The translations under genes and the position numbers were made by a program. Below, one piece after another: positions 1 through 64,000 of a stretch of DNA of 64,000 nt. The stretch is taken from NCBI GenBank assembly GCA_964252035.1, contig OZ176204.1; one strand, written 5' to 3'. The notes under the pieces are model-generated. The model saw only the letters and a program-made list of their open reading frames with translations, searched no databases and was not told where the DNA came from. The DNA comes from Podarcis erhardii. Its lineage: Eukaryota. Positions within the stretch are counted from its first letter, which is position 1, and every line of letters begins with the position of its first letter.

Positions 1-941
1 CAGCTGTTTTCGGACTACAATTCCCATCATCCCTGACCACTAGTCCTGTTAGCTAGGGATGACTGGAGTTGTAGTCCAAAAACAGATGGAGGGGCACTGT
101 CAGAGCTGCCCGAGGTCCCAGCTCACAAAGGACCAACGCCAGTTCGTTGTTATATACAAAAGTCTTTATTGAAGTTCAGTTTCGATTTCAAAGCCGTGGC
201 GTGCAGCTCTACGTCTCAAACTCTAGACCGCCGAAGCTCCGTCTGAATCTCCTCCCCCCAGACACCAGTTTAAGACTCTAGCCTTGCTCCACCTCTTCCT
301 TTGCTCTTTCCTCCTCTGGGTCCGCCTGTCCACTGGGGTCTTGCCCTTTCTAGACTCTTCTGACGCTGAATCCCCTGAGTCTTCCCCCTGCCTCCGGTGG
401 GCTTTAGGACCTGGTTCCCAATCCAGGTTTTCTGCCGTCCCGCGCGCCTGTACCTTTGAACTTGGCGCGCGTGCCCAGCCGGCAACCTTTCTCCTGACCG
501 TTACACTGCTCCTGTCACTGCTTCCCTCTTCGGGGGGGCTAGCTGGACCTGACTTCCCCTCCGTTCTCTCACTCTCTGATAGAGGCGTGGTCAGCCCTGA
601 CTCATCTTCTCTCCCTACTGGAGGAGACGCTGGCCCTGACACATGGGACTCTTCCCCCCCACTACGCTCTGGTGGGGGAACTGGTCCTGATCTTCCGCTG
701 CTGCTTTGGGAGTCCCCGCTGGCCCCTTGCTTCTGGTGCGTCCCCCCGGGACCCCCCTTGCCCTGGCCCTCGGCGCCCCCCTCTGGGAATCTTCTGAATC
801 ACTGGAGAAACTCATGGAATCTCTCGGGCCACTGTCATACTCCCCTACGCTGCCCTCAGATTCTTCCCCTTCGCTCTCCGTTTCCTCTCTCCCCTGTGCC
901 TCTGCTCCTGAGCCCCTGACAGGCACGTTTGGCCATGACTG
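1..941. mobile_element. hAT-type MITE (5' part outside window) with its right TIR split by an LTR insertion
   Basis: 1-97 matches the interior of the MITE at 23872-24007. The TIR continues after the LTR as ggcacgtttggccatgactg (922-941). Confidence 0.75.
98..921 (-). mobile_element. Solo LTR, 824 bp (probably Gypsy-type)
   Basis: TGTCAG...CTGACA termini; perfect 5-bp TSD ggcac (93-97 and 922-926); minus-strand AATAAA at 170-165; GC/CpG-rich. Confidence 0.88.
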
Positions 942-1203
942 ACTTAGAATGTGCATCCTCATCAGAGGCAAATAATTGTTAAATGCAACTGATGGTCCCA
1001 TATTTATAGCTGGATTGAGGCCATTATTCTAAGAGGACAGATTATCTAGGGGGAAAGAACAACTAGACACCAAAACAATCAGGAGCAGAAGCAAGAAAGG
1101 GAGAGAGTGGCAAAGAAAAATGACACTCTGAAACCTCTGGAACAGATAAACTATAAAGATGTTGCAGGGATTGAGTCCTAATACGATTATTGCCCTGCCG
1201 TCT

Positions 1204-1289
1204 GGGGATTAGCAATCTGTGGCCTCTAGCTCCCAGCACCCTCAGCCAGAATGGCCAATTGTCAGGAGGGCCACAGGTTGTTAATCCCC
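1204..1289. mobile_element. Internally deleted hAT-type MITE
   Basis: Imperfect inverted ends ggggattagcaatctgtggcc / ggccacaggttgttaatcccc with a MITE-like interior. Confidence 0.55.
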
Positions 1290-3433
1290 GCTTTAGTTAT
1301 TTCAATGCCACTGACTACGAATGTTTCCACAGGTGATGCCTAAACTCATTTCTGAATAGAAAAAGCATAGTTCTCCAATCAATTTAGAAGCAGCAACTCT
1401 TTTACATTCTACCCTTTACTAGCAATATTAACAAGTGACGTTCCAGATGAAAAGGCATTCTTAGCATAATTTAAGAAAAACACATTGAGAAGGAAATGGA
1501 AAGCCAGCCCTAAGCCTCTTCACACTGCATGTTTCTCCTCAAGGAAGGCTCCCCATCTTCACAGAAATTGTAAAGGGGAAGATTCCAATTTGCACTAATT
1601 TCACTTTTAAATGATGCTAAAAATGAAGATCTGCTCAGGATACTATGTAATGTCAGTGCACAGCCCTTTAGCACGTGATGATTAAACCCCCTCGAGAAAT
1701 GCTTGCTAATCATTTACATTACTAATGTATACTTAGCTTACAAGAGAAGAAAAATAAAAATAAAATTGAGCCTGATGGAATGGCTCACACAGCATTTAAC
1801 ACAGCTAATGCCTTTCTAAGATGCACTTAAGGCATTTTTTTTTAAATAAAAAAATGTTTTAGACATATACCAGAAACCCCAAAGCTGCTGCTTCCAAACA
1901 TATTTCTATTAAAACACTAAAGTGCTGTCTGCCCTGCAGTTTTCTGAATACTTTAGGCAGTGATGTGCCTCAGATGATCTGCCTGCTACATTTCTGCCTA
2001 TTTAATGAGTCCGTTTTCCTAAACACAAAATTAAATACATGGCTCACAAAACTTGGGGGCACCCCAGAACAAATGCTACTTAAAGGAAGAGACCCATTAG
2101 GCACATTTATGTGCATTCATTGTCTGCATTTGCCAAACTTCTCTTGTGGTGTATTCATTTTAAGTTGCTGGTTAATAGCATTTTTCCAAGATAACACAAT
2201 TGTTGCAAGTCTTAAGAAGGGTGGGTTGTTGTTGTTTTTTAAGGAATGAGGCTGCTTCTGTGATGAACACAACTACACAGGTGTCACCTTCTCATGATTG
2301 ATCTGTGGCATAAAAACTCACTATTACTGAGGTATCTCAGCCGTATCAAAGCGAATGCATTCATTCATGTAGACCCCGAAATCTGGTGAATCTCCTCAAA
2401 ATCCCAGAACTACTTTAGGAATAGGGATACGACACTAGCAAGGATACTCCCTCCTTTTGCAGAAAAATGGCCCACCATTTCATGAACACTTTTCCTTTCC
2501 TTATTAACTCATTTTTAAAAAGGCTCTTTAAAAGCTGTGTGCTCTACTTCTACAGTGCTGAGGAGCACATTTTCCTTGGTGACTTAATGATATTTTTTCT
2601 AAGTAGTATATACACTGTCTAAATCATTAACATCATCACAACATGCCACTCACAGTTCCCAAAATGCAAGTTTGCTTGTTAGCTCTGTTCTTTTTTGGCA
2701 TAAAATTATTGTTTGGGAGAAGCTATAAAGCAGCAAGGACTAGATTTCTCAGAGCAAATAACTACTTTCTGGAATTCAAGTCATATTAGACAAACATTGG
2801 TAACAAGCCATAAGAATGAACACTCATAATAGTATGTCTATGTAATATATTAAACTGCGTGGCTGGGTTCTTAACTTCACATTTTATAGCAACATAAGGA
2901 AATGTTAGGCTGTTTACTTCAAATGCTATCACCCTTACAAGCTTTGCTCATGTACTATAGCACGGTGTACCTCAATGATAAATGTGTGAGATTTTAATGT
3001 TATAAAGCCATTTGCTTATTTTCTTTTTTTTTTGCTGAAATGCTGGCTGCACATGCTGTTTAAATGAAGCCAGTGGTCAGCTATATTATTTTCGTTCAGT
3101 CTGTTCAATTTTGTGGATAATACGGAAAAAAGAGAAGGTGAGTGTCTCCATAACCCCTAATAAATAAAAATTACTTACCCTTTTTGCCATTGGAAAGTCA
3201 CCACTGGCAGTCTTGATGGGATGCCCTAGCTGGAACTGCAGGTATGGAGAAGCAACCCTGCTTTCTCCATTCTCTCACCTCCAACATTCAGTGCAAACAA
3301 GACAGGACTTGCCACAGAACCTACTTTGCCTTTCCTTTGCTCACCCCAGTGCTATATTCTAGTGCTACCACTAGCCCACTCAGCCCAATCCACCCATTTA
3401 CATAACACTGCATGTGGAAAGAGGCACACATAC

Positions 3434-4114
3434 CCAGGACTCGGATTTGCATGACTGCTCCATGTAAACCAAAGAACATCCACAGTGGCTGGGAACAGTC
3501 CACGCACACCTGCATGCCGGCGTTTGCTCCATTGTGGCTCAAGTGAAGTTCGCCTTCTGAATTCACCATGAATCCCAAAATGTCTCCACTCTGGAGAGGC
3601 ACCAACACCCTACAAACTGCCCAGAACTCTTTCCGGTCAACCAAAGACTCTGGATTATAAGGAAGGTCGCTGGGCCTCAGGGTGCTGGGATCGCAAGTGG
3701 TCACCCCGTAAGAGAGTGTCCCAGTACGTGAAGTGTTGGATTTATTAATCTTGACAAATATGGTCTCATTGATTCTAAGGGGCCTGCTGGTGAAAACCAA
3801 AGTTCTCTCTTCTCGAGCATGCTCCAGGCGAGCCACTGTCTGGTCATCCAGGATTTTAATATGGGCTCCCCTGAGCTGATGGAAACGCAGGTCACTTTCA
3901 AGCTGGGATGGGAGAAGGTGGGAATGTTGAGAGTTGAGGGAGTTCTGTGGAATGGGACACATGGCAGCCATGACATGGAAGTTCTCCTCCTGGAGGTTGA
4001 GGTCGCAGAGGCTCACAGACAGACGGGTGTCCTCAGTCTCTCTGCGTAGTGAAGGCCGCCGGATAGCCGTGAAGGATCTTGGACGGAGACAATCTGGAGC
4101 AATAATTTCACTGT
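3434..4114 (-). CDS. NEURL1: NEURL1 exon 4 (linker + NHR2 domain)
   Basis: ttttcag|ACAGTGAA ... GTCCTGG|gtatgt, 681 nt, phase 1-1. Translates (D)[25 protein letters not shown]...[21 protein letters not shown]...[12 protein letters not shown]...[18 protein letters not shown]. Confidence 0.98.
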
Positions 4115-6639
4115 CTGAAAATCAGAACAAGAGAGGGAAGAGATCACCTGAGGGTAATGTGAACGTCTAGTTTACATTATCAGTTCCTCTATGAGCAATG
4201 CAAGCTTTTGCTGTTACCAGCGTGTTTCCCCTTCTACATGATAAAACAGTCAGATCACTCCATTTTCCAGTGAAATCATCTCTGTAAATATTTCAAGTAC
4301 CATTTCAGGCAGACTCTCTCTGAGTCAGTATCAGATATTGAGGGTGGGGGGCAACACTTGGAAAAGTGAATCAGATGGTAAATAAGCAGGATCCATCAGG
4401 AAACCACTGGCAGATTGCTGGAGAGCCCTGAAAAGTTACGCTCTGTCGACATCTAGAATATGTTTCATGGTAAAAATGAAAAGGAAAGCTGAGCAGGTAT
4501 TTGTCTTTAACATTTTAGAAAGAGGAGGGTGAATCCACAGCTATGCTTGTCCAAACACATTCCCTTTCTTTCCACCTGAGTGGGGAAAGCGGAGTTATGC
4601 CATATAAAAGGATAACTGATTCACACAAAGTGGTCTTGCAAATGCATATCCAAGATGAGAATAATGGCTCTAACTCCACTCAGAAGTTGTGAGAAATGCC
4701 TAGTTTACTGGTGACTAGTTTACAGTGTTGATGTACTCTTAAATTTACTGCTGTCCTTAGGCTGAAATCCTATACTACCTGGGAGTAAATTCCATGACAC
4801 TCAATGCAACTTCTGGGGACATAGGGTTGAATCTAGACTTGATCTCACTTAAGAGTAGATCTACTGAAATCAATGAGAGAATTTAGTCATGACTTACTTA
4901 ATTCCAACTGATTTTAATGGGTCTACTCTAAGCAGGACTAAATTGCAGTCCAACCCAGTTTTTTAAATAGTATTTTACTGTATTTTTATTATAGTTTTTT
5001 GGTTTTGTTATCAGTTCCATTTGGGTGCCACTGTGGCAGAGAGCACAACTCATTATTTTATAAAAGAAATGAATAAACATTTCAAATTCATTCATTCAGC
5101 AAAACTGAGTTAAGATTAGTAATGGAGAGTAATGGAGTGGGACTCAGTTGTGGCTAATATAAATCTCACTGACTCCAATAAGACAGTCATGATGAACGTC
5201 ACATGTTATCTGGTCTGTGTTTTCCCCTCAATATACTTTAGACTGTATTCGTTCTACAGTTTAGTACCGAGGATAGTGAGGTTGGATCAGTATTTTATCT
5301 GGGTTTCAGGTAAAGTTTCCCATGCATTTTATCTACTTTTTATTTTTATTTTATCTTGTCATATTTTCAAAAGTAACAGAAAGCAGACAGCAAATCAGGA
5401 AAAACTAAATCATCACCATCATCCCATATTAGCACAGTAAAAACAACAAAAAGCACTACACACAGAATGCAATGAAGAACCTTAAAAACTTTTTTTTTAA
5501 AAAAAAGAAAATCATGGAAATATTTTTTGAACAGACCTTTTAAAATAACTCAGTTTTTTACTAGCTTCCTAAAACAATCAAAAGATAGAGCCTGGCAAAT
5601 ATTATATAGCCAATGTGATGCTCTCCTGAAGTTGTTGGATACCTCCCACCAGCCAATGGCCAGGGATGATGGAAAGTGCTGTCCAGTAACATACAGAGGG
5701 ACCATTTCAGCCACAAGCAGAATTGCAATTGACATTCCACACCTTCAGGTGTACCAATCTGCTAGGTTCTATGTACATTGGTGGGTGTGGCATAGTTGTT
5801 GTGGGCGGGGCCATTTGAAGCTTTACCACAACCTTTACAATGGCCAACTCTACAATTATATGATTCTATGACATCATTTATGACCCCTGCTTATTTGTGC
5901 AAGTAATATTTTCATTAGCGAAACCTCTTTTCTAGCCGTATGTTTTAATGAAGGGCAGGCATGACACTATTAACACCATCGTGCTATGATGTCAGTTGAT
6001 TTGTGGGCTGCTCACTGATAGCGCTTCCAGTCAGCAAGACACCTCACCAGGGTTGTTGTCTTGCCAGCTTTTTTGTTTCAGTGAAGTACTTCCCTTAGGA
6101 CCACAAAAGTATGTCTCAAGTGAGTGCTGACAGGCAAGCCATCTGTCTTTGATTTGGTTTATAAAAAACATTTCAGCTGCAGGGCTTGTTCACGCTTATG
6201 GTTTACTCCTAAGGCTAAGTAATTAGTCTGTTGCTCACTATAAGCAGAAGTATGAATGCAGCCATTCAAGGACAGCTGTCACAATCCCTTAGCAATTCCC
6301 CACCACCGCCACCCCGGTATAAAGTTTGGATTAACCTGCCTTATCCAACTCACTGAAGTTGTCCGTGAAGCCTAAATTAGACATCATTCTAATTGAACAG
6401 TTAGCAGCCACATTCGGGTGTTGTTGCTTTTTTTAAAAAAAAAAAACCCAATACCAGGTCCATTTTCATGTGTAATGGCAGTGCCCAGTGAGGGTCAATT
6501 TAACCCCTTCTTCCTCAGCCAAACTCCACACACTTACGCTCTGCAATGAGCCTTAGGAGAAAGAAAAGCCTGCACTGAGGCTAATCACTCAAAGACCTGG
6601 TTTCCATATGTAGCAGCATGGAGTATTGTTCTACTTCAA

Positions 6640-6644
<5 letters not shown>

Positions 6645-6674
<30 letters not shown>

Positions 6675-6682
6675 GTGTGCAC
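6645..6682. repeat. (GT)10(GC)5GTGTGCAC compound microsatellite
   Basis: Direct reading: 38 bp of uninterrupted purine-pyrimidine alternation. Confidence 0.95.
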
Positions 6683-9600
6683 TATTTTTGAAATATACTT
6701 TTTTTAACTCTCTTTATAAAGAAAATGGTAAATTATCAGGAACTGGGCTAGGTTGGGCTGATTTTTATCCTCATTGCACTAGCTGTATAACGGCAGGGAT
6801 TTTAAACACGGGGAAACATTTAAAAGTTGTAGCCCTCACCTGTAACCTGAAGTTTAGAAACTTGGGTAAAGACTCGGTAATTAAAAGTTTAGAAATGAAT
6901 TAAATTAAAGCAGCCCATTTTGTCAGCTCAGTGTTCTACAATCTCATTCCCATTTTATGAGGTAAGAAAGAGGTGATAGAAATCTTAAGAGAGTAGGATA
7001 CATTCTACCACTTGATATTGCGATCACCTAGAAAAAGCATACTGTTGTTTACCCCACATCACATTCAGACAGTATTTGAGTTCTGAAGCACCATGCATAC
7101 AGGTTGCTAGAAGAAAGGACACCACTTCTCTGGTGCAAAATCCAATGCTAATGTAAAATTCACTGGAGCCACTGGCCTGGGCAAGGGAGAGTTAAATCTC
7201 CCTTCTCCATGCACTGCAATCCCCATGAAAATTACAACTTCCCCCCAACACACTTTTCTTAACAACAACAACACATGGGGTTGCTAACCATGCAGTTATT
7301 CTAACACCCTGCATGACCCTCTGCCTGTGCTTGCAGTGCTCTGTATGCAAGGTGAGAATGGCAGGGCTCTGAGACAGTGGGACCTTTGCAGAAATGGAGC
7401 CATGACTGTGCCACTCTCTAAAACATTGTCCCTGTCTGGAACCAGTCCAGTTAACAAGAATGTATGGAGAAGCAAAGCAATCTTCTGCACTGAGATTATT
7501 CAAACAATGCCTCCGTAATGTAGATAAGACAATACAGCAGAACAAAAAAAGGCAGATGATGCAGGCAAATATAACATCAGAATGTAGAAAGCCATGATTA
7601 CTAGAAAGAAGCAAGGCAGAACTAACAGATTCAACAGCATTATTGGCCCTTTTGTGTTAGATCTGGTATAATGAGAACTATACAATCATTATAGAATAAT
7701 CAGATTGACTGTGTAAAGGGCAACCACAAATATATTGATACTCAAGCATGGAGGCATCTAAAGTACAAAACCTATCTGCTGACTGGGTGACTGTACTTTC
7801 TATAATAAATAACTGTAGAATACTTTCCATTTCATAACAGATACACCAGTTGCCAAAATGTTTGTGAGCACTTCTGATTATTTTTAATGGCACCAGGAAG
7901 GATTCAAACTGCTACTTCAAAGACGCAAGTTTTCCATGCCAATGTTCTAACTCAGGAGTCTTATTCTGCATCCAATGTCAACCCAAAGGGCATGTTCAGA
8001 ATTTTCATGCTTCCTTCATGCCATTTGGCCAATTTGGCTGCATTTCAGGAACAAATAAATGAGTTTGCACATGTGCTTAAATGCTTTTCTGCAGATAGCA
8101 TCTGAGACTCTCAAAAGCATTCACTAGGAAGCACAAGAGAGATGGTCGGATGATTAACATTCATGGACATGAGCCAAGTGGCCCAGAATGTCTTCCTTGT
8201 AACAGGAGCAATTTAAGTGATACCAGTTTTTGCCCAAATAAGTGCTCATTTCCCAGGCAAACCTACTGCAAATGCACAAGTCAAAATTTGGAAACTATAT
8301 TAAGATATGCACTTTTTGCATATGTGTACAAATTATATTACAGGAAAGGAAAAAAGAAAATGCTGAAGACCTAAGATGCATCATTTGCTAGTCTTATCTA
8401 TTAATGTAAATTTAAATGTTCTTTGCATCAGGAACAGCTGCAAAGCAAATAGCTGAAACAGCAGCTCTAATCTGTAACTCTAGCTCCAAGGGCTGGTTGA
8501 AAGAAGAAGGGAACCAATGAAGGGCATCTATAGCTATCCATGCCAAATGATGCGTCTGAAAAGCTCAACTATTTGGTGAATTTGCATTGTATGTTGGGCT
8601 AATGAGTGCTTGAGTGAGAATCTTGGCAGGCCCAGCTGGTAACTTTTGTTCATCAGCGATACAAATAAAATTAGGTATGTATGTATACTTTTGATACAGG
8701 AACTGCACTCTTGTTGTTACAGATGGATTGTACACTCAGAAGCTTCTGCATGAATGCTTGCTGGAAAAGTTCACTTGTTTGCAAGTTTCTTGCCCCCTAA
8801 ACAGCCTATTTAGTCATCTTTCCTTCATGTTCAGATTGAATAACCTCACAGAAGTATTAAGAGGAAGGATGAAAATATGAGTTAGATTCATATTAAATTC
8901 AACTTAATATAGGTGATTTCTTATGTTTGCCTTTTCTATCTTGTTCTCAGCCAAATGTTTCCACTTAGCTGTGTTTTCTAATCAGTATTTGCAAACATAA
9001 TTAGTTATTTGTTCATCTGTATTTTACCTGATTGGTTCCTGAAAAAAATTGCAAAAGGGAAGGAAACTTGGTTAAGTTTGTATTTTTAATATTTCTTGCT
9101 AATATGAACATGTAATGAAAATATTTTGATTAATGTTTGATTCCTATTTAATATTCATATTTAATGTCCACATGCTACCTGCCAGGGCTGTCACAAGTTC
9201 TCATTCTTTGTGGATAATCTCACACATTTTGGTTAACACAGACTGGGGTGTGAGAACATATCTATAAAAAGCATCCTGTAACATTATAAAGCTACTTTCA
9301 CCATGGTACAGTAAATATGGGCATGCAGCTGCAGTTCAGGTAGCCAATGGATCTAAATGATCAAGTTCCTGCCCACTTGTCAAATAAAATAGTGTGCTAC
9401 TAAAACAAAACAAAACACAGTAATATGCATTTATTTATTGGAATCTGTTGGGGTTGAGTAGGTCACTCTTTAGGGTCTTTAGAGTTTATGCCTACTTCCT
9501 TGCTACTCCCAGTGCCAAATATAATCTTTGTGTAGCTAGCTAAAAGGCACCTGGCCATTTCAAACCTCTAGCATACAAAGTATGAAGAAGTGCAGAAGTG

Positions 9601-9697
9601 CAGGAAACCAAGAGGCAAATTGCTGTCATTATGTATTTTCTTATGTTTGTAACCTTTCAAGATGGGACTTGAGTAGAAGAAATGTGGATTTCATCTA

Positions 9698-9770
9698 CAT
9701 CCACCCAGGCACTAACCAAACCCAGATCAACTTAGCTTCAGCAAAATGGTGGCCTGCTATGCCGTGAGAC
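9698..9770 (-). mobile_element. 5S rRNA-derived SINE head fragment (SINE3-type)
   Basis: Minus strand gctgaagctaagttgatctgggtttggttagtgcctgggtggatg aligns by eye to 5S rRNA GGAAGCTAAGCAGGGTCGGGCCTGGTTAGTACTTGGATGGGA. Too degraded to be a 5S gene. Confidence 0.6.
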
Positions 9771-12700
9771 CACATCCGAGGCGACATACAGTGGAAGAAA
9801 CTGTACTTCCAACCCCCATGCTCAAGATGAAAACATTTTGTAGCACTTTTCCAGTTTTTATCTTGAAAATGATGGAATGTATTCAAAACAGATGAAGATG
9901 CTTGATCTCATTTGTAGATCTAGTGATTAGAAAGAACCACATGTGATCCAGGGATCTTGCTTCTCACCTGCTTGTAAATCCTATGCCCCATCCTCTTATC
10001 CTCTTAACAAATATCAAATTCCACCTCAGGAGCTATGACTGATATAACTGGATGGACCACTCTTGCCTAATTTCCCATTTTGTGATATTTGTATTCCATT
10101 TAAAAAAAGACAATGAACAGATATTTAAGTTTGTAAAAGTTTCTGCAAAGTTAGTTATATCAACATCTAGCATTATGCCTCCACCTTGTCACATGTGGAA
10201 GGGACATAAGCAAACTTGAAATGCACTCAATTTAATCTACATTCCTTTATTAGATTTATTTTTTTCCAGATCAGTGAGCTTATTCCATAAGCAATACCAC
10301 ATAGCCACTACCAGAAATATACAGGTAAACAAACAAGAAGAAAAAGCACATCACGTATTCACCGAACAACAGTACTTTGGAGGTGGAAATTTTTTTGGAC
10401 TGTCACACCACTGCAATGCCTTTCTGGCAATCAAACCATGGGAAATCTCCAAAGTTGTAAAGCACAAATGAAAACAAGTGTGCACATTCTCAACTTTTGA
10501 ATTGTTCAAAAGGAAGTGATCCATGTAGGAACCAGCCTTTTGATTGTCTTGTTTTTCAACCAAAGAACATTTTAAATCTTGTTCGTGGCAGTTTCACATG
10601 AGCGTCAGGTTTCCTGGGCACCAGCAGAGTAAGCATCTACGCTAATAGCTATTTGGATGGATGGATAGTTTAATGCCGAAAGCAGGTTGCTATGGAGAGT
10701 GTGACACAGGAATCTGAGATGACTCAAGTGCACTGGTGCACAAATTGACCCAGCCTATAGCTTCTGTTGATATTTGCTGTTTGCTTCCCTCATCCCAGTA
10801 CGATGGAAACAGATCAAAGGCCAGAGTATTTGAAGTATGCTATTCATCCTCCCCCACTCCCCATTTTCCTCCAGAGGCTCCAACACTATGTACAAAATTA
10901 TATTAAACATCATGCATGTAGAAATCCTTTAAGTGGTGTCAATTATTCTGTGCTGATTTCCATGTGCTCCAGCAACCCAAATGTGATCCCAAATCTTTCT
11001 TCAGCAGCCAATCCTTACTTTTTATTAAGTACTGTTGGTATCTGCTTTTGATGTGAATAGAATGCTGATTCCCACTCCCATGTTAATTGTCAGCATGAAG
11101 AATACATAACCGTTGAACACTATACAAAAGTAACTAAAGCATTACTGCTAGCTATCTACCCATTCACCCACATAGAAGGGCATTTGCCTCTCGACAAGGA
11201 GGAGACCAGAGCAGTAGTAGGTGTGACAAATAGTTATGTCCACAGGAAAGTCAGAAGCACAGGATTGAAACAGCATGGTAGTTCTACTACACTTGGACAT
11301 ACTGCTCTCTCAAGTGCCAAATAAGAGCAGAATCAGTGGTCTAGTGATAAATTCTGGAGCACAGGAGTTCATCATACCTCCAAGAGAGTCCATAAAATGA
11401 AGTGAGTTATGTTGATCCACTATTATACACTACTCAAAGAGCAGTGGTACAATGCATAAAATCCACTTTATGATTATCAGTATGACTGCAATACCATGCA
11501 CAGTTTCCTAGGAGTAAGCTGATACAAGTTCCCTCAGGAAACATTTTTCATTAAGCCAATAAAATGGCTGAAATACCATTTGTTTTCTTTCTCATGTTCT
11601 AGAAGAATCATGTTCTTAAGAATAGCATAAACATTATGCCATCATTCCTTGATTTCTAAAAATGTCATATTTATATTATGCAAAGAAATTATTTACAGAA
11701 TTCATAAGCATCCTCCTTATGAAGTCCATCTGGCAGCCAGGAGAAGGTCTTGGAACTTGTTAATTTGTTTACACTGTAAACCACTTCATAATAAGTAAGA
11801 AAGTTCTTAATGCTCATGTGCAAGAATAAGGTATGTGAGCATTGCACTATAGTTAGGGCTAACCCTTCAAATCCAGTTTCTAAAAATGTAAAAGGAAAGA
11901 GGGTTATTTCATTCTTCCCTTTCTTGATACCAAACTGGTGTCTTTATGAAAAATTATTAACATGCACTCAATTTAAATTATTACTTTTTGAGTGCCATCT
12001 GTCAGAAAAGGTTAATGGCATAAGAAGGACATAAAATGATCATGATTTCAATACTTCAGTCTACTGTCAGTCCTATCTACTATTAAGGAGCTCATTCTCT
12101 GAATACCAATGTAGACACAATAACATCATCCACATACATGGGGTGCCAGCAAGCTTGGGAGAATACCAAGATTTGCAGAAGTATGCAAAATATGGGGTGA
12201 GAGGTAATGAATTTTTTTGAAGCACAGTGATAACTCAGTGGCCACAGAATACTGCGAGCTATTGGTTGAGAAACAGAAAATGGGATTGGGGGAAGGGAAG
12301 GGAGTTTCCTGGCTGATTGGTTGGCTGTAACCCTGAACATGAGCACGCCACATGGTACCATTTTGTTGTGGGTCCTACTTGTGTTTCACTAGTCTCCTGA
12401 AAGCTCAGGGCGGGGAGAGGGAGACAGACAGGCATAATGAAACTGAATCTGCACATTTGTCTCCATCATTGTAACAGGACATGAGGCCAGTACCAAGCAA
12501 AAGGTGAAGCTTTTTTTCCTCCTCCATGCAGTTGTGAACTCAAGCAGATGACGTATATCTGCAGAATAAAACCACAGGCTACCTAGTCCAGCACTCTGTT
12601 TCAAACAGTGGGTGATCAGAAACAACCACCTTTTCCACAGCATATTGGACATTAGAGAACCACCTGCTTCACCTGGGAACACCCACAACCATTTTCATGA

Positions 12701-14812
12701 CTGTTAATACTTTTTAAAAGTTGGATTTCCCCCAAGCCCGATCCTTACACTATTCTGACACAAAAATACATTTGAGTGAATTTTGGAAACCTTGTGGCTG
12801 CAATGAATTTTGTAACTATGTGTCAGAAGGGGTTAAAATTTACCAGGTAAAAGTTCTGACCCAGCCAACTGGAACCACCACGACATTCCACTGACATGTC
12901 CCCTCAGGAACAATGTTTAAGAGTCACTGCCTCCTTAAAACAGAAGCTGTTGCTGCCTAAGTCAGAAGCAGTTAGTGGTGACAATCACCACAGACATATT
13001 GGATCTCTTTCTCTTTAAATGCTTCCTCCCCCCACTCCAGAACTGAGTCCCATTACAACCACTTTATTTGGGGAGGGGGAGGATGCAATATGCAAAGTGC
13101 TCCAGATACAAAGAGTATGAAATTTACACCCTCTCTCACAGTGAAAATAAAACTACGTATATTACGCACCACTTTAGAATATTACTATTCCTCCCATATT
13201 AGTAGCAGTGTGCAAGATTAACTACCTTGCCTCTGAATGACTAAGTAATTCAATCTCATAGTCTTCCCCATCCCCCATAGGCTGTGGATTCAGGGCATCT
13301 TATGAGCTCTTGCATTGTTATAGTGTTGTTACTAGATTACCCATTAAATAATTCACCAACAACATCCAGTAATGGGTTTAAAGCCTTTTGGAGAACTTGC
13401 AAATAACTTATAGCTGTTGTTATTTAGTATACCAAGGGTATGAGCATCAAAAGCTGAAGACAGTGTTTGACAGCCTCATCAACAGACATTGATATTACAA
13501 ATTCTGCACAGCAGAAACCTTAACCCTCAAAGTCATTTTGAGCAGCTTTTGAAAAATCTCATCCCTTCAAGGACTCTAGGAAGAATACTTATCCCAACTG
13601 CAGGATTAATGAGTCTCCATGTTGGGTAAAAGTAACATATGAAACAAGTACAATTTAAAAATCAGGAAGCTAAAATGTAACACTTATATCAGTGCCATCT
13701 GCACTCATGTAACTGAGCTCTTGTAGGTCAGGAGTCTACAGCAAGGAACCCATGATGCTGCTTGACTACTTTGTAGTTGCACACATTGGTAGGATTCTGG
13801 ACTATTTTCAGACAAGAACAGCAATGGGGTAAGAACATGCTACTGTCTTGAGTAATTGTGATAACATGCTTTTTCTACCACTAGGAAGAATAAGCATGTA
13901 TACCTGGGTATTAGATAGTCAAGATTTCTGAGGACAATCTATGCTCTTTTGACTTTTTAGATGGTAGGAAGTAACAATGCCAACACTTCTGAGTTAACAC
14001 CAGGAAATTATGTGAGCAAAATCCTCAGGCCTCTGTCATGGCTTCTTGAGCCATATCTACTCATTCTGTCAAGAAACTGCACTGAGCAAAACAATGCACT
14101 GTTGGGCTGTAATGATGCTTTAATGTTGGGAAGTGAAGATACAGCTGCCAGGCCTGAAAGGGGGAAATGATGATGCTATGGTTTCATATGCCAACCTAGT
14201 AAGCCCAGAAGGAGGAGAAACCAGCTGAAGTTACAAAACCCATTGAGATAGTGACAGAGTAGCACAACTGCTGTGTGTCCTGCAATCTGGAAGTACACCA
14301 AAATAGATGATCAAATGGAAATCTGAGGATATGAAGAATTCATGAAAGGTAAAAATAAAAACCTTGGCATATCAATGCCAAAGAGCAAAATGCAAAGGTT
14401 GCTATTTTCCATCTACACAATATTATGCATTCCTGCATACTGGAACTAAGCAGAAGATGAACAAAATACCCTTCACCTCTATGGTTGTGACTCTGCTAGT
14501 TCAAGAATCTATCATGTTAGACACCTAAGCATGACAATACTTCATGTCAGCTCTAATGATAATTGTTATGTCATGCCACATGCAGTTTGTTGAATATGCA
14601 CACCCATCAGCATGTCAGCTGCATTCTAGTTTTCTGTATATGGCAGGAAAACATTCACACATTCACATTGATTTCCAGGTCATTTTCTGCTTTACAGAGC
14701 AAAGTCCAATTCATATATCCAGCCACCTGTAAGGAAGACAGGTGCTTGAAGCACATTAACTATTATTATTAAAATTTCTATACTGCCCTATACCCACAGG
14801 TCTAAGGGCAAT

Positions 14813-15245
14813 TGTCAGATGCTGGTGATGGTTGCTCCTGAGTAACCAGGCAGGATTCCGACCTGGCTTTTACAGGTTTTATTGTGCAAACTATTTACAG
14901 TGCAGACCCACAAAGTTCATGTCCATCTCAGTCACTTGCAGAATCCGGGAATGGCCCCTTCCGGTTTCTCCCCCAACATAAGAACTTTGGCACCCCGAGC
15001 CTCCTCCTTGCGTTTCACCCCTCTGCGCAAGCTGGGTGTGTCCCTCCTGGCCAGCCTGGCTAGGTGAGGCGCTGGGGCTCTCGGCAGCATCCTCAAGCAC
15101 TTTCCTCGCTTGGCTGGCCCCTTTCCTCTCTTCTCCACTGGAGGTGTGGCTGGAAGAGGAACTGCTCCTCAGGAGTTTTGGATGCTCTCTGTATCCCAAC
15201 GGCCCCCCTGCCTCCCTCCCCTGTTCCGATGGCAGTCCCCTGACA
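14813..15245 (-). mobile_element. Solo LTR, 433 bp
   Basis: TGTCAG...CTGACA termini; perfect TSD gcaat (14808-14812 and 15246-15250); minus-strand AATAAA at 14883-14878. Confidence 0.88.
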
Positions 15246-15254
15246 GCAATTTTA

Positions 15255-15276
15255 TATTATTATTATTATTATTATT
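15255..15276. repeat. (TAT)7 microsatellite
   Basis: Direct reading. Confidence 0.9.
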
Positions 15277-17870
15277 GAAGAAATTCCCTGTGCAGTTATG
15301 ACAATGTTTACCATAGCATCACAGCTCCCTCCACCACACCATCACCACCTACAAAAGGTGGTGTGCAGAAATTGTATGGGCAGTTGCTTTAAGTTTACAT
15401 AAACACATCACTGCTTCCTATGAACAGCCTCCACACTGCAGCATTTCAAAAAGCCACTCGTGAAAAGGGCTGCATGTGCAACTTTAGCTCTTCACTAACT
15501 AGAAGGAAAGTAGATAAGTCTATAGGATGGGTTGTTCAACTTATTTCCGTCTTTTTTAAAGCTAACTGTGCATTTCAGCCTATCAGTCTGGCTGGCTACC
15601 ATTTTGTCAACTAGCATTCCTCATTCCCTGCCTTTGTGCCATGATAACTTGCTCTCTTATCAACAAACTGGATTTTCCTTAGGATGGAGAGGTGGATAAC
15701 ATCACACTGATAGTATTTCCAAAAGTTGTGGAGATGAGCCTTTCAGCCATTCAGTACATACCAAATAGCCCTTGGAGACAGATGATTTTAGTAAACAATG
15801 TAAAACCTATTTTAGAATCATTTTGATTTTAAAAAAAATTAGATGCTATAGATTAGGAGTGCATATTCCAGACATATGAAAGTAATTATTCTGGTTAGTT
15901 TCTAAACAGAGTGAATTGCTCTTCTGTAGTTCCTTGACTGAGAGAAGATAATGATTTAATGTTTTACATAAGCCTCGCTTTAAGTGACTATAATTCAGCA
16001 CTCGTAATGGACAAGAAAATGCATCAGGGACAGCTAAACACACAAGCCTGCACAAGCCACAGCCATTAAGATGTTTTATCATTTCAGTGGGATGAAGATT
16101 TTTGCCACAGTCCAATTAACTTTCTGAGATATCACTGTTGCAGATCTGACAGCTTGTGAATCTGTTTATTCATTTTTTGCCAATGTCAGATAGAATATTC
16201 CATTATTCATAATATATTATTTTAAAAATATCAGACCTGGTTATTCCAGAGTCTTGACGTACCCTGTCAAGTTCAAATCATGTTAATGAATGAGCTTTGC
16301 AATAAACAAAGTATTTTACCATTATCATGTACCCACACACAATTTTAGGAGTGTGGATGAGTCAATTTGTAGTAGGCAGCAGCACAGAATACATGAGGCT
16401 TTTCCTACAATCCCTATGCAAGTATTGATTGGAGAGCCAAAGGAGGGGGAGGGTCACTCTCCGATACTATATAATACACTCTTGCCCTATATTTCTCACT
16501 CCTCTCTGCCTAAAGGAACAATACCATCCAATATGTTCTTGGCTCCCATAGATGAGGACTGCAGAATTCTTGTGCTATTTCCTGTGTTATGGAGAGAATG
16601 TTGGAATGTTTCACTAGACCCAATTCAAACATTCAGCCCATGTTAATATCCTTTTTACTAGAGAGCATGTGCCCAACACCATGTGAACAACATTGTGGCT
16701 GCTGCCAGATGACCCATTTATTGAGCATTTATCCTGCTTTCTTTGCAGGGAGTTTAGACAATGTTGCATCAAAACAAGTGCTGTCCCACAATTTCCAACA
16801 CATTTCTCTGTCCCTTTCTTTACCTTCAGGTTTGTTGCACAAGACCTCCTAATCAACTATAATAGTGCAATCTACATTTGTCTGTATGTGATTGAATACC
16901 ACCCAAAAAATAGTGGCAGTGAAAGTGCCCTGTATGTGAGCTAAGATATCATGAGCATACAGCTAGATTTGCATGTTCCTTTCCCCCTTCCAACAGGTGT
17001 AGGAGGAAGATATACATTGGGTGAATTGCACATATACTTCTCAACCTTACACAGAGTGTCATTTGTGATATGGCAGCAACATGTGCCCTTGCTGCCAAAG
17101 CCAGTTCCCAACAGGTGAAGGACACTATTATGGGCTCAAATGCCTGAACCAGACCTGAGAGAAACCCTACCAGAAAAAAAAGGAGATTTATTCATCTGCA
17201 AGATGAGATTGCTTGGTTATCTGCATGTTCAATTCCTGAACACTAAGACTTTCAGGATAATCTTGGTACACTGCTGAGTATTCAGCAGCAGGTCTTTTCA
17301 GAAATGCAACAATGAGGCTGGGTTATTATAAAATGGTCTCGCATACAGCTCTCTCCTCAGCCAGACCACCCACAAGCGAAAGAGCAGAGATATTGTGCAC
17401 AAAGGCCAATCATAGATACACAGAAAGGATATTAAATCTGCAGGCTATATAGCAATCCCCCTTCCTGAGAAAATAACATCCAGTAAATTTCTGACTCATG
17501 CTCATTTTGTTTCAAGGACTCCAACGGAGGTATCAATACATATCCTTTAAAAGTACGGAGAAAGGAAAGAAATCCAATTTTCATGGCTGCACCAAGATGA
17601 ATTGATTCTGAGCATAAAACTGGAAAGGCTCTGAAACTACGGAAAGTAATGTTCTCCACGCAATGAATTTTCATTCCAAGATGTAGAATGAGAGCATTCT
17701 TCACCACTGGGATGCCCTTCCATCAAAAACACAAGACTGTCAAATTAGAAATTACTTCCTGAAGAGTGGGGGGCAAGAGAGGATGTTCTCTCCTTGGATC
17801 TCTCTATGACTTTACTAAATAAAAGTGTTACAGAAGGAAACAAAATCCACTATTAACAGAGTAACTGAAA

Positions 17871-17874
<4 letters not shown>

Positions 17875-17922
<48 letters not shown>
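17875..17922. repeat. (GA)24 microsatellite
   Basis: Direct reading. Confidence 0.95.
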
Positions 17923-17925
<3 letters not shown>

Positions 17926-20335
17926 CATTCCTAGCTCTCAAACTGACTGAAATGAAGATGACAGTAAGAAAGAAGAGCAAGGACAGGAATAATGTTCTTC
18001 CCCATACAACAACCTGAAATGAACATTAAAAGTAAATAAAATGTTAGTCTCCCATGAGGTGACAGGACATTCTCCAACAATTGCATTTCAAGAGCAGTTA
18101 CTCCACCCCCACCCCGCCAAGCTGGATGGGGTACTCCTGGCCTACTTATGCTGTAGCATTTCATTTAGGATCCTCCACCAAGGCAAAGAAGGCAACTTAA
18201 CAGGATTTGGAGGGTGTGTGTGCAAAGGTCTAGGTGGCCACTCTACTTGTCTCCCTCATTGGTGCTCTTTACCAAAAGGAATGACCACCACTCCAAAAAG
18301 GATGGATGTGCTCTGTCTGATAAGCTTCCATATTACTTGCAAAGTCACACTGTAATAATGGCCTTGGAAACTTTCTGCCCCACAGAACCCATTCTGATTA
18401 AAAGAAAAGTGTTCTGTATGCACTGGTAGCCTCCACAATTCTTGTGATGGCATAGTATCTATTTTGGATGAATATGGGTCAGTCCTACATCTTCATCTAT
18501 GTTTTGGCAGTCAAGATAGTCAGCCGTGGTATTTTCTACTTTAGTCATATGTTGTACTCTTAGATACTAGAGGAGTCATTCTGCCTAGAATCTACTTCAT
18601 GATGCTTATCATTTCCTTGTGAGCAGCTTACAACATTACCACTCCTCATCAATAGATGCAAACCTTTACTTTGGCGTTACTTGTGAACACCCTAACATAC
18701 TTTTGTAGAAGTCTGTTTTTCAAATGCAGGAATGCCAGCTGATAATTCTGCTTTGCTTCAATGAGGACCACTAATTCTAAGCTATTAGGCTCTAGGTTGT
18801 GGGCTTCCTAGCTAGGTAAGCACTTGGAAGCTCTAGCAGTGGAATGCCCAACTGAAACCAGTCCTCTTCATTCCACTACTAAATGGAGTCTATAAGTTGG
18901 TGGCTCATTTTCCCAGAACTTAACTGAGCTTTACCTTAGTTTGGAGCAACAACCAAAACCTTTGATGTGGAAGGGACTCAGCTGCTACCTAGTTTACTGT
19001 CAAGCAGGAATACATCTTTCTAAGGACCTATCCCACACTTACAGCTGTTCTAGGAACTCTAGGGCTACAGATCTGATCCACACTCTTCATGCCTCTGACA
19101 CAACAATTTAGTTCCTGGTGTCCATGAATCCGCACAAATTTCTGTCATAATGCCTAGGTTCCTTTTCTCAAGACCTTTCAGACTTCGGGCCAATTCTTTG
19201 TTTACACACTTACAGTCAGGCTGAGAAGTGAGTTAACCTAGGATACAAACAGGATTCAAATTTTCATAGTCTATGGACTATGAGAGGTGAAATGGGCTCT
19301 TGCCATTGTTGACTAGCCTGTGAAGGCAGTTCAGAGATTTTTGGAATTGTGGATCAAACAGGGAGAGACTTTTTGCTAGGGCTGTAATGAAGGACTGGGC
19401 CCACCATAAAATTAGAAGCCTAGGCACATCCTGCCAAGGTCAGGATTACTCTGTAAGTTGGAAGCCCCTCCTTCCCAGGAAGTGACTTATAAGTTGTCTC
19501 TGCATCCTGTTAACAAGGAAGAAGCATCCCAGTAGTGAAAAATGCCTCCCAACTACCTCCTTCACACCCACAGATATATAGATATAGATATATAGGCCAA
19601 TTGGAGAGAGTGTTTTCAGGGAAGCTGCAACTGTGACAGAGAAGATTTTAAAAGATTAAAATACTATTTTGAAAAGAACTAAATGTATGTTTTGGTCCAA
19701 AGGCATTTAATGGAATGTAGAGGTACAGGAACTGTTTGGACTATAGCCTGCCAGTTGTTTATAGTAGAGTGATTAAGAACACCATTGCTACTGAAGCTGC
19801 CATGATCATCCTATGCTTAGAGCCCTTGGAGATAAACACGGCAAGTTACGCCTCTCACTGCACTTTTAAACATATCGCTGCAACAATACCCAGATGGGAA
19901 AAGCTGCACCAAACTCCTAGGCAGGCAAAGCTGGGTCAAATCCACTCCAGCCAGCTTGCCCACCAGATATGGTCTTATTGCATACAGACTTCATGTTAAA
20001 TAGCAGTGCTGCCAGCTGGGGAAACATTTCAATGGAGCTACCAAATATCAGATAGATGGAGAGATAGAAGGGGATACAGCATGCATGCAGTGTCCCTACT
20101 TCATCGATGTCTCATCCGTCTCCAATGTTATAATTCCTCCTGCCTGTTACCGCTGATATTGAGGCACATCTGGTGATCTCTCCTCTGCTGTAATCGCCCA
20201 GGCAAACAATGGACCGATATTCCACTCACCCAGGCACTCTCAGCACCACTATGCACCCACCATTCATACATACATCCACTATCATATATATTACGCATCC
20301 ACTTTAACCAATTATCAGTTTATATTCATCTGATA

Positions 20336-20555
20336 CAGTGGTACCTCGGGTTACAGACGCTTCAGATTACAGACTCTGCTAACCCAGAAATAGTACCTCG
20401 GGTTAATAACTTTGCTTCAGGATGAGAACAGAAATTGCGCGGCAGCAGAGGCCCCATTAGCTAAAGCAGAGGCCCCATTACCTCAGGTTAAGAACAGTTT
20501 CAGGTTAAGAACAGACCTCCAGAACGAATTAAGTTCTTAACCCGAGGTACCACTG
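20336..20555. mobile_element. Tc1/mariner-type MITE, family A copy 1
   Basis: TA|CAGTGGTACCTCGGGTTA...TAACCCGAGGTACCACTG|TA: TIRs with TA TSD. Confidence 0.92.
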
Positions 20556-23424
20556 TACCTATATATTGTGAGTGATGGGACTGTGGAGTTGTGTCATTGA
20601 TATTGGGTGGGTGCTGAGGGTTATCATTTAGATTAGGTTGGTGCCGGAAGTTGTTAGATGGCAGCAATGGTCTAGTCCCATCACTCACAAAACCCTATTA
20701 CACCCCTAGTACCCTAGCTCTCAGTAAAGGCCCAGTATCAACCACTGGGTACCCAGCAGCACCCCTGAAACACGCCATCCTCATTCTCAAACACTCAATA
20801 CTGGGTATGCAGTCACTAGTTGGCTTCTTATCTCATCTTGTGCACCCTGGTATCTTAGCTTTTACTTAGGGCACCAGTGCAGCCCAGCAAGAGTGCTCCC
20901 TACTTTCACCCAGAGGAGCACCCATCAAACATGCCACCCTCAGTTCCAAACACCCTCACACATTCAAACACAGATTGAAAAGGCAATGACACACTTGCCC
21001 TCATGGTGAGCCAAAGGGCAATTCCCTCCGATGACAGCCAACCACAGGGCAGGACCACCTATCTCTCTGGTGTGCAAGTGCCTCACAATGTCCAGAATCT
21101 GTCACCACCTTCCTCTACGACGATCATCAGTAATACTTTGAGGGTTGCTGTGGTTTACTAGGAGTTGAGGGTGGGTAAGTGATAAACTTGCCCTCCGTTC
21201 CCATTCTTCTCACTGCCAAAAAGTCCAGTAACACACAGCATCTAATTCAAGACACTGCACATGCAATACTCCCAAAGATATTTTCTCGGGCTCTCTTCAA
21301 TTTCAATAAGACCAAACCACATCTGTTCACACTGAAGGCTTATTTACACAGACATATAGAACTAGTGTGAAGGGAATCATTCCAGTCAGTTGTGTTTGCT
21401 TGCTGGTGTAAACATTCTTAGTGTTGTTAATTTTTTCATCCACTAACACAAATTAAAATATCTGGAGTTAATTAGAATCCATGTTTGAATCTGACCTGTA
21501 TAAATGTACTGTCCCACCAACTGAAAAGCTGAAAGCAATAATAAAAAGTGGGTTCTATGAAGGTAAAAAGGGGGGGACTTACTTTTGTCTAAACAATGCT
21601 ATGGGCTACTGAAAGAGTGGTAGAAGACCCTATGAGCCATCCCCATCACTGGGAAGTAAGAGAAGACCCTCAGCTCATTATAAGGCTGATGTTGATACAG
21701 TTACAAATGGCTTGGTGCCTTCTATAATTCATTCTGCCAAGAGCTACCCTTAAAAAATATTTGGAAACCACTACTAGCACAAAATGTATCAATTGAGAGG
21801 AGTCACGTCACCTTATATTAGTATTATATCGAGATACCAAAATGTTTCCTGACCCAATTCAAGGTGTTGGATCTTGCATTTTAAGCCCTCTGTGATTTGG
21901 TACCTGGATATCTGAAATAACATCACTCCCTGCATGAATCTACAGGGACACTGCAGCCAATGGAAAGGCTCTATTATGTATACCTCCACTTAATAAGATG
22001 CAGAAAGAAGGGAAGTATGCTTAGTTCTTCTTAATAGCACGGGAATTCTGGAATTTATTGTCAAGGGAGATCCAGCCAGCCACTTCGCTGAGCTGTACCA
22101 TCCTAGCACAAGAGGGATGTAGACTCCAAGATTTGGATGCTGTTGACTCCAATATTTGCAGAAGTGCAAAAAAAAATATCTTTAGGAGGGAAGAGGAGAT
22201 GGGAGGGTGGGTCTGAGGAAGACTGGACATGCTCAGTAGTAGTCATGAAATGCTGGCTGAATGTTTGGGTAGGGAGGGAAAACAGGTGAGTATAGAAGAG
22301 GGTGCAGAGTGGAGAATTCTGGAATGTCTTTCATGGCTGGCTGGCTGGCAGCCTTGAACAGGAATACTTCACACTGCACCAGGCAACATTCATTTCTAGG
22401 TCCCGTATGTTTTTACTTATCTATATTCTTCTTTTTTACAGAAATGTTCACAGTTTACAATTCAGGGTTACAGCTCATTAGGCGTGGTACAAAAGGGCAT
22501 GGGCGAGAAAAGAAAATGAGCACATCAAGTATAACGGCCACAGCACAAGACAATTATAGGAAAGGAGGAGCCATGTTGTAATTAGAAGGGGGCATCACCA
22601 TCCTGCCTCCTGCAAAGCTAGTTGATCCAGTCCCTCAGGCAACGCTGTCCAATGAATTCACATCTCTCAAAAATGGGCACAAAAAGGCTGAGCTATGCAT
22701 ATGCTGAGCTAACCAATGGTCAAATTTTTGAAACAGAAAATTGCTCACATGACTGTGATTTCCAGGTTTCTTTCTTTCAATATATATAAGAAATGCAGAG
22801 AAGTGCATGTTTGGCTGGTAAAAGTGACCTCCTGAGGTCAAACTACTCTGCTTAACCATTTGAAAAATATTAAGGGAGATTGCAAAGATTAATTCCCATA
22901 ATAGAATATTTGCATTTCAACCCTTTTGTTTACTTTTGCTCTTGGTTTAAGAAATCATAATGGGAACAATGACATCCAAAATAAAATACATTACATAACC
23001 ATCAATTAAGATGATGTACCTTTTCCTCTAAACAATGTAATAAAATACCCTTTCTCTTAATTTTCAATGGCATCTGTATATTTGATTTTACAATGTTGAC
23101 TTCTCTGTACTAGGAAAGTAATCCTATTTAATCTGTTTTTAGTAGCCAATGTTTTTTAGTAGATGTCCGACTCCATTATCTTGATTTCTTTTATTTTTAA
23201 AAAATCCTTTGGGGTATTGGAAAAACAGCAGGTCAATCATTACAAACGAGTATGTGTAGAACAGGTTTTAGATTTATATCTCAGTAGTTATTTCAGCTTA
23301 TTTTTAGAAGAAAACAACCAAAAGTTCTCAGAACACAACTCCTGAACCTCCACTCCCTCTAATTTTTGTAGTTTCCCCATCCAATGCCTTTGATTAAAAT
23401 TCACAAGGAAAGGCGAGGAATACC

Positions 23425-23511
23425 ACAATCGTATGCATGTCTACTCAGAGATAAGTCCTACTGAGTTCAACAAGACTTACTCCCAGGTAGGTGGGGGTAC
23501 AGGAGTGCAGC
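23425..23511. repeat. Short (~85 bp) imperfectly palindromic interspersed repeat; related degraded copies near 4760-4950, 34590-34670, 47540-47610 and 52590-52650
   Basis: Recurring caatcctatgcatg..tactcag..taagtcc.actgagttcaa...acttactccc...ggattgcag pattern, judged by eye. Confidence 0.5.
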
Positions 23512-23871
23512 CCCAAAGCGAGTGTAGAAGTGATGAAGAATTATATGTCAACAAGCACCTGAGCTTTGACACCACAGAATACAGAATGGAGATGCGTAAG
23601 AAACAAGATTAAGAGGCTTCAAGACAATTGCCAAGATTAAGCCTGCCAAAGGCAATTGGAACATGCTATAAATAAAATGTCTGAGCATTAATGTCAATTG
23701 CATAAACTCATTCTAAGCGGCAGGGGAATCTGAATCCTGGTGGCAGGTGCCTCGCTGTACTGGTTATGCTGCTTTGTACTAACTGCATTTAGCTAATTGG
23801 CAGAGACAAGATATCTGCAAGACACTTCTGTCTTTTAGCTGTTGTAATGAAGCAGAGTAAAAAGTTTAACT

Positions 23872-24007
23872 CAGGCATCCCCAAACTCGGCCCTCCAGAT
23901 GTTTTGTGACTACAACTCCCATCACCCCTAGCTAACAGGACCAGTGGTCAGGGGTGATGGGAACTGCAGTCCCAAAACATCTGGAGGGCCGAGTTTGGGG
24001 ATGCCTG
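23872..24007. mobile_element. hAT-type MITE, 136 bp, intact
   Basis: Perfect 35-bp TIRs caggcatccccaaactcggccctccagatgttttg; perfect 8-bp TSD gtttaact (23864-23871 and 24008-24015). Confidence 0.95.
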
Positions 24008-25666
24008 GTTTAACTCTTTGTGAAGGAAAGGAAGATAAAGAAAGTAGGTAACTTGCTGTGAGACGTTTCGAATTCATAGGGAATTATGGGTGTAGGGAAG
24101 GTTGATGGAACTTTAACATCTGTAAACGGATGGAGAGCAAGTGAGTCCACTAGATGTTAGCATTGCTAGCAAACTAACAAGGCTGAGAATTCCATATGTT
24201 TCCCTCTTAAATATCATTACTTAAAATAATATAACAATTCATTCCTTCCATCCACTTTCAAACCCAGAGACTGATTTCAAAATTATTTCTGCTACGAGTC
24301 TTATTTTAGGCATTAAAAGTGCATTTTAATGCCAAGGTTAGCTATGAGAATATTGCACATAACCTCAAGGTTCAGTGATGTGCATTAGCCCTCTTCTTCC
24401 CTGCCTTGCTAAAATGGGTAAAAATCCCAGAATGATTCACATATAATGCTAGACACATTGTTTACACTATAACACAAATATTATTTTATCAGCAATATTC
24501 TGATCTTTCTATCAGAATATAAGCCACTCATACCATCATTTTGTATGCATTAAAGATACAACAATGTGACCTTCTCTAATGAACAGTTACACTAACTTCA
24601 ACTCACTTAAGATTTGAATAAATCTTAAATGTTACATGAAGCATCAGTAATATCACAGATATCTGTCATACACTATGCATACACTATCCCTATGCAAAAG
24701 CTGCTAAGCATGTCAACTCATGTAATCGCAAAGTATGTCAACTCATAGTGTAAAAAGGATTGTTGTGTTAATTGGTCTTGAATTTTAGTTGAACCTCACA
24801 GCTAAACTTCCATTTATTCTGGATCTTTGCCTCACAAGTGCTCAGGAACTCTCAGCTCACGAGGAACTCTCACAACAGAGCTTTTAAAGCACAATAAAAT
24901 GATTTTTCATGGCTGTACTTTTATTGTGTAATAAAATGATCTACTAAGGATTCTCCTAGAGCCCAGGAAACATATTTTATTTTCTAAACCTAATATTTTT
25001 AAGAAGAGCAATTTCATTTAAATAGAAGTAACAACCAGCAAATCCTTCTTTCAGGTAAAATGTGAGCCATGCATAAACTATGAAATGCATTTACCCATGT
25101 CAGATTAAGAGCGTTAAATAAGATAATGGGGAACTTTTATGGAGTGCATTCCATGCTTCAGAATGTGCACCAATAGTCTGTCATAACAAAATTCTTCTAT
25201 TAATGATATTTATTTTCATTATGATTTATTACTTCCAGACCCATTTTGTTTGCTTGGTCTTTGACGTCCTTAGGAACAAGAGTGAGGAATGTAAGGTTTA
25301 CATGGATGGCATCAAGCAGCACTTTCTAACAACAAACACGGTCTGATTCTTGTTCTGCTGTGTAGACAAAACATGGGTGAAACTCCACTGGAATTTATTT
25401 AGCATTCCAGCTTTGCTCAGGCTTATTAATTAAAGGACAAAGGTGGGAGATATTTTAAGGCTGAGACTACTAAACATATGAACTGAATCACTTTCTACCT
25501 TTTTGCATCCTGTTCAAGATGGGATAATAAAGTAGTGAACACAACCTTTATTCATGTTGTGCTGTTTCCAGAGGGTTGTACTTTTTCCAAAGGGACAACT
25601 ATGATAATACATTGCAGCAAAAGCAACAGAGAGTCCTGTGACACCTTAGAAATGAACAGATTTATT

Positions 25667-26045
25667 ATAACTCAGTTGTAGAGCACATGCATTGAATGTA
25701 GAAAGCCCCAGGTTCAATTCTTGGCATCGCCAGATAAAAAGATATCAATGTTATATTGGTTTTTATGCTTTCACTGGGATTGTTGTATTGTTAGTTGATT
25801 TTATATATGATGTATCCTACTCTGGTATCCCTTGTGAGATGAAGGGCAGGTTAAAAATTGATTAAATAACAGTAGAATGGGATCTGGTTTTTATTTGCAA
25901 GCTTCCTTTGCAACAGGGCCGTGTGCAACAGGGCCGTGTGCAAATATTGAAAATAAATAAACAAATGTGGAAGTCATCTGCCTGAAACACTGGCTAATTG
26001 CTGCCAGTGAGAATGGACAATCTTGGGCTAGTTTCTATGTCCCTA
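25667..26045 (+). mobile_element. tRNA-headed SINE (Squam3-like), interrupted by ~240 bp of other sequence
   Basis: Head taactcagttgtagagc...ggttcaattc (A/B boxes) at 25667-25733. The body resumes ~25975 (tgcctgaaacactgg...gctgccagt...gacaat...ctatgtcccta). Confidence 0.55.
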
Positions 26046-26493
26046 GATGACATGAGGCCAAATGGCAATGAAATGCAATGATCAGTCTGTGACAATTCTA
26101 TATAAAAGCACAAGATAAATGAAATCATGCTCACACACACATGACACTATCACATAAAAGCTTATACTACAAAAAATGTTAGTTTTTAAGGTGTTGCAAG
26201 ACCCTTTGTTGTAATACTGTTTGTGCAATGTACAGCTATTGGCCTTAAGAAAGATGAGCATTGATCACAGCACAAGCAAAGCAGCACAACCATAGGGTCT
26301 TTCTGACTTACAATAATTAGAAAGAGATAAGGAACTGTGACATACACATTTCAGAAAATGGCATTACCAGAAATAATAAGGTATAATGGATTAATCCAGG
26401 TAAGATGTTTCCACAGAACAGAAACTTTTGCTTTCAGCAATAAGGTGACTTACCCTCCCATGACAAAGTCATATTTTCCAGAAATGCACCTAC

Positions 26494-26815
26494 CTAGCAG
26501 CTGCACTCCACGTGTGAGTCCATAGACGTCAATCAAAGCCCACAATGGTTCAGTGGTCCTCACTCCACTGAAGAACAACATGGCGGCAGAGTTATTAACC
26601 CGGTAAAATACACGTCCCTTTTTGTCCACCCAGAATGCAATGATGTTTCCCTCATTAGCAAATTCTTCTGGGAGGGCCTTGGCCCAGAATCCACTCTGAG
26701 AAACGAGGTCTGGACATGCATACTTGGGCAGGGTTTCTGGGTTAATCCTAGAGGGGTCCTTAGAGGTAAATCCAAGTCGAAGAGCCCCACTCCAACAGCA
26801 CTGCTTCTTTGTGAT
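26494..26815 (-). CDS. NEURL1: NEURL1 exon 3 (rest of NHR1 domain)
   Basis: ttcag|ATCACAAAG ... CTGCTAG|gtagg, 322 nt. Translates [69 protein letters not shown]...[17 protein letters not shown]. Confidence 0.98.
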
Positions 26816-28065
26816 CTGAAGAGAGGGAAGAACGGAAGCACAATTTGAATTTTTCATTAGCAACATGCCATTGTCTAAGGGATGGAGAATAAATGTGTGG
26901 TGTAGCATTACTGAGCTGATGGGGACAAGGGCTTGCATTTACCGTATGTGGAGCAGGAAGGAGTTGGATGCTTCCAGCAGTACTGGATATGAATGGGTTT
27001 TAGAAAAGGAGGTTGCATTAGGAACTATATGATTGCTTTGCAAGTGGTGGAAGGAGTGAGGAAACACTACTAAATAGCAGTATATTGTGTGGGGATCCTC
27101 ACCCCACAAGGTTATAAGTGATGGCAATTACTTGGAGATTCAATGTTATCTGCAACCAGATCACATAATGCATTTTTGTCTACAATGAACCACTCTGACT
27201 GTCCCTGAACTGGTACCCATGTAGCCTATTCTCATGATTGCAGTAACAAACATGAATACGTGATTTCTGCTGTACTCTTTCGTCTCTATAATTTGATTCA
27301 GTTCAATTAGATAGATCATTCCAAAGATGCATAGATTAAAATAAGTAGGCTAGTTACCCTTTACACAAATGAAGGCGTTGAAACCCATTGTGAAGCAAGC
27401 AACGCCAGAAAGCTGGCTGGAGACTAAACAGGAGATATTGTTGAAGCTCTAGGTCTGGAAATGGTAACATTTATTCATTCTCTGAATTGCTCATGAAACC
27501 ACCTTTCATCAATTAAAATGAAGTGGTTTACAATAGGTCAGATATAATAAAAACATTCAAATATACAACCAACAGCACACTGAATAAATAAGGCATTAAA
27601 ACAATAATCAGGAATTTAAAATATAAATCATTACAATATCATACAGCAGCAATCATCATCACTGAATTTCCATCAAATTTCCGGGAAACAGATGAGCCTT
27701 TACACTACAGGATACCCGAAGCCCAGTAAGGTCATCCATACTTCCAGGGAAACAAATTCCACAATTGGAGGTTACTACAAAGAAAAACTGCATGCATTCT
27801 GTATGTGTGCAAGGGAATGCAATACTGAAATAAAATCAAAGTAAAATAAAATAAAATCCAGCAGCAAAGTTTTGAAGACAGGGTTCCTCTGGATATAGCT
27901 GCAATAACAGCAACACTCAAAAGCAAAAATAAAATTTAACAGCAAAGATATCCAGTGGAAGCTACAAGTAAGTTGCTGGTATTTAAGTAGATTGGGGCTG
28001 TTTCTTCAGATAATTACATATCTGTATCCACCCTTATCCTTGGTACCTTATCTTAGATGTGATGC

Positions 28066-28146
28066 TTCCATATTGCAGGGAGTTGCGAGGATTGGACTAG
28101 ATGACCCTTTGGATCTCTTCCAATTCTACAATTCTTTGATTCTGTT
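28066..28146 (+). mobile_element. CR1 LINE 3' end fragment
   Basis: ggactagatgaccctttggatctcttccaattctacaattctttgattctgt, a CR1-type tail. Confidence 0.7.
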
Positions 28147-29373
28147 ATCCTTATCCTTGCAACCCTTATCCTTACAAAAGTTCTAAAGACTGATATTAAA
28201 AGCAGTTTATTTAAGGACGTGAGTGCCAAGTGGATAGGTCTCTTTCTAAGGCGGTTGGATGGCATCTTGCATGCCTGCTTCTGTCAACTGCTGCAGCCAA
28301 GGTGGTGCCAAATGTATTGCTTTGATATCCTTTGGACCACGTCAGTGAAGTGGAGAGTGGGGTCTTGTCTTCTGGCCATCCCAGGACCTCCACAGACACT
28401 GTCCAGGCTTGCTATAGTAAAGACCACACTTGCCTCCGCACCACTTGTCAGACTATCACATCCTCAAAGTTGCAACAAAATGCAGCAAAACAAGCTAACT
28501 GTACTGAATGTGTAATAAGGAAGCAATAATAGTAGCCTCATTAATCACTTTTTTAAAAAAAAAAAACAACTGTTGGATTATTCATCATAGCAATTTTATT
28601 GCAGAACTGCAGGAGCTCGTGGGAAGGAGATAAATGGTGCTTCATCATTATTGGTTTTGTACCATTTTATCTGTACTTTACACTAACTGTATGAGATAGC
28701 CAGTTAAATGTTCAAACAATGCAGCACACAAGGCACTCCAGCTATTAATCCTGCAAAGCAACACAGGACAGGGCCCTGGAGGACAGGAAGGGAAAACAGC
28801 TCACAAAGCAAAAGCATAAGCCAGAGGATTCTGCTGTGCCACAGAGACCCCTGGGGTATATTCTCAACTTGTATTCTGGGTCTTCAGAGAAAGTAGTTGA
28901 GGGATGATTTAAATACATCTGAAAATACGTTGACTGTGTTTGCATGTAATGCTAAACTGTGGTTTAGCAATAGCTGCACAAGCAGAGAGGAAACTATACA
29001 AAGTACAACACTCATGTGCTCCCCAAGAGGAATAAACCAGGGTACAATTTCACTTTTGCCACTTCCCGGCTTGTCCTCTCTTGCAGATTAGGTGTGTTAA
29101 TTTCAAATTAACAAACAAGTTTATGGTTCCTGGTTTGCACACAAGCCAGGAACCACCAAATGCAAAACTGAATCCTGGTTTATTCACCCTCCTGACCATG
29201 TGGGGAGATGATAGGAGGGCAGGGGAATACTTTACTCAGGCTCACAGAAGCTCATGTGCATAATGCTAAGCCATAGTTTCGCGCTCCATACAAACCCTCC
29301 CATTGCGAGGTCCTGGTATGCCATATGAATTTTGGTTGTCACAAAGAAGTGAATGGGAAAGGCATCAACTCAC

Positions 29374-29615
29374 CTTGAGCCTGACTTGCTCATAGATAAC
29401 AACTGCCCTGTTGCTGAAGGTGATGGCATTACAGAAGCTAGCCTGACGCTTGACTGCTTTCTGTGTGGTGTCCATGATGATCTGTGACCCCTTGGTATGG
29501 GGGTGGAACAGCAGTGGGCTGACTGAGAGAGTTCCACACTGTGGGATGGGCAGACAATGCTTTTGCTTGTGGTGGCATCGGTGAGATGACGCAGGAAATG
29601 GTCCACCTATGGAGT
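29374..29615 (-). CDS. NEURL1: NEURL1 exon 2 (start of NHR1 domain)
   Basis: Long pyrimidine tract + ctcag| acceptor and |gtgag donor, 242 nt. Translates (D)[20 protein letters not shown]...[48 protein letters not shown], recognisable as NEURL1. This frame is not in the ORF track. Confidence 0.97.
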
Positions 29616-30149
29616 CTGAGATAGAAAGGAAAAAGAGAGAAACTGAGCTTTAAAAAGGAAAAAGGAAAAAATCTGATGAAATTCCTAAAATGAAATCTAC
29701 TGTTGCTTAGCCATGAGACTAATATACAAGAAACCTGTGGGATAGCATCAAAACCTCCTTCAAACACTTTACATAGATCATTTAAATGTACAGTCCTGCA
29801 AACCCATTTAGAACTTTGGGACATATGCAGGAAGAAATTGTACAAGCAATCCTGAAGAGACTGGGTTAGTTTGGCCAAAGAGGGGGAAATAATGAAGGGT
29901 AGAACAAAGCTCATACTCCAAAACTGAATAGCAATTTGCCTTCTATGACTTTGGGAGGTCACAGATGAAGGCTACAAATAAAATTCCCACTGCACACAGC
30001 TTCCCTATGCATTCATGTAGGGCTTTAACCTTCAAATGTGCATATGGAAGGTAGCAACTGAATCACTTTTGTTTAATGAACAATAGTAGGCAATTGGCTG
30101 TTGCCTTGAATTACCAGCTGATATATATTGGTTTAAAACGCTGTGGACA

Positions 30150-30290
30150 ATTTGTAAGAGAACAATGGTTAAATGTTTTGAGGGAAGCTATGGGCTCTCC
30201 TTCACTGAAGATTTTGAAAAGACCAAATAAGCAAATATATCAAGGAGATTTAATAGGAAACCTACTTCAGTGCAGATCAGTTAAATAGCT
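30150..30290 (+). mobile_element. Degraded CR1 3' fragment
   Basis: gtaagagaacaatggttaaatgttttgagggaagctatgggctctccttcactgaagattttgaaaag resembles the CR1 3' region. Confidence 0.5.
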
Positions 30291-30405
30291 TTCTTGGTTA
30301 TCTGATTATTCATTTTAATCACTTACATGGATGCCTTAGCTTTGGTGTATAATCCTGTACCTGGTGCTCTGTTGTGTTGCTCATAGTGTAACCTCCCCAT
30401 GGGGA

Positions 30406-30490
30406 AAGGTCATAAGCCAGTGGCAGAATATATGCTTTGCATGCAAAGGGGGCTAGACACAATTCTTGACATCTCCAGGCAGTTACCTAG
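30406..30490 (+). mobile_element. Degraded tRNA-headed SINE 5' fragment (Squam3-like)
   Basis: cataagccagtggcagaatatatgctttgcatgcaaagg...caattcttgacatctccagg. Confidence 0.5.
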
Positions 30491-31401
30491 ATCAGGGTTC
30501 GGTATAACATGCTACACAAAGTAGCTGCAATGCAAAACAATCATTTTATGACAGAAAGTAGTTAACCACATGGATGCAAAACAGAGAGTGGGTGTATGGA
30601 GATAGTTTCCAGTAAAGCATACAGAAATAAAAAAAGAGCAGTAGTTTGTTAATGAATGGATGAATTCAACAATTCAGCAACCTTCCAAACACAAGCTTTA
30701 TGATTCTTCTGAAAGGCTGCAAATTGATTTTGTCCTTTGTATACCTATCTCTCATTACACAGGTCAGCTGTTCAGAAATAGGTATTGACCCGAAACCATT
30801 TTTTTTAAAAGAACAGATCCCTAAAGGCACTGGCAAAGTCTCCATCACTGCACATATTTATAATCAGGAAATAACAGGAGTGTGGTAACTAGACAGAGTT
30901 CAATCTTTTCTTGCCTAAAGCATAGGGTCAGGTTGGATGAGTCAAGTACACAATGTGCCGCTTTCTGAACGCTTGCTATGTGCAAATTCATTTATCTGAA
31001 CACAAGGAATTAGTACGCAAACCTCACTATACAGCACAGATTTAGATATCTGAATAGTGAGCATTCTTTACTTCCTTGTTTGCCTTTTGCTGGGTGGCTG
31101 AGAAACTGTGGTGATCTGTACTATAAGCAAGGTTTCAGAGGGTTTTCAGGTTTTTTGAGGTCAAAAATTCTGTGGTCAGGAACACATTAGAAATTTCCCC
31201 ATAGGAATCAATGGAAATTATTGGCTCATTATGTGAATGCTCACCTAATGAATGATTTCAAGGGAACTTATTGCGTTCTGATAGCGGGACCTGCATGTAG
31301 TTTTTCTTCAGGCTGTACTGTCAAGAAAGGCATGCTACATTTCTATCCTAAACTATATTAACCCCATTACGATTTTTTTTAAAAGTATGTGAACATTAGT
31401 A

Positions 31402-31627
31402 CAGTGGTACCTCGGGTTACATACGCTTCAGGTTATAGACTCTGCCAACCCAGAAATAGTGCTTCAGGTTAAGAACTTTGCTTCAGGATGAGAACAGAAA
31501 TTGTGCTCCGGCGGCACGGCAGCAGCAGGAAGCCCCATTAGCTAAAGTGGTACCTCAGGTTAAGAACAGTGTCATGTTAAGTAAGGACCTCCGGAACGAA
31601 TTAAGTACTTAACCCGAGATACCACTG
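31402..31627. mobile_element. Tc1/mariner-type MITE, family A copy 2
   Basis: TA-flanked CAGTGGTACCTCGGGTTA TIR; same interior as 20336-20555. Confidence 0.92.
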
Positions 31628-32009
31628 TATGTTATGAGACAGAGTTGATTCAGGGGCTATGGGGAGAATATTATAAAGTGTCTCCAGGCACCTAGACTAC
31701 CTTCAGAATGAATGTGTTTATGTGGAAAATCACTTGTTTGAAAATGCTCTATCAAAGGCTAGCTGCAGACTAGCCATGTTTGTATTTGCTAACTTTCCAT
31801 GTGCACAGAGGTAGTACCACCCCACACTCAAACTTCAGAAAGACCACCACTCAAGTTGCCACAATATTTCTCAAGACATTTATTATGGGGCAAATTCAGC
31901 TGTTGCCCTGCATCCATATTCATGTCTGGAGCATGGAGAAGTGCTGTAATGATGTCACAACTTCTTGATTTTCATGGGGAAGAAAAGTTAACCAACTATT
32001 CAGTTGCAG

Positions 32010-32343
32010 AAAGCCTCAGCGCCTAGGACTTGCCGGTCGAAAGGTCGGCGGTTCGAATCCCCGCGGCGGGGTGCGCTCCCGTTGCTCGGTCCCAGCAGCT
32101 GCCAACCTAGCAGTTCGAAAGCACCCCCGGGTGCAAGTAGATAAATAGGGACCGCTTACTAGCGGGAGGGTAAACGGCATTCCGTGTGCTGCGCTGGATC
32201 GCCAGATGCAGCTTGTCACGCTGGCCACGTGACCCGGAAGTGTCTGCGGACAGCGCTGGCTCCCGGACTCTAGAGTGAGATGAGCGCACAACCCTAGAGT
32301 CTGTCAAGACTGGCCCGTACGGGCAGGGGTACCTTTACCTTTA
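32010..32343 (+). mobile_element. Sauria SINE, young, 5'-truncated
   Basis: B box ggttcgaatccc, Sauria core gcagttcgaaagca...gtgcaagtagataaataggg, (ACCTTT)n tail; CpGs largely intact. Confidence 0.92.
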
Positions 32344-32467
32344 TGAGGGGGAGACTTTCCTAAATAAAAAGCAACAGTTTGCTACCGAGTTGTATCCAGG
32401 AATGGTTTTGCCTTAGTGGAAGACCATTCTCCTTGTGCGGCACATTAGGCTTCTATCCCCTGCTTAC

Positions 32468-32522
32468 CTAACATAGGAAACTCCTGTATATTGAGTCACA
32501 CCGCTGGTTCATTTTAGCTCTG
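32468..32522 (-). mobile_element. Squam3/L2-type SINE 3' end fragment
   Basis: aacataggaaactcctgtatattgagtcacaccgctggttcattttagctc resembles the reverse complement of this SINE's 3' end. Confidence 0.45.
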
Positions 32523-33185
32523 GGGAGCTAAGCTGTTCTACAAGATCAGTAGAAGAAGAGTACATATTTATAGTGATAAGCTAGCTCTGTCGGGCACAGG
32601 CAAAAATGACTCTACAGAGTGTTCCATGTATGTTCAATAAGGATGCATCAGTTGACTTTTTGAAGGGGGGGTGGTGGTCAGAAAGACAGTTGCTCAGCAA
32701 AGTGATTAGCACGAGTCCAAAACAAACATAAACTGGCACTTTGATCTGCAGAGTACTGATAATCTAAAACAAAAACAAGAACCCTTCTGCTAAAAAATAG
32801 TTTTAGAAATGGAATCCAATCCACATTGAAAGATTCTATGCTCTAGAATTAAAAAATAATAATCCCTCAAGGGGTAACTTGAAATGAATCTTACTGCAGT
32901 GTTAGAAACTGCATCTGTTAGATGGGAACTAGAAGATATTTATATAGCAAAAAACTGCATGTAAGTATCAAAATGGAGGCAGTGATGGCAGTATTTGCAG
33001 CTATTGGGGGCAAAGTGAGGTAGTGTTAGAAGGGGAAGCAGGTACTTAATGTAGAAAGCAATCCTTACAACTTCACCGCCTACACAAACATTTAACTCCA
33101 ACTCCTAATCACAACCCTGGTAGATGGTGAGATCCAACATAATCTACTCATACCATCTTCTCACCACTGTGGTTGTGTATGAGCC

Positions 33186-33613
33186 TGTGAAGGTTTGTGT
33201 ATGCTCTTCGCAATAAGCACACTCAAGAGAGATATTTACAGTTCTTTATTTTACATATGTACAAGCAGTACAGTACAATCATGCATCCGAATCGTCCAAT
33301 TCAAATTCAGGGAGCGGTCTTCTCCTGCTTCTCCTCCAACAGAAAAGGCAGGGGAGCTTCATGGGACATCTCTGATCCCTACGCTTTAACCCTCTCCTTT
33401 CCTGTGCCAAAGGCACAGGCTCTCCGTCTGTTCCTGAACTCCCTGTGTGGTACTGGGGCTCTACTTCAGCATCGGAGAAACTTCCCACCTCCTGGCTCTC
33501 TTCCTCTTCCCCTTCCGTCACTTCCTCTCTGTCTCCTGACTGTTCCCGCTCTGACTCTTTTCCTCCCCCCCCCCCACCCCAACTCAAAAGCATTCCTTGG
33601 CAGTCCCATGACA
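33186..33613 (-). mobile_element. Solo LTR, 428 bp
   Basis: TG...CA termini; perfect TSD gagcc (33181-33185 and 33614-33618); minus-strand start TGTCATGGGACTGCC matches TGTCAGGGGACTGCC of the 14813 LTR; minus-strand AATAAA at 33250-33245. Confidence 0.88.
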
Positions 33614-33844
33614 GAGCCCCTAGAGGATTAAGAGACACTCTGGAGCATATCTGGGCTGTGTGCAGGATGCTAGAGAGGGGTAAGGGAAACCTAAAGTCCT
33701 GTTGCGTAAGTGGGAGGACATTGGGTGTCACCCTTTGGGGTTTTTTAACTAGAACCCCAAGAACTGCCAACCAAAGCTAAGTGCAGGAGACATAGAATTA
33801 AACAAGGTATCTCTGAGTAAATTATCTCCGAGTACATTCTGAGC

Positions 33845-34065
33845 AGAGAAGACTCCCTGGAAAAGACCCTGATGTTGGGAAAGATTGAGGGCACAAGGAG
33901 AAGGGGACGACAGAGGACGAGATGGTTGGACAGTGTTCTTGAAGCTACCAACATGAGTCTGACCACACTGCGGGAGGCAGTGGAAGACAGGAGTGCCTGG
34001 CATGCTCTGGTCCATGGGGTCACGAGGAGTCGGACACGACTAAACGACTAGACAACAACAACAAC
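33845..34065 (+). mobile_element. BovB (RTE clade) LINE, 5'-truncated 3' end
   Basis: Translates REDSLEKTLMLGKIEGTRRRGRQRTRWLDSVLEATNMSLTTLREAVEDRSAWHALVHGVTRSRTRLND*; (CAA)n tail; TSD ttctgagc (33837-33844 and 34067-34074). Confidence 0.92.
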
Positions 34066-34852
34066 GTTCTGAGCTTAGGGTTATTTGAGTTATGCGCCTT
34101 ATTCCCCAATCACTTTTAAAAAAGTAAACACTGACAGGCACAGAACAGGGTATAAAAGCCAATCTCTCATAAAGCAAGACCCATCAAAAAACAACAAACG
34201 GTCAGGTGAAATAACAGCATGAAGAAGAGTGCCAATGCTGTACTGCATTATACTTCTTCCTAAGGGCACTCTCTGTCAGTATCCCTTTCCTGACCTCTGG
34301 GGTGAAAATCAACACATTTTTATGCCCTGCAAACAACTGCTTTTGTATTTGTGTCACATTTAATCACCAATGACACATCATCCTTTTAAACTATTGCCGT
34401 CCATCCACAAATTATGTCACAATTTGAAATAACTGAAAGATTTCAGCAAATGCTTGTAAGAATGCTAGGCTAAAATAGAGCCTCACTGATCCACCAGAAC
34501 TGTTCTTATGATCTCATATAATATCAACAGTACTCAATTTAAAGATTGTAATCAGACCCTATATTAGCCTTCCCTGTTCCACCATTCAGGATGCAATCCT
34601 ATGTGCACAATTCCCTGGCAGTAAGCACAGTCATGCCTACTTCTGAGTAAACATAACAAAGGACTGCAGTGTGTGTGTGTGTGTTTTTTAAAATACTTTT
34701 CATTCATAAATTTGATCTACGACTTTGTTATATCGCGCTCTATTCCTGTGTTTTCCCAATTTAGGAGTGCGGGGAGAGAAGGAATATATGAAAGAGAGGA
34801 TGAGGAATTGCCATTATGGTACTCTAACAATCACCTTTTCACATATCAAAAT

Positions 34853-35390
34853 GTAAGAACGTAAGAAGGCAGGGCCCTGCTGGATCAGACCAAAAGCCTA
34901 TCTAGGCAATGTTGGTTCTCCATTGGCCAGACAGATGCCTATAGCCCACAAGCAGGACAAGAGCACACTAGATACTAATATTATGAGAACAGGAGAAAGC
35001 ATTTGTCTCCCCACTTACTCCACAACATGCACAATTTAATACATCTGTATCATGCTTCCCTTTTTACTTGCCTTTTTTATGAACTAGAAGGCCCCAAACA
35101 TTGTACAAGAATCTTATTGAGTCGTTCCAGCTCTCTGATCATTTTGCTTGCCCTTTTCTGCTCCTTTTTCATTTCTACAATATCCTTTTTGAGATGCAGT
35201 GACTGTACATAATACTCAAGTGCAGCTGCACCATAGATTTATACAAAGTTATTAGGATATTGGCAGTTTTAAATTTGATTGCTTTCCTAATAATCCCCAA
35301 CATAGAATTCACATTTTTCACAGCAAGCTGCACATTGGGCCAACATTTTCACTGACTGAGCTGCTGCTTCAGTGAGCTATAGTTAAAGTT
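34853..35390 (-). mobile_element. CR1 LINE 3' fragment
   Basis: taagaacgtaagaagg...ctgctggatcagacc tail (reverse orientation) followed by degraded RT C-terminal sequence. Confidence 0.65.
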
Positions 35391-36089
35391 TATCATACGA
35401 ATGCTGGCAAAGATTCAAGGCAATCCTATGCATGCCTACTTGGAGGTAAGTTTCATTCTGTTAAATGGGACTTACACCCTAATAAGTGCATTTAGGGTTT
35501 CAACTGCAGTTGCTTACTGCATTAAGGAAAACAGTTTCCATTTGGTCAGATTCCTGTTTAGCAGGCGAGAAACCATTAAGAATGGACTCTCACACTGGGA
35601 ACCCCATATAAAGAATTTTCTACACTGGGGTGGGGAGCCTGTGATCCTCCAGATGTTGCTGAACTATGTCTCCCATTAGCCTGACCATTAGCCACACTGA
35701 CTGCTGCTGGTGGAAGTTGGAGTTCATCAACACCTAGATGCCCATCTCTGTTCTACACAATTTGGCACCAGACAGTAAGCTCCAAACTAGGATATGTCAG
35801 CTGAGGATAACGCTTCAAAAGCATCTGAGGAAGAGGACACTAGTTCACAAAAGCTAATGCCACAATAGATTAATAAATGTTTGGACCTTTAAAGTGGCAG
35901 AAGCAGCAGACTGAGATGGCCTGCTCAGGTGGCACCATGAGGACAGCATAGATGAAGGCAGGAGCTCATGTATGAGTGGTGCAGCAATACTTTTTAAAGT
36001 GCTGGCCCTAGGGAGGAGATGCCTTCTGTGCCCTACTTTGGACTGCAATATTTCTTGGCCTTGCACCTCTTCCCCTCTGCATTCACATA

Positions 36090-36313
36090 CAGTGGTACCT
36101 CAGGTTACAGATGCTTCAGGTTACACTCCACTAACCCAGAAATAGTACCTCAGGTTAAGAACTTTGCTTCAGGATGAGAACAGAAATTGCACAGCAGCAG
36201 TGTGGCGGCAGCGGTAAGCCCCATTAGCTAAAGTGGTACCTCAGGTTAAGAAAAGTTTCAGGTTAAGAACAGACCTCCGGAACAAATTAAGCTCTTAACC
36301 CGAGGTACCACTG
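36090..36313. mobile_element. Tc1/mariner-type MITE, family A copy 3
   Basis: TA TSD, CAGTGGTACCTC TIRs, family A interior. Confidence 0.92.
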
Positions 36314-37534
36314 TACCTCTTAAGATATCATAACCAAATTTTGCTTGATGGTCCCTGAGATCAAGGAACAGGCCTTCATCTATGTTTAGTTACAACTGGA
36401 TGCTATTTTCATTCAAGATGGAGGGTATGTTTGAAAGGAGAATATCAATACTTGTCTACACTTCCTGTCTTACAGAGTAATGTAATTTAATACAGACATA
36501 CTAAACATGCAGCTTTCACCAGAATTGCATGCTGACTGAGTGTAAATAGCAATTCACACTTCAAACACCAGTTGTGTAAAAGGAGATTCCAGCTGTGAAT
36601 ATTTTACGGCCATGTTTTATTTCCATGGTCTACAAATCAACGTAAAAGTTGTTTGCTCTCCTTCAGTGGGCCTCAGATAGAGTACACTTCTTTAAAAAAA
36701 ACACCATTCCTGCTGCTAAATATAAACCAGCAGTTAATCTTTTGGAAGAAAGAAAGAAGAAATGCTAGTCATAGTATTTGGGTATCTAGTTCTGGAATAC
36801 TTGTAAACCTGCCAGCATTCTCTTCCAGTTTAAATACATTTTAATGGAAAGCCTATCCTGGGCACATTTTCCATGCACACTGCAGTAACTTGGAACCTAT
36901 CCTATTAAATTCCAGTAAGAGTATGAGACAGAATTAGGTGCAGAGATGTTAAAAGCCAAGTCTTTTGAATATGCAAAAAAGCTGGAAAAAACTGGGAACA
37001 GTCGGAACAGAAATAATAAATGAGTAATACAGAACCATCGTAAGAATTAAAACAATGGTTAAAATTCAGTGGGTGTGAATGACACAAGGCAATATCAATG
37101 GATTAAAGGGCAGGAACAGTTGTGAATCATTGTGGTGTTTCTTGTGTTATGGGCCACACAGAAAGCACTGGCTCATTAAAGTACAATTACATTGGTCCCT
37201 GACTTTTCCCACTTATGAGATCAGTATGTTGGCCTGTGAGCTCAACCTTCACTCAGGACAGATTCTTCTTTTCTCCCCCCCCCCCAGTCACTGGAAACGA
37301 ACTATGAGGAATTTTGCTACAGTCTCTTAAAAGGTTCAGCTTTTCACATAAGTAGAGAGGGTTGCGTGATGTTAAAGGATGAAAACTTTGCACCATGGCA
37401 AGTTAGCAGCCCATGGCCAATTCAACTTCCATAAGCAGGTCTATGGGTCCTCTGCACCCATGCAGAACCTGCACCCCAATAATATCAACTTTACCTAAAG
37501 AAAACAATGTTTTTGACCCAAACAAAACTCTGGA

Positions 37535-37930
37535 GTTTTCTGTCTGTTTGTTTTTATTAAAGGTTTTCCTCATTTGCAAAAGCACATGCGTTGTCTCTTT
37601 CTTCGGGCTGTGTTTTCTACAGATCAGTTACATTTTGTTGTGAGACACTGCTGCTATATGCAGCATAGTGTTGGGAAGAAAAGAGGTTGGGACAGAAAAG
37701 AGGGGGTGTGGTGGTAAAACTTATGTTCTTTTATTTAGTGTATGGGGGAGTGTTGTGTCGGCATCACTTGGGTAGGTTCTCTTTCTCTTTGCTTTTTATG
37801 TTTCCTCCGTAGTGAGAGAGGTTGAGGTGACTAAGGGGTTGGTTGATTGCCTCTGGTTGGCTGCAGTGGGCTTTGTGCATGAGGGTGTGTGTGTTGTTGG
37901 TTTAAGTTAGCCATACTGAATCGTATGGTT
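37535..37930 (-). mobile_element. Probable L1-like LINE 3' end
   Basis: Minus strand ends in ...cctttAATAAAaacaaacagacagaaaa with strong compositional skew; the family call is from appearance only. Confidence 0.35.
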
Positions 37931-40900
37931 TTCTGAAAGTCAAGAAAAAGCCAACAGAGAGTGGGCGGGGGGGAGAGATGCTGCTTTGGGATAGAGCGGG
38001 ATAAGACATGAAACGCAACTGAAAGGGAAAGTCAACAGGGGTGAATCTTTTCAGGATGCTTGGAGATTATTGAAAACCACAAAAATATAAACTAAGATAG
38101 ATCACAGATTAGAAAAGCAACAGCAAAACTCCAAGAGGATGCCAGTGTGGTTAATGAAGACACAGTCAAGGCAACTATAAAAGGCAAGGAGGATTCCTTG
38201 TGGGTTTGCTTGTTTTGCATTTTAAGAGTCACAAAAAGTTTCAATAAAATTATTCTTTTTTAAAATAATGGACATCTTGTCCGAATGAGCAGAACAAAAA
38301 AGGAACACAAACTCTGGCAAAACAAGTAAGGCAAGTGGGGAAAGAATTTGAGGAACATATTGCTTAAAAAAAAGGTCAGTCAATAAACAGTGATTTCTGG
38401 CTAATGGCAGATGCAGTGATGGTTCACCACAAGGTGCTCAAACTTGTTTTGAGTGATTATTACAGCTCCCTTCTGATGCCCCCTAACTCACGGCCCACAA
38501 CCCAGTTTAGGTAGACTGCTCCAGAACATGGAGGTTCCACTCTTCTCAGACTGCTCTCGGCAGCACCCTCCTGAGCAAGAAGCCTGCCAGCAGGACCCAC
38601 AAGTGACTCGCCCTTCCTCCTTCAGCACACCCAGAGAGGGCAAATTTTCTACGCTCAGCCTCAGCTGCAATGCCAGGGCCAGTTCCTGCCTGCAGGCACA
38701 TGCCCCCCACCCCCAGCACCTCACCTGGAGAAAGGCCCTGTTGGTGGGAGGAAGGTGCCTTAACAAGAAGTCGGCCCAGAAGGGACAGGAGTGGTGGACA
38801 CAGGCTGAGGTGGTGAGCAGTAGGTGAGCTTGGGCAGAAGGTAGGAGCAGTTTCTTTCCTCACCCTTTTTTTTGTACTTAGTGATCATTCTTTCCCCATC
38901 CCTCACATTGGTGTCAATGGGAGGAAAAAAACTAGGCTAGCCCCAGAGCTACTGCAGTTTTACTCCCTTTGCAACGGTGTGCCAGGCAAACCAGAAGGCT
39001 TTGAATCCTGTGTGGATTCAAGGTCCGTCCCCCCCAAATCCTCTCCCAACACATCCTTTTCATTTCATACTACCATCAGAGTCAACAACAGAAGCGTGGT
39101 GGAACTTTCCAACACCACCATGGAGGCTTCTGATGGCAGACTTCCTTCTCCATTTGCAGAGATGGAGATTGACAGAATCCAACAGCCCCTTAGCTGCCTT
39201 TCACAAGTCCTTAGGACTTATCCCTTAGTGGATTTAACTGAAATAAAAGACAGGGTGGGATGGCATCTGCTTTCACCCGGCCTACATAATCTTAACCAGA
39301 CCGAAAAAACACTCAAAGAAGAAGGGTGTCACTGTGGGTGTCAGGCTATGTCTACATCCACAATTCAATGCAGCTCAATAGCAATGTGTAGAACACATCT
39401 GGCTTGCCTCTCCACTAAAAGCACTTAGGAACTGATTTGGATGTAGCATTGCTACAGTTTTCCTGCTTTCCCTTACTGTGCACTGAAAGAATGCATTAGG
39501 AATTGTGACTGTTGCCCACTATATGCTTGTGTCCTCCTGTTCCTGGTTCATTCATTTCTTCTACCTTTGTCTTTGTTCATTTGTTTTATATGGGTTGCTT
39601 TGCATGTGCTCAGTTTCTTAGCTATGGCATGGGAGATCAAAAACCCAGAGACTGATCAAGAAGTTTGAATGGCGTACAAACATTACGTACAAACAATGGC
39701 GTACAAACCACTTTCATGTCCCAAAGGACAGTCCTCTCATGATTAAATGCAAGTGAGCTGAGAGGAAACTATACATGAAGCATAAATGGAATATCTTGCA
39801 GATTGTGCTTTTCTCCAATTCAAGAACTGAGACCAGTGTCATGAGAAATGAAGGTCAGTGGCTGGCTGCTGAAACTTCAGAATAGCTGAATATGCGTCTT
39901 TTTTCTGTCAAGATGCCATCTATTGTCACAGTTCTGATAGAAGCCAGATGTGTGTTCCAGCAGTAAAACAGAAATGTACCTGACCATTCTCAAATTGTTG
40001 CCAGCACACATCCTCTCTGCTTTTCCTGTGTAGTGAAAATAAACACACAACCTGTGTGTGCTACACCATCCTATAAGCTCAGCAAACAGTCCCTATTGTA
40101 CACTCAGTGCTGGCTGCATTATTTTGGGGGGGGCCTTGATACAGTACCTTCAGTGGGGCCCCACTTACCTGGAAGCATTAGGACATGCAAACTAGAAACT
40201 CTCTTAACTTGTATCCAGTCTTAATGGATACTTCATGCAAACTGGGAGTGGCAGGATCCTCAACTGGTGAGTGGTCCTCTACTAGAATTGGGGCCGTGGC
40301 AAATGCCCAGTTTTACCATTCCCATGTACATTTGTGCAGGGTCAGTATTTCAGAAGTGATATACTGCATTAACAGTTACACCTGGTTAATTTCCCAAAGC
40401 AATTTATTTTAAGTATTTTGAGACAAATTGTATTGCCTCGGCAATTAGTTTCCTAATCAGGTAATTAATAAGCAGAGTCCTTATGTCCATGTGCAATCAC
40501 TGGGCTTGTCTGAAGCCAGAACTTCACTTGCTGTAATTTTTAATTTCTCTTCTTCCTCATTCGATACCTGGGAATTGATATACTCTAGGAAGCTTGGTTA
40601 GTGAGTGCAAAATGTGAATAGTCAAGAAACAATGTTGCCTAGAGCTTCATACAAAAGTGCACATGATGTCCAGAACTTCATAAGAGTCATGGTTCGGACA
40701 TTATTTAAAGTTTCTCTCTAAAGAATCACTAGATTAGTCTGTACTAGAACAAGCTTGCTGTAGAATTAACTGGAGTGAGGCACAGCCCAGTACTTTCAAC
40801 TTGTTTCCTGAAAACAAAGGGCAACCACAACAAACAGCAAAGCAATTCATAGCATCATTTACACAGCAAACATAGCTAAGAAAAGGGAAAGGAAGCAGTG

Positions 40901-41047
40901 TTTGGGAGAGGTGTGTGTTATGCATACTTCATTTTCCCCTCCTTGCTTCCTTTTCTCTCTGTTTGGAAAGCTTGGTGGCAGGAATAGTGGGAGTCCATTC
41001 CCCCAGCAGCTCGCTAAAGCATCTCCTCTGGCAGAAGACAGCCCAAA

Positions 41048-41087
41048 GAGGAGGAGGAGGAGGAGGAGTGAGTGAGTGAGTGAGTGA
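41048..41087. repeat. (GAG)7(TGAG)n compound microsatellite
   Basis: Direct reading. Confidence 0.9.
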
Positions 41088-42025
41088 CAGCAAGCTTAGG
41101 GCGTTTCTGATCTGGAGCCTAATAGTTTGTTTCTCCCCAGTTGTTCCCACAATTCAAAATTATTCTCAGACTGCTTTCTCCCACTAAAACAGTGCAAGTA
41201 TTGTTATGAACACTGGCCAAGTAAAGCCAGTCACCCCTTTAGCTGGGGATTTCCAGGTAAACGGCTCAAGATGACTGGTACATGTATCTTCCTGGGAACT
41301 AGTTGTTAGATGGTGAATTGACGCACATCCCTGGAATGAGAGAGCTATTTGGAGGAGGTGTTTTTGATTTCCCTCCATCCCCCACAACTGAAGGGAGGGG
41401 CTGTCAGAAGGTTTGAATGTGAAAAACCTGCCCCTTTTTTTGAGAGAGAGAGGCACAGAGTGATGGCTGAGCTGCTGGTGAAAGGATCTCAGGGTGCCTC
41501 TGTGGTGTATTGCTGGACTCCATCATCCCTGACCATCTGGCGATGCTAGCTGACATTGCTGGGAGTTGGAATTCCAGCAATGTCTGGAAGTGCCACCTTG
41601 GCTAATCCCTGCTCCAGGGAACTGGTGCTGGGGTTTTAGGGTCTAGTGCCTGCTAGAAAGGCTATGGTGCTTGCCTCCCACTTGTGTTCCACCTCCATAT
41701 TTGTGAAGACATTAAATACTATAAATTACCAAAGTCTCTAGTGATCTCTTCCCGAAAAAGGAAGCCAAATGCAAGCAGCAGAATCGCTGGAACTTCTTGC
41801 TGCTTGGGGAAGCAAATGGGAACTGTGCATCTGCAATATCAAAGCATATTAAAAGGAGTTTCTCTCCTCTCATAGCAGTAATTTCATGGAGTGGAACTTT
41901 TGAAATACATATGTGCAGATATGCCCTAAATTACAGCAAGTATTCAAAATAAAGTATATTTGATAACCATTCGGATAAAGTATGGTTTTTAACACCACCA
42001 CATGCATGTAAACACCTTTTGTATG

Positions 42026-42051
42026 TATATATATATATATATATATATATA
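42026..42051. repeat. (TA)13 microsatellite
   Basis: Direct reading. Confidence 0.95.
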
Positions 42052-42889
42052 GAAAAACAAGGACAGCATAACACTTTCCCCCCCAGCCGCTTCTACTATT
42101 CAACTCAAAGTAACCTCAGATGTTCACTTGAAATCTGGCAAAGTCACAGGATTATAGCATAATCACTGGTAGCCCCCTTTTTAGTAAACGTTAACATTGC
42201 TTCAACATTCTTCCCAGGGTATTCTGTATCAGTTAATCCAGCCCTGAGATGGACTGATTTTAGAAAAGCAAACAAATACCATCTTTCAGACTATATAAAG
42301 GCCATGCTGTATATAGATATTTAAGAAGAGCCTTGGCATCTTCATCTCACAGCAATACTCAGTGGACCAAATGTGGGGGGATGATATCTACATCCTGGCA
42401 CATTTGCAGCAGCGTCTAGAAACAATATATATTGCTCTATTTCAGTTGTCCTGTGTTTGTAGATTATTTACCCATTCAGAGCAAAATAGAATACTAAAAT
42501 AACTGCATCTCCACAGTGGTGAGATTAACATTTGGCATTATCAAGGTATTATTATTTATTTTAATGAGGCAGTGTTTTGAATTTGGGCAGTTCCCTTTTT
42601 AGACATTTGCAAGTCAAATTGTATTAGGAAAATGTGCCTCGGAGGTGGACAAATATGCAGACAATTGGGTTCTGAGCTACAAATGCTGAAATAAATGGAA
42701 TGGGGATCAGTTTAAACCCAGAAAGGTTAGGATATTATGATGTAGCAAACATACAAGATGGAAAAATTACAAGACACAGAGCAGCTGGGAATAAAACACA
42801 ACAGATTCAATGTGGCCTGGGGGGTAAGGGTAGAGTGTGTGGTATAGAGAGAGATTTGACCCTGAGAGCCAAACAGAAAAACTTGGAGT

Positions 42890-43087
42890 AGATTCACACC
42901 ATAAAGCATCTCCAGTGCACATTTAAAGCACATTACTTCGCCCATAGAATCCCGGGGAATGTGGTATCCCCCTCACAGAGCTACAATTCCCAGCACCCTT
43001 AACAAACTACAGTTCCCAGAATCCTTTGGGGGAAGTCATGTGTTTTAAATGAGTGTTGACTGCACTTTCAATGTATGGTGTGAATCT
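42890..43087. mobile_element. Palindromic MITE-like element
   Basis: Perfect 14-bp inverted ends agattcacaccata / tatggtgtgaatct. The interior cccagcacccttaacaaac recurs at ~63835. Confidence 0.7.
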
Positions 43088-43689
43088 GCCCTTGGTGGAC
43101 TGAATTTGGCCTTGGGTCCCCACCCCCCGTACACTGATTTTCTGCTGTTAATTGTAAGTTTCCAAACTATAAATGAGGTGCTTGATATAACTGGTAACGT
43201 AGCTGAATAACAAAATCTGCTGTTTGTAACCAATACTTTGTTGGTGGATATCATGTTTACAGAGTGAGGTTAACGCTCAAGTGGGAAGGATATGCATGCC
43301 CAATTGCACTGCCGTCAGAATCTTAATTCATTGTGAACCATGACCGGCAAGAAAATTCCTGGAAGATATGTGCAAGTTATTCACATCCATGCATGCATAT
43401 TGCTGCAGCTTTTTCCTGCGTAAACTAATAAGGGGGTAGGAAGGGGAATGAATTCTTGTCTATTTCAGACAACAAAACGTCAACAGTCCAACTGTAGCAT
43501 TTAAAATGTTGCTCAAGCTTCATAAATCAACCCAGAGGGCCAATTCACGTAGCTATAAAGATCATGGCAAAACGTAGCTTTTGGCAGCTCCCCACCCAGG
43601 CAGAGTTTGCTGTATACATTTCAATCATCACTATGTGGAGTCTTGTGATGTCTCTGCAAAAAAACTAAAATGCTGGTTTGTTGTAGAAT

Positions 43690-44250
43690 GTGGTATTCCA
43701 CACTTGGAATACTGTGCAAAGCCCTGATCCCCACATCTCAAATATAAGACTGTAGAGCTGGGAAAGGTGCAGAAAGGGGAAGCCAAAATGATGAGGGGAC
43801 TGGAACAACTCCCTTATGAGGAACAATTACAATGTTTGGGGCTTTTTTAGTTTAGAGAAAAGGCGAGTAAGGAGGGATGTGACAGAGAGGTATGAAATTA
43901 TGCTTGGTGAGAAGAATGTGGATATGTATAGAGAAGCTGGTCTCCCTTTCTTATAATACCAGAAACTGGGGTTTATCCAATGAAACTGGAAGACTCAGGA
44001 CAGTAAACAAGAAGGACTACTTCACACAGCATGCCAGTATAAGATGTAGTGATGGCCATATGGGCTTAAAATGTGATTAGACAAATTCATGAAGCATAAG
44101 GCTGCTAGTCATCATAGCTGGGTCCTAACTCCAGCATCAAAGACACTGTGCCTCTGAATATCAGCTGCTGAGGGACAAAAGAAAGAGTCATGGCTATCCA
44201 ACTGTTGGAAACAAGATGGCAGACTAGATGGGACTGGTTCAGCATGTTCT
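43690..44250 (+). mobile_element. CR1 LINE 3' fragment (RT C-terminus + 3'UTR)
   Basis: cttggaatactgtgc...aaggtgcagaaaggggaagccaaaatgatgaggggactggaacaactcccttatgaggaa...ttagacaaattcatg: CR1-type sequence. Confidence 0.75.
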
Positions 44251-46428
44251 TTGGTTTTCCATGTAATAGATTTATTTGAAATAAACCTTAACCATATGAT
44301 TCTGTGGAAGCTTGCATACAGGGGCTTTATGTTGCAAATGTGTCATTCAGACCAAGTTTCTCTCTGTGCATGATTGACATGTGATCAACTACACATTCCA
44401 CTTTTAGTCTTAGACACCCACCCCCATGCACATCAGCAAGAGATCTATAATGTTTTCTGGCCTCTCTACTGAATAACTGTTCCCCTCGCCCTCCACTGTC
44501 GCCCCCTCACCCTTTCCCCATTCTGGGCATGCACGAAGGTATTCTTGTACCTATGTGCACATACTTAAAACAAAACAAAAAAACCACACAAGAACGCAAG
44601 ACTGCCGTAATTGTGTTTCACAATGGCCAAAACGGAAGCATGTGCTTGGGGTTGGAGAGATAACCCATTTCCATTTGGGTTTCTTCAATTCAGAGGTCTT
44701 GGGCAAGACTGACATTTTGCTATAGTGAAATTCTGATGAGCAGGTCTTGCACAAGACCTTTATATGGTGATGATTTTAACATGTCCCAAGGTAAGTGAGA
44801 GAATACTTCCTCCAAACTGAGTTGTTGGAATTCTGACATGCCTTCTGCCTACGGTAATTGATGGAAATAGGAGCACTTGTATCCTTTTGGCTAGTAGAAA
44901 CAAAATGACTATGCTGTGCTCAGGTGAGAAGCAAGCTGAAGTGGGGTAGGGCAACAGGGGCTACCTACAAAAACATCACCGCATGCATGACAACTCTCTG
45001 CCCCCTTGAATTTCCACATTAGCAGTAACTGTAGATATTTAATGGGTTGTTTTTACTTAATGGATTTTCCACTGTAAGAGGAGCTATGGATTTAAGTTTT
45101 TTAAAAATTAAAAAAGTATTAGTTGGCATTTTGATAATGACATCATGTGAGTAGTGCCCAAATCTTGAGTGGCACCAGCTCCACAATAAACTTCTGCCTG
45201 GAAGTACCCTAAACAAAACAGCAATGTTGAGTGTGTGTTTTAATACATAATTTTAAAATATGCAGTTTACAATAATTCTATTTGCTTTTATTTAAGGAAT
45301 TTATATCCCACTTTTCATCAAAAGAAGGTTTTTTTTTTTTAAAAAAAGAGGTAATTGTGATACATTTATCACAAAGGTTTGTTGTCTTGTTGCTTGTTTT
45401 CATGTTATGAAGAGTCATACAAGCAGAAATCTCTGCGGCAAATAGTTACCTGATTTTTTTTCTTGGTAAAAAAAAAAAGACATCCACAATAAGCACACAT
45501 AAAATGGAGTGCCCTATGCAATGAGAGAAACATCTAATACTTAAAATTTGATTCTTATTTTTTTAAAAAACGCAGAGAGAAATGATACAGTCTTGCGATC
45601 AGAAACACAGAACTGGGAAACAAGACCCTTGGGGTCTGTTCCCGGCTCTGCTGAAGACTGGCTGCATTTCCCTTGTATGTTATTTTCAATATCATTGCAC
45701 TGCACTCCATTTATAAAGTGTATGTTTGCTATGAACAGCTGTTATACTAGACAATAACTTTTAACCCGCTACCATAAATGGTATAATTGCAGGACCGTGT
45801 GCCTCCCTCCAAGACCAAATGTTAGCTTATAGGGTGGGAAACAAGTCATCTGCTTTCCACTCTACTAATGGCTATTGCTCCTGCCTGATCTCATCTTAAG
45901 GTAAATAGTCTTCTCTACCATCCCAAGAAGGATTATTCATAAAACAATTATTGGGCAACTTCATTTTGTTCCTCCAGCTGGCTACCATGTTTGGCCTCAT
46001 CCACACAGCTACAACACGAAGGTGGTCACTTACGCATCACCCAAAAAAAGGGGCAGCCAACCACCAGAAAAGGCATCAATTTGCATATTATTTAATGTGC
46101 TGATTTATGCACACATTCAGAAATGAAGACCATAGTTTAATTAGAAAAAATTATATATCTCAGAACAGCAGGGAAGCCTGCTGTCAAGGTGCTAAGCTTG
46201 ATTTGATGAATTAACCTTCCTATGGTTCCTTATTTTTAACCTAAACCTGGACTTCAAATAGAGGCCACTTTCAAAGAGAGGACCGTTTTCTGAAAGCCTT
46301 TGAAATAGGATTGTTCCCTGCAAATTAGGACATGTGTCTACTCTAACAAGACGCCCAATGTTATTCCATCATTGGGAATTTATACTGAAAACATAGTCAC
46401 AGCCACTCCTCCTACTCCTGAAGAACTA

Positions 46429-46652
46429 CAGTGGTACTTCTGGTTGTGAACGGGATCCGTTCCGGAGCCCCATTCGCAACCTGAAAGGAATGCAATTCGT
46501 CGCTTCTGCGCATGCGCGTGACATCATTTTGCGTGTCTGCGCATGCGTGAGTGGCGAAACTCGGAAGTAACCCTTTCCGGTACTTCCAGGTCGCTGCGGG
46601 ACGCAACCTGAAAAAACGTATCATGAAGCAAACATAACAAGAGGTATGACTG
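46429..46652. mobile_element. Tc1/mariner-type MITE, family B (CpG-rich)
   Basis: TA|cagtggtacttctggttg...caagaggtatgactg|TA; interior differs from family A. Confidence 0.85.
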
Positions 46653-47809
46653 TATTATTAGGATAATAGATCACCTTCAGTAAACTTCAGAAGATAAAGT
46701 TTACTATTACTCCTAATGTTGGAAGTGCAAATATCTAGGTACCTTTTAAAAAAACTATCATAATAGATATGCTCTACAGCAATTACTTACTGAACCAAAA
46801 TCAGTTATACGATAGGATTAAGTGGGGTGGGGGGAACAGATCCTTGATTATTTCTTCTTACTTACACCAAGTATATTCCAACGAAACATAGGGGAAAATA
46901 AAACAAATAGTAGAGGATATACAAAATCGCCTATATTGTCAAAGTTTTTAAAAATGGGAACAAAAGTTGTTTGACTATAGCTCAAAATAACTTGCTTTAA
47001 GAGCATTAGAAGAGAGGCAGAAAGCACACTCATTTGTACTTAAATGATTTACGTTTATCAGTGATTGGTAAGACGGCTGCTGTAACATACACACTAATGT
47101 ACTTAGGGCTCATTTCAGTATATTCAAATTGTATGCTCATGTAGGGATGTTGTGTTTCAAATCCATGTCACATTCAGGTTATTTAGGTAATTTAAACTGA
47201 ACATTTAAAAAACAGTGGTTGATAATCAGCACTGAGGAAATGGGCTTCCCATTCTTCTCTTCCCCTTTACAGTCTCTGCCCCCCTCCCCAGTCTGCTCCA
47301 GCGAGGCCTACAACCCTCCCAAGTAGATTTCAGGTGTGTAGGGACTTCAAGGGGAGGAGTAATCCATTCAACAAATGGTAGATGTTCCCCTAGTGGATTA
47401 CCATATATACCATGTAATATTCCTTCACTTTCCATATGCAAAGCATCACCACTGTTTATACCAAGTTTAGTCTGCGATAGTCTAAACAGTTTCTGCCTGT
47501 TGTGCCCCTATTCTGTATATGATGACAAGATCCGAGACTTAGGCAGCAATCCTAAACATACTTACTAAGGGAATACTCCCTACTGAATATAGTTGAACTT
47601 TTTTTGAATATCCATACAAAGGATCATGCTGTTCAAAAGAATCCTTTCAAAAGAAAGGAGTCACCTTTCATTATCATGGTGTTCCTTTCCTCATGCATTT
47701 TGGTTTTTTGAAATCCACCTCCTGTCTTTCTGATCTATTCTAGCCACATTCCAAAAATAATTAAAATCAATGGAAAACTGGAAACAAGAGTAAAAACGCA
47801 TGCCAATAT

Positions 47810-48250
47810 TCTACATATCCAGGGAAATTGTTTGAACAAAAAAGTTTTTAGCAGGCGCCAAAAAGAGTACAGTGCCTGATTTCAATAAGCAGGGAGTTCC
47901 AAAGATTGATTTGTTACAAGTGCTGAATGAGTATTATGTCATACCTGTAACAATGCCAGTTCCGCAGATTTAAACAGTCAAGTGGGCATATATGGAGTAA
48001 GGCAATCTTGCAGGTAAAAATCTAGCTGGTCCCAAGTTGTTAAGGGCTTTATATACTAACATCAGCAGCTTGAATCTGGCTCGGTATTAAATTGGCAAAC
48101 AGTACAGATTTCTGACCACAGGTGTTATATGTTGACAGGGACTCACACCTGTTAGCAATTGTGTTGCAGCATTCTAAACTAACTGCAGTTTCTGAGTCAA
48201 ACAAAAGGGGAGCCCCAGAGCACCCTGAAAAAAATAATATCCGCTATATT
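47810..48250 (-). mobile_element. L2-type LINE 3' fragment
   Basis: aaagtttttagcaggcgccaaaaag...ggtcccaagttgttaagggcttttatatactaacatcagcagcttgaat...attggcaaacagtacag resembles reverse-strand squamate L2 sequence. Confidence 0.55.
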
Positions 48251-50675
48251 CCTGTTCTTGATTATGCAACACTGCAAAGAAATGTAACACAAACTGTTTG
48301 GGGGATATTTTACTACCATTGCCAGAATGTAGGTTTATCTCATAGTAGCAAAATGCCTTGTTTAGTGGTGTCAGAAGAAAAGAGCCCCTTAATCCACTTT
48401 CTTCAATCAAGTTCTCTTTTTGAAAACCCAAGGGACTTTCCACTGACTGGCTGAGACAAAAAAAGCACCCCACTGACAAAGAGCAAAGATTTCTTGGGTT
48501 TCTTAAAAATGTCCCATGCTCTTTTGGGGGGGGGGGCGTGTTTTCAGAATGAAAATATTGTACAGGTTTTGTACATTTGTTTCCCTGGATCAGTCTTTAT
48601 CTGAAAAGTTTTACCCCAACATTTCCATTGACTGGGACAAAAAAGCACCCGGTGGCAAAAAATCAGTAAGATTTCTTTGTATTTTTGTTTATATTTGAGG
48701 TGATTTTTTGCTTCTAGTAAATGGTAGATGGCTGAAATTTGAGACACTGTTTACTTCTTTGTAGGTGACAATGCTCTAGAAGAACTTATTTTATAGCTCT
48801 ACTTCCGTGTAAATTCTGCAAGGAAGAGTGCACCGGGGCTAGGATTCTGTGCCAGAACATTGGTTAAGGAGACAAGATAAGTTGGAAAAGGCAAACCAGG
48901 ACAACCTCTAACCCAGTGGATTAGTCTGTGTAATCCAGAATGTACTGTAAATCAAGCAGAAAGCAGATGCATCACAGGAAGATTCCTACAGCACAGATAG
49001 CTTCATATGAATTGAGTGAGTACACAGGCCCAAATACATGGAAAAGCAAGCCTCCATGTCCCCAAAATCCAGACTTATGAAGCAATGAAATCTAGTGGAA
49101 ATCTCTTCCTGATCCAAGATATGAAAATCAGCCAGGACTCTTTGCAAGTAAATTTTATCGATTGAGTCTTCCATGGAAAACAATTGTAGCTGGGCACCAT
49201 TCCGTGCCATGCAACCAACCTCCTATTTCAAACTGTAGCAGTCTCTTATGCCCCAAAGAAAGATGCCCCCTTCAGAAACATATCCAACTCCAACTTGAAC
49301 TCAGTGAGGTTCTTCATTCTCTTGCTTCTGTAAGACTCTTAAAAGTTCTTGTTTTTTTATTTCTAGCATGGTTTTCATAAGTGGTCAGTTTGTAGCTATT
49401 ATTTATTGTACATGTAGATTTCTTTATCGTTATTTCCCCTTATGGTGGTAGATTTAGTATGTCTCTGTACCTCCTATTTCCTAAGCTAAGTTTTTCCCCT
49501 CCCCAGAATGAATAAAGCCAAGAGAATGAAAGCAGTGCAGTTGTTGGGTGACTACGCTACACAGAAGTAGCCATTGACTGCCGCATCCAAGTAGAATCAT
49601 ATACATTTACACAGACCCATGGGAGTATTTATTCAGTCAAGATTTCCCCACCCCGCAAAGTTCACCAACAGATTAATAGTTTTAAACAGCAGAAGAAAAT
49701 CCAACCCTTCTTGCTGGATTTCTCATTTTTGTTATGACAATACGTAAACGTTATTTTGCAAACAATACGTGACATGTGATACACTGGGGGGAAAGGGCAG
49801 AAACTTGGTTGGACAATGAAAAGCAAACGATTAAAACTGTCGTCAGAATCCACTGCAAGTGATAAATAAATAAGTTAGTAGGCTGGTTTACTGTTTGAAG
49901 ACTGTAATGAAGTATGGAAACACAACAAATGAGAACAATCCTACCAACATCTCATATTGGAAAACAAAATTATATCTCATATGCACTGTCACAACTTCTG
50001 TACAAAGCACTGTACAAAGGTGCAGTTTCAATATAAACCTACTCTGCTATTTTCCTGTTTTGAAACTGAGTTATGGGCCCCCATGAGCAAATATTTTAGA
50101 TAAAAAGCACTTTATCACTCAACATTAAAAAGTTTGAAGAGAAATAATAACCCAAAAGAATAAAGAGGTTTTGTATGAACCCTATTATGCACCATCTAGT
50201 CACAGTTAAGCCCTGTCTGTCCCCATCAACTTTGATGAAAATAAGTTAGGCGTTTGCTTAACTCTTTCACTGAAATCAATGAGTCTGAAATTATTGTAGC
50301 ATCATGCCCATGACAGCACCCATATAGGTTCCCTTCGCTGAATCATATAAAAGCATGCAGATGCTATATGTTTTTGTCCCACATCCTAAAGTTTTTCATT
50401 CTCTGCATTAACCTGCTTGGAACGCTGCAATACTGCACCCTCGTCTCCTATGCATTCCAGTCCATTATCCTACAAAGACATGCAGCATACTGTACTAAAT
50501 GGATTTACAGTGAAGCAGCCTTTTCAAGCCTCCAGCTGTGCTGTAAACTAAATACAGTTTTACACGCAGAGCGCAAAATCCCACTATCGGAGGAATCTTA
50601 AAAAGATGAACCCCTGATCCATTTTCTCAAATGAATGTTTCCTCTGAAAGCCCTTCATGTCAACGCCACAAACTG

Positions 50676-50680
<5 letters not shown>

Positions 50681-50724
<44 letters not shown>
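50681..50724. repeat. (TC)22 microsatellite, (GA)22 in the pre-mRNA
   Basis: Direct reading. Confidence 0.95.
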
Positions 50725-50730
<6 letters not shown>

Positions 50731-51073
50731 TACAGGGTATCAGAGCAGGAAGCAGTGCTCTGCAGACAAATATTTGTCCGAAGCAATAAAACAAAAGCCA
50801 CATATGGAATTAGATCAGATAAAACACACACACAGAGAGCCGTCTAAGGATTCTGCATTTAAAAAGAACATCTCTGGCAAGAAGATTTCTCTTTAAAGGA
50901 AAAGGCACCAAGTGAGAATCAGTTAGGAGAGACCACAGCTTTTTTGCTGTAGCTCGCTTACCTTTCTGAGCCATATTGTCCCCTGCTGCGGAAGGGTTAG
51001 GCAAAGGGCATGAAATCTACCCAACATTAAGAATTTGCTGTCTAAACATCAGTGCTGCTGGCCAGCTCCTTAC

Positions 51074-51107
51074 CGTATAGTGTGCTTCTGGTTAGCTGTC
51101 CCCCCAT
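51074..51107 (-). CDS. NEURL1: NEURL1 alternative first coding exon (MGGQLTRSTLY+G; N-myristoylation-type N-terminus)
   Basis: Minus strand reads acgATGGGGGGACAGCTAACCAGAAGCACACTATACG|gtaagg: strong Kozak context, 34 nt, phase-1 donor matching the phase-1 acceptor of exon 2 (gives Y-D-S-I-G-G). Resembles the alternative vertebrate NEURL1 N-terminus as I recall it (MGGQITRS/NT[L/I]H-DSIGG). Local CpG density is raised. Confidence 0.85.
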
Positions 51108-51400
51108 CGTACTGCGCAAGGTGGCTTGGCTACCTTGCAGTTTCTCCTCTCACTGGGCAGAGATGCAGAACTCTAAGTGTGCGATCATTGTCAGCACGCA
51201 AGACACAGGCACACTCCGACACAGAGGGATTTAATGACTCTCACATAAATAACACACTCATGAACACACAACAGAAGCCTGCAATCAGCCTCCACCCACT
51301 TTCCAACCCTCACAGGCTCAGCAATAAGCAGAGGCATATGTCATGATTATTTACATAAGGAGGAGACTTGTGACTCCAAAATAGCTAGAGAAAACTCAAA
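51108..51400 (-). promoter_or_regulatory. Putative internal promoter / 5'UTR of the MGGQ first exon
   Basis: Immediately upstream of the ATG, with modest CpG retention. A FOX-like TATTTAC (~51349) and a MEF2-like gctattttgg (minus strand, ~51378-51387) are present. The TSS cannot be located from sequence alone. Confidence 0.4.
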
Positions 51401-54400
51401 GCATTTTACAGACACATACAGTATCGCAGCCCCAAAGAAACTCAAGGGCACCTAAACATGCCCTGTCTGTCAGCCTTTATTCTGGTTTCTCTAATCTGGG
51501 ATCGCAACTCTGATAAATTGTTAGGAAAAATATAGTTGATTTCTTGGCTGTTGAAAGCAGTGGCTGCATGCCTGTTTCTAAACCCCAAGGTACCCTTGCT
51601 TGCAAGCAAAACAAAGCCTTTGTCTCTGTGAATTTCACTGCAAACACAAAACAGATTTATTTAGAAATCTTAAGTCCAGCTGTCAATGAAGCTTGCTTTT
51701 CACCTCCATCATTATGCAATTTAAATATAAAAATGAAGTTTTTGAAAAGGAGAAATACTTCCATTCAGCACATCGCTCCTACATATATCTGTGGGTATGG
51801 CAGGCAGAAACCCAAACTGAAATAGGTGCATTACCAGAAATCATTGGCCCAGATTCCTCTGCTGGTTAATTATTAATTATTTAAGAGCAAGGGAGAAGTG
51901 TCTGAAATGCAGAATGTCCACCCTGGACTGTAATAGCAAAAATATTTTTCTCCACCACCCTCAGACTAGCTTTTGTGGCATGACTGCAGGCTCAGCTCAG
52001 ACACAATGCAGCCTGCTCTTCAGTCCATTACCTCCACTGATTGACTGCAGTGAGCGTTATTAAACGCACTGAGTTGTGGAGGCAGGCTGGTGTGGGCAGG
52101 GTGTGGGGCAGGGTTCAAAGGCATGAACCCCCATTCTGCCCCTCAATGCTTTGGTGTAAGAATGTTATCCTTCCCCACCTCTATTAACAAAATAAGCACC
52201 TAGCTCTACCAGAACATAAAATCAAACTAACTTTACACTGAAGTTTCAAGTTTCAAGTTCCAGAACAAGCACAGTGTTATGCAAACCACGGTTTGCCACC
52301 TACACTCTAGCTAAGAACCAAACCATGGTTATGCAGACAGTGCAAGTAACAACCAGTTTCTTCACAGGTACATAAGATAGTACAGGCAGAGAAGAGTTAG
52401 ATTAAACAATATGAGGGAGAACACATATAACAGGTGCAATCTGAAGAGTCGGGTAAAGAAGCAGGAAGCAGAATGCCTTGACTGAAGGAGATAGAGTTCT
52501 CCCAGGAAAAATGTGGAATGCCTATGCATCAGCCAATGAATTATGTGTAAGCAAGAAGAAATTGCTTGGTTAAGCCACAACAATAATGAATGAGGCACTC
52601 CTATAAATGCCAACTCTGAAATAAGTCCTATTGAGTTCATTGGAGCTTAGTGAAAGATAAATGGGTAGGGGCTCGCAGCCTAAATTCCTTTACACATATA
52701 CTTTTGGCATTGTGCAGTCTTGGTTGATCCTGATCTCTGCTTGTGTAAGAATGATATTTTCTAACAAGAACCAAATTGCTATTGTAGTAGTTCCCTCATC
52801 TATCTTGACCCAACCTTGAAAACACCTTACCAAATGACCTCTGTATTTCTGGATGGCAATCTAACAGCCAACAATTTGGAAATCACTAAGGTAGGATGGA
52901 ATCCTTAGCTATGGAAAATCCTGAGAAGGTGATACTAGGTCATCTTCAATTGCCTTCCGGTCAGTGGCAGCTGAGACAGTTCCTTAGCCTGAGTTGAAGA
53001 TATCTTCTGCGTTGTAGAATAAAATGAGTTTGAAATATGAGCAGGTTACATCATTTTCTGCGCAAGCTTTTCAATTCATGCAGGGTTGCTACAAATAATA
53101 TTTTTTAAGGGAAACCGAAAACCTCCTTAGAATATGCAGAATACTCTTTACTCCAGGATTTTAAAAAAATCATTGACAATTGACCAGCTGCTGCTGCTGT
53201 TGATGATGATGATGGTGATATTTCCAAGAAAAAAAGATCCTATAACCTTCCTGGGCAACTTGCTTGAGTTTTTAACTGCTTCCCTAATCTTGATCTTAAA
53301 TCTATTTCTCTGCACCTAAAAATGAAGTTTCTTCTCCTATGACAATCATCTACACTACTGGTCACAGATTCTCCCGCCATCTGGGAAGGATTGCATTCCA
53401 AATGGAGGTTCTCTATCCCTACCACATACCGTTCCCTATAAAACACTGCGGGAATAAGGCAGGGTGCTAACGTTAAGAGTTGCAATAGTTCCTAGTGTTA
53501 AAAGCCCTGAGATAGCCTTACTCTTCATGAACCAGTAATAGATATGTGTCCTGAAACTCTCTCCCTTCTGCAGTTTGCATTTTTACAGCAGTTTCTTGGC
53601 AGTCAGAGTGCCTGCTTAATTCTGCTGCTGCATTTCTAGCAATACTGCAAGAGCAGTGCTGTAGCTGCATTGCTGAAGCTACAGACTCAGCAGCAAATTC
53701 CAGTACAAAGGCATGCACAGGGAGAACCTAGGTAATCTGTAAAAAAAAAGACCTCCCTTTCTTTGAACACACAATTAAATTGCCTATTTTTTATGATTAA
53801 AAAAGTGAAATAATTAAGTATGTTTTGGTGGACATTTGCTTGTACAGAAGCACTAGATTACCACACTGCAGTAGTTTATTAAAAGGCATTTTATAAGCAA
53901 TAACCAAACCTTTATGTACATCACAGAATTTCTGCATGATTGATGACTAGCAGCTGAATGAATGGGCACACTGCACTGAAGCAGCATTGCATGTGAGATA
54001 GGCATGAAAATTATATTTCTGGCAATACACAAGATTGTGTTGGGTGGCCACTGCTCTACTTTACAGAGAAGTTAGAGCAAGGGGAGGGCTGGCAGTCCTC
54101 CATTTGAAGGAGTCCTCTATTTTGAAGGGCTGTCTAGTCCACACTGGTTTAAAGATAAAGAACTATGACAAGTGAGAAGTTTACTGTCAACAGTTTGCAC
54201 CTGGGCAGCAGACCCCTTGTCAGTCTTCATCACTATGGTGCAATATATTTTATTTCGACTTAAATTACAGTAATCATGTTTTCAATCTATACATATAAAT
54301 CAGCATATACACATTGTATGCAGTTCTATTTCCCTTTCACTCTTTTTTAAAATAAATGAGTGGGCCCCCTCCCTCACCTTGCTGGTAGTGAGAAAGACAA

Positions 54401-55339
54401 AAGCTGGGGTGGAGCGTCTCTGAGATGGAATGAAAGCCGGCAGAAGCCAGAGAGTATCAGCCATGCTTGATTTCTGCTTAAAACCAAGGTTGTGATTACA
54501 GGAGAAGAAAAGAAGTCTTGGTGTGTTAATGCTGTGAGCCCTGCCATCACAGGCTCGGTTTGTATATATGTGTGTAAATAAACCAAGTATCATAATGACA
54601 ACACAGTCTCTGCTGTTTCTCATTACAAGAAAGTCAAACTCTGGGAAAGCACCTCAAACCCCTGGAATCTCACACTGCTTGGAGGTTGGGTGGCATGCCA
54701 TTCACAATGCAATGTTTCGCCGCCTCCTCACAGACACACTCACAAACACAACCATTCTCTTTTTCCGTGTTCACATCTAACTTTTCCAAGCTCTTAATTA
54801 AAGTAATTAAAGCAATTATCCAATGGATGCAATTTAATAATTTGCTTCAAGGTTAGCTTTTAACATCCAGAGTAATTAGCAACCTGACTTTCCTCCTTCC
54901 TCACTTATTAATGGGTTTATTTTCTCCCCAATACTACTAGTGTAATTATTTTTAAAGGTACCACCTTTGGCTGTTACTGTCTCACTTGTTTGTAACTTGT
55001 TGTCTGCCCTGCTCTTTGAACTGGTCCCATTACGCTATTCACTGGGTTTTCCTTCAGGCTTCTGTTCTTTGAGAAGCCCCTCGTGAAAGCACGAGGAACA
55101 ACTAGCAATATTATGACAGCTATTAAAGTCACAGAGGGCTTGTTAAGCACATATGCCTTCAGGCGCTCACAGAATTCAACTTCAGCACTTAGGATACCTA
55201 GAGTGATGTCCAACTAAGCCATATTCAGAGCAGACCCATTAAAACCATGCCCATTAATTTCATGGCTAATATTGGACATCACCCCTAACTATACAGTGAC
55301 AACTGGTTTTTCCCCTTAGAAAAGAAATATATATCTATT

Positions 55340-55520
55340 TATGAACTTTCTGGCAGTAAGAGCTGTTTGACAGTGGAACAGACTCCCTTGTGAGGTTGTG
55401 GGCTCTCCTTTCCTTGGGTGGCCATCCGGCATGGATGCTTTAGTTGAGATTCCTGCACTGCAGAGGACTGGACTAGATAACCCCCAGGGTCCCTTCCAAC
55501 TCTGTGATTCTATGATTCTA
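55340..55520 (+). mobile_element. CR1 LINE 3' end
   Basis: gtaagagctgtttgacagtggaacagactcc...ggactagataacccccagggtcccttccaactctgtgattctatgattcta, ending in the ATTCTRTG-type tail. Confidence 0.8.
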
Positions 55521-55589
55521 CACACAACACACACAACACTCACACGCACACACTCCCCTATTAGTCTATTGTTATTCTAACTTTTTGAG

Positions 55590-55730
55590 TTTTCAATAAT
55601 TGTTAATTTTTCAATTGATAAAGTGTTATATCTTTTTTTTGTAAACTGCTTTGAGGTTTGTTTGTTTGTTTGTTTGTTTGTTTGTTTGTTTTACAATCAA
55701 GAGGTGCATACATTTTATGAAATAAATAAT
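55590..55730 (+). mobile_element. L2-type 3' end containing a (TTTG)n expansion
   Basis: ttgtaaactgctttgagg(tttg)n...tacaatcaagaggtgcatacattttatgaaataaataa. Confidence 0.45.
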
Positions 55731-56666
55731 TCAGAGATTTTAGTTAGGTACTTCCTGGCTCACATCCCATTCTCTCAGCCATGACACCACACTAAGCCAT
55801 TTTGTGTGCTCGTTTCTTTCAAGCAAAACTGATGTGATTTTTGCACAAAAGGTTCCAATTTCAAGTTTTGTTTAAAGCTTCATCATTAATACTTAGCCAA
55901 GATTTATTCAAGATTTACACAAGCTTTATAAGATTTATACTTGGCCAAACCCAGAAACCCCCTTTTTCCTCCATCTGCCAGCTGAACCCCAGCTTCCTCT
56001 CTGCATCTTTGCACAACCTAAGACAACAAGATAACATAGAGGAGCATATGAGCTGGAGACGATGCTGTGGTGTTTCACCAAAAGATAACAGCAGGATATC
56101 CTGGTCATTAGAGGGCCCATTTCAGAAGGGTAAATATTTGGGAATGTGTAGGCAACATAAATTATTGCCTGCCTCCATTATTCCATCTTTGTTTTGTTAG
56201 CAATTAATGGAATCCATTCCTTGCTTGGTCACACCTGTCTGCGGATGAGAGATGAAATGTAGTCACGTACAGGCCCAGTGGCTGCCCAACTCCTACTGCT
56301 TCCCTAAGAAGGACTTCATTTCTTCCTAAGTAGTCTCATCTTTACTCTCATTCAGACATGTGGAGGCTCCTCTGAACAGTGAATGGAATCACACATGGTT
56401 GGAGGAAGTAGCATCATGTCGGCAGACTCCTTCACCAATCCTCCACAACCCTCAGCAAGTTCATTTTTCAAGCCTGAACATCTGCATGAGGCTCTTAGGT
56501 ACATACTGTTAATGCTTCCTGGAGCATTACCTGCAGTTTCTGAACTAGACCAAAGCAGCTCAAGTCATACCAGAGTTCTCAGTTGGGTCCACAGCTAATG
56601 GCCTTCCTTTGACCTCCATTTTGTCTGCTCAGAGTAGCAAAGTATCCCCGAAAAACAAAGTGAATA

Positions 56667-56908
56667 CAGTGGTACCTCAGGTTACATATGCTTCAGGTTA
56701 CATATGCTTCAGGTTACAGACTCCGCTAACCCAGAAATAGTGCTTCAGGTTAAGAACTTTGCTTCAGGATGAGAACAGAAATCATGCTCCAGTGGCGCGG
56801 CGGCAGCAGGAGGCCCCATTAGCTAAAGTGGTGCTTCAGGTTAAGAACAGTTTCAGGTTAAGTACAGACCTCCAGAACGAATTAAGTACTTAACATGAGG
56901 TGCCACTG
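56667..56908. mobile_element. Tc1/mariner-type MITE, family A copy 4
   Basis: TA TSD and TIRs; internal 16-bp duplication ggttacatatgcttca. Confidence 0.92.
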
Positions 56909-59900
56909 TATATAATTAGGGCTAATCATTGCTGATAAGGGGCTACTGTGGAAGAGATGCACCACCTTCAAGCCATGCTTGTATGCTTCGCGGGGTTATC
57001 AGATTGGCCACAAAACTAGAACTTGTCTGATCCAAAAAGCCTCTTCTTATGTTCTTATGCTTGCTTGGACAGTGGGAATCAGAAGGATGAAAACGGTATG
57101 CCCAGCCATACCGAAATGATGAAATTTGGTCACATATAAGTGTCTTTCACACAATTCTTCTACTGCACAATGAACAAGCTAAAGGGGAGCAGGATGAGAG
57201 CAGCAAGCCCCACCCCCTGCCATGCATGTATGTGTCTGCACATCTGCAACAGGCCTACATGCATACAAACTGTATGTACCTAAGCTTGTGTGCTTGACTG
57301 AGGATACTGCAAAAGTACATATGAACCAGCAGAGGTGGGATCTGCTGCTACAAACCTGTTTCCCATCATGCATGTTCATCGTACTTGCCCATTGTACATG
57401 TCAATCATGCAGCAGAGTTAGAGATAGCATGATTGTGTGGCAGGGTACTGCCATCTTCAACTAGGGCAACTGAAAGGTTATGGGATGATGAGAAAATATA
57501 TTGAGAAGATGTCCGTGCAATAAGGGAATGAAGAAGATGTATTGGAGAATTGGAAAGGAAGACTTTTAAGGATAGAGTTTTCAGCTAATGCCATCCATTT
57601 TTCTGGAGGTAATGCATTAGGAAAATCTGAGCAATTGCTGTTGGAAGCTGAGCTTAACAGGTATCAATTAACAGGGACAATGGGGTAAGTTAAGGGTAGA
57701 AAATCTTTGCTAGCAATTATCTTTGTGGTATTTGTACTTGGTAAAAACCTGGTGTCAGTTTCATTTGGTTTTGCAGTGCAAATGGCATGTGTCTCAGCTG
57801 CAAATATTTGTTTGCATATATAATAATAAGGGCATCAGCTGTCTACATTTTATTTTTAAATCTACCCTTTTACCACCATTGTGTGATCTGGTTAATGGGA
57901 AAGTACATTGTTTCTAGTACAGTGGAATATTCACTTCAAATATTCAAAGAGAGTTGGAGACCAACTGGCAGTGCAAATACCTGATTCCAGGATTTACCCA
58001 TTGGTAACCTTGCTTGGTTCCTAAAACTGTCGCGTGGACAATTCAGCATCCTAATTCATCTATTCTACTTTAAAACCAAACACAGAGTAAAATGAAACCA
58101 GCAGCTTCAGCAGCCTGACACAATCTGGGATTAGTTTTGCCAAATGGTCACTTCACGGGAGCAGCAACAGGGAGCATGGCACCATTGCAAGTATACCTTC
58201 TTGATACACATGGTTTTTTTTACAAACACATGCTTCTTACTCTCATAGGCCTAAAAAGCAGTGTGTAAAGTGACTGTAGCCACACAGGACAGAAAATCAG
58301 ACCTATTGTCCCGCTTACTTCTCCAAGGCTCCTGCTGACCTGTAGAAACTGTTCTTAAAAGAGAAATATATGTGTGATTGTTTCATCATGCTCTCACCAA
58401 ATACTGGAAGTCCTACCCTTAACATTGCTTTATTTTATCCATTACTGGGGTACCATCTGCATAGCTGATAAAAGAGGAAAGAAGAATGAAGTAAACCAGT
58501 GTTGAGATAAGCAGTTAAAAGGATTTCTATGGCAAGAGAGCTGAACAAGCCTTCATCTAATTGCATGCAAGCTTACTTCGTCAGATTGTCATAACTGTTA
58601 AGGTCTGCAGTGAACCTATTTTAAAGCCCTGAACATTCAAGGTCACCCAGCAAGTATGTATGGTTATCAAGAAAGGAAATTAACATAGGAAAAGAACAAA
58701 AAAAGGCCCCTCGCTCTTGGAACATCACCACATAATTTGAAAACCAATATTTTTCATATAACTTCATTGCAGGGCAATACAAGAATTCCAGGTAGAATAT
58801 GAAACCAACTCTATGTTTAAAGCAACTTACCCAGACAACAACAAAAAACACTGTGACAAGTCATTCTCTGTCCTATGAGCCTCCCCAAGACAATCTACTG
58901 TTTGAACATTTTTATATTAACTTACATGAAACAAATATGAATTAGTGGAAAATAGCTCCCCCATTGTTCATCATGTTTTACAACAGGGGGGAAATATAGA
59001 AAAGGATACTTTTTCCTGTTAATGGGTAAACCCAGCATGAATAAACCTGCACTCTCCACTAGAGGCAACAGAGAGAGGGGTCAAACTCACTGAAGAAAGA
59101 CTATCACAACCTAGGGACTTGATAAAGCTTCCACCGGAAGGGTACATTTGATCTACTCTGTACCCAAGTCCACCTGCAACAAGCCAAATGTTTTCTAATC
59201 AAACATGAGAACCAGCAATGTGTGGTGTAAACAGATTGGAAGAAACTTCTTTTCACTGGCCTGACTTGTCCCAATCCTGCTGGCTCTTCATACCGACGTA
59301 TGCAAGACTGACAGACAGCTTGGACAATTTGTCCCACCAGAAAATCCTTGGAATAGACCAAATTTGCCAGAATAACAATATAAAAACATGGGACCCAATG
59401 GAGCTGAAGGATCTGTTTCTGTGGAGTTTTGAGATGTAAAAGAGTTCGGGGGGGGGAGGGGAACATCCATTGTTTCCTGTGAACCTGCAAATGCTCAAGA
59501 GTACAGAATGTCTTTCATGAAATGTTAGAGTCAAAGAGCCACATGCCACATTTGCCAACAAGGTCTGAAGAGGCATTTTTGCTTGAACATGCTGACCCCA
59601 CCCCTGCTGCCTCCGATTAGAAACCCTGATAAAGCAGGGTTCTTGATCACGGGAAGGCTTGAAGTGTATTCATGTGAACATGCTTACGAGCCCTCTTACA
59701 AGCCAGTGAATGTTGCAAGATTATGCATGGAAGCAGCAGAGTCAGTGCACACAGCCCCACTGCTCCAACATGATTACAATTTCCAAATAAGGCTATGGTG
59801 AGGTCTTTTTATTAAGAATAATAATACATTTATATCTTGGCCTTTCCTCCCCAAGGAGCTCAGAGAGGCAAACAAATACACAATTTTAAACAAAAGCAAA

Positions 59901-60180
59901 GCAAAAGCAATCTAATAGTTACAACATTCTAAAAACAATCACAAATAAAACATATAAAACAGTTGCAGTAAAAACAGTGATCTCAGGGTTACCAGGAAGA
60001 TACAAGTTTACAGAGAGATCCTCTAGTCTAGCACTTTATCATGCTAGCTCACCCTGTTATACAGCAGGTAACTTTCAGTTTCTCTGCTGATCCCTTGCAC
60101 TGAGCAAAACCTCTTCCCAGTGAATTCCTCACACTCCTGCCAATGCTACTGAATGCAGCCTTGGCTTTATACCTGCCTCT

Positions 60181-60465
60181 ACAGGTGGCACTGTGGTCTA
60201 AACCACTGAGCCTAGGGCTTGCTGATCGGAAGGTCTGCGGTTCGAATCCCCGTGATGGGGTGACCTCCCGTTGCTCGGGCCCAGCAGTTCGAAAGCACGT
60301 CAAAGTGCAAGTAGATAAATAGGTACTGCTCCGGTGAGGAGGTAAATGGTGTTTCCGTGTGCTGCTCTGGTTTTGCCACAAGTGGCTTAGTCATGCTGGC
60401 CACATGACCCAGAAAAACTGTCTGCAGAGAAACGCCAGCTCCCTCGGCCAGTAAAGCGAGATGAG
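60181..60465 (+). mobile_element. Sauria SINE, older, 3'-truncated
   Basis: A-box-like ggtggcactgtggtc, B box ggttcgaatccc and Sauria core; no ACCTTT tail. Confidence 0.88.
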
Positions 60466-61241
60466 CAGTCTTCACTGCATACCTGCCAAACATCACACCT
60501 GAAGGGAAAGAGCAAAGAGGCCTGGGGCAACAGCATGGGATGGTGCAAAGGCTGCTACTGTCACAAAGGCACAGGAATGGTCTACAGCAGAACAGGGCAA
60601 AAAGGAAAAGAGGGAAGAGGCAGTGACCTGAGGTAAGCCATGAATGAAGCGGTGAAAACACAAAAATCGCAAGGGATAGAGAGAGGAAAGGAACAGAAGT
60701 CACAGAAAAGAAAAGTGAGGCTGCACAGGGGACTAAGAAGGAAAGTTGGGACTGGCACTCATCCAGTTACCTGTCCATCTTTGTGGTCCTGTTTCCATAT
60801 ATACCACCATCCTTTTGGTTGGACAAACTGCTAGTACTAGAATAGTTACTATCCCACATCCATCTCAGCCCAGAGATATTACTTATTGTTCTATGTCCTT
60901 GAGTCACACATCTTGCAGTGGTACTCTCCTACTCTCATGGTACAATGTGGTCTGGAATGCGTGGAGTTGTAAAAGAGGAGGGGCGCTGGTGTGAGGATGG
61001 CCTTGCTTTGCTGGAGAAGGCTGGCCTTTTGGTCTCTTTAGATTGTGATCAGCAAACGTTAAGGATTCATGCAAAGAAACATGCTTAAAGACATGAAAGA
61101 ATTTTCATTTTTATTTTTAAATTGTTGTGCCTGGAGGCTGCAGTTTACATACAAAGAATTTACTAGCTGCTATCCTTGAATAGGGCAATTTCCTAAATCA
61201 CATGAAACACATACAGCTTGAAGAGACAACAAAAGAGCTTC

Positions 61242-61311
61242 AGTTTTGCAAGTTTTTGCAAGTTTTTGCAAGTTTGCTAATACTTGTGTGCATGTGCATG
61301 TGCATGTGCAT
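61242..61311. repeat. (AGTTTTTGCA)~3.5 followed by (GTGCAT)4
   Basis: Direct reading. Confidence 0.85.
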
Positions 61312-61317
61312 ACACAA

Positions 61318-61440
61318 CAGTGTTTCACAACCAGGGACCATATGACCCTTGGGGGGACCCAGGATATTCCAAGGGGGGCACAGGTGAAAAATGCATAAAT
61401 GGGAGGCCACAGCATGAGGCTAGGGGGCCACAGAGGGAAG
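61318..61440. mobile_element. Possible hAT/Charlie-type terminal fragment
   Basis: Starts cagtgtttcacaacc, resembling a CAGTGTTTCTCAA TIR; the partner end was not found. Confidence 0.35.
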
Positions 61441-64000
61441 TGAGAAGTGAAGAAGAAAAATCCCGATTGACTGGCTATCTGCTTGGCCAATCACAAGCAG
61501 GTAAGGGGCCAGCCCGCCAGGACCTAGCGCTACTTTCCCCCAGATGCATTTTCTTGGAGCAGTCCTGGTTTGTTTCCGGCAGGAGAGGGCAATCGCTGAG
61601 GCTCCCATTTGGAACAGTAGAGCCCACGATCCAGAATCTCCAGGTCAGGTAAGTGTGGTGGTGGGATGGCAACGGATAGGACTGGGCGAGCCGGAGCTGC
61701 TTGTTGCTGCCACCAGACTTATTTGCATTCATGACATTATAGTAGAATGAGTTCAAAATTTATAAACCAAAAAGGAGCAATAAATTATGGTTAATTCCTA
61801 ATCAGTGATTTTGGCTGAACATTTAGGTGCCTATAGGGCTTTGGATTTTAGTTTGAAATGTTAATGTCTTTAATTCTGTTTTGCATGTTTATGCAGGTCA
61901 CCTTGGGAGTATTTGGATCAATGGGTAAGGTCCAAAATAATTAATTAGGCAAAATGAGTGCACCTGTTTAGGTAGGGTTTTTATTTTTATTTTGGGGGGA
62001 AATGTTCCTGTGTTGTCTTGGGAATAAACCCATTTGACTTGTTGATAGAGCTGCATTAGGAAGCTGCATTAAGTTCTTCTTCATATTCTCTGTGAATACT
62101 TTATGAAGAAGAAGAAAACTTATTTTCAGAAAACAATACTTTCTTGAGCATAAAGCTTTCAAGCCAAGTTGAGTTTGTTCTGCTGTCAGATGATCCTTGG
62201 CTGCTGGCAGATTCTCAAGCTTTTGCCTTCTCATCTTTTGCATATTGTTTCCAAAGGATTCTACATGTAGGGCAACTGGAATCAGACTGGAATCACTTTT
62301 GCCTCCACTTGGAGCAGTGGCTAACCATTTTTCTGGCCTGCTTCAGCATTCACAATCCCCCCCCCCCCCAGCTACAACCCTTTTAATTCTCTCCAAACCC
62401 CACCAAATTCAGAGTATCTTATTATAGTCTCCAAACTAGGGCTATTGTTTTGATTAACCATTTGCAGTTTGATTGGTTTAATTTAAATACATTTAAATAT
62501 TACCAAATCCTCAAAATAGATGTTGTTCCAAGACATTGATGGAAATGTCAGATTACTTATAACTTGACAAACTGAAAGCCATGGTTAGAAGCAGAAGCCA
62601 TCATTAATATTTTCTTTCCAGTTGCTATTGCAGCAACATAACCGAACAAAATAGCCTTTTAAAAAATATAATAATAATAAATTTCTGTATCAAATAAGTT
62701 GGGTCTCACCAATCAATCAACTAAGGTTTTATTTGATTAGCCTACCAAATGAATCAATTAAAGCTTAAAACTTACAAGGTGTAACTTGCAAACCCTGCAG
62801 TCAATAATACACAGATTGGGTGAGCTGACACAGTACAGCTGCCTCAGTCTCATAATCTAAATTAGAGGCAAATGGAGACGCTCTGGTATTTTCCTTTGCT
62901 CTATACTGCATGAAACGGATTTGTTAAACTGAAAACTTTAAAATCTGTCTAGTCACAAGTGAACTGTTTACTACTTGCACTGGCATTCCTTGAACAGAAT
63001 TGAATAACTTGGATATGTGTCAAGGAACGTATTTCTTTTTCTTTTTGCTCATGCTCTTTTAAATAATATTCTGTACATGCGTCATCTAGTGCTCAAAGTC
63101 CATAATTTAAGATTCATATGGGTTACTTCTTGCCAGTGTAACGCTGTAGCCATAGAGGTCCTGAAGGAGCATGGTCCCCTCAGGGAGATTCTGTACCCAA
63201 GTTTAACAGCAACAAATGCACATCCTAGCCTCCTTCCTGCTTCTCAGCCAGGCTGGTTAAATGAGCCAGCCTCTTAACCCACAGACAGAAAGCACATAAT
63301 TGAAAAGGGGAAAGAGAGGAAACCACAAAATACTCACATATAAGGAGAACACGGGATATTGCAGTATATAGGTTGGAATTCAGCATAGCACCAAGTTTGT
63401 CATTCCATCAGCATAAGGCTTTCTCCTTTTGCAACAGAACACTCTCCTCCCCCTGCACATCCCTTAAATCTGTTCCCAGCCCTCTAGAACAGATATGGAG
63501 AGGTCATAGGGCATGTGGGGTGGGGGAGAGTTCAATTGTGCAAGTGAACCGTGGTAGCTGAATACTGCCGGTGGTTATGATTCAAACTCAAGCAATGCAG
63601 CCGAAATCCATGAAGTGAGTTTTCCCCTTTAACTCAAGACCCTGCTCCACAACTCTCCTTTTCCCTAGCTGAGGTGTGTCCTTGAAGTATAATTAATGCC
63701 TCTTACCTGCCTCAATGGTAGGACCATGAGGTGAAGTGAGGCAATTGCCTCAGGGCAACAGGCTCTGGAAACTTGGGAGGCGTTGCCAATCCGGCCTCCA
63801 TGAGGCTGATACTCCCTATCCATGCTCTAACCCAGCACCCTTAACAAACCACAGCTCCCAGGGAGACACCATTTTCTGGTTCATCTCAGGCAGCAAAGTG
63901 TCTTGAGCCAGTGCTACTCAATGGGGATATGTACATGTAGGAACCTCTGACTTTTGTGTGGCCAGACTGTAGCCTACTGTCCAAAGGTAAGCGTCACTTC

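Follow-up and report, generated by a model that had tools for sequence, protein, structure and literature searches.

Solo LTRs with a protein-coding U3 in Podarcis erhardii: a predicted integrase tail that runs into the 3' LTR and a second, probably comparable tail

HIV nef and MMTV sag, whose coding sequence lies in the U3 of the 3' LTR, each form a separate gene and have a start of their own. Ty1 is a Ty1/copia element, and the tail of its integrase is internal and not LTR-encoded. This integrase tail is long and disordered, with basic clusters at its end that carry an NLS and a short targeting motif in between (PMC8487063, PMC7459421). For plants, a polyprotein that extends into the 3' LTR is described in CRM group A and the Beta chromoviruses (Beetle, Bingo) (PMC3059260, PMC3605345), and for the pufferfish, V-clade1, a vertebrate Ty3/gypsy element of the V-clade (Sushi-type chromoviruses), is described as having a pol that partly overlaps the LTR (PMC11117352). 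A Pol that runs into the LTR is thus a layout on record for both plants and pufferfish; the original prediction on the DNA analyzed here had not recognized its U3-encoded peptide as described.

The window (the whole stretch of 64,000 nucleotides) contains three solo LTRs on the minus strand, which are real as predicted, each flanked by an exact 5-bp TSD. LTR1 (98..921, 824 bp, TGTCA...TGACA, TSD GTGCC) belongs to a family of Podarcis-type chromodomain Ty3/gypsy elements. LTR2 (14813..15245, 433 bp, TSD ATTGC) is a member of a multicopy family, and both of its ends are confirmed by unrelated flanks in three sequencing runs. LTR3 (33186..33613, 428 bp, TSD GGCTC) is a distant relative of LTR2. 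The AATAAA signals (165..170, 14878..14883 and 33245..33250, minus) start 73, 71 and 65 bp from the respective LTR 3' ends. A TSD scan of the window gave five matches; 20 shuffles gave 0-4 (mean 1.25). The two matches outside the three LTRs, at 37145-38274 (plus) and 59377-58371 (minus), look like chance and were rejected. A search of sequencing runs gave no RNA run on record; one run guessed to be RNA yielded 40 contigs, which say nothing on expression. The three basic peptides, RRTQRRKEQR (298..327), RRGVKRKEE (15001..15027) and RRGLKRRDQR (33369..33398, all minus), were found at the predicted positions, as were the LTR2/LTR3 codon differences and the distances of 128, 118 and 119 bp to AATAAA. 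The original prediction was also right that U3 in these lizard LTR families encodes protein under constraint, an acidic low-complexity stretch being followed by a basic end.

The coding part of the LTR1 U3 (223..920, minus) is the counterpart of a 209-residue C-terminal Pol tail in relatives. Its stop (225-223) lies 52 bases ahead of AATAAA, and the frame of this copy shifts once, at a G-run around 761. In a protein search, two Gypsy Pol proteins of Podarcis muralis matched the frame (E 1e-24 and 2e-20). Podarcis proteins named ‘Gypsy retrotransposon integrase-like protein 1’ (UniRef100_A0A670KNJ5, UniRef100_A0A670HMP7 and their cluster) match the LTR1 U3 frames with their last 209 residues, from the first codon of the LTR to the same stop, i.e., to the last residue of Pol; their names are silent on an LTR overlap, and they have no match to LTR2 or LTR3. 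The junction peptide is reached in 15 of the 17 proteins examined; of these 15, three stop early and 12 have the full tail (11 with 209 aa, one with 218 aa). The LTR1 U3 is coding because the predicted integrase gene continues through the end-repeat. The LTR1 peptide, originally proposed to be a separate U3 product, is therefore best described as the integrase C-terminal tail, which enters the LTR from upstream. A 140-residue ‘hypothetical protein’ of Podarcis lilfordi matches only this tail.

The basic motif of LTR1 is located within a longer basic end block, the Trp and Cys of which are conserved in the family (58-68% identity between pairs of five divergent tails, across their final 110 columns). 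In P0002, a Pol of this family, the basic cluster has a net charge of +9 across 21 residues. Across 11 copies of Pol, the difference is 4.4% in the acidic start of the tail and 7.0% in its basic end, about as low as in RT (5.2%), and higher (15.7%) in the middle.

The predicted Pol order in the LTR1 family is protease, RT, RNase H, integrase, a degenerate chromodomain, a linker and the LTR-encoded tail; Pfam recovers the order from protease to integrase in P0002. The best PDB match of the RT/IN part is Ty3-G Gag-Pol (E 1e-132), with the next classes far lower. The chromodomain follows the SH3/GPY-F region of the integrase (Pfam Chromo, E 6e-5, 23.3 bits, under the 25.1 cut-off; HP1/CBX5, E 1e-3) and lies ~150 residues upstream of the Pol-LTR junction. 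It is considered degenerate because a Lys occupies the position of a cage Trp. In the ESM Atlas, the end of P0002 hits chromodomain clusters at 0.80-0.82, which is a lead only. The LTRs of the family end with TG...CA and have a 5-bp TSD, fitting Ty3/gypsy chromovirus LTRs. By Pol order, Ty3-type RT/IN, chromodomain and LTR ends, the LTR1 family is thus assigned on sequence grounds to the Ty3/gypsy chromoviruses. We should note that the unspliced junction and the polypurine tract rest on predicted proteins, since no full-length element DNA was seen; tblastn of P0002 detected no internal Gypsy sequence beyond LTR1 in the window. The AlphaFold2 model of P0005 (mean pLDDT 41, one weak helix at 396-403) is uninformative because even the chromodomain is unresolved. 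A Pfam search of all LTR frames gave no family, with a single DUF5553 match (E 0.14) taken as chance. P0006 (Chloroflexi, E 7.5e-4) was rejected, being an acidic low-complexity match.

The coding part of the LTR2 U3 (14928..15244, minus) opens at the first codon of the LTR, contains no in-frame Met and stops at 14930-14928, 44 bases ahead of AATAAA; it must therefore be entered from upstream. Codon 2 of the corresponding part of LTR3 (33279..33612, minus) is its one ATG; the frame shifts once, within the G-run around 33567-33579, and the stop (33281-33279) is 28 bases ahead of AATAAA. Both frames are entered at the LTR start in the same register as in LTR1. LTR2 and LTR3 are distant relatives over their whole length, with a protein score of 97 against 30±6 in shuffles (0 of 2000 as high). 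The protein similarity starts at codon 1 and runs past the RRG motif into a Cys-Trp and basic block: in LTR3, LFCW and RRSRRR come after the motif without a change of frame, and the last block of LTR2 (14931..14999, minus; FLCW, a basic cluster and Pro-x-Pro) is homologous to the LTR3 frame end. The original prediction was right on the motif itself and on a frameshift in LTR2, but it missed a second LTR2 frame change near 15003 and the longer block, common to LTR3, into which this change leads.

The first LTR2 frame change, near 15036, is supported by the family copies, which vary in length there: loose ends occur in 20, 15 and 17 contigs of three runs, and depth falls to 442, 309 and 46, compared to bin means of ~12,600, 10,300 and 1,700. 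With this difference, the LTR2 motif is in one frame with the first codon of the LTR. One DNA-run piece crosses 15036 without the family-type length difference, and in pieces spanning both LTR2 breaks the net length keeps the frame in only one of three. Within 15036-15246, all 11 DNA-run pieces show length differences divisible by three, which may represent two or three events. Variants of the LTR2 family lean synonymous (13 of 27 vs. 7.8 expected, p 0.024; 11 of 20 vs. 5.7 expected), in a test that used 40 of 89 variant rows and in which two sites count twice, and they include a TGA/TAA swap at the stop. For the frames of LTR3 and LTR2, protein searches, which reach only relatives sharing exact words, yielded 136 and 591 candidates, respectively, none of them a longer relative at E<=10. 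The ESM Atlas gave no usable match for the LTR3 frame, and scans of metagenome and viral contigs confirmed nothing. For these two families, only the LTR features fit a Ty3/gypsy chromovirus, the searches for a parent protein or locus being weak and without a find; that their frame is also a Pol tail is what we infer, because no parent protein was found.

The explanation we prefer, with a probability of roughly three in four, is that these are solo LTRs with a coding U3, in which the Pol of the LTR1 family runs into the 3' LTR and LTR2 and LTR3 likely carry a different tail made in the same way. The predicted Pol frame of the LTR1 family continues beyond the chromodomain of the integrase, enters the 3' LTR and stops just before the poly(A) signal, the polypurine tract presumably being read as a G-rich peptide directly upstream of the LTR. 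After cleavage, the tail would stay on the integrase as a largely disordered, acidic-then-basic arm, and its basic end may serve nuclear import and/or contact with DNA or chromatin, like the disordered C-terminus of Ty1 integrase. Rather than being a free-standing peptide, the tail likely acts as a signal for nuclear entry or targeting. A strict monopartite NLS pattern is K(K/R)x(K/R), which by inspection fits none of the three motifs. Since reverse transcription copies U3 to both LTRs, the tail persists silently in solo LTRs; the three in the window are frameshifted fossils that would make no protein.

The original prediction saw in all three LTRs one lineage with a stand-alone, conserved acidic-plus-basic U3 peptide. 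Layout and spacing are indeed alike, and a loose motif pattern fitting LTR1, LTR2 and LTR3 occurs at that position in only 3-15 of 1000 shuffled U3s, but the pattern was defined post hoc. The LTR1 protein is at shuffle level against LTR2 and LTR3 (254 and 218 of 2000 shuffles as high), both in five of six full-length comparisons (one is borderline, 16 of 2000) and in six of six comparisons of the last 45 residues, and DNA similarity is weak or absent (39 and 10 of 200 shuffles as high). Without detectable homology, these are two unrelated tails and not one lineage-wide motif. Moreover, the LTR1 frame is continuous with Pol, there is no start codon in common, and a solo LTR starts its own transcription only downstream of its U3; we regard the stand-alone peptide as extremely improbable. 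Only slightly less improbable is that the frames are open read-through under little protein selection, with DNA or RNA signals and purine-rich composition explaining both conservation and the Arg, Lys and Glu content. The U3s are 59-64% purine, all copies in the window are frameshifted, and LTR2 and LTR3 align end to end as DNA, also past the stop, so some of their similarity may be cis-element constraint. In the protein-guided alignment, identity at third codon positions (35 of 93) falls only a little short of that at first positions (41), and one antisense frame reaches a z of 3.7. However, the LTR2/LTR3 similarity is frame-specific (z 11.7 vs. 1.4 and 0.3 in shifted frames), with no stops in the coding frame vs. 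two to five in the shifted ones. The synonymous excess and in-frame length differences of the LTR2 family also speak against read-through, as does the LTR1 family, in which frame and stop are preserved at ~50-60% identity despite gaps of 6-21 residues.

A third possibility, which we regard as unlikely, accepts LTR1 as a Pol tail but assigns LTR2 and LTR3 to another LTR element, the U3 frame of which ends an accessory ORF (env-like, ORF3 or a spliced Nef/sag-like gene). The lack of homology between the two tails agrees with this, as does the ATG at codon 2 of LTR3, and no Pol with the LTR2/LTR3 tail was found though the database has Podarcis Pol proteins. The last point is tempered by the reach of the protein searches, and the LTR2 frame has similarity from codon 1 without any Met. 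The entry register is that of LTR1, and the 5-bp TSD, the TGTCA ends and the AATAAA near the 3' end match those of LTR1 and of Sushi LTRs as described (PMC3601003).

Under the preferred reading, a Pol tail in LTR1 and likely another in LTR2 and LTR3, there is no longer a case for a new stand-alone peptide system, and the gene-like look of these solo LTRs, from which short gene models can arise, such as the Podarcis lilfordi protein, is accounted for. This reading also means that U3 must serve at once as promoter region and as ~100-210 protein codons. Our literature searches, covering sources outside Repbase/Dfam entries and subscription journals, found no paper on a lizard LTR-encoded integrase tail; the extent of the tail (nearly all of U3) and the conserved end motif of LTR2 and LTR3 look new. 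The two unrelated conserved end motifs are candidates for signals by which vertebrate chromoviruses import or tether their integrase. It is conceivable, though doubtful, that lizard chromoviruses converted almost their entire U3 into an extension of the integrase on two or more independent occasions, with the conserved basic/Cys-Trp end as a new tethering module that assumed the choice of target site from a chromodomain without its methyl-lysine cage and is the vertebrate counterpart of the plant CR motif.

Compared with nef- or sag-type genes, which have their own start and a frame apart from pol, the LTR1 frame is part of Pol, and LTR2 has no Met while LTR3 has its ATG at codon 2. Sushi LTRs, as described, share the AATAAA near the LTR 3' end and a TGTYANR start with the lizard LTRs (PMC3601003), but the fish U3 is T-rich, whereas the lizard U3s are purine-rich and coding over nearly their whole length. 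The LTR1 family resembles pufferfish V-clade1, for which the text gives no overlap length or sequence (PMC11117352), in having a pol that overlaps the LTR. With CRM group A, as far as it is described, the LTR1 family shares at the protein level a polyprotein that extends into the 3' LTR. In CRM group A, however, a CR motif replaces the chromodomain, whereas a degenerate chromodomain remains in the LTR1 family, the CR motif being set apart here by its description; CRM group A is centromeric, and the three lizard copies appear intronic, located within or next to a gene with a Neuralized domain. The C-terminal module of Ty1 integrase provides a working model for the lizard tail, by description and not by sequence comparison. 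If one of the end motifs is a tether, it would be a short, testable motif comparable to those of Ty1 and Ty5.

The three solo LTRs lie on the minus strand at 921-98 (LTR1), 15245-14813 (LTR2), and 33613-33186 (LTR3). All have TG...CA termini and are flanked by an exact 5-bp target-site duplication, and their AATAAA is placed 65-73 bp short of the 3' end. The frame stop is located 28-52 bases before this signal. The peptides, codons, and distances of the original prediction, which placed a basic motif in each U3, proved correct on rechecking the sequence. In three runs, contigs depart from LTR2 precisely at 14813 and 15245/15246 and continue into unrelated flanking sequence (19-31 contigs for each end in each run, agreement of about 0.4), confirming both its ends and its multicopy nature. 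The window consists of intron-rich DNA from a NEURL1-like gene on the minus strand, with Neuralized-domain exons at 3324-4121, 26453-26938, and 29368-29649. All three LTRs are co-oriented with this gene and each adds an AATAAA, although three out of three could be chance. A minus-strand stretch at about 33870-34060, some 250 bp from the LTR3 5' end, resembles a squamate SINE.

The U3 frame of LTR1 represents the end of Pol, to which we assign a probability of about 93%. A search with this frame yielded two longer proteins out of 125 candidates, each a Gypsy Pol model of Podarcis muralis, and a representative library contained three further true relatives among four hits; the database relatives come from Podarcis lizards. 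The intact relative P0002 encodes protease, RT, RNase H, integrase, and SH3 domains, and its closest solved relative is Ty3 Gag-Pol. The frame opening at 920 matches Pol from its first codon and a second frame matches through Pol's last residue, with a single frame change near 761 in the window copy. About 700 of the 824 LTR1 bases thus code for the integrase C-terminus, and the stand-alone U3 peptide proposed originally does not hold for LTR1, where the frame continues the predicted Pol from the first LTR codon to the last residue. The Gly-rich peptide just upstream of the LTR junction in these proteins likely corresponds to the polypurine tract.

Fifteen of 17 Pol proteins (15 of 23 cluster members, P0001 and P0005) reach the junction, 12 with the whole tail and three stopping early, while two end before it. 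Among 11 full-tail copies, the tail differs by 4.4% in its acidic start, 7.0% in its basic end, and 15.7% in the middle; RT and integrase core of the same copies differ by 5.2 and 2.2%, respectively. Five divergent tails of the family share 58-68% identity over the last 110 columns and 33-49% in the middle, and their gaps leave frame and stop intact. LTR1-like sequence also occurs in runs of six coded organisms from nine studies, at a word share of 0.21-0.72, and the family thus extends across related species.

Ahead of the junction, P0002 has a chromodomain at about 1077-1130 (Pfam E-value 6e-5, below the curated cut-off; HP1 E-value 1e-3). In its alignment to HP1, Lys takes the place of the cage Trp, and the next aromatic position varies among copies, making methyl-lysine binding doubtful. 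An acidic, Trp-containing linker of about 150 residues follows (1131-1289), giving an integrase extension of about 370 residues including the U3 part. P0001 has an internal duplication in this linker region. The LTR1 family passes every chromovirus test run; assignment as a CRM element was rejected.

LTR2 and LTR3 align end to end as DNA (0/200 shuffles as high). The original prediction needed one frameshift to join acidic tract and motif in LTR2, and other copies of this family indeed differ in length near 15036, and also near 15003, by sizes that change the frame. With X placed at both LTR2 breaks and in the G-run of LTR3, the peptides score 97 versus 30±6 for shuffles (0/2000 as high), matching from codon 1 through the motif to a block that contains Cys-Trp, a basic cluster and Pro-x-Pro. 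Shifted frames with the same breaks stay near background (z of 1.4 and 0.3) and contain two to five stops, which supports conservation at the protein level for this pair; antisense frames give z of 2.5, 0.0, and 3.7. Within the window, tblastn with the LTR2 peptide found LTR3 (E-value 0.001).

Variation among LTR2-family copies was assessed in 40 of 89 rows, 27 of them in the coding span (two sites counted twice). Thirteen of these 27 are synonymous versus 7.8 expected (p = 0.024), as are 11 of 20 clearly polymorphic rows versus 5.7 (p = 0.011), and the stop codon alternates between TGA and TAA. The length test covers 24 of 32 listed pieces, with 3100 more existing. Among these 24, all 11 DNA-run pieces inside 15036-15246 have length differences that are multiples of three, nine being non-zero (perhaps two to three events). 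Net length keeps the frame in one of three pieces spanning both breaks, the frame is kept without extra gaps in one of four spanning 15003 alone, and the family-type difference is missing from one piece that crosses 15036, all of which counts against frame keeping.

No parent protein or locus for the LTR2/LTR3 frames was found in protein, metagenome, and viral-contig searches. Their frame is probably a Pol tail as well, because its entry register equals that of LTR1, the LTR2/LTR3 similarity extends to the first codon, the LTR2 frame lacks a Met, and the LTR features agree with the published description of Sushi-type chromoviruses (PMC3601003), except for the purine-rich U3. In a run presumed to be RNA (X15, record 10), a 3171-letter contig (depth 151) carries an LTR2-like R/U5 (window 14829-14913) close to one of its ends. 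Some 3 kb of other sequence follow past the LTR 3' end and may stem from the interior of a full-length element.

Transcription includes U3 in the 3' LTR only, where it forms the end of the genomic RNA; translation of a frame in U3 thus requires an upstream ORF that runs on into it. Such a frame is copied to the 5' LTR by reverse transcription and left by LTR-LTR recombination in solo LTRs, where it decays; every one of the three window copies carries a frameshift. The resulting protein would be an integrase extended by a long low-complexity arm, the P0002 tail having a net charge of -12 in its first and +10 in its second half. Structure prediction of the tail-bearing protein gave no informative model. 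On inspection, the three motifs depart from the strict monopartite NLS pattern. Ty1 integrase has a disordered C-terminal half that contains a bipartite NLS together with a short tethering motif (PMC8487063, PMC7459421); by analogy, the basic end would most likely act in nuclear import and/or in contacting DNA or chromatin.

A single motif common to all three LTRs, as originally envisaged, was not recovered. The LTR1, P0002, and P0005 tails score at shuffle level against LTR2/LTR3 in five of six full-length tests (the sixth 16/2000) and in all six tests of the last 45 residues, and as DNA, 39/200 and 10/200 shuffles score as high for LTR1 versus LTR2 and LTR3, respectively. The likeness is one of layout: an acidic low-complexity region, a basic end and a stop near AATAAA.

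Literature searches, with Repbase/Dfam outside their scope, turned up no lizard description of an LTR-encoded integrase tail. The coding signal in U3 is real, as predicted; the claimed novelty is largely lost, since Pol frames extending into the LTR have been published. Distinctive are the conserved LTR2/LTR3 end motif, the coding of nearly all of U3, and the position of the tail behind a degenerate chromodomain. The polyprotein reaches into the 3' LTR in every CRM group A element, whose LTR encodes the CR motif (PMC3059260), and in Beetle and several Bingo elements (PMC3605345), and pufferfish V-clade1 has a partial pol-LTR overlap (PMC11117352). The LTR1 family resembles these elements in its Pol frame continuing into the LTR, and the U3 coding signal is a variant of this known arrangement.

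Follow-up and report, generated by a model that had tools for sequence, protein, structure and literature searches.

Long terminal repeats (LTRs) are usually treated as non-coding regulatory DNA. Can one of them nonetheless code for protein across its whole U3 and, if so, for which protein? The question is raised by an 824-bp solo LTR with TGTCA...TGACA ends on the minus strand of a 64,000-nucleotide stretch of Podarcis erhardii DNA (contig OZ176204.1, assembly GCA_964252035.1; "the window" hereafter means this whole stretch). A sequence-only reading had joined two open minus-strand frames of this LTR into ~232 codons, and had proposed that U3 was coding in the progenitor element, either as a C-terminal tail of Pol running into the LTR or as an accessory protein analogous to retroviral nef/sag. 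The LTR belongs to a family (family A) for which a search of the lizard's own genome gave at least 3,293 first-look candidates, the best 40 of which, scored against the window LTR, are 97–100% identical to it. Its source element is a Gypsy chromovirus, young and very abundant, whose primer site is of the self-priming type. As to its setting, the LTR was inserted in an arm of a ~160-bp palindromic repeat (window 1–93 and about 927–958; related copy at 23859–24019), which we take to be probably a MITE. Elsewhere in the window, a ~230-bp interspersed repeat occurs in four copies (20333–20560, 31400–31638, 36087–36318, and 56693–56919) that are 81–89% alike.

Re-reading the letters returned the two open frames, the stop at 225–223, and the three repeat codon strings exactly as described, and the joined frame, counted from LTR base 2, is exactly 232 codons long and unbroken in 23 of the 29 closest family A siblings. 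The break itself had been misplaced: it lies not at the G run at 783–776 but roughly 30 bases away, and the first frame of the window copy continues open to a stop at 617–615, the copy being one base out of frame from about 747 onward (Table 1). Because it comes before the predicted transcription start, is frameshifted, and has no frame upstream of it, the window copy is probably a silent, frameshifted relic. Coding capacity is nevertheless not a property of the progenitor only, as had been supposed, for copies 97–100% alike still carry the frame. The peptide repeats fare less well as evidence. Their differences do fall mostly at third positions (12 of 19 pairwise differences), but this count is weak evidence because the repeats had been chosen for amino-acid identity; moreover, subfamily C has two units and subfamily B, though active, has none, which leaves the weight placed on them unsupported. 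We also considered a tandem-repeat origin of the units and rejected it; both repeat finders were blind to them at the DNA level.

Table 1. Features of the window LTR and of related loci (window coordinates unless a locus is named).
Feature	Position	Strand	Remarks
Solo LTR, Gypsy chromovirus family A	98..921	-	TGTCA...TGACA
Target-site duplication GGCAC, left copy (5 bp)	93..97	+	
Target-site duplication GGCAC, right copy (5 bp)	922..926	+	
U3-encoded C-terminal tail of Pol/integrase	223..920	-	232 codons + stop in siblings; broken in window copy
Acidic, Ser-rich N-terminal part of U3 tail	771..920	-	Most constrained segment, dN/dS 0.06–0.26
Private frameshift of window copy, about 747	741..752	-	From alignment to natural sibling L011
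SGPVPPP / SGPASPP / SGPASPP repeats (at 690, 639, 552)	532..690	-	Least constrained segment, dN/dS 0.35–0.58
RAPSS codons, nucleotide-identical in five subfamilies	455..470	-	Likely promoter motif inside frame
Basic cluster RRTQRRKEQRKRW	289..327	-	Candidate nuclear localisation/chromatin-binding segment; same register in family D
TATA-like TTAAAC over L-N-W codons	268..273	-	29 bases upstream of predicted start; promoter role from position
11-base complement of full elements' primer-binding site	234..244	-	Predicted 5' end of R (self-primer)
AATAAA polyadenylation signal	165..170	-	
Family D loci	L241-L264, e.g., L254		Pol through U3; self-priming-type site

What kind of element carried this LTR can be read from two-LTR copies, which hold gag between direct LTRs and, overlapping it, a pol that encodes PR-RT-RH-IN in this order plus an SH3 domain, but no env (Pfam calls made on natural copies L187, L071, and L031). 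This layout makes it a Gypsy element, and the TG...CA ends and short target duplication expected of Ty3/Gypsy are present. Behind the SH3 domain, at the integrase C-terminus as in chromoviruses, lies a degenerate chromodomain: Pfam Chromo scores 16 bits in families A and B against a cut-off of 25.1 and gives no match in family C, and a more distant family D has a canonical domain (38 bits). All listed top structural matches of the chromodomain model are chromodomains (probability 0.99, though the best E value, 0.037, is weak), a PDB sequence search with the domain gave no matches, and its dN/dS is 0.04. The primer-binding site is not tRNA-like; its complement is an 11-base segment lying within the LTR, found in families A, B, C, and D, with both sides changing in step; the self-priming folds have z of -3.2 and -3.0. 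By sequence, then, the primer site appears to be of the self-priming type of the Tf1/sushi group, and from this predicted arrangement transcription is predicted to start at window 244. Named relatives of the element come from Podarcis lizards. For the tail, database searches gave no Pfam family and no relative beyond lacertid-named or unnamed records. The best ESM Atlas scores (0.81 and 0.80) are leads only. Separately, family A element L031 carries a 1.9-kb insertion (about 3650–5550 in element orientation) with a fragment, translated as NCAAIDYLLMLHYYGCEQ..., that we presume to be envelope-like.

In natural full-length copies, PR-RT-RH-IN-chromodomain continues in one frame through the polypurine tract into U3, i.e., the polyprotein reading frame runs on into the 3' LTR, as the Pol-tail alternative had envisaged. 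Single open frames of 1,547 codons (L071) and 1,570 codons (L187) lead from protease through all of U3 and close near the LTR end, the Pol stop falling about 20 bases inside the predicted R. The same fusion is seen in public data: all four of the longer database matches, Podarcis muralis Gypsy integrase proteins in UniRef, cross the junction in frame, two of the four reaching the same C-terminus. Against this, one P. muralis protein, P0014, terminates in the short frame. Fused proteins are already in UniRef, under automatic names. An earlier conclusion of ours, that Pol ends in another frame, had come from the first eight family A junctions, where Pol was out of frame and an ATG stood at -5; it was overturned by more copies and by the P. 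muralis proteins. Family D, found as a control, is a distant Gypsy (integrase ~45% identical; 408-bp LTR) in which 10 of 11 copies keep the frame across the junction, 8 of 11 have a tail open to the terminal stop, and U3 dN/dS is 0.22–0.30. We consider it highly probable that the U3 frame is the end of the Pol of a lizard Gypsy chromovirus, likely working as an integrase tail that is disordered and serves nuclear import or chromatin docking.

Many copies, however, are off-frame at the junction. Those with the junction in frame number 10 among 36 distinct copies of family A, 20 among the 29 scored in B, and 9 among the 27 scored in C (one of 30 B copies lacked the anchor and three of 30 C copies the junction; the B set was gathered with an off-frame copy as query, as was part of the A set). 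The frame is lost where neighbouring G runs of the polypurine tract have changed in length. In family C, short G6–G7 runs make up 23 of 78 run-copies in the tract vs. 1 of 130 among equal runs elsewhere; the corresponding counts are 38/108 vs. 13/216 in family A and 6/90 vs. 3/90 in family B. Such variation fits slippage after insertion or assembly error. By eye, the tract in families A and C (L072-L101, L132-L161, and L191-L220) shows a G-quadruplex-like motif made of adjacent G runs. The family A clade nearest the window LTR (L072-L076, L082, L087, L094, and L096) has mostly one off-frame allele with U3 open, and may have spread from an off-frame source.

Could the tract instead act as a switch, so that two integrase forms are normal, a short one ending 10–25 codons into U3 and a long one made through ribosomal or polymerase slippage on the G runs? 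The excess of short tract runs in family C speaks for such a switch, as do the facts that the one-base-short phase is the commonest in A (15/36) and C (15/27) and that a short allele is common to most of one family A clade. Yet the off-frame alleles are heterogeneous (16 classes among 36 A copies) and scattered over the tree, the youngest family (B) is mostly in frame, and family D is frame-stable. A duplicated pair with the same flank (L089/L100) differs at the junction, which indicates change after insertion or assembly error. We regard the two-form switch as quite unlikely.

The other alternative put forward in the sequence-only reading, a separate accessory protein, would start at an ATG five bases upstream of the 3' LTR, being made from a spliced or internal transcript. 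The retroviral nef and MMTV sag proteins are indeed coded within U3, as separate proteins with spliced or dedicated transcripts; the lizard frame, unlike these, continues from Pol and has no conserved ATG. That ATG stands in a GGGATGG context throughout families A–C but is replaced by GTG in family D, where the terminal basic cluster keeps the same register. Family A has a donor-like GTAAG directly after the 5' LTR, and its R-U5 has no ATG, but family B has GCAAG at this place, and the bases are accounted for as primer-binding site; a spliced nef-like transcript, which we had entertained from family A alone, was dropped on the family B GCAAG and the family D GTG. U3 does often stay open in off-frame copies, as an independent gene would have it, but no joint of the 5' LTR end to the tract occurs among the 15 listed of 39 joints in contigs of four runs. 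Contigs of these runs (three presumed RNA) cover 30 of 30 bins of element L033, a coverage that carries neither strand nor level. A nef/sag-like gene is disfavoured and its probability low, whereas the Pol-tail half of the original proposal stands.

Diverged subfamilies, too, have kept the U3 frame. The frame is open for 218 codons in 29 of 30 family B copies and for 210 codons in 22 of 25 family C loci (these were picked by protein search, which biases them toward open frames, and two were not parsed); it measures 212 codons in subfamily B2, and a neighbouring LTR of family B that is only about 68% identical retains both frame and frame end. Between subfamilies, dN/dS is 0.24–0.38 (Nei–Gojobori) rather than about 1, the bootstrap interval lying below 1 in 14 of 15 pairs, and for 12 natural copies a codon model estimates omega at 0.39 and kappa at 3.2, with a 2x log-likelihood gain of 67 vs. 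omega = 1. Four of the other five frames have dN/dS of 0.68–1.9 and 3–15 stops. Among invariant degenerate residues, 52 of 77 use differing codons between subfamilies. Three results temper this picture. Codon-blind alignments give clean whole-codon gaps for close pairs only. Within-family singletons have a pN/pS of 0.30–0.35, and since this is similarly low, low Nei–Gojobori values alone are no proof; with CpG sites excluded, the 0-fold/4-fold ratio is 0.48–0.80, with p<0.05 in 5 of 10 non-independent pairs, and the selection signal becomes modest. Constraint on U3 (dN/dS 0.37) is moderate, like that on the internal tail directly upstream (0.34), and far weaker than on the enzymatic core (0.05–0.12). 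The U3 frame is real and selected.

That the frame is instead a by-product of purine-rich promoter DNA, or the shadow of a selected antisense frame (window plus strand, 227–919) sharing its wobble positions, is most improbable. In its favour, the antisense frame is open in family A with dN/dS of 0.35–0.51, two islands within the frame are kept at the nucleotide level, and the CpG-free signal is modest. Against it, a stop interrupts the antisense frame in B and C2, and its dN/dS is always above that of the sense frame; the sense frame, for its part, is free of stops, ends at a fixed place, changes length between subfamilies in whole codons, and carries on from Pol. A further idea, that a short 3' UTR lets the RNA avoid decay, was set aside by reasoning alone, because most ribosomes would stop at gag and because it predicts no residue-level constraint.

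The Pol frame nonetheless appears to share its DNA with regulatory signals. The RAPSS codons form an island (minus-strand sequence GCGCGCCAAGTTCAAA) identical across five subfamilies, which to our eye resembles E2F/CHR cell-cycle promoter elements; from their sequence, this island and the LNW island are likely promoter motifs within the frame. As a protein, the tail is 54–56% Ser/Gly/Glu/Arg; the stretch from the chromodomain onward is mainly acidic and of low complexity, with the terminal window at a net charge of +4 to +9, and its U3 part holds 9–12 S/T-x-x-D/E sites. A fold of the 490-residue tail gave a mean pLDDT of 36, which is no evidence for disorder because the SH3 part failed as well. 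We envisage that the tail is translated from genomic RNA as the end of Gag-Pol, with translation confined to the 3' LTR copy, since the predicted start comes after any 5' or solo copy and such a copy has no upstream frame. The tail would then remain on integrase, presumably disordered given its Ser/Gly/Glu/Arg-rich composition, and its terminal basic cluster may, by analogy with Ty1 integrase, be an import or tethering signal. That the tail serves nuclear import or chromatin docking is a proposal built on this analogy, to which we give roughly even chances.

Among described systems, the nearest in working is the plant CRM group A, whose polyprotein frame likewise extends into the 3' LTR according to the portions of the accounts available to us (PMC3059260; PMC3605345). 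As far as the available text of Neumann et al. (2011; PMC3059260) goes, CRM elements use a tRNA-Met primer and carry a CR motif in place of a chromodomain; the lizard element, on the other hand, has a self-complementary primer site and, judged by fold and Pfam, keeps an upstream chromodomain fold rather than a CR motif. Its ~230 low-complexity codons, moreover, span the whole U3 together with the TATA-like site and the predicted start, and its host is a vertebrate, which sets it apart from CRM as described in those portions. The lizard element works like CRM but, because its primer differs and its chromodomain is kept, is not a CRM member. In layout it resembles the Tf1/sushi (V-clade) chromoviruses, with which it shares Gypsy domain order, chromodomain position, and a self-priming-type site, an arrangement reported for that group (available parts of PMC6317226 and PMC2774666; self-priming, PMC6317226), and its TGTCA-type end matches the Sushi 5' motif TGTYANR (PMC3601003, likewise in part). 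This likeness is one of layout and motifs; the available parts of the Tf1/sushi accounts (PMC6317226; PMC2774666) describe no Pol run through U3. A functional model is offered by the integrase C-terminal modules of Ty1 and Ty5, which, in the available portions of their descriptions, have a long disordered tail bearing an NLS, phosphorylation sites, and a short peptide used for targeting (PMC8487063; PMC9673352; PMC7459421). The likeness here is by description, and these are Copia elements in which, unlike in the lizard element, integrase is internal and the tail is not LTR-encoded. We found no report in the literature of a U3-coded Pol tail in vertebrate Gypsy elements, although Butler et al. 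(2001), Repbase, or GyDB may record one.

Where the copies lie offers a lead on what such a tail might do. On chromosomes other than contig C19 and the small contigs, internal-sequence copies within 0.5 Mb of a chromosome end number 21 of 32 in family C, 7 of 32 in family A, and 3 of 37 in family B, where 1.3% is expected; the count for family D is 3 of 38. The strong enrichment of family C (L191-L220) is found at both chromosome ends, most of them telomere-capped in the assembly, and partly reflects duplication and nesting, three C loci having one shared flank. With age and retention uncontrolled, targeting of chromosome ends by family C is a lead only. Contig C19 (30 Mb), which may be W-chromosome-like, holds 3–15 times its expected share of family A–C copies.

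At its most ambitious, the tail reading would describe a vertebrate lineage of self-priming chromoviruses in which protein code has taken over the entire U3 promoter, yielding an integrase targeting tail that backs up a degenerate chromodomain and directs where copies insert (toward chromosome ends in the case of family C), with the unstable G-run tract as a tail-dropping switch; we think this full picture rather unlikely. If true, a lineage-wide U3 targeting tail would parallel the centromere targeting of plant CRM, in an animal. More immediately, annotation pipelines can make spurious "hypothetical proteins" from such LTRs, as in two Podarcis lilfordi entries. The tail is a candidate for the means by which a vertebrate chromovirus with a degenerate chromodomain achieves nuclear entry and site choice. 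Thousands of lizard LTR copies hold ~700 bases of integrase-coding sequence laid over a likely promoter, and promoter evolution in these elements would therefore be tied to protein constraint.
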